NCBI GenBank assembly: GCA_043815885.1
Contig: JBDRIL010000050.1
Location: 1-22,489 of the forward strand
Length of the DNA stretch: 22,489 bases
Reading direction: 5' to 3'
Origin: an archaeon
Lineage (GTDB): Archaea > Iainarchaeota > Iainarchaeia > Iainarchaeales > 1-14-0-10-31-34
The translations under genes were made by a program, and so were the position numbers. Numbering within the stretch: the first letter of the stretch is position 1; each line of letters starts with the position of its first letter. The notes below the pieces were generated by a model. That model did not search any database. It was not told the origin of the DNA and saw only the letters and a program-made list of their open reading frames with translations. Shown here piece after piece: positions 1 through 22,489 of this stretch.

Positions 1-180
1 TTTAAGACCTTTAACATGGGCTGGGGATTTGGACTAATTACAGAGAAAAAAGAAGTTGAAGGAATAATTAAGTTGTTGAAGAAAGAAGGAATTAATGCAG
101 AAGAAATAGGCGAAGTTAATTCCAGAAAAGAAAGCATTACAATAGAACGCAAAGGAAAAGAAATTGAATTGAATAAGTGA
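1..180 (+). CDS. purM: AIR synthetase (phosphoribosylformylglycinamidine cyclo-ligase), 3' end only
   Basis: Frame 1 reads FKTFNMGWGFGLI...AEEIGEV...LNK*, matching the PurM C-terminal motifs xTFNMGxG and A..IG.V. TGA at 178-180. 5' part is outside the window. Confidence 0.85.
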   Translation, partial: FKTFNMGWGFGLITEKKEVEGIIKLLKKEGINAEEIGEVNSRKESITIERKGKEIELNK

Positions 181-183
181 ATG

Positions 184-504
184 CTATTTTTGTTTATGCA
201 CTTTGGGTTTCCACACAGCAGTTGTTTCTTTTTCCAATAATAAGATTAGTAAATCTGCATCCCTATCGACAGGTTCTCTTTTAAGTCCTTTCACAACTTT
301 TTCATGAGCAAGTTTTTGAAATGTCTCTAAGTTATGAGGTTTTTCGGTTAGTAGTACGTCTCCCACTAATTTTCTGATTCGCTCTTGTACCTTTTGCTCT
401 CTAGTTTGAACCGGTGGCTTTCTACGGGAAGTTCTTTTACCAGCATGCCCACTTTTCTTTCTTTGACTCTTCTGCCCTTTAATAACTGATTTTCTTCCAG
501 GCAT
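184..504 (-). CDS. Hypothetical basic (Lys/Arg-rich) protein, 106 aa
   Basis: ATG-started ORF that fills the gap between purM and kae1, with purine-rich coding strand like neighbouring genes. No family recognised. Confidence 0.6.
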   Translation of the reverse strand: MPGRKSVIKGQKSQRKKSGHAGKRTSRRKPPVQTREQKVQERIRKLVGDVLLTEKPHNLETFQKLAHEKVVKGLKREPVDRDADLLILLLEKETTAVWKPKVHKQK

Positions 505-553
505 AATTCAGTTTTCCTCTCCAAAAAGCAATATAAAATACTTTGCACAATAA

Positions 554-1564
554 ATGTTGTGTATGAGTAAAAAGGGGAATGAATTAATCTGTTTAGGGAT
601 AGAAGCGACAGCTCATTCCTTCGGAATAGGGATAGTGGATGAGGAATGCAGTATTCTGGCGAATGAGAAGAGTGTTTATACCTCGATTGATGCAGGAATC
701 CACCCAAGAGAAGCGGCAGACCTGCATTATGCAAATGCAAAAAATGTATTGGAGAGAGCATTAGAGAAAGCTGGAATTGGATGGAAGGAAATTGGATTGA
801 TTGCATTTTCTCAGGGGCCAGGGCTTGGGCCTTGTTTAAGGGTAGGAGTAGTGGCAGCAAGGAGTCTATCACTTATACATAACCTTCCTTTGCTTGGAGT
901 GAATCACTGCGTTGCGCACATAGAAATAGGAAAGAAACTGTGTAATTGCAGGGATCCAATTATAGTGTATGCCTCTGGGGCTAATACGCAGATAATTGGC
1001 TATGAAAGCGGAAGGTATAGGATTTATGGAGAGACTCTGGACATAGGAATAGGGAATTTATTGGATGTTTTTGGAAGGGCGATTGGATTGGGTTTTCCTG
1101 CTGGGCCAGTAATTGATGAAATGTATTTCAAAGCGAAAAATTACATTGAACTGCCTTACACTGTAAAGGGAATGGATTTAACGTTTAGTGGGCTGCTTAC
1201 TGCAGCAAAGCAGAAGGCAGGAAAAGTAGGAAAAGAAGATTTGGCGTTTAGTTTAATGCATAATGCTTTTGCAATGCTTACTGAAGTAAGTGAAAGAGCG
1301 ATTGCCCATACAGAAAAAAAGGAATTGCTGCTTACTGGAGGCGTGGCTGCTTCTAAAGCTTTAAGAGAAATGATGGAAAAAATGTGTAAGGCGAGAAAGG
1401 CTGAATTTAATGTCTGTCCGAGGGAGGCTGCAACTGATAATGGAGCAATGATTGCATGGTTGGGAATAGTTGAATTCAGGGCAGGAAGGAGAATGAAAGT
1501 GGAAGAAACAGTGATTAACCAGAAGTTCAGGACTGACCAAGTGAGAGTAAATTGGATAAAATAA
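554..1564 (+). CDS. kae1: tRNA N6-adenosine threonylcarbamoyltransferase Kae1 (KEOPS), not fused to Bud32; start may be ATG 563
   Basis: Motifs LGIEATAH, GIHPREAA, AFSQGPGLGPCL, VNHCVAHIE (HxxxH metal site), ETLDIGIGN and DNGAMIA. Confidence 0.97.
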   Translation: MLCMSKKGNELICLGIEATAHSFGIGIVDEECSILANEKSVYTSIDAGIHPREAADLHYANAKNVLERALEKAGIGWKEIGLIAFSQGPGLGPCLRVGVVAARSLSLIHNLPLLGVNHCVAHIEIGKKLCNCRDPIIVYASGANTQIIGYESGRYRIYGETLDIGIGNLLDVFGRAIGLGFPAGPVIDEMYFKAKNYIELPYTVKGMDLTFSGLLTAAKQKAGKVGKEDLAFSLMHNAFAMLTEVSERAIAHTEKKELLLTGGVAASKALREMMEKMCKARKAEFNVCPREAATDNGAMIAWLGIVEFRAGRRMKVEETVINQKFRTDQVRVNWIK

Positions 1565-1583
1565 GCGTTTTTACCTCGTAAAA

Positions 1584-1599
1584 TCGATAGATTTATTAT
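1584..1599 (+). promoter_or_regulatory. Putative BRE-TATA promoter
   Basis: TCGATAGATTTATTAT upstream of the 1660 ORF. The 12-mer TCGATAGATTTA recurs at 7134-7145. Confidence 0.45.
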
Positions 1600-1659
1600 A
1601 GTATTCCAGTTAATTTTTTATCAATTAACTCATTTTTTAATTGTAAGGAGGAATTTTAA

Positions 1660-1812
1660 ATGGAAAAGAAACCTTTTGGTGGATATAGCATCTGTTTTAA
1701 GGGATGCACTGACTCTATGGAGAAAGTATTCGGAACAGAAAAACTTGCTCCAAGTGAAATGACCAAAAAGATATGGGCTTACGTTAAAAGAAAAAAGATA
1801 GCCGGAAAGTAA
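1660..1812 (+). CDS. Small SWIB/MDM2-like protein, 50 aa (not in ORF track)
   Basis: MEKKPFGGYSICFKGCTDSMEKVFGTEKLAPSEMTKKIWAYVKRKKIAGK. AGGAGG RBS at 1646-1651. The segment ..VFG....PSEMTKKIWAYVK resembles the SWIB core LA.++G....R.EV.KK+W.Y+K. Confidence 0.75.
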   Translation: MEKKPFGGYSICFKGCTDSMEKVFGTEKLAPSEMTKKIWAYVKRKKIAGK

Positions 1813-1858
1813 CTGGCTTTTTTACTTTTTCTTTTTTTTTCTTTTTATTTTTTTATTT
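1801..1858 (+). terminator. Putative terminator (short GC stem plus long T tracts)
   Basis: GCCGG...CTGGC followed by about 40 nt of T-rich sequence. Confidence 0.55.
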
Positions 1859-1968
1859 AGACTGGTTCTTTTTTTTGAAAGGCATTTACCTAACAAAAAA
1901 ACGCTCTTTTTAAGGCATAAGAGAAAGAATATACTTAAGAAAAAAATACTAAAAGGAGTGATGCGAGA

Positions 1969-3219
1969 ATGAAAAATACAAAGAAAATATTTATTTCAAC
2001 TACTATGGTTTTACTAATTTTACTTAATGTTTTTGCGGTGGCTTCATTCACTGCAAGCGGAACCACAATAATGGGGGAAACTTCTGAAGTAAGAACAGAA
2101 ATAGTTACTCCAACTGAAACCAGTGATAGCATAGAAGCATACAAGATAGTGCATTTGAATAAATTATTCAAACTAAATTTAAAGGAAAAAGCCATAGTGC
2201 AGGAAACAGGCTTTAGGATTGCTTTAGTGAGTTTTAGCGGGAATTATGCTCAATTACTGGTAATAAGCCCAGAAGCAGATGATGATAACTTTAACCCTGA
2301 TTTCTATAATCCTTTCTTCTGGATCAGAGAAGGACAAACAAGGGAAGCATTCGGGCATGAGGTTACATTTGAAAAGAAAGCTAATGGAAAAGGATTCTTC
2401 AGAATTACTGCTGAAGGAGAAACAGTTAAATGGGTTAAATTAAATAAAGAATTTGATTTGGAAGTACATCAAAAAGCAAGGTTGGTTGAAGAGCCAAGAC
2501 TTAACCTGGAATTCAACAGTGTTCTAGTGGAAGAAATAATGTTGAATGAAGGGGAAGAAATTTATCCAATGCGTAACAGGGCAGGGATAGAGGTAAGCTA
2601 TGAAGCTGAAGGCCCTAATGGAACAGGTACTGCTGTCTTCTTTTATTTAAGGGAAGGAGAAAGCCAGAATGCATTTGGATACAGGTTTACGCTGAATAAA
2701 CTGGAACTGCCTTCAAGCGGGGGAAACTGGAGAGCATACCTTGTTATAGAGAAGGAAGACTTTCCTCCAGTGCCGCCAATAAAAAGGGTTTATCTTGAAA
2801 AGCCTTTCTGGTTGGAAGCAAAAGAGAAGGCATTAGTGGTTGACGGAGGAATGATTATTGAATTGAATGGAATAATTATTCCAAGCCAGTGCTTTAGTAG
2901 TGGGGAAAGTGAATCAGCATGCTATAAACCAGGACCAAAAGCCAGTTTCAGGGTTTGGTTTACTCCAGTTCCAACTGAACCTTATGAAATTGAAACAGAG
3001 GAAGTAATTGGTGTCGAAGAAGGTTCAACAGAAGAGGAAGGAGAAACAATAATAATCCCTCCAATGCCTTACAATCAATTTACTTTAGGCAAGGGAGAAA
3101 CAGTTAAGGTAGGCGGATATACAATCAAGGTATTGAATATTTCCAATGACAAAGTAAAGTTTCTTGTATCAAAGAAATTTGAGAACAAATTGAATTTGAG
3201 TTCTTTAGTAAATAAATAA
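1969..3219 (+). CDS. Secreted/surface protein with three copies of an uncharacterised beta-rich repeat domain, 416 aa
   Basis: Signal peptide MKNTKKIFISTTMVLLILLNVFA. GGAGTGA RBS. Motifs V.L.K.F.L...+KA and F.L.(E/K)G++....G(Y/H)..T each occur three times. Confidence 0.85.
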   Translation: MKNTKKIFISTTMVLLILLNVFAVASFTASGTTIMGETSEVRTEIVTPTETSDSIEAYKIVHLNKLFKLNLKEKAIVQETGFRIALVSFSGNYAQLLVISPEADDDNFNPDFYNPFFWIREGQTREAFGHEVTFEKKANGKGFFRITAEGETVKWVKLNKEFDLEVHQKARLVEEPRLNLEFNSVLVEEIMLNEGEEIYPMRNRAGIEVSYEAEGPNGTGTAVFFYLREGESQNAFGYRFTLNKLELPSSGGNWRAYLVIEKEDFPPVPPIKRVYLEKPFWLEAKEKALVVDGGMIIELNGIIIPSQCFSSGESESACYKPGPKASFRVWFTPVPTEPYEIETEEVIGVEEGSTEEEGETIIIPPMPYNQFTLGKGETVKVGGYTIKVLNISNDKVKFLVSKKFENKLNLSSLVNK

Positions 3220-3343
3220 GAATCAATTAATTTCCTCTTTTTTCTTTTATTTTTTATCCAAATTAAGAAAGAATTAAATACTTGTAGCGTACATTATTCT
3301 AATTAATTAATAATATTTCTTAATTTAGGAGAGGTGAAATTTA

Positions 3344-6300
3344 ATGATAAGACTAAGAAGAACATCTGTTTTTCTAGTGCTTTTACTTGTACTGGTTTTT
3401 GGATTTGTTGCAGTGAATGCTGTAACAGATACTGATAGTACTACAGTAAAGTCAACAGCCAACGGAAACGGAGGTGGAAAGGATTTAACAACAGTAACCG
3501 TGCCTGATTCGGAAGAGCCAACAGAGGAAATGGACTGTTTGTGTCCGGCAGAATATGCCCCAGTATGCGGAAAGGATGGAAAGACTTATGGGAATGAATG
3601 CCAGGCAACATGCGTAGGAATAGAAGTTGATTACGAGGGAAATTGTGTTGAAGCTCCCCCAACTATTACCATTAACCTGAATACATTAACTTATCTGAAT
3701 GTAGGGCAGGTAGGAATAGTAGAGAATCAAGTCTGGGCTCAGCTCAAAAAAATCGAGTTCCCTTTGTGCCCGACAAGCGAAGACGCTTACTGTAATCATA
3801 ACCCAAAAGCAGTAATCAGTTTAAGTGAAACAGAGTTAGAACCAATAGGTGAAGTTGTCTACGCTTCAGGAGAAACGACTACTTTAACAGTAGAAAAGGG
3901 GAGCAAATTTAATTACTCCGGATATGACTTTGAGATAAAAAATGTTTTTTATACAAATGTAGGATTAGTTGTAACAAAGGAAGTAGTGCTTGAAACAGTG
4001 AACATAGCATTAGACAAGGAATTCACTCTGATTAAAGAGCAGACAGGAAAACTTTCTTCTGATCCAAACTTCTCAATGACATTTGAGAAAGCGAGTTTGG
4101 ATGAAAGCTGTTTTTCTTCTACAAATGAACCTGCTTATGCAGCAGCAAAGGAAACAATTTTTGCACAGGGAAGCTGTGATGTTCCATTGTATGGAATCTT
4201 TTTTGTTAAATACAGGGATTCTGTGGAATGCAGTGGGCCTACTATCACATCAGACACTGTGTGCCAGCAAACAATAGTGCAATTAGTGAATCTAAAGAAA
4301 GGAGAGACACAGGACGCGTTTGGATATGACATTACAATGAATTCCATGAGTATTGTTAATAACACATGGAATGCAAAATTAGTGGTTTCAGAGAAGGACG
4401 AAGAAGAAACAGAAACCATCTGCGGAGACGTAACCAATGATGGAGCAGTGAATCAACTGGATGTAGACTTCATGACAAAATACTTATTCTTAAATAGAGC
4501 AGCACCAAATTTGACAATAGCAAATGTGGATGGAGTCAACGGAGTCAATGTTTCAGACATCCTATACCTGATAAACTATTTATTCAAAAACGGGCCAGCA
4601 CCAAACTGCACAGCAACATCAAACTCAGAACCAGCCACTATTGGAGTAGAAGCAAGTGGTTGCGGGGATGTAACCAATGATGGAACAGTGAATCAACTGG
4701 ATGTAGACTTCATATCAGATTACCTGTTCCTCAATGGACCAGCACCAGATCTGACACTAGCAAACGTGAACGGGGATGAAACAGTAGATGTAGAAGACAT
4801 CCTATACCTGATAAACTATTTATTCAAAAACGGGCCAGCACCAAACTGCACAGCAACGTCTCCCCCAGCAAAAACATATGTGGACCAGAAGTTTGACTTA
4901 AAGAAAGGCGAAAGCAAGAAAATCTATGATGGAAGTGTAAGTGTAATGAGCTTGACTTTAAATAAGATTTCCAGGCCTGCATGTGGAGGAGAAAGTTCAA
5001 CAGACGAAACAGCTTATACAGGGCCGGCAGGAGGAACAATAAGCTGTGATGGAAGGTATTTCGCAGAATTAACTGCAGTGTATACAGTTACCTCTGATTA
5101 TTACTGTGAATCATCAAATGAAACAATTTATGCGGCAGCACCAGGAGGAACACAAGGATGTACAATAAACTATGCAGTGAATTTAACTCTTAGAGAAGGA
5201 GAAGGCCAAACAGTCAGAGGATATACAGTAAGAGCACTGCACTTGGATTCAATTAACAGAATAGGAACATTCATGGTGGAAAGCCCAGAGGAAACAGAAG
5301 AAGTAATGATAGTGGAATTAGGAGAACTATTCAGGCTGGATAAAGGAGAAATGGCTTATGTTCCAAGCAAGGAACTAAATGTAAAGTTGGAAGGCACAGC
5401 ATACACTACATTCATTTGCATGACTTCAAACGACTGCCCGCCAGGATATGCTGCAACATTAAAGGTATGGAAAAGCAGTTCTGCAGAGGACGTTGAAACT
5501 ACATTCACTTTAGTGGCAGGACAAGAATTAAAGCTCTATGACACAATACTGAAGGTAGAAGCAGTTGGAAATGGATTTGCTGAAATGACTGTAAGGGAAC
5601 AGGAAGAAACAAGTGTAATAACTGTATTCACTGGAGCACCATTCACTCTCAATGAAGGATGGGCTGCAAGGATATTCGGAACAAATACAAGGATTGATCT
5701 TTTGAAAGTCAATGGACTAACCATGACTTCAAGTACCCCAAAAACAGTCGAGATTGCAGTAAGTGCAGAAAGCCAGACTACTTCAGAAGAAAATGTAATT
5801 ACTTCTTCACAGAGCGGAAGTACAAGCACGTCAACTCCAGCAGCAAACGGCCATACCCCAGAAAATCCCCAGGGAACCTATGTTCTGGAAGTAGGAGAAT
5901 CAGTAATAGTCAATGAATTACAGATAAAGGTTCTGGCTATTGGAACAAAAACAGCTGAATTCATTGTGCACAAGGTTTCTTCAACAGATGATGATGTTCT
6001 GACGATAGGGTTCACTGGAGGAGGATGGAGTTTTGTTTCTGTTCCAAAAAGTGAGGCTAAAGAGGAAAACTGTGATACAACACAATTAGTGCTGTTTGAA
6101 CTAGTGAACGGAGAATTCCAACAATCCTCAAAAATGGAGTACGGAAACGCCTACGCAGTGTACAATAAAGGAAGCAGTTGTACTCTAAGAACAAGAGTAA
6201 GACAACAGATAAGGGCATCAGATGTGCCGACATTAACTGCGGGATGGAATTTGGTTCCATATATAACAGCAATGAATGGTAGAACGCCAGCTGACTGGCC

Positions 6301-6739
6301 AGGAACCTGCACCAAAATCGGTGGAGTATTCCACTATGACGGAACTAAGTATGTAGACCTAACAAATACAGTGATTACCAACAAATACGAAGGAAGTGGA
6401 TTCGTGGTATACACCAAAGAGGCTTGTGGGTTTACAGTGATTCCGCCTTCATTGTCAACATCAGACAAGGAAGCAATAGAGAGCATCATGGAAGCAGAAG
6501 TGTCCCCTGCATTAGGAAAGAAGTTATGCAATGAGGATTCAGATTGTGTCGCAGGAGGAGAAAGTTGCTGCATTAAGGATGAATGCGTTAACAGGGAATG
6601 GTACAGCAATTATCTGGAGAAAAACTGTGGCTATGTTGATTGTCCAATGCTGATGAGAAGCATGCCTGAATGCAGTTGGTGTCTCTATGGAGTGTGTGTG
6701 CCGAGCGGAAGCCAAACAGTGGATGACCAGTTAAAGTAA
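3344..6739 (+). CDS. Large secreted multidomain protein: Kazal domain, five beta-repeat domains, two dockerin-like domains, Cys-rich C-terminus, 1131 aa
   Basis: Signal peptide and GAGGTGA RBS. Kazal CPAEYAPVCGKDGKTYGNECQATC (3536-3646). Two CGDVTNDG.VNQLD...D.LYLINYLF dockerin-like units (4421-4609, 4661-4849). Confidence 0.9.
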   Translation: MIRLRRTSVFLVLLLVLVFGFVAVNAVTDTDSTTVKSTANGNGGGKDLTTVTVPDSEEPTEEMDCLCPAEYAPVCGKDGKTYGNECQATCVGIEVDYEGNCVEAPPTITINLNTLTYLNVGQVGIVENQVWAQLKKIEFPLCPTSEDAYCNHNPKAVISLSETELEPIGEVVYASGETTTLTVEKGSKFNYSGYDFEIKNVFYTNVGLVVTKEVVLETVNIALDKEFTLIKEQTGKLSSDPNFSMTFEKASLDESCFSSTNEPAYAAAKETIFAQGSCDVPLYGIFFVKYRDSVECSGPTITSDTVCQQTIVQLVNLKKGETQDAFGYDITMNSMSIVNNTWNAKLVVSEKDEEETETICGDVTNDGAVNQLDVDFMTKYLFLNRAAPNLTIANVDGVNGVNVSDILYLINYLFKNGPAPNCTATSNSEPATIGVEASGCGDVTNDGTVNQLDVDFISDYLFLNGPAPDLTLANVNGDETVDVEDILYLINYLFKNGPAPNCTATSPPAKTYVDQKFDLKKGESKKIYDGSVSVMSLTLNKISRPACGGESSTDETAYTGPAGGTISCDGRYFAELTAVYTVTSDYYCESSNETIYAAAPGGTQGCTINYAVNLTLREGEGQTVRGYTVRALHLDSINRIGTFMVESPEETEEVMIVELGELFRLDKGEMAYVPSKELNVKLEGTAYTTFICMTSNDCPPGYAATLKVWKSSSAEDVETTFTLVAGQELKLYDTILKVEAVGNGFAEMTVREQEETSVITVFTGAPFTLNEGWAARIFGTNTRIDLLKVNGLTMTSSTPKTVEIAVSAESQTTSEENVITSSQSGSTSTSTPAANGHTPENPQGTYVLEVGESVIVNELQIKVLAIGTKTAEFIVHKVSSTDDDVLTIGFTGGGWSFVSVPKSEAKEENCDTTQLVLFELVNGEFQQSSKMEYGNAYAVYNKGSSCTLRTRVRQQIRASDVPTLTAGWNLVPYITAMNGRTPADWPGTCTKIGGVFHYDGTKYVDLTNTVITNKYEGSGFVVYTKEACGFTVIPPSLSTSDKEAIESIMEAEVSPALGKKLCNEDSDCVAGGESCCIKDECVNREWYSNYLEKNCGYVDCPMLMRSMPECSWCLYGVCVPSGSQTVDDQLK
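4421..4857 (+). repeat. Intragenic tandem duplication (240-nt period) encoding the two dockerin-like domains
   Basis: 4555-4617 is identical to 4795-4857 (63 nt). 4430-4473 and 4670-4713 differ at one base. Confidence 0.95.
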
Positions 6740-6752
6740 AGGAGGGAAAAAT

Positions 6753-6983
6753 ATGAGGAAAGAAGTATTATTAGTTGGATTGATTGCTTCAATCTTTTTG
6801 ATTGGATGCTTTCAGACGCCTACAACGCCCAAACCATTGTGCGGGAATGGAGTAATAGAATCAGGAGAGACATGCAGAACCTGTCCGGCAGATGTTGGAG
6901 AATGCGCGGAAACACTTAATCCGCCGGAATTTCCTGCTGTAACAGAAGGCGATGAAGGGACTCCTCCAAAGATTCCGTTCTGA
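6753..6983 (+). CDS. Small lipoprotein with a CGNG..E.GE.C..CP.D Cys-rich motif, 76 aa
   Basis: Lipobox FLIGC, GGAGG RBS, and CGNGVIESGETCRTCPADVGEC, which resembles the myxobacterial-type Cys-rich repeat. Confidence 0.85.
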   Translation: MRKEVLLVGLIASIFLIGCFQTPTTPKPLCGNGVIESGETCRTCPADVGECAETLNPPEFPAVTEGDEGTPPKIPF

Positions 6984-7038
6984 ATCCATTCCTTTCTTTT
7001 TTTTATTTTTATTTAATTAATTTCTGATTTTTTGGTTA

Positions 7039-7128
7039 TATCAAAGGACAAATTTTGTTTCTATATTTTGGTCCTTTGATAGCTATCAAAAGACATTAAT
7101 TATGAAACTTTTTTAATGTCTTTTGATA
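7039..7128. mobile_element. 90-bp double-hairpin MITE-like element, copy 1 (A+ / GC / B+)
   Basis: TATCAAAGGAC..GTCCTTTGATA-GC-TATCAAAAGACATTAA..TTAATGTCTTTTGATA. Flanked by TTA (7036-7038) and TTA (7129-7131). Confidence 0.85.
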
Positions 7129-7165
7129 TTAGTTCGATAGATTTAAAAAAATTTAGTTATGGAGC

Positions 7166-7234
7166 ATTTTTTATTGTATGCCGAAGGCATACAATATTTT
7201 TTGATAAAACTTTTTGGAAAAGTTTTTTTAATGA
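7166..7234 (-). repeat. Hairpin repeat family 2, copy a
   Basis: TATTGTATGCC-GAA-GGCATACAATA (7172-7196) plus AAAACTTTT-TGG-AAAAGTTTT (7206-7226). Its reverse complement aligns with 10553-10635. Confidence 0.8.
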
Positions 7235-7257
7235 AATTCTTCTTAGGTGCATGAAAA

Positions 7258-7437
7258 ATGAAGGTTGTCTGCCCTCGATGTGGAGAGGACTTTGAAGTTG
7301 ACTCAGAGCTGTACGAGGAAGGGGACAGTGTTGAATGTCCTGGCTGTGGAATTGAGTTATCAGTAGTGAGGAAAGGGAAAAAATTGTGTGTAGTGGATTC
7401 TCTGGAGGAAGTTCCAGAAGAAGACTACGAAGAATGA
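7258..7437 (+). CDS. LysW-like zinc-ribbon protein, 59 aa (not in ORF track)
   Basis: MKVVCPRCGEDFEVDSELYEEGDSVECPGCGIELSVVRKGKKLCVVDSLEEVPEEDYEE: two CPxCG motifs and an acidic tail. AGGTG upstream. Confidence 0.8.
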   Translation: MKVVCPRCGEDFEVDSELYEEGDSVECPGCGIELSVVRKGKKLCVVDSLEEVPEEDYEE

Positions 7438-7439
7438 GT

Positions 7440-7730
7440 TCATTTATTTTGAGTTATTGTCTCTCTTTCTTTCCTGAATTCCTTTGTCAAGTTAAATATG
7501 TAAATAAAAACAGCGAATAACGCAATGAATGCAATAAGGTTAAAGGGAAAAACTACTTCTGGGAAAACAGAAAAATTTCTAGTGGGGTCCAAATAGAAGT
7601 ATACTGAGAAAGCAATTATCACTGAAAGCATTACTTCAAGCATTACCAAAGCAATTATTCTTGGATCATTTTTTGCTTCAATGACTTTTTCTTTTGCATT
7701 CCTTCCCTTTTCTTTTACTTTTTCAAGCAT
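7440..7730 (-). CDS. Hypothetical membrane protein (2 TM), 96 aa
   Basis: ATG-started ORF with a basic N-terminus and two hydrophobic segments. Confidence 0.75.
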   Translation of the reverse strand: MLEKVKEKGRNAKEKVIEAKNDPRIIALVMLEVMLSVIIAFSVYFYLDPTRNFSVFPEVVFPFNLIAFIALFAVFIYIFNLTKEFRKERETITQNK

Positions 7731-7763
7731 TTAATTGCACTTCCCTTAATCTATTAATTAATT

Positions 7764-8367
7764 CTAAATTAAATACTTTGCTATTTCCAGGAATAAATCA
7801 TTTAAGTAGTAATAGAATTGGGAAATATAGGAAGGCTGGAAAGAGAAGATAACAAGCAATAAAACCCATGCAATCCTCAAAAAAGAAGAGTAATTGAATG
7901 AAAGCATTAAGCCAAGAACAATGATTAATGGAATGAATACAAATGGAAAGGTAATAAGCCAGAAAAGTCTGGCTATAATATTGCCTCTCTTGAATATTGC
8001 TCTGGAATAAAAGCTAGTGAAGGAATAAAAGGAATTCTTTGCGTCATGGAGTGAGGGAAAGGAATAAAACAATAACCCCAAAGCAAACCAGTAAAAAAGA
8101 AAACCCATTGGATTGAATGCAGTGAGGAATTCCCTTCCTGTATCCATTAAAAGCAAAGCAATCACTGTTCCGAGAATGAATGGGGCAAGAGTAATAATAA
8201 TTGATTTCCATGCAGAAGGAACTTCATGAACCACATAAGCTTCCTCTACTCCAAAGAATTTCACCTGCTTTACCTTTACCCCCAAAATAACACAGGCAAT
8301 TAAATGGCTTAATTCATGGAAAACCATTCCAGGAAAAAAAAAAGTAATGCAGTCTGAATTTAGGCAT
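7764..8367 (-). CDS. Membrane zinc metalloprotease-like protein (HExxH; M50-like/DUF3267-like) with an apparent +1 frameshift in a T10 run
   Basis: FPGMVFHELSH, later LAPF and FPS..D motifs, several TM segments. ATG 8367 gives MPKFRLHYFFF, which joins PGMVFHE only if one base of the 10-nt run (8334-8343) is removed. Confidence 0.75.
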
Positions 8368-8416
8368 AAGAAAAAATAGGATGAAGAAGAATAAATAGTT
8401 TTCTGATTAAACCTAA

Positions 8417-8599
8417 TTATTTTCCAAAGAGATAGACGATGCCTAAAGCAATGATTATGACTGGGAGGAAGTAGGCCCACATATCGAAATTCAGCCAGGC
8501 ATCCCATTCAAGGTAACCCAGAGAAGTTAGGAGAAAGATTATTCCAAATACCACTAAGAACAAGCCAGTGCCTTTCCCGTTGGAGTCTTTTTCCCCCAT
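8417..8599 (-). CDS. Small 2-TM protein, LiaI/LiaF-like (DUF5668-like), 60 aa
   Basis: GLFLVVFGIIFLL..LG......W...PVIIIALGI..LF pattern. ATG 8599 is preferred over the longer track ORF, which overlaps the divergent lipoprotein gene. Confidence 0.75.
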   Translation of the reverse strand: MGEKDSNGKGTGLFLVVFGIIFLLTSLGYLEWDAWLNFDMWAYFLPVIIIALGIVYLFGK

Positions 8600-8714
8600 T
8601 TTTTGCCCCCACAAAGTAATAACAAAGAAATTAATGGGAGAAAGAATATTTAAGGACAAAGGTTTTTGAGTGAAAGCGAAAGAAATAAAAGGAATAGCCA
8701 GAAAAGAATAATTA

Positions 8715-9287
8715 ATGAAGGAAAAAATATTTTTTATGCTTGTTTTTGCTGCACTGGTTTTGTTGGTGGGGTGTACTGGAACCACACAAAAGAATCTAGA
8801 GAGACAGATAAGTGAGCAAATTGATTCAATGAATTACTGTGACGGAAATGAAGAATGCGTGGTTAAAGGGTTTGGATGTCCGTTTGGATGTTATTCTTTG
8901 GTTAACAAGGATGCTAATTTAGAAGCAGTAGAAGAAATGCTTGTCAAGTATAATGGAATGGGTCTGGGCTGCAGGTATGCGTGTGGAGAGCTTCCGGAAT
9001 TGGTTTTTTGCCTTGAGGGAAGGTGTATTGTTCCGGAGGAAATTCCGGAAATAACTTACTGTGAGGAAGATGAAGAATGCAAAGTCGTTTACAAGGGAAC
9101 AGATAATTGCTGTCCGAGATGTGAACCAATTGCAATCAACAAGGAAAAAGAAGAGCAATACAATTCATACTATGAGGAATACAGTGACGGAAAATTCTGT
9201 GGGAAAATGGCCTGTGAACCCTGTGATTCATTGAAAAAATACGAGGCAAAATGCTATAAGGAAATGAATTCATGCTATTATGAGTAA
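8715..9287 (+). CDS. Cys-rich lipoprotein with two C..D.EC-type repeats, 190 aa
   Basis: Lipobox LLVGC. Repeats YCDGNEECVV...CPFGC...VNK and YCEEDEECKVV...CCPRC...INK. Confidence 0.85.
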   Translation: MKEKIFFMLVFAALVLLVGCTGTTQKNLERQISEQIDSMNYCDGNEECVVKGFGCPFGCYSLVNKDANLEAVEEMLVKYNGMGLGCRYACGELPELVFCLEGRCIVPEEIPEITYCEEDEECKVVYKGTDNCCPRCEPIAINKEKEEQYNSYYEEYSDGKFCGKMACEPCDSLKKYEAKCYKEMNSCYYE

Positions 9288-9291
9288 ATAA

Positions 9292-9711
9292 TTATTCTCT
9301 TGTTTCTACTCCCATTTCTTCGTCAAGTTCTTTGGCTGTTTGTTCCATTTGCCTGAAAACCCTGTCTATGTCTTCCTCTATTTCCCTTATAGTGCGGAAA
9401 ATGCTCTTGCTTCTGGCTTTATAGTATCTGCCCTCTTTTATAATCAATCCAGAGCGCTGAAGATTGCTTAAATGGTTTACAACAGCGCCTCTGCTCATCT
9501 TAACCATTTCAGCTATGTCAGTAGAAGAGAGAAGCCTTCCCTTCTCAGTGGCTTTAACTATCTCCCTGAAAATAGATGCAGCAGTCTTGTCTCTATCCAT
9601 TGGCTCAAAGAAGCCCAAACACCTCAAAATCCAGTTAAAGTCCTCATCAAATGCATCAGAAAAAGGTCTTTCAACACTCCTAATAACTACCTTAAAGCGC
9701 GCTCTCTCCAT
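9292..9711 (-). CDS. Winged-HTH (ArsR-like) transcriptional regulator with C-terminal coiled coil
   Basis: LSSTDIAEMVKMSRGAVVNHLSNLQRSGLIIKEGRYY HTH-wing. Divergent from grpE. Confidence 0.9.
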   Translation of the reverse strand: MERARFKVVIRSVERPFSDAFDEDFNWILRCLGFFEPMDRDKTAASIFREIVKATEKGRLLSSTDIAEMVKMSRGAVVNHLSNLQRSGLIIKEGRYYKARSKSIFRTIREIEEDIDRVFRQMEQTAKELDEEMGVETRE

Positions 9712-9732
9712 AATAAAGAAAAATATGAATGG

Positions 9733-9789
9733 AAAGATTTAAAAAAAGATTGATTAAGAAATTTAGTTATTGATTAAATCTTTTAGTCA
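9733..9789. promoter_or_regulatory. Overlapping divergent promoters with two tandem palindromic candidate operators
   Basis: AAAGATTTAA (9733-9742) and its reverse complement TTAAATCTTT (9774-9783). TGATTAA-N5-TTAGTTA (9751-9769) and TGATTAA-N5-TTAGTCA (9771-9789). Confidence 0.6.
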
Positions 9790-9799
9790 GTGGTTTTTA

Positions 9800-10297
9800 G
9801 TGAAAAAAGAACAGAAAGAAAGCAGGGACAAAGAGAAAGAATTAACGGAAAAAGTAAATGAATTGACTGATACTGTAAAGAGGGTGCAGGCAGAATTCGA
9901 GAACTACAAGAAAAGAATGGACAAAGAGAAAGCAGAATTTGTTGAGTACAGTACTACCTCTTTTGTTTCAAAACTTCTTCCAGTGCTTGATTCAATTGAT
10001 GCAGCAAAGAAACAGTTGAATGAAAGGGAAGGCAAGGGAGTTGAATTGATTCAAAAACAGCTGATGGATTTGCTTCAAAAGGAAGGATTAAAGGAAATCA
10101 ATGCAGAAGGAGAAAAATTTGATCCTCTCTGTCATGAGGCATTAATGCAGGGAAATAATAAGGAGAAGGATGATTGTGTTGTATTGGAGGAACTGCATAA
10201 AGGGTATTTGTTTAAGGGCAGGGTATTGCGGTGTGCAAAGGTAAAGATAAATAAATTAAGTGAAGGTGAAAAAAGTGAAGAAGGAAAAAAAGGATGA
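9800..10297 (+). CDS. grpE: Nucleotide exchange factor GrpE (GTG 9800 preferred to TTG 9770)
   Basis: KRVQAEFENYKKR, LLPVLD, GEKFDPLCHEA and KGYLFKGRVLR.AKV motifs. Confidence 0.96.
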   Translation: MKKEQKESRDKEKELTEKVNELTDTVKRVQAEFENYKKRMDKEKAEFVEYSTTSFVSKLLPVLDSIDAAKKQLNEREGKGVELIQKQLMDLLQKEGLKEINAEGEKFDPLCHEALMQGNNKEKDDCVVLEELHKGYLFKGRVLRCAKVKINKLSEGEKSEEGKKG

Positions 10298-10559
10298 GAA
10301 GAAAAAGGACATTGATTTGAAGAATATTGAGGAGAGAGTGAAGGAAATAAATGCTAACAAGGGTTTTGTGCTTACAGTGAGTACTAATCCTGAAACCAAG
10401 AGGACTGATTCATCCTTATCAATGAAAGGGGTTTCAGCAAACGATGTGCTGGCTGAAATAGAGAAATTCAAGATAGCTTTCATATATGCTGGCCAGAGCT
10501 ATCAGAAACCGAATATTGAAAAAGAAGAGAAAACGAGTGGATTGGATTATGCTCATTAA
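10275..10559 (+). CDS. Hypothetical protein between grpE and dnaK (start uncertain, 10260-10275)
   Basis: Open frame overlapping the grpE 3' end. GGTGA at 10265-10269 precedes GTG 10275. Confidence 0.7.
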   Translation: MKKEKKDEKKKDIDLKNIEERVKEINANKGFVLTVSTNPETKRTDSSLSMKGVSANDVLAEIEKFKIAFIYAGQSYQKPNIEKEEKTSGLDYAH

Positions 10560-10635
10560 AAAAAAACTTTTATCAAAAGTTTTATCAAAAAATATCAAAA
10601 AAACATCTTATGCCTTCGGCATACAATTAAAAAAT
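10553..10635 (+). repeat. Hairpin repeat family 2, copy b (upstream of dnaK)
   Basis: AAAACTTTT-ATC-AAAAGTTTT-ATCAAAAAATAT...TATGCC-TTC-GGCATA-CAAT, homologous to the reverse complement of 7166-7234. Confidence 0.8.
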
Positions 10636-10659
10636 TATTTTTATTAGGAGTGATGTAAA

Positions 10660-12531
10660 ATGGCAAAGGTAATAGGAATTGATCTCGGCACTTCGAACAG
10701 TGCAGCATCAGTATTGGAGGCAGGAAGAGCAGTAATAATTCCTTCTGCGGAAGGAGCTACTGCCTATGGAAAGGCTTTTCCTTCAGTAGTGGCTTTCACC
10801 AAAGACGGGCAAATGCTTGTAGGAGAACCAGCAAGAAGGCAGGCAGTAAGCAATCCAGAAGGAACAATAACTACTGCAAAGAGAAAGATGGGCACAACGC
10901 ATAAATACAATATTTTTGGAAAAGAGTATACCCCCCAACAAATCAGTGCATTCATACTGCAAAAGATAAAGAGGGATGCTGAAGCATTTCTTGGAGATAA
11001 AGTAGAAAAAGCAGTAATAACTTGCCCTGCCTACTTTGATGACAACCAGAGACAGGCAACAAAGGATGCCGGAAGGATTGCCGGATTAGAGGTAATAAGA
11101 ATCATTAATGAACCAACTGCTGCTTCACTGGCTTATGGCGTGGACAAGAAAGGAAAGGAGCAAAAAATACTAGTATTTGATTTTGGGGGAGGAACACTTG
11201 ATGTAACAGTAATGGAATTCGGAGAAGGAGTATTTGAGGTAAAGAGCACTTCCGGAGACACTCAGTTAGGCGGAACAGATATGGACAAGGCAGTAATGGA
11301 ATGGATTGTGAAAGAATTCAAGAAGAGTGAAGGCGTTGATTTAATGAAGGACAGGATGGCTGTGGAAAGAGTAAGAGAAGCAGCAGAAAAAGCAAAGATT
11401 GAATTAAGCAATGTACTTGAAACAGACATCAATCTTCCATATGTTACTGCCTCTAAAGAAGGGCCAAAGCATCTGGTAATGAAATTAAACAGAGCAAAAG
11501 TAGAGGAGCTTGTAGAACCAATAATAAAGAAATGTGAAAAACCCATTAATCAGGCACTGGCTGACGCAAAGCTAACTCCGGCAGAAATAACAAGGATTAT
11601 TCTTGTTGGAGGCCCAACAAGAATGCCTGTGTTGCAGAAATTCGTTGAAAGAGTGGTTGGAAAGAAAGTGGAGAGAGGAGTCGACCCAATGGAGTGTGTT
11701 GCAATGGGTGCGGCAATACAGGCAGGAGTCCTTCAGGGAGAGGTAAAGGACGTGCTTCTTTTAGATGTCACTCCATTAAGCTTGGGGATTGAAACATTGG
11801 GAGGAGTGTTCACTAAATTAATTGAGAGGAATACTACGATTCCAACAAAAAAGTCACAGATATTCAGTACCGCGGCAGAAAATCAAACTGCAGTAGACAT
11901 TCATGTATTGCAGGGAGAACGCCCAATGGCTACAGACAATAAGACTCTGGGGAGATTTCAATTGGTTGGAATTCCTCCTGCTCCAAGAGGCATCCCGCAA
12001 ATAGAGGTGACATTTGATATTGACGCAAACGGAATAGTGCATGTAACGGCAAAGGACTTGGGAACAGGAAAAAGCCAGAAAATAACTATTGTTGCCTCGC
12101 AGAAGTTAAGCGAAGATGATGTTGAGAAAATGCGGAAAGAAGCAGAACAGTACTCTGAGACAGACAGGAAGAAGAAAGAGGAAGCAGAAACAATAAATGA
12201 AGCGGATACTGTGGTTTACACTACAGATAAATTGCTGAAGGATATGGAAGGAAAGGTTGAAGCAGGAAAACTAAAGAAAATAAATAAAGGAACAGAGGAA
12301 TTAAAGGAATTAATGAAACCACAACAGAAGGATATTGCAGCAATAAGAACAAAACTCCAGGAAGTACAGAAAATAATTCAGGAAGCTTCAGTTGAATTGT
12401 ATCAGAAGGCACAGCAGGCAAGGCAACAGCCAGGAGCAGGCGCGGAAGAAAAAGAAGGAAAAAAGGATTCAGAGAAAGACAATGCAGTTGACGCTGATTA
12501 CACTGTAGAGGACGACAAGGAAAAGAAGTGA
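10660..12531 (+). CDS. dnaK: Chaperone DnaK (Hsp70)
   Basis: [31 protein letters not shown] and [14 protein letters not shown] motifs. Short (archaeal/Gram-positive type) N-terminal subdomain. GGAGTGA RBS. Confidence 0.99.
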
Positions 12532-12586
12532 AAAAATTAACTTCTTTTCCCTCTATTTTTTTAGTGACTGGCAGAAGGAAGAATAC

Positions 12587-13744
12587 ATGGCAGAAGAAAA
12601 AAAAGACTACTACGAGATTCTGGAAATAAAAAAGGATGCTTCACAGGAAGAAATAAAGAATGCATATAAGAAGCTGGCAAAAAAATACCATCCGGATGTA
12701 AGCAAGGAAGCAAATGCTGAAGCAAAATTCAAGGAAGTTTTGGAGGCATACAATGTATTGAGTGACCCCCAAAAGAGAGGCAATTACGACCAGTTTGGCC
12801 ATGCAGCAGAAGGATTTTCTGGATTCAGGGGATTCGGGGATTTCAGGGAAGGATTTGATTTCAGTGACTTCAGCAATGTGGGATTTGATTTTGAGGATTT
12901 ATTTGATAGATTTGGATTCGGGGATGTTTTTGGAAGAGAATTTCGCAGAACAAAACACAGGGCAAGAAAAGGGCTGGATTTAAGGTTTGATTTAAGCATT
13001 AGTTTTGAGGAAGCTGCTTTCGGGACAGAAAAGGAAATTGAATTAGAGAGAGTGGATGAGTGTGGAAAATGTAATGGAAGCGGTTCAGCAGGAAAAGGAG
13101 GAATGATTGACTGTCATGAGTGTGGCGGTAGCGGGGTAAAGGAGACAACCAAGAGAACTTTCTTTGGAATATTTACTACTAGGACTGCGTGCAGGAAATG
13201 CAATGGGGAAGGAAAGATAATTAAGAATCCATGCAAGGAATGCAATGGATTGGGAAGAATCAGGATAAAAAGAAAGATAAAGGTGAAAGTACCGGAAGGA
13301 ATTGACAATGGATCATATCTCAGGCTGGGGGGAGAGGGAAATGCAGGAGACAGAGGAGCAGAGAATGGGGATTTATTTGTAGTTGTGTTTATTGAACCGC
13401 ATGATTTTTTCAGAAGGGACGGAGCAGATATCTTTGCTGAAATTCCGATTACGTTTTCAATGGCTGCACTGGGAGGAAAGGTAAAGGTTCCGACATTAAA
13501 AGAAAAAGTTAATTTAAGCATTCCTTCCGGAACCCAAACCGGAACAATATTCAAATTAAAGGGGAAAGGAGTAAAGGATTCTGAGAGAGAAGGTTATGGG
13601 AGCGAATACATTAAAGTGATTGTAAGAACGCCAAAGCATTTAAGCAAAAAAGAAAATGAATTATTTGAACAGCTTAAGCAGGAAGAAAAGGATGAAATGG
13701 AGGGGGATTCCTTCTTTAAAAAATTCAGGAATTCCTTTAAATAA
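12587..13744 (+). CDS. dnaJ: Co-chaperone DnaJ (class A)
   Basis: J-domain with HPD, G/F-rich region, four CxxCxGxG motifs and a C-terminal domain. Confidence 0.99.
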   Translation: MAEEKKDYYEILEIKKDASQEEIKNAYKKLAKKYHPDVSKEANAEAKFKEVLEAYNVLSDPQKRGNYDQFGHAAEGFSGFRGFGDFREGFDFSDFSNVGFDFEDLFDRFGFGDVFGREFRRTKHRARKGLDLRFDLSISFEEAAFGTEKEIELERVDECGKCNGSGSAGKGGMIDCHECGGSGVKETTKRTFFGIFTTRTACRKCNGEGKIIKNPCKECNGLGRIRIKRKIKVKVPEGIDNGSYLRLGGEGNAGDRGAENGDLFVVVFIEPHDFFRRDGADIFAEIPITFSMAALGGKVKVPTLKEKVNLSIPSGTQTGTIFKLKGKGVKDSEREGYGSEYIKVIVRTPKHLSKKENELFEQLKQEEKDEMEGDSFFKKFRNSFK

Positions 13745-13786
13745 AGGAACTTTTAAATAATTGTTTTAACATAAAGAGTAAGCGTA

Positions 13787-14365
13787 ATGGGCGTAAAAAA
13801 AGCAATTGGAATAATAATTATACTGATTATAATCGGGGTTATTGGATACTATTTGCTGGAGGGAAGGCTTCCCTTTTTGGGTTACTCTTTTGATAATGGA
13901 TTGGCGAAGATAGATGGAATTGATTCCTCTTATGGATTGAATGAAGAAAGAATTGTTCCAGGAGAAGAGGATGAGCTGAAAGGATATTTAAGTGAATTAA
14001 TTGAATTCAGGAAAGAACTGAATGAACTTCCTTCAAGCAATGAAGTAAAGGCATTGGGATTACTGGTTGATGCAAGAATAAATCTAGTGGGAATGAAAGA
14101 GGCATTGATTGAAGCAAAAAAGGAAACAGAACTGAGTCATGGAGAGGGCTGTGAGAGAGGCACTCCAACCTATAATGCAATAAATGCATTTGAGGAAGCA
14201 GAAGATTATGCATCAAAAGCAAATTCTTCAATAAAGGAATTAGAAGAAGATTATCCAATGCTTGCAGAAAAAACCAGGGAATGGAATGAAAATGTTTTAG
14301 TGAGCACAACAGAGATAAGCGAGAGAACAGAAGAATTAGCATTAATGCTGCAGCAGTATTGTTAG
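13787..14365 (+). CDS. Hypothetical N-terminally membrane-anchored helical protein, 192 aa
   Basis: Single hydrophobic N-terminal segment followed by an acidic helical body with two Cys. Confidence 0.8.
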   Translation: MGVKKAIGIIIILIIIGVIGYYLLEGRLPFLGYSFDNGLAKIDGIDSSYGLNEERIVPGEEDELKGYLSELIEFRKELNELPSSNEVKALGLLVDARINLVGMKEALIEAKKETELSHGEGCERGTPTYNAINAFEEAEDYASKANSSIKELEEDYPMLAEKTREWNENVLVSTTEISERTEELALMLQQYC

Positions 14366-14381
14366 TGCAAAGTGATTTTTT

Positions 14382-14997
14382 ATGAAACTGATTTATAGGG
14401 GGGGCGGAAGCAGAACTGTTTGAAGTGAAGAGGAATGGAAAGAAATTGGCAGTGAAGAACAGGCTGGAGAAGAAATACAGGAGAAGGGAATTGGATAAGG
14501 GCCTGAGGGAAAAGAGGACAAAGAAAGAAGCTAACTTGATCAAGAGAGTTAGGGAATTGGGAGTGGTTACTCCGGATGTTTATTCAGTGAATAAGCAGAG
14601 TGGAGTGATTGAAATGGAGTTCATTGAGGGAAAGAAGCTGAGGGACTGCTTGAATGAAAGGAATGTCTCTCTTTGCAAGGAAATTGGAAGAGAGATTGGG
14701 GTAATGCATTCAAATGGAATAATTCACGGGGATTTAACTACCTCAAATATTATTCTGAGGAAGAGAGGAAAAAAGAACGAGCTTGTTTTCATTGATTTTG
14801 GGTTAGGCCAAAATAGCAATAAAATTGAGGACAAGGCAGTTGATTTAATTGTATTCAAAAAAACCTTTCTTGCAACGCACTTCAGGTTAGGGAAAGGCTG
14901 GGAGCTTATAAGGAAGGGTTACCTGGAAGAAGGAAAGGAAGTGGAAAAGGTGCTGAAGCAAATGGAGGCTGTGGAGAAAAGAGGCCGTTATCTGTGA
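14382..14997 (+). CDS. bud32: KEOPS kinase/ATPase Bud32 with an apparent +1 frameshift in a G7 run
   Basis: AVK.R..K.YR, RTKKEA, IIHGDLTTSN, FIDFGL, EDKAVDL and RGRY motifs. The conserved GAEA lies upstream of GTG 14425 and joins ATG 14382 (MKLIYRGAEAELF) only if G7 (14398-14404) is G6. Confidence 0.93.
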
Positions 14998-15100
14998 AGA
15001 ATTAGAAATATAAACCTTAATGTATATATAAATATTAATTAAAAAGGCATTTCTGATGCTATTTTTATTTCCATTATGATTTTTTTGAAGGTATATCAAG

Positions 15101-15553
15101 ATGGTTGGAAACAATAGCAGTAAAGAGAAGACAAAGGAAAAAAAGGTTTCAGGTAAAGATACGGCTGGAGAGAAAAAGCTAAAAACAAAGGAAATAGAGG
15201 AATTAATAGTTGAATTGGCTCATGCAGGAAACACTCCCTCGCAAATAGGAATCATTCTAAGGGACCAATATGGAATTGCAAGTACCAAAGAAATGGCCAA
15301 AAAGAAGATAGAAAAGATAATGGAAGAAAAAGGGGTTGGCTCTGAACTTCCAAGGGATTTATTGAATCTGATAAAGAAGTCAGTGAATGAACACAAGCAC
15401 ATGGAGAGAAACAGGAAGGACATGGTAGCGAAAAGAGGATATCAATTGACTGTATCAAAGATAAGAAGGCTTACAAAATATTATGTCAGAAAAGGAAAAC
15501 TGCCTGAAGGATGGAGATACACTCCGGAAAAGGCTGCATTACTGGTGAAGTAA
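15101..15553 (+). CDS. rps15: 30S ribosomal protein uS15 (S15/S13e)
   Basis: PSQIGIILRDQYGI, LP.DLLNLIKK, H...NRKD..AKRG, SKIRRL.KYY and LPEGWRY motifs. Confidence 0.97.
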   Translation: MVGNNSSKEKTKEKKVSGKDTAGEKKLKTKEIEELIVELAHAGNTPSQIGIILRDQYGIASTKEMAKKKIEKIMEEKGVGSELPRDLLNLIKKSVNEHKHMERNRKDMVAKRGYQLTVSKIRRLTKYYVRKGKLPEGWRYTPEKAALLVK

Positions 15554-15690
15554 TGAAGTACGAGCTTGCTTTTGGGGATGAAGAGAGAACGATCGAAAGA
15601 AAAGGAGAAAAGGAATTAAACGAGATTCTTGCAGAAATAAATGAATTAATATCAAAGGACAAAAATATAGAGACAAAATTTGTCCTTTGA
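15553..15690 (+). CDS. Small ORF coupled to rps15 (TAATG overlap), 45 aa, with its 3' end supplied by the inserted element
   Basis: MKYELAFGDEERTIERKGEKELNEILAEINELI-SKDKNIETKFVL*. Removing the element and one TAA gives ...INELIK* (34 aa). Confidence 0.55.
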   Translation: MKYELAFGDEERTIERKGEKELNEILAEINELISKDKNIETKFVL

Positions 15691-15739
15691 TAGCTATCAA
15701 AAGACATTAATTATGAAACTTTTTTAATGTCTTTTGATA
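15650..15739. mobile_element. 90-bp double-hairpin MITE-like element, copy 2 (A- / GC / B+)
   Basis: Same arms as copy 1 with the A loop reverse-complemented. Flanked by TAA (15647-15649) and TAA (15740-15742). Confidence 0.85.
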
Positions 15740-15762
15740 TAATTAAATGAATTGGTGGATGA

Positions 15763-16362
15763 ATGGCTGAAGAAAAAAAGGAAAAGAAGGGAAAACCAAA
15801 AAGAACAGTGGACAAATGGAAGAAAAAGAAATGGTTTACCATTTATTCTCCAAAACTATTTGACCAAAAAATTGTCGGGGAAACAGTGGCAGAAAAACCA
15901 GAGTTACTGAAAGACAGAATTATTTCTGTTTCTGCAAGAGACGTAACAAACCAACCAAGAAAACAGCATGTTTCATTTAACTTCAAGATAAAAGATGTGC
16001 AAGGCCTTAAGGCTTACACTGAATTGGTTGGGCATGAAGTTAAACCCTCTTTTTTGAAGCGACTTATAAGAAGGAGAAGCAGCAAGATTGAAACAAATCA
16101 AGTAGTGCAGTTAAAGAACGGAAACAAGGCAAGTGTAAAGACAGTTGTTCTTTCCATGAAAAAATTAAGGGAAAGACAGAAGACAGCAATAAGGAAAATA
16201 ATAATTCAGAAGATTGACTATGCCGGAAAGAAGAAGGACTTTGATGACTTTGTACAGGAACTAGTTCTTGGGCACGTTGCATCAAAGATAGGAAACGAAG
16301 CCAAAAAGATTGCATTAATAAAGAGAGTGGAAGTAGTTAAATCAGCATTAACAAAAAAATGA
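15763..16362 (+). CDS. rps3ae: 30S ribosomal protein eS1 (S3Ae)
   Basis: DKWKKKKWFTIYSPKLF, GET.A..P, RLIRRRSSKIE and IKRVEVVK motifs. Confidence 0.96.
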   Translation: MAEEKKEKKGKPKRTVDKWKKKKWFTIYSPKLFDQKIVGETVAEKPELLKDRIISVSARDVTNQPRKQHVSFNFKIKDVQGLKAYTELVGHEVKPSFLKRLIRRRSSKIETNQVVQLKNGNKASVKTVVLSMKKLRERQKTAIRKIIIQKIDYAGKKKDFDDFVQELVLGHVASKIGNEAKKIALIKRVEVVKSALTKK

Positions 16363-16368
16363 ATTGAT

Positions 16369-17067
16369 ATGAATACATTAATTGAAATATTAATCGTATT
16401 ATTATTCCTGCTGTTTTTTTCTTTTATTTCATTAAGAAAAAAGAGTTTAGACTTAAACGGAGTAATCATAGGGAGTGTTATCGGAATAACAATCTATTTC
16501 TTTGGAAGAAATACAGTTGTGGGAGGACTGAATGCATTCTTTTTTATTGCATTATTCTATGTAGTGGCAGACCTTGGAACAAGGTATGGGAGAAACAAAA
16601 GAGAAAAAGAAACAGAAAAAAGAACCACTGGAAATGTATTGGGAAATAGCTTGGCTGCAGTAATTGCATTGGGCTTAGGTTCAGTTATTGGATTCTTTTC
16701 AGCTGTCTCTTCTGCATTGGCTGACACTCTTTCCTCAGAGATAGGAATGCTTTCAAGAAAGAAACCAGTATTAATCACTACTTTTAAGGAAGTTCCCACT
16801 GGAACAGACGGAGGAGTAACCTCGTTAGGAACAATTGCAGCATTGCTTGGAGCAGTAATAATCGGTTTAGCTTACTTTGTTTTCTTTAATGACGCGTTAG
16901 TAGCATTAATAGTGATTATGGCAGGAGTGATTGGCTCTACAGTGGATTCATTGCTTGGAGCAATATTTGAAAGAAAAAAATTACTGAGCAATACATGGGT
17001 TAATTTTCTTTCATGCGGCAGCGCAGCAGTGGCAGGATTCTTGTTATTGAAATTGATGACAGGGTAA
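16369..17067 (+). CDS. DUF92 (TMEM19/VTE6-like) membrane protein
   Basis: R...NVLGN, ALADTLSSEIG, P.LITTFK.VP.GTDGGVT.LG, DSLLGA.FE and N..VNF motifs. Confidence 0.93.
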   Translation: MNTLIEILIVLLFLLFFSFISLRKKSLDLNGVIIGSVIGITIYFFGRNTVVGGLNAFFFIALFYVVADLGTRYGRNKREKETEKRTTGNVLGNSLAAVIALGLGSVIGFFSAVSSALADTLSSEIGMLSRKKPVLITTFKEVPTGTDGGVTSLGTIAALLGAVIIGLAYFVFFNDALVALIVIMAGVIGSTVDSLLGAIFERKKLLSNTWVNFLSCGSAAVAGFLLLKLMTG

Positions 17068-17077
17068 TGGAATAAGT

Positions 17078-17998
17078 TTAGGTTTGAATGCTTATGGGTT
17101 TGTTTTGGGTTCTTATTGCTGAGATAAAGCCTGTTCCAAAGGAATAGCCTGCGTTTGAAAACATTGAAAAAACGTCTTCTCTTTCAACGTAGTTCTTTAG
17201 GACTGGTTTTCCCTGTATTCCTGCAAGTTCTGCTGCCTTTTGTATTGCTTCTTCCCTGTTTCCAAGCTCGTCGACCAAACCTGATTCTTTTGCCTGGCTT
17301 CCTGAAAGAATCCTTCCATCAGCAATTCTTTCAAATTCTGCTTTAGTTATTTTTCCTTTTCTTAATTCCAGTACATCGCGCTTGAAGTGAGAGAATGCAT
17401 CAGAGAGAAGTTGTTGCAGTAATTGCTCTTCTTCTTCAGTCATCTCTTCAAAAGGAGAGCCCATTGCTTTAAAGTTTCCTTCCTTCAAAACATTAACTTT
17501 TACCCCGATTTTTTCAAGAAGTCCCTCTATGTTTGGAGAGATGCTTAGAACTCCAATGCTTCCGGTGATTGAATCCTCGTCAGCCATTATAAAGTCAGAA
17601 GCAGCAGCCAAATAGTAAGCCCCTGATGCTCCGCTCTCTCCAATCCATGCAACCTTTGGTTTATTCATGGAACGGAGTTTAGCAACAATTTGTTTTGTTG
17701 CAACTATTGTTCCTCCAGGGGAATCAATATCCAGAAAGATTGCTCCAACCCTTGGATCGTTTTCTGCTTTATCCAGTGCATCAACTATTTTTTGCGAAGA
17801 GGCAAAGGAAGTAAAGCCTGTTTCCTCACTCAGTATCTCTCCCTTTACTGGAATCAATGCAATCTGTTTTGCCCCAAAAAAGCCTCCAGTAGAAACGTCC
17901 TGAAAGGGAAGGAATAGGAAAGCAACAAGTAAAGCTAATCCAATGAGTATAACCAACAAAAAACCTATCACAAATAAGAATAAAAGTGGTTTCTTCAT
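17078..17998 (-). CDS. sppA: Signal peptide peptidase SppA (36K type, S49)
   Basis: IDSPGG, GASGAYYLA, SITGSIGV, FK.MGSPF, ADGRILSG.QA and GLVDELG motifs. Confidence 0.96.
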   Translation of the reverse strand: MKKPLLFLFVIGFLLVILIGLALLVAFLFLPFQDVSTGGFFGAKQIALIPVKGEILSEETGFTSFASSQKIVDALDKAENDPRVGAIFLDIDSPGGTIVATKQIVAKLRSMNKPKVAWIGESGASGAYYLAAASDFIMADEDSITGSIGVLSISPNIEGLLEKIGVKVNVLKEGNFKAMGSPFEEMTEEEEQLLQQLLSDAFSHFKRDVLELRKGKITKAEFERIADGRILSGSQAKESGLVDELGNREEAIQKAAELAGIQGKPVLKNYVEREDVFSMFSNAGYSFGTGFISAIRTQNKPISIQT

Positions 17999-18058
17999 GT
18001 AATAATTGAATTACATCATTAGAAATAAAAAGCTAATTAATTTCATATAATACTTACA

Positions 18059-18571
18059 ATGATTGAATTTATTGCAAGGATTGCATTAATGCTTGTTCCA
18101 ATGTATTTAGCTAATTCAGGGGCAATGCTTTTAGGAGGAAAGACTCCTCTTGATTTAAACAAGAAATTCATTGATGGAAGGGAATTCCTTGGAAAGGGAA
18201 AGACCTGGAAGGGAAGTTTTTTTGGAGTAATACTTGGATTGATTGGAGCAGGCATTATTGCATTTATTTTCACTGATTTTACGGTTTTACTCACAGAGAA
18301 CTATTTATTGTATGGCTTGCTTTTGTCTGTTGGAGCAATACTTGGAGACATTGCTGGAAGTTTTTTGAAGAGAAGGCTTGCAATTCCCCCGGGAAAAGAA
18401 GCATTTCCATTGGATCAGCTTGACTTTGTATTGGGAGGAATTTTATTGGGGGGGATTCTGCATATTCCTTTAATAGAAGAAGCAGTAGTGATAATTATAT
18501 TTACAGTTATAGCCCATAAGTTCACTAACTTTATTGCATTCAAGATTAAATTGAAAAAGGTGCCTTGGTGA
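18059..18571 (+). CDS. carS: CDP-archaeol synthase CarS (DUF46)
   Basis: PMYLANSGA, P.D....FIDG..LG.GKTWKG, GDIAGSFLKRRL, PLDQLDF and C-terminal K.VPW motifs. Confidence 0.93.
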   Translation: MIEFIARIALMLVPMYLANSGAMLLGGKTPLDLNKKFIDGREFLGKGKTWKGSFFGVILGLIGAGIIAFIFTDFTVLLTENYLLYGLLLSVGAILGDIAGSFLKRRLAIPPGKEAFPLDQLDFVLGGILLGGILHIPLIEEAVVIIIFTVIAHKFTNFIAFKIKLKKVPW

Positions 18572-18588
18572 TTTAAATCAATAAATTA

Positions 18589-19053
18589 TTGCTGTTTTTA
18601 ATCAAGTTTTGCGTGATATTTGCCCTATTGCATTTAATTGTGTGGAGTGTTGACCTGAGTTTTTTAGAGAATTCAATTGCCTCTTTTGAGGCAGGGCTTA
18701 CTGGACTGGAAAGCAATGGAAATATTATAGCAATCAATGCCCAAAAAATTGAAATCAATCCCTCCTGCACGGGATTAATAAGCATAAGCATTCTTGCAGC
18801 AGTTATTTTTTCCCTAAGAAAACCAGAGTTAAAGAAGAAGATAATTATTTTTGCTGCAGGAGGAATTTCACTGCTTTTATTGAATCTCTTAAGGGTTTAC
18901 TTTGTAATAGTGGTTGGGAAAACATACGGGATTGCAGCAGGAGAGATAGCTCATGAATTAAGCTGGCTGAGCACTGCAATATTCATTATTGTTTTATGGT
19001 ATTATTTAACGAAAAGAATCACTGGAACAAAGAGCTTCAATGAATTAGTGTGA
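18589..19053 (+). CDS. Exosortase/archaeosortase family protein (start uncertain)
   Basis: Triad residues in membrane context: INPSCTG (Cys), LNLLRV (Arg), IAHELSW (His). Confidence 0.88.
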   Translation: MLFLIKFCVIFALLHLIVWSVDLSFLENSIASFEAGLTGLESNGNIIAINAQKIEINPSCTGLISISILAAVIFSLRKPELKKKIIIFAAGGISLLLLNLLRVYFVIVVGKTYGIAAGEIAHELSWLSTAIFIIVLWYYLTKRITGTKSFNELV

Positions 19054-19058
19054 TTTTA

Positions 19059-19148
19059 TATCAAAAGACATTAAAAAAGTTTCATAATTAATGTCTTTTG
19101 ATAGCTATCAAAGGACAAATTTTGTCTCTATATTTTTGTCCTTTGATA
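19059..19148. mobile_element. 90-bp double-hairpin MITE-like element, copy 3 (B- / GC / A+; exact reverse complement of copy 2)
   Basis: 90/90 match to the reverse complement of 15650-15739. Flanked by TTA (19056-19058) and TTA (19149-19151, the secD stop codon). Confidence 0.85.
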
Positions 19149-20765
19149 TTATTTTTCCCTGCTTAAAATAAATCTGACTATTTCTCCAAAGGCAGGCCTG
19201 GTGATAAATACCCCAATTAATACTCCGGAAATAGTAGTTATTGCAAATCCAACAAGTCTTCCCATTCCTGAAGAGAAAAGGATTAATGGAAACATTGTTA
19301 CAATTGTAGTGGCTGCTGCAGCAAAGATAATAAAGAAGGCCCTCTTTAACCTGTTAATGAAAGAGGTTTCCAGTTCTTCCTCTTTCCTGATTAATTCATC
19401 AGTGATAATTATTTGATGGTCGACACCTGTACCGACTGCAGCAATTATTCCTGCCATTGCAGCCAAATCAAGGTTCCATTTAATAAGGGAGGCAAATCCA
19501 AGGATTATTACTACTTCGGAAAAAGCAGTGAAAATTATTGGGAAGGTAATCCCGACAATCCTGTACCTTATATAGATTACTATCCCTATTACGATTAATG
19601 CAAGAACCCCCATTATTAATGCAGTGAACAGGAATTCACTTCCAAGAGTGGGGGAAATAGTCTCCTTGCTGATGCTTTCAACTGCAATAGGCAGTGAACC
19701 GCTCTCCAATAGTATTGCAAGGTTATCCAGTTTTTCTTTTGCGTCTTTTTCATTCAATCCATAACCCCTTATTACCAGATTGGAATACGTTTTTGCTTCC
19801 TCTATCCTGTCAATATATGGCTCCATGTTTGTTACGTCTTCGCTTAAGGAAATGACTTCTTTTACTCCAGTAACAGTCCAGATCCATGGAATGCCTTCCT
19901 CTGGCTTTACTTCTTTTACCCTGAAACCAAATGAATTCAGATCCTGCCTTACTTCTTCCGAGACAGAAGAATGAATCAATGCAGTGGGATAATCATTTGA
20001 AAGAAGATCTAATTTGGTTAACTGTTCCACTGAAAGGTTTTCATCAAAGACAATGAAAGGAGCAGATGCATTACTTAAAAGATTCTCTATATCGGTTTTT
20101 TCCGGGATTCCCACTAGCCTGTCTCCCTTCAAAAGCATTTCAGTGTCATTGGAGTAAACCAGTGAAGGAATAACCAATACTGCTTCGGTTGGCCTGTCAA
20201 TAAAGAAATAAGTTTTTTCACATTCATAGGTTCTTCCCTGTGCTGGGTCAAAGGAAGTAATCTTGCATTTATGGAAAGTCATTTCAGTGAAGTTTTTTGC
20301 ACCAAAATCACTCAAAATAAATGGAAGAGTCCATTTAATTGCTTCTCCTTCCCTTGTAATCCCATATCCTTTGGAGGGGTCTTTTGGAATCTGGATTAGG
20401 TCAGAGCCGGAAAACAATACATTTCCGTCAAGCGTTGCCTCGAATTTTCCCTGTTTTTTTAGGAGAAGTTCAATTCTCTCAATGTTTTCTGCATCGGTTT
20501 CAGCTATCTGAGCCAGAATAAATTCATTTCCAAAGGAAGTGACTTTAGTGTCCTTTAATCCAGTCCAGTCAAGCCTCTTGGAAATAATTGAAACAATGTC
20601 ACCCAATTCATCAGAGGAAACAGGTTTGACTAAATGAATCTGGAACTGGGTTCCTCCCTTGAAGTCCAAACCCAATCTCAATCCATTAAAGGAAATAATT
20701 AAAAGTGAGAGAATCAATAAACTGATAAGAAGCAGGACTCTCCAGTTCCTTAAAAGTTCCCTCAT
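19149..20765 (-). CDS. secD: Protein-export membrane protein SecD
   Basis: LRLGLDFKGG, LESGSLP, ISPTLG and GIIAAVGTGVDHQIIITDE motifs. ATGA overlap with secF. Confidence 0.96.
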   Translation of the reverse strand: MRELLRNWRVLLLISLLILSLLIISFNGLRLGLDFKGGTQFQIHLVKPVSSDELGDIVSIISKRLDWTGLKDTKVTSFGNEFILAQIAETDAENIERIELLLKKQGKFEATLDGNVLFSGSDLIQIPKDPSKGYGITREGEAIKWTLPFILSDFGAKNFTEMTFHKCKITSFDPAQGRTYECEKTYFFIDRPTEAVLVIPSLVYSNDTEMLLKGDRLVGIPEKTDIENLLSNASAPFIVFDENLSVEQLTKLDLLSNDYPTALIHSSVSEEVRQDLNSFGFRVKEVKPEEGIPWIWTVTGVKEVISLSEDVTNMEPYIDRIEEAKTYSNLVIRGYGLNEKDAKEKLDNLAILLESGSLPIAVESISKETISPTLGSEFLFTALIMGVLALIVIGIVIYIRYRIVGITFPIIFTAFSEVVIILGFASLIKWNLDLAAMAGIIAAVGTGVDHQIIITDELIRKEEELETSFINRLKRAFFIIFAAAATTIVTMFPLILFSSGMGRLVGFAITTISGVLIGVFITRPAFGEIVRFILSREK

Positions 20766-21829
20766 CTTACAACACCCTTTCTCTTTCTTTCAGTGTACCA
20801 TAAAAGCACTGGAGCATTCAATAACCATGTAACAACCAAGTCACCAATCAATCCAAAGAATAAAACTAATGCTATTTCGAATATAACCATTATCTGGCTG
20901 AAATAACTCACTGCAAGCATTACCATCACCACAGCCAGAGAAGTGAGAGTCATTGTAAGGCCTGTTCCTATTGCCCCAATAGTTCTGTCTCTTGGAGTTT
21001 TTTCCCTTCTCTTCAATACCCTTGTAGTAAGCAATACATCAGTGTCAACAGAATAACCCAAAAGCATTAAGAGAGCAGGAATAGAACTAAGGGAAAGAGG
21101 GATGCTGAACAAAGACATTCCCGCTAGAGCTGCCACTACATCAAATATTCCTGCAAAAATAATGAGTGAAGCAGGAATTATTTCCCTGAAGAAAAAGAAA
21201 ATCACTACAATTATTCCAATAAAAGCAATTATTCCAACCAACACAGCATTATCCCAGAACGCCTTTCCTAATTGCGGGCCGATCTCTCTTAATTGAAAGA
21301 AAAATCCTTTCTTTAAACCAAACTTCTCTTCCACCAAATCCTTTATCTGGTTGTGGAAGGAATCCCTTGCCTTGGAAAAGAGTTCGTCTGCTTTTTCCAC
21401 TGCATCCCTTGCACTTAATTCCGGAGGAATGCTTTCATCAATAAAAGGAGAAAGTAAAGCTACAGCATTATTTGCGCGAAGGATTGCTTCAGAATCATTT
21501 TTCTGGGATAAAGCGTTTTTTGCTTCAAGCAATTCAATTGCTGAATCACTCAATACCCTGTTTTCAGCGAACTGAATTGTAATCCCGTAACCAGCAGGAC
21601 TGGAGATAGAGTCAACCCTTAAATCAGTTAAACTGAATCTCTCCTCCAAAAGAAACTCTAGTTCCCCTGCATTAACTGGGTTCTCTGTCCTTATAATGAT
21701 TAAGGTTCCTCCCTTCAAATCAATTCCCTGCTCTATTCCGGGAAAATAAAATACCATGAATAGAAAAGCAATGAATAGTATAACTGGCACTAAAGCATAG
21801 GTTAGATAATTTTTTTCATACAAACGCAT
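20762..21829 (-). CDS. secF: Protein-export membrane protein SecF (ATG 21829)
   Basis: GIDLKGGT, IGPQLG, LLMLLGYSVDTDVLLTTRVL and TWLLNA motifs. GGTGA RBS before ATG 21829. Confidence 0.96.
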   Translation of the reverse strand: MRLYEKNYLTYALVPVILFIAFLFMVFYFPGIEQGIDLKGGTLIIIRTENPVNAGELEFLLEERFSLTDLRVDSISSPAGYGITIQFAENRVLSDSAIELLEAKNALSQKNDSEAILRANNAVALLSPFIDESIPPELSARDAVEKADELFSKARDSFHNQIKDLVEEKFGLKKGFFFQLREIGPQLGKAFWDNAVLVGIIAFIGIIVVIFFFFREIIPASLIIFAGIFDVVAALAGMSLFSIPLSLSSIPALLMLLGYSVDTDVLLTTRVLKRREKTPRDRTIGAIGTGLTMTLTSLAVVMVMLAVSYFSQIMVIFEIALVLFFGLIGDLVVTWLLNAPVLLWYTERKRKGVVR

Positions 21830-21875
21830 TTTCCTTTCACCAAGCAAAAAAAAAGGATTTTCTTCCTTAATATTA

Positions 21876-21965
21876 TGTCAAAAGATATTAATTATGAAAC
21901 TTTTTTAATGTCTTTTGATAGCCATCAAAGGACAAACTTTGTTTCTATATTTTGATCCTTTAATA
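21876..21965. mobile_element. 90-bp double-hairpin MITE-like element, copy 4 (B+ / GC / A+), diverged
   Basis: Same modules as copy 1 in swapped order with six substitutions. Flanked by TTA (21873-21875) and TTA (21966-21968). Confidence 0.8.
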
Positions 21966-22082
21966 TTATATTAATTATTTAATTAATCTTTATTAGGGTG
22001 TTTTTTTAAAGATTACGAATTCAGGTTTTTGATTAAGCAATACAATAAATTTATAAATAAGAAGAACTTATTATTAATTGAA

Positions 22083-22489
22083 ATGAAGGAAAAAGGTCAG
22101 ACAGGATTGGAGTATCTGTTAATGATTGGAGGAGTCGTACTTTTAGTTGCAGTAGCAGTAATGGTACTTACTGCCACAGGAGAAATGGGAACCAACACAG
22201 TACATAATGCACAGCACAAAGCAGAAGAAGAAATAGAAGAATTCGAAGGACCAAGAGCTGGATTCGATGTAAATACTAATTCAATAGAGATTCCTGAAGG
22301 AGACCCAGTTGAATTACATGTAGGATTTACTGATACATCAACACCAGCAGCAAATATTGTTGAATGGGAATGGGACTTTGGAGACGGAGAAACAGAAATA
22401 ATAAATGCCGCGCCAGGAGATACAACCTACCAATACACTGAATATGGAAGATTTTTGGCAATACTAAAAGTAACAGATAATGATGGAAG
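22083..22489 (+). CDS. Class III signal peptide (type IV pilin-like) protein with PKD domain, truncated by the window end
   Basis: MKEKG/QTGLEYLLMIGGVVLLVAV (KG^Q, E at +5, hydrophobic helix). PKD motifs WEWDFGDG and Y...G.F...LKVTDNDG. Confidence 0.9.
   Translation, partial: MKEKGQTGLEYLLMIGGVVLLVAVAVMVLTATGEMGTNTVHNAQHKAEEEIEEFEGPRAGFDVNTNSIEIPEGDPVELHVGFTDTSTPAANIVEWEWDFGDGETEIINAAPGDTTYQYTEYGRFLAILKVTDNDG

Follow-up and report, generated by a model that had tools for sequence, protein, structure and literature searches.

A terminally hairpinned, apparently orphan MITE of Iainarchaeota whose loops occur in both orientations

Results

Here we describe a small, non-coding, multi-copy element of an Iainarchaeota genome that is a MITE inserting at TNA, mostly TTA or TAA, and duplicating those 3 bp, with a complete hairpin at each end and with both hairpin loops occurring in two orientations. 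We estimate a probability of about 60% that it is an orphan MITE whose terminal loops invert in place, via arm-mediated template switching or short-patch recombination. The element was identified in a contig of 22,489 nucleotides (JBDRIL010000050.1, assembly GCA_043815885.1), referred to below as the window, and was then followed through the whole assembly and related genomes.

The window contains four 90-bp copies, at 7039-7128, 15650-15739, 19059-19148 and 21876-21965. All four were recovered where a first-pass annotation of the sequence had placed them, with the anatomy it had described: hairpin A (43 bp), a GC spacer, and hairpin B (45 bp). The arms of hairpin A are TATCAAAGGACAAA, around a loop of 15 nt, and those of hairpin B are TATCAAAAGACATTAA, around the 13-nt loop TTATGAAACTTTT. 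The arms are thus 14 and 16 bp long beside loops of 15 and 13 nt, and flipped loops are exact reverse complements. The outer arms, TATCAAAGGACA and TGTCTTTTGATA, are complementary at 11/12 positions and form terminal inverted repeats; the four TATCAAA(A/G)GAC ends, which the annotation had called equivalent, were found as near-equivalent arms. Both ends of the MITE are therefore a full hairpin, comprised of the terminal inverted repeat and its internal inverted copy around a 13-15-nt loop, and in the minimal form nothing except GC lies between them. Element size ranges from 87 to 92 bp, with no coding capacity.

Copy 1 (plus strand, A+B+) has hairpin A at 7039-7081, with the T-rich A+ loop on the plus strand, the GC spacer at 7082-7083, and hairpin B, loop B+, at 7084-7128; TTA is found at 7036-7038 and again at 7129-7131. 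Copy 2 (plus strand, A-B+) has hairpin A at 15650-15692, with a GAGAC variant of the A- loop, GC at 15693-15694, and hairpin B, loop B+, at 15695-15739, between TAA triplets at 15647-15649 and 15740-15742. Copy 3 is A-B+ on the minus strand (B 19059-19103, GC 19104-19105, A 19106-19148) and is the reverse complement of copy 2 (99 nt, 99% complementary). Its flanking TTA triplets lie at 19056-19058 and 19149-19151, the latter being, on the minus strand, the TAA stop of a SecD-like gene (19149-20765). Copy 4 is decayed and reads B+A+ on the plus strand, corresponding to the canonical A-B- on the minus strand (B 21876-21920, GC 21921-21922, A 21923-21965), with TTA at 21873-21875 and 21966-21968. 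The earlier count of three isomers in four copies holds, as does the relationship between copies 2 and 3; the 3-bp direct repeats flanking every window copy had been overlooked. Both hairpins of copy 1 and the decayed copy 4 were delineated from sequence and predicted single-stranded DNA fold, and hairpin B of copies 1 and 2 also from its inverted repeat. The predicted single-stranded DNA folds of copies 1-3 contain both hairpins and have energies between -20.9 and -23.7 kcal/mol (z between -7.8 and -10.0), a stability reached by 0/200 shuffles, while copy 4 folds at -11.9 kcal/mol (z -3.4).

The flanking triplets are identical in all four window copies (TTA/TTA, TAA/TAA, TTA/TTA and TTA/TTA). 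Across this and related genomes, they are identical in 65/84 distinct minimal doublets (permutation mean 31.9, maximum 46 in 10,000), comprising 31 TAA, 30 TTA, two TGA and two TCA pairs, and in 83/101 distinct elements once composite forms are added, again with TGA/TGA and TCA/TCA pairs among them. A precise empty site with a single TAA, GTTGTAAAATAGG, was found in one related genome, and its occupied counterpart in another reads GTTG TAA|TATC...GATA|TAA AATAGG, so the insertion is polymorphic between related genomes. Judged from the duplication alone, the insertion chemistry appears to be like that of an ordinary cut-and-paste MITE. The duplications, empty site and lack of coding capacity agree with the initial proposal of a non-autonomous archaeal mobile element.

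In the whole assembly we found 22 doublets, with all four isomers among them, and three solo hairpins. The 10-mer ATCAAARGAC occurs 87 times, with 7.6 expected from base composition, and the 12-mer TATCAAARGRCA occurs 79 times vs once for its reversed control; 76 of these 79 fall in 25 loci, and the remaining three are not paired with one another. Both the abundance of the arm motif and the hairpin folding are far above chance. All 22 doublets are intergenic, though just 11.5% of TTA/TAA sites lie outside genes. Their orientation relative to adjacent genes is mixed, and half of the copies lie between divergent genes, a share not above expectation (p = 0.2). The family was seen only in Iainarchaeum/Diapherotrites-type DPANN archaea, with at least 10 arm motifs in 13/196 genomes of the order. 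The arms are conserved over seven families of the order, while the loops vary among genomes in sequence and in length (3-21 nt). The literature searched held no description of such a family, and a search of the whole window against Rfam at E<=1 gave no family match, its single, unrelated hit (17252-17442) scoring far below the gathering score; the family thus appears to be undescribed, as first suggested.

Some elements carry extra hairpin modules between A and B, and the relatives G023, G119 and G120 contain mosaic arrays of different modules. At orthologous loci of related genomes, the A|B junction has gained or exchanged single modules of 43-45 nt. For example, L200 and L210 differ by a 45-nt module insertion with duplication of TA, and different modules occupy one locus in L207 and L213. 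A solo A hairpin (C45:10188) has TAA/TAA flanks of its own.

The loop isomers, which the annotation had recognized in the window, are real and recurrent. Among the 22 doublets, 13 are A-B- and each of the other three isomers occurs three times (13:3:3:3). Two loop alleles of A (ATGG vs ATAG) and two of B (AACTAAT vs AATTAAT) are found in both orientations, which indicates at least two flips of A and at least two of B. Other lineages have flips of A (L035, L182, L120/L051) and of B (L056, L128, L139). Flipped loops make up 12/44 in this genome and are rare outside it (~7/162). At copy level the excess here is significant (12/42 vs 7/162, p = 2e-5, computed before the 22nd doublet was recognized), whereas inferred flip events (at least 4/21 here vs ~7/81 elsewhere) do not differ significantly (p = 0.23). 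Not every copying event brings a flip: in the window, copies 2 and 3 are the same A-B+ isomer, identical down to a private loop variant. Among orthologous pairs we found none in which a flip was the sole difference; orientation is shared in the two G041/G042 pairs and in the others compared.

We also looked for a partner enzyme. This genome, which is 92% complete, has no match to DDE_Tnp_1, DDE_Tnp_4, DDE_3, rve, IS1595 or ISL3, and none of the genomes searched yielded a transposase whose ends match. In relatives, the DDE_Tnp_1 elements terminate in sequences unrelated to the arms, and the only IS5-like element seen there ends in GGCGGTGTAGAAAT. Y1/HUH (PF01797) is absent from four of six element-bearing genomes tested (G000, G023, G041, G042) and present in G033 and G043 without arm motifs nearby. 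The assembly contains two tyrosine recombinases and TnpB genes, the TnpB elements having ends unrelated to the arms. A longer element with the same termini around a transposase or recombinase gene, as the first-pass annotation had envisaged, was not found in the genomes searched, and neither hairpin A nor hairpin B occurs in any viral contig.

Discussion

No dedicated enzyme would be needed to invert a loop bracketed by a perfect 14-16-bp inverted repeat. A strand being synthesized in replication or repair would switch template from one arm to the other and then return; a short tract of recombination or conversion resolved within the two arms would be equivalent, with a copy in the opposite orientation as a possible donor. 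By either route the loop would become its own reverse complement with arms and flanks intact, the two loops would flip independently to give four isomers, and flipped isomers would stay transposable and be copied as such. Template switching predicts arm homogenization, which is seen in one lineage where both B arms have changed together, to TATCGAAAG/CTTTCGATA. Several observations count against inversion in place: no orthologous pair shows a flip, purely clock-like flipping does not predict the copy-level excess in this genome, and the mobility of 43-45-nt modules in relatives lends some plausibility to a transposition-linked route.

There are precedents for such inversions. Loop inversions in rRNA and miRNA hairpins are ascribed to template switching in PMC8794818, and "IR spacer inversion" is attributed to the same process in PMC8604942. 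For plastomes, PMC12928735 cites Kim & Lee 2005 for inversions of 5-50 bp between 11-24-bp arms in "flip-flop orientations", and the arms and loops of our element fall inside those ranges. The element thus resembles these hairpins, as presented in these texts, in loop and arm size, recurrent inversion, untouched arms and flanks, and homogenized arms. As portrayed there, however, the known inversions are single-copy loci compared across species. In our case inversion acts on a mobile element present in many copies, so that one genome contains several isomers, which are amplified in turn.

Known MITEs are among the closest systems. Targets of 3 bp, TWA or TNA, are duplicated by Tourist-like MITEs (PIF/Harbinger) of eukaryotes and by IS5-family, IS1031-type derivatives in prokaryotes. 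Like them, it is small, non-coding, multi-copy and intergenic, with terminal inverted repeats, a TTA/TAA (TNA) duplication, and insertion polymorphism among relatives. Unlike them, it has a full hairpin per end, no interior in the minimal form, loops in both orientations, and no IS with matching ends that we could find. For an IS5/PIF-Harbinger-type derivation, the 3-bp TNA/TWA duplication is present, while an autonomous DDE element with the same termini was not found in this 92% complete genome. The head-to-head arrangement of short extragenic palindromes, and the mosaic module arrays of relatives, also recall REP/BIME/REPIN sequences as portrayed in PMC3337134. That paper gives two "configurations" of REP doublets, TT-AA and AA-TT, explained by re-pairing the ends of neighboring doublets and not by loop inversion. 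The REPINs it describes insert without duplicating the target and require a Y1 RAYT, whereas our element does duplicate its target and its genome lacks Y1.

A possible, if doubtful, alternative to in-place inversion is that flipping is coupled to transposition, with a hairpin module cut out and reinserted either way, or with repair of the 3-nt gaps beside a new insertion extending synthesis into the adjacent terminal hairpin and copying its loop reversed. This would suit the position of both hairpins, each of which is terminal and abuts the duplicated triplet, as well as the module insertion and replacement at the A|B junction, the flanks of the solo A hairpin, and the fact that this genome, which has many young copies of nearly the same sequence, also has the largest proportion of flipped loops. 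However, the flipped isomer seen in copies 2 and 3 was copied without re-randomizing, the event-level flip frequency here is not clearly above that elsewhere, and no genome searched has a transposase with matching ends. For a DDE enzyme, synapsis between ends separated by 15 nt of duplex DNA would also be sterically implausible. A broader version, which we regard as improbable, is an Iainarchaeota mobilome of self-mobile 43-45-nt hairpin modules (TATCAAAGGAC-, TATCAAAAGAC-, TAGCAGACC- and TAGCAAACAGC-type) inserted at TA/TNA by a candidate enzyme that would recognize the folded hairpin or cruciform form. The A-B doublet would then be two modules, and flipping would reflect module turnover or repair-coupled copying of terminal hairpins rather than passive mutation.

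It is quite unlikely that the element is instead a site kept by the host, such as a bidirectional terminator, promoter-proximal site or protein-binding hairpin, with loop orientation reflecting selected T-run placement. Two orthologous copies are almost unchanged (83/86 and 88/89, together 171/175 identical) vs 358/400 in the adjacent +/-100 bp, the flanks of these genomes being ~14% different; each loop has a T5-T6 run in one of its orientations; the duplicated triplet is a neighboring gene's stop codon in 4/22 doublets; and the arms are conserved across the order. On the other hand, insertions are polymorphic, loops differ between genomes, Rfam has no matching family, and orientation is mixed, with half of the copies between divergent genes, where a terminator is not needed and where copies are not enriched.

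The first-pass annotation had mainly favored a hairpin-resolving system (an HUH nickase, protelomerase or other recombinase) acting on the arms as at parvovirus or poxvirus termini, while also offering in-place inversion. The latter fits best; hairpin resolution or a circular intermediate does not fit the duplication, the clean empty site, the identity of copies 2 and 3, or the lack of HUH/Y1 in four of six genomes. AAV genomes also form four isomers from two independently oriented terminal hairpins, and the assembly does encode two tyrosine recombinases and TnpB. However, AAV and poxvirus termini are ends of linear replicons, and their inversion, by hairpin transfer or resolution, accompanies each round of replication, with forms roughly equimolar. 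Here the copies are intergenic in chromosomal contigs with host flanks, bounded by 3-bp duplications, and far from equimolar, skewed to one isomer, and no Rep-like gene accompanies them. Neither the Y1 or DDE genes of other genomes, the TnpB ends nor the viral contigs show any link to the arms. Nothing supports a parvovirus-like resolution, which we disfavor as very improbable. Least likely, the isomers would be assembly or sequencing artefacts of palindromes, which are artefact-prone, at a coverage of only ~4-6x in the best run, whose contigs break at the repeats. However, any usual assembly word is longer than the arms (14-16 nt), and the contig-end overlap of 141 nt, read as an assembly word of 141, exceeds the element length. 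Identical loci recur in nine separately listed metagenome contigs, of which four have a flipped loop. In another run, a contig (X4, record 25, 6797-7068, one other letter) spans the flank and A+ loop of copy 1, and flips also occur in five other genomes or metagenomes.

Symbiont-type archaeal genomes of 1 Mb are generally regarded as streamlined, and those considered here maintain an active, apparently orphan family of tiny transposons in at least seven families of one order. To our knowledge, hairpin-loop inversion by template switching has hardly been measured in archaea. With two loops in perfect arms per copy and about twenty copies per genome, the element could serve as a natural multi-copy reporter of this process. 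In annotating these MAGs, the elements should be masked, and care should be taken not to count a flipped loop as a cluster of point mutations. Elements of this family also adjoin start and stop codons, as in window copy 3, which supplies the stop of the SecD-like gene.

Architecture and inventory of the doublet

The four 90-bp doublets that the first-pass annotation had placed in the window were all located there, at 7039-7128, 15650-15739, 19059-19148 and 21876-21965 (copies 1 to 4). Each contains a hairpin A of 43 bp, with 14-bp arms TATCAAAGGACAAA and a 15-nt loop, and a hairpin B of 45 bp, with 16-bp arms TATCAAAAGACATTAA and a 13-nt loop, the two being separated by GC. Since the loops, unlike the arms, are not palindromic, the orientation of each loop can be read, and the isomers reported among the four copies were recovered in the same orientations. 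Copy 1 is A+B+. Copies 2 (A-B+) and 3 are reverse complements of each other (99% complementary over 99 nt), and copy 4, which is decayed, is B+A+ as read and A-B- once turned. Folded as single strands, copies 1-3 form both hairpins at -20.9 to -23.7 kcal/mol (z -7.8 to -10.0), and the decayed copy 4 reaches -11.9 kcal/mol. A chance origin of the arm repeats is excluded, as the exact arm 10-mer ATCAAARGAC occurs 87 times in the assembly of the source genome G000 against 7.6 expected, and the arm 12-mers 79 times against one for the reversed control.

The search of the assembly with modules A and B separately, which the first-pass annotation had proposed, was carried out by short-query BLAST with each hairpin as query over 1.16 Mb in 62 contigs (36.8% G+C, 92% complete). 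It gave 25 loci, comprising 22 doublets (one of them, C14:29746-29836, recognised as full only later) and three solo hairpins, two of B on contig C20 and one of A on contig C45. A always joins B across a palindromic junction, either TGATAGCTATCA or a sequence differing from it by one base, and there are no A-A or B-B pairs among the 25 loci. Normalised to A-to-B order, the doublets include 13 A-B-, 3 A+B+, 3 A-B+ and 3 A+B-, and thus all four isomers are represented. The 25 loci account for 76 of the 79 arm 12-mers; the remaining three are isolated, so that longer elements with such ends are absent from G000.

Target duplication and insertion context

The doublet is a transposon, and both its mobility and its target duplication can be observed. 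Copies 1-4 are bordered by the 3-bp direct repeats TTA, TAA, TTA and TTA, respectively. Across 84 distinct minimal doublets from G000 and other genomes, the flanking triplets are identical in 65 (TAA 31, TTA 30, TGA 2, TCA 2), compared to a mean of 31.9 and a maximum of 46 in 10,000 permutations; when composite forms are added, the count is 83 of 101. Palindromic flanks, with the left triplet the reverse complement of the right, number 7 of 143 in an otherwise discarded tally that reads many elements on both strands. A filled site in genome G041 reads ...GTTG TAA|TATC...GATA|TAA AATAGG..., and the same place in genome G042 reads ...GTTGTAAAATAGG.... Taken together, the triplet statistics and this comparison define an element of 87-90 bp, with TATC at one end and GATA at the other, that duplicates a TNA target.

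Every one of the 22 doublets of G000 is intergenic, although only 11.5% of the TTA/TAA sites in the genome fall between genes. The neighbouring genes are divergent in 11 cases, tandem in 8 and convergent in 3, with a divergent share in G000 not above that of intergenic TTA/TAA sites (p = 0.2). At four doublets the duplicated triplet is the stop codon of a neighbouring gene. One of these is copy 3, where positions 19149-19151 (TAA on the minus strand) end a SecD-like gene; the stop codon of an exosortase-like gene sits 5 nt from the other end of this copy. In a Candidatus Iainarchaeum andersonii record (locus L030), a doublet lies directly beside another B hairpin with a single TTA in common, giving B-A-B, as though an older element's duplicated triplet had served as its target. 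A host function for the element is possible, given that two orthologous copies show higher conservation than the DNA flanking them (171/175 versus 358/400), but copies lie in mixed orientation relative to genes and the insertions are polymorphic.

Hairpin modules, partner enzymes and identity

Composite elements make up 10 of the 101. In genomes G119 and G120, hairpins A and B of the minimal form, complete with its TAA/TTA duplications, enclose 47-142 nt of further hairpin modules. Locus L200 is a minimal doublet, and in its ortholog L210 a single 45-nt hairpin module sits between A and B, at their junction, and TA is duplicated. The orthologous loci L207 and L213 contain different modules, and L197 and L206 likewise belong to the orthologous G119/G120 loci that differ in which 43-45-nt modules, if any, occupy the A|B junction. 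The complete genome G023, from the same order, has mosaic arrays of at least four hairpin module types with TAGC... heads (TAGCAAAAGAC, TAGCAAACAGC, TGCAAAACGC and TAGCGAATGAC; loci L004, L009, L013, L016 and L019). These arrays resemble bacterial BIMEs, and G023 is without a Y1 gene. From the ortholog differences and the G023 arrays, single 43-45-nt hairpin modules seem to be mobile by themselves, and the A|B junction is a hot spot for their insertion.

Longer elements with the same termini around a DDE, HUH/Y1 or tyrosine recombinase gene, which the first-pass annotation had proposed to look for, were not found in the genomes searched. Models for Y1_Tnp, DDE_Tnp_4, DDE_Tnp_1, rve, DDE_3, IS1595 and ISL3 had no match in G000, which is 92% complete. 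The genome does contain two full TnpB elements of the IS200/IS605 type, IS1341-like, each with a 412-aa ORF (C38:17338-18576 and C11:11256-12494; 90% identical over 1319 bp), as well as a partial one on contig C2; the assembly lacks TnpA, and the ends of the TnpB elements are unrelated to the doublet arms. The other large repeats of G000, considered as possible insertion sequences, turned out to be paralogous housekeeping genes. Two tyrosine recombinases (C36:29713-30201, in a 299 aa frame, and C49:13912-14439, in a 327 aa frame) are on contigs without doublets, and the one on C49 may belong to an integrated element. Among relatives there is an IS5-like element of 985 bp with the terminus GGCGGTGTAGAAAT, and Y1 genes occur in some of them. 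Arm motifs are absent from the ends of the relatives' DDE_Tnp_1 and Y1 loci, which were rejected as partners, and Y1 is missing from four of six element-bearing genomes tested.

The doublet differs from REP/REPIN sequences in its target duplication and lack of a RAYT, which rules out this identity. The two configurations of REPINs are explained by re-pairing of neighbouring doublet ends in PMC3337134. Comparison with Rfam, another avenue named in the first-pass annotation, returned nothing relevant, and the doublet is not an Rfam family. No published description was found in literature on DPANN MITEs, Iainarchaeum transposable elements or flip-flop MITEs, though the supplementary MITE catalogue that accompanies the main text of PMC11602168 may contain it. 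The doublet is a non-coding orphan MITE that duplicates TNA and has two terminal hairpins and recurrent loop inversion.

Distribution

The window encodes archaeal genes, including Kae1/TsaD, ribosomal S3Ae and S13/S15, and a class III signal peptide. A scan for the exact junction pattern in one genome per species (185,579 species) gave 43 loci in total. Of these, 39 are in 14 MAGs/SAGs titled Candidatus Iainarchaeum, Diapherotrites, Forterrea or "archaeon", with the doublet in all; the other four are bacterial, lack hairpins and are chance matches. Of 196 genomes in the order to which the window belongs, 13, from 7 families, contain at least 10 arm 12-mers (controls 0-5), and G000 has the most. 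A metagenome scan for hairpin A found 48 loci, 34 with B adjoining, two with extra modules between A and B, one with a diverged B, and 11 that are A-type hairpins in other settings; nine of the 48 are identical to G000 loci and therefore not independent evidence. Two junction-pattern loci in viral contigs were taken as chance matches since the arm-motif scan found no arm, and the hairpin A and hairpin B patterns had 0 matches there. Across the collected genomes and metagenomes the arms are nearly invariant, and the loops vary between genomes in sequence and length (3-21 nt). In one lineage both B arms are altered together, to TATCGAAAG/CTTTCGATA.

Recurrent loop inversion

Both the isomers and their recurrence are directly observed. 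Outside G000 the usual form is A-B-. Flips there were counted only if confirmed by eye against same-lineage copies; calling orientation by alignment to the G000 loops or by A/T skew is unreliable for diverged loops. Flipped A loops occur at L035 (= L099), L182 and L120/L051, and flipped B loops at L056, L128 and L139, for a total of about 7 of 162 loops (81 elements) versus 12 of 44 in G000. The copy-level excess in G000 is strong (12/42 versus 7/162, p = 2e-5, computed before the 22nd doublet was recognised), and the event-level excess is not significant (at least 4/21 versus about 7/81, p = 0.23). Copies 2 and 3 are identical A-B+ forms with a common private GAGAC loop variant, indicating that a flipped isomer was simply copied. 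The loop alleles ATGG/ATAG in A and AACTAAT/AATTAAT in B each occur in either orientation in G000, so that each loop must have flipped at least twice. Flipped and unflipped copies in G000 overlap in their divergence from the consensus, with no clear age difference.

Every flip inverts precisely the loop and leaves arms and flanks unaltered, which is the signature of inversion mediated by inverted arms. Such loop inversions are ascribed to template switching during replication in PMC8794818. PMC8604942 describes "Homogenization of IR arms and IR spacer inversion", and the concerted alteration of both B arms seen in one lineage agrees with such arm homogenisation. In plastomes, inversions of segments 5-50 bp long that lie between arms of 11-24 bp "generate flip-flop orientations" (Kim & Lee 2005, as quoted in PMC12928735), and the doublet's 14-16-bp arms and 13-15-nt loops fall inside these size ranges. 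The size fit and the concerted arm change lead us to infer that the isomers arise passively from the architecture of the element. The inverted arms would mediate loop inversion while arms and flanks stay, and whichever isomer transposes would then be amplified. This proposed mechanism is an ordinary one, and the doublet system is a neat natural reporter.

A coupling of loop flipping to transposition, for which it speaks that both hairpins adjoin gaps filled after insertion and that single hairpin modules seem mobile, is unlikely in our estimation. The isomers are probably not an assembly artefact. As to mixed loop orientation at single loci, five sequencing runs were found, and the contigs of the four that were used, at about 4-6x in the best run, break at the repeats and mix reads of all copies. 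The parvovirus-like terminus raised in the first-pass annotation falls away, as the copies are integrated, their isomers show a strong skew, and a nickase is missing.

Other repeats in the source genome

A second repeat family in G000 has a full form of ~125 nt (13 copies, 85-95% identity, e.g. C20:22552-22676) with three hairpins, one of which is ATTGTATRCCGAAGGYATACAAT bordered by A/T runs. The window contains short forms with two hairpins at 7167-7229, 38 nt from copy 1, and at 10560-10633, inverted and upstream of dnaK; one short copy is within loop B of the doublet at C56:2479-2627. The window also has two tandem 200-nt repeats at 4421-4860, 84% identical and 240 nt apart, in the ORF of a 1131-aa secreted protein (3344..6739), where they encode a repeated CGDVTNDG...NQLDVDF segment. 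Many contig ends of G000 are shared with another contig over exactly 141 nt without a mismatch (100% identity), such as C50:22349-22489 (the window's contig) with C1 and C50:1-141 with C5. This looks like the assembly word size, and the contigs could be joined.
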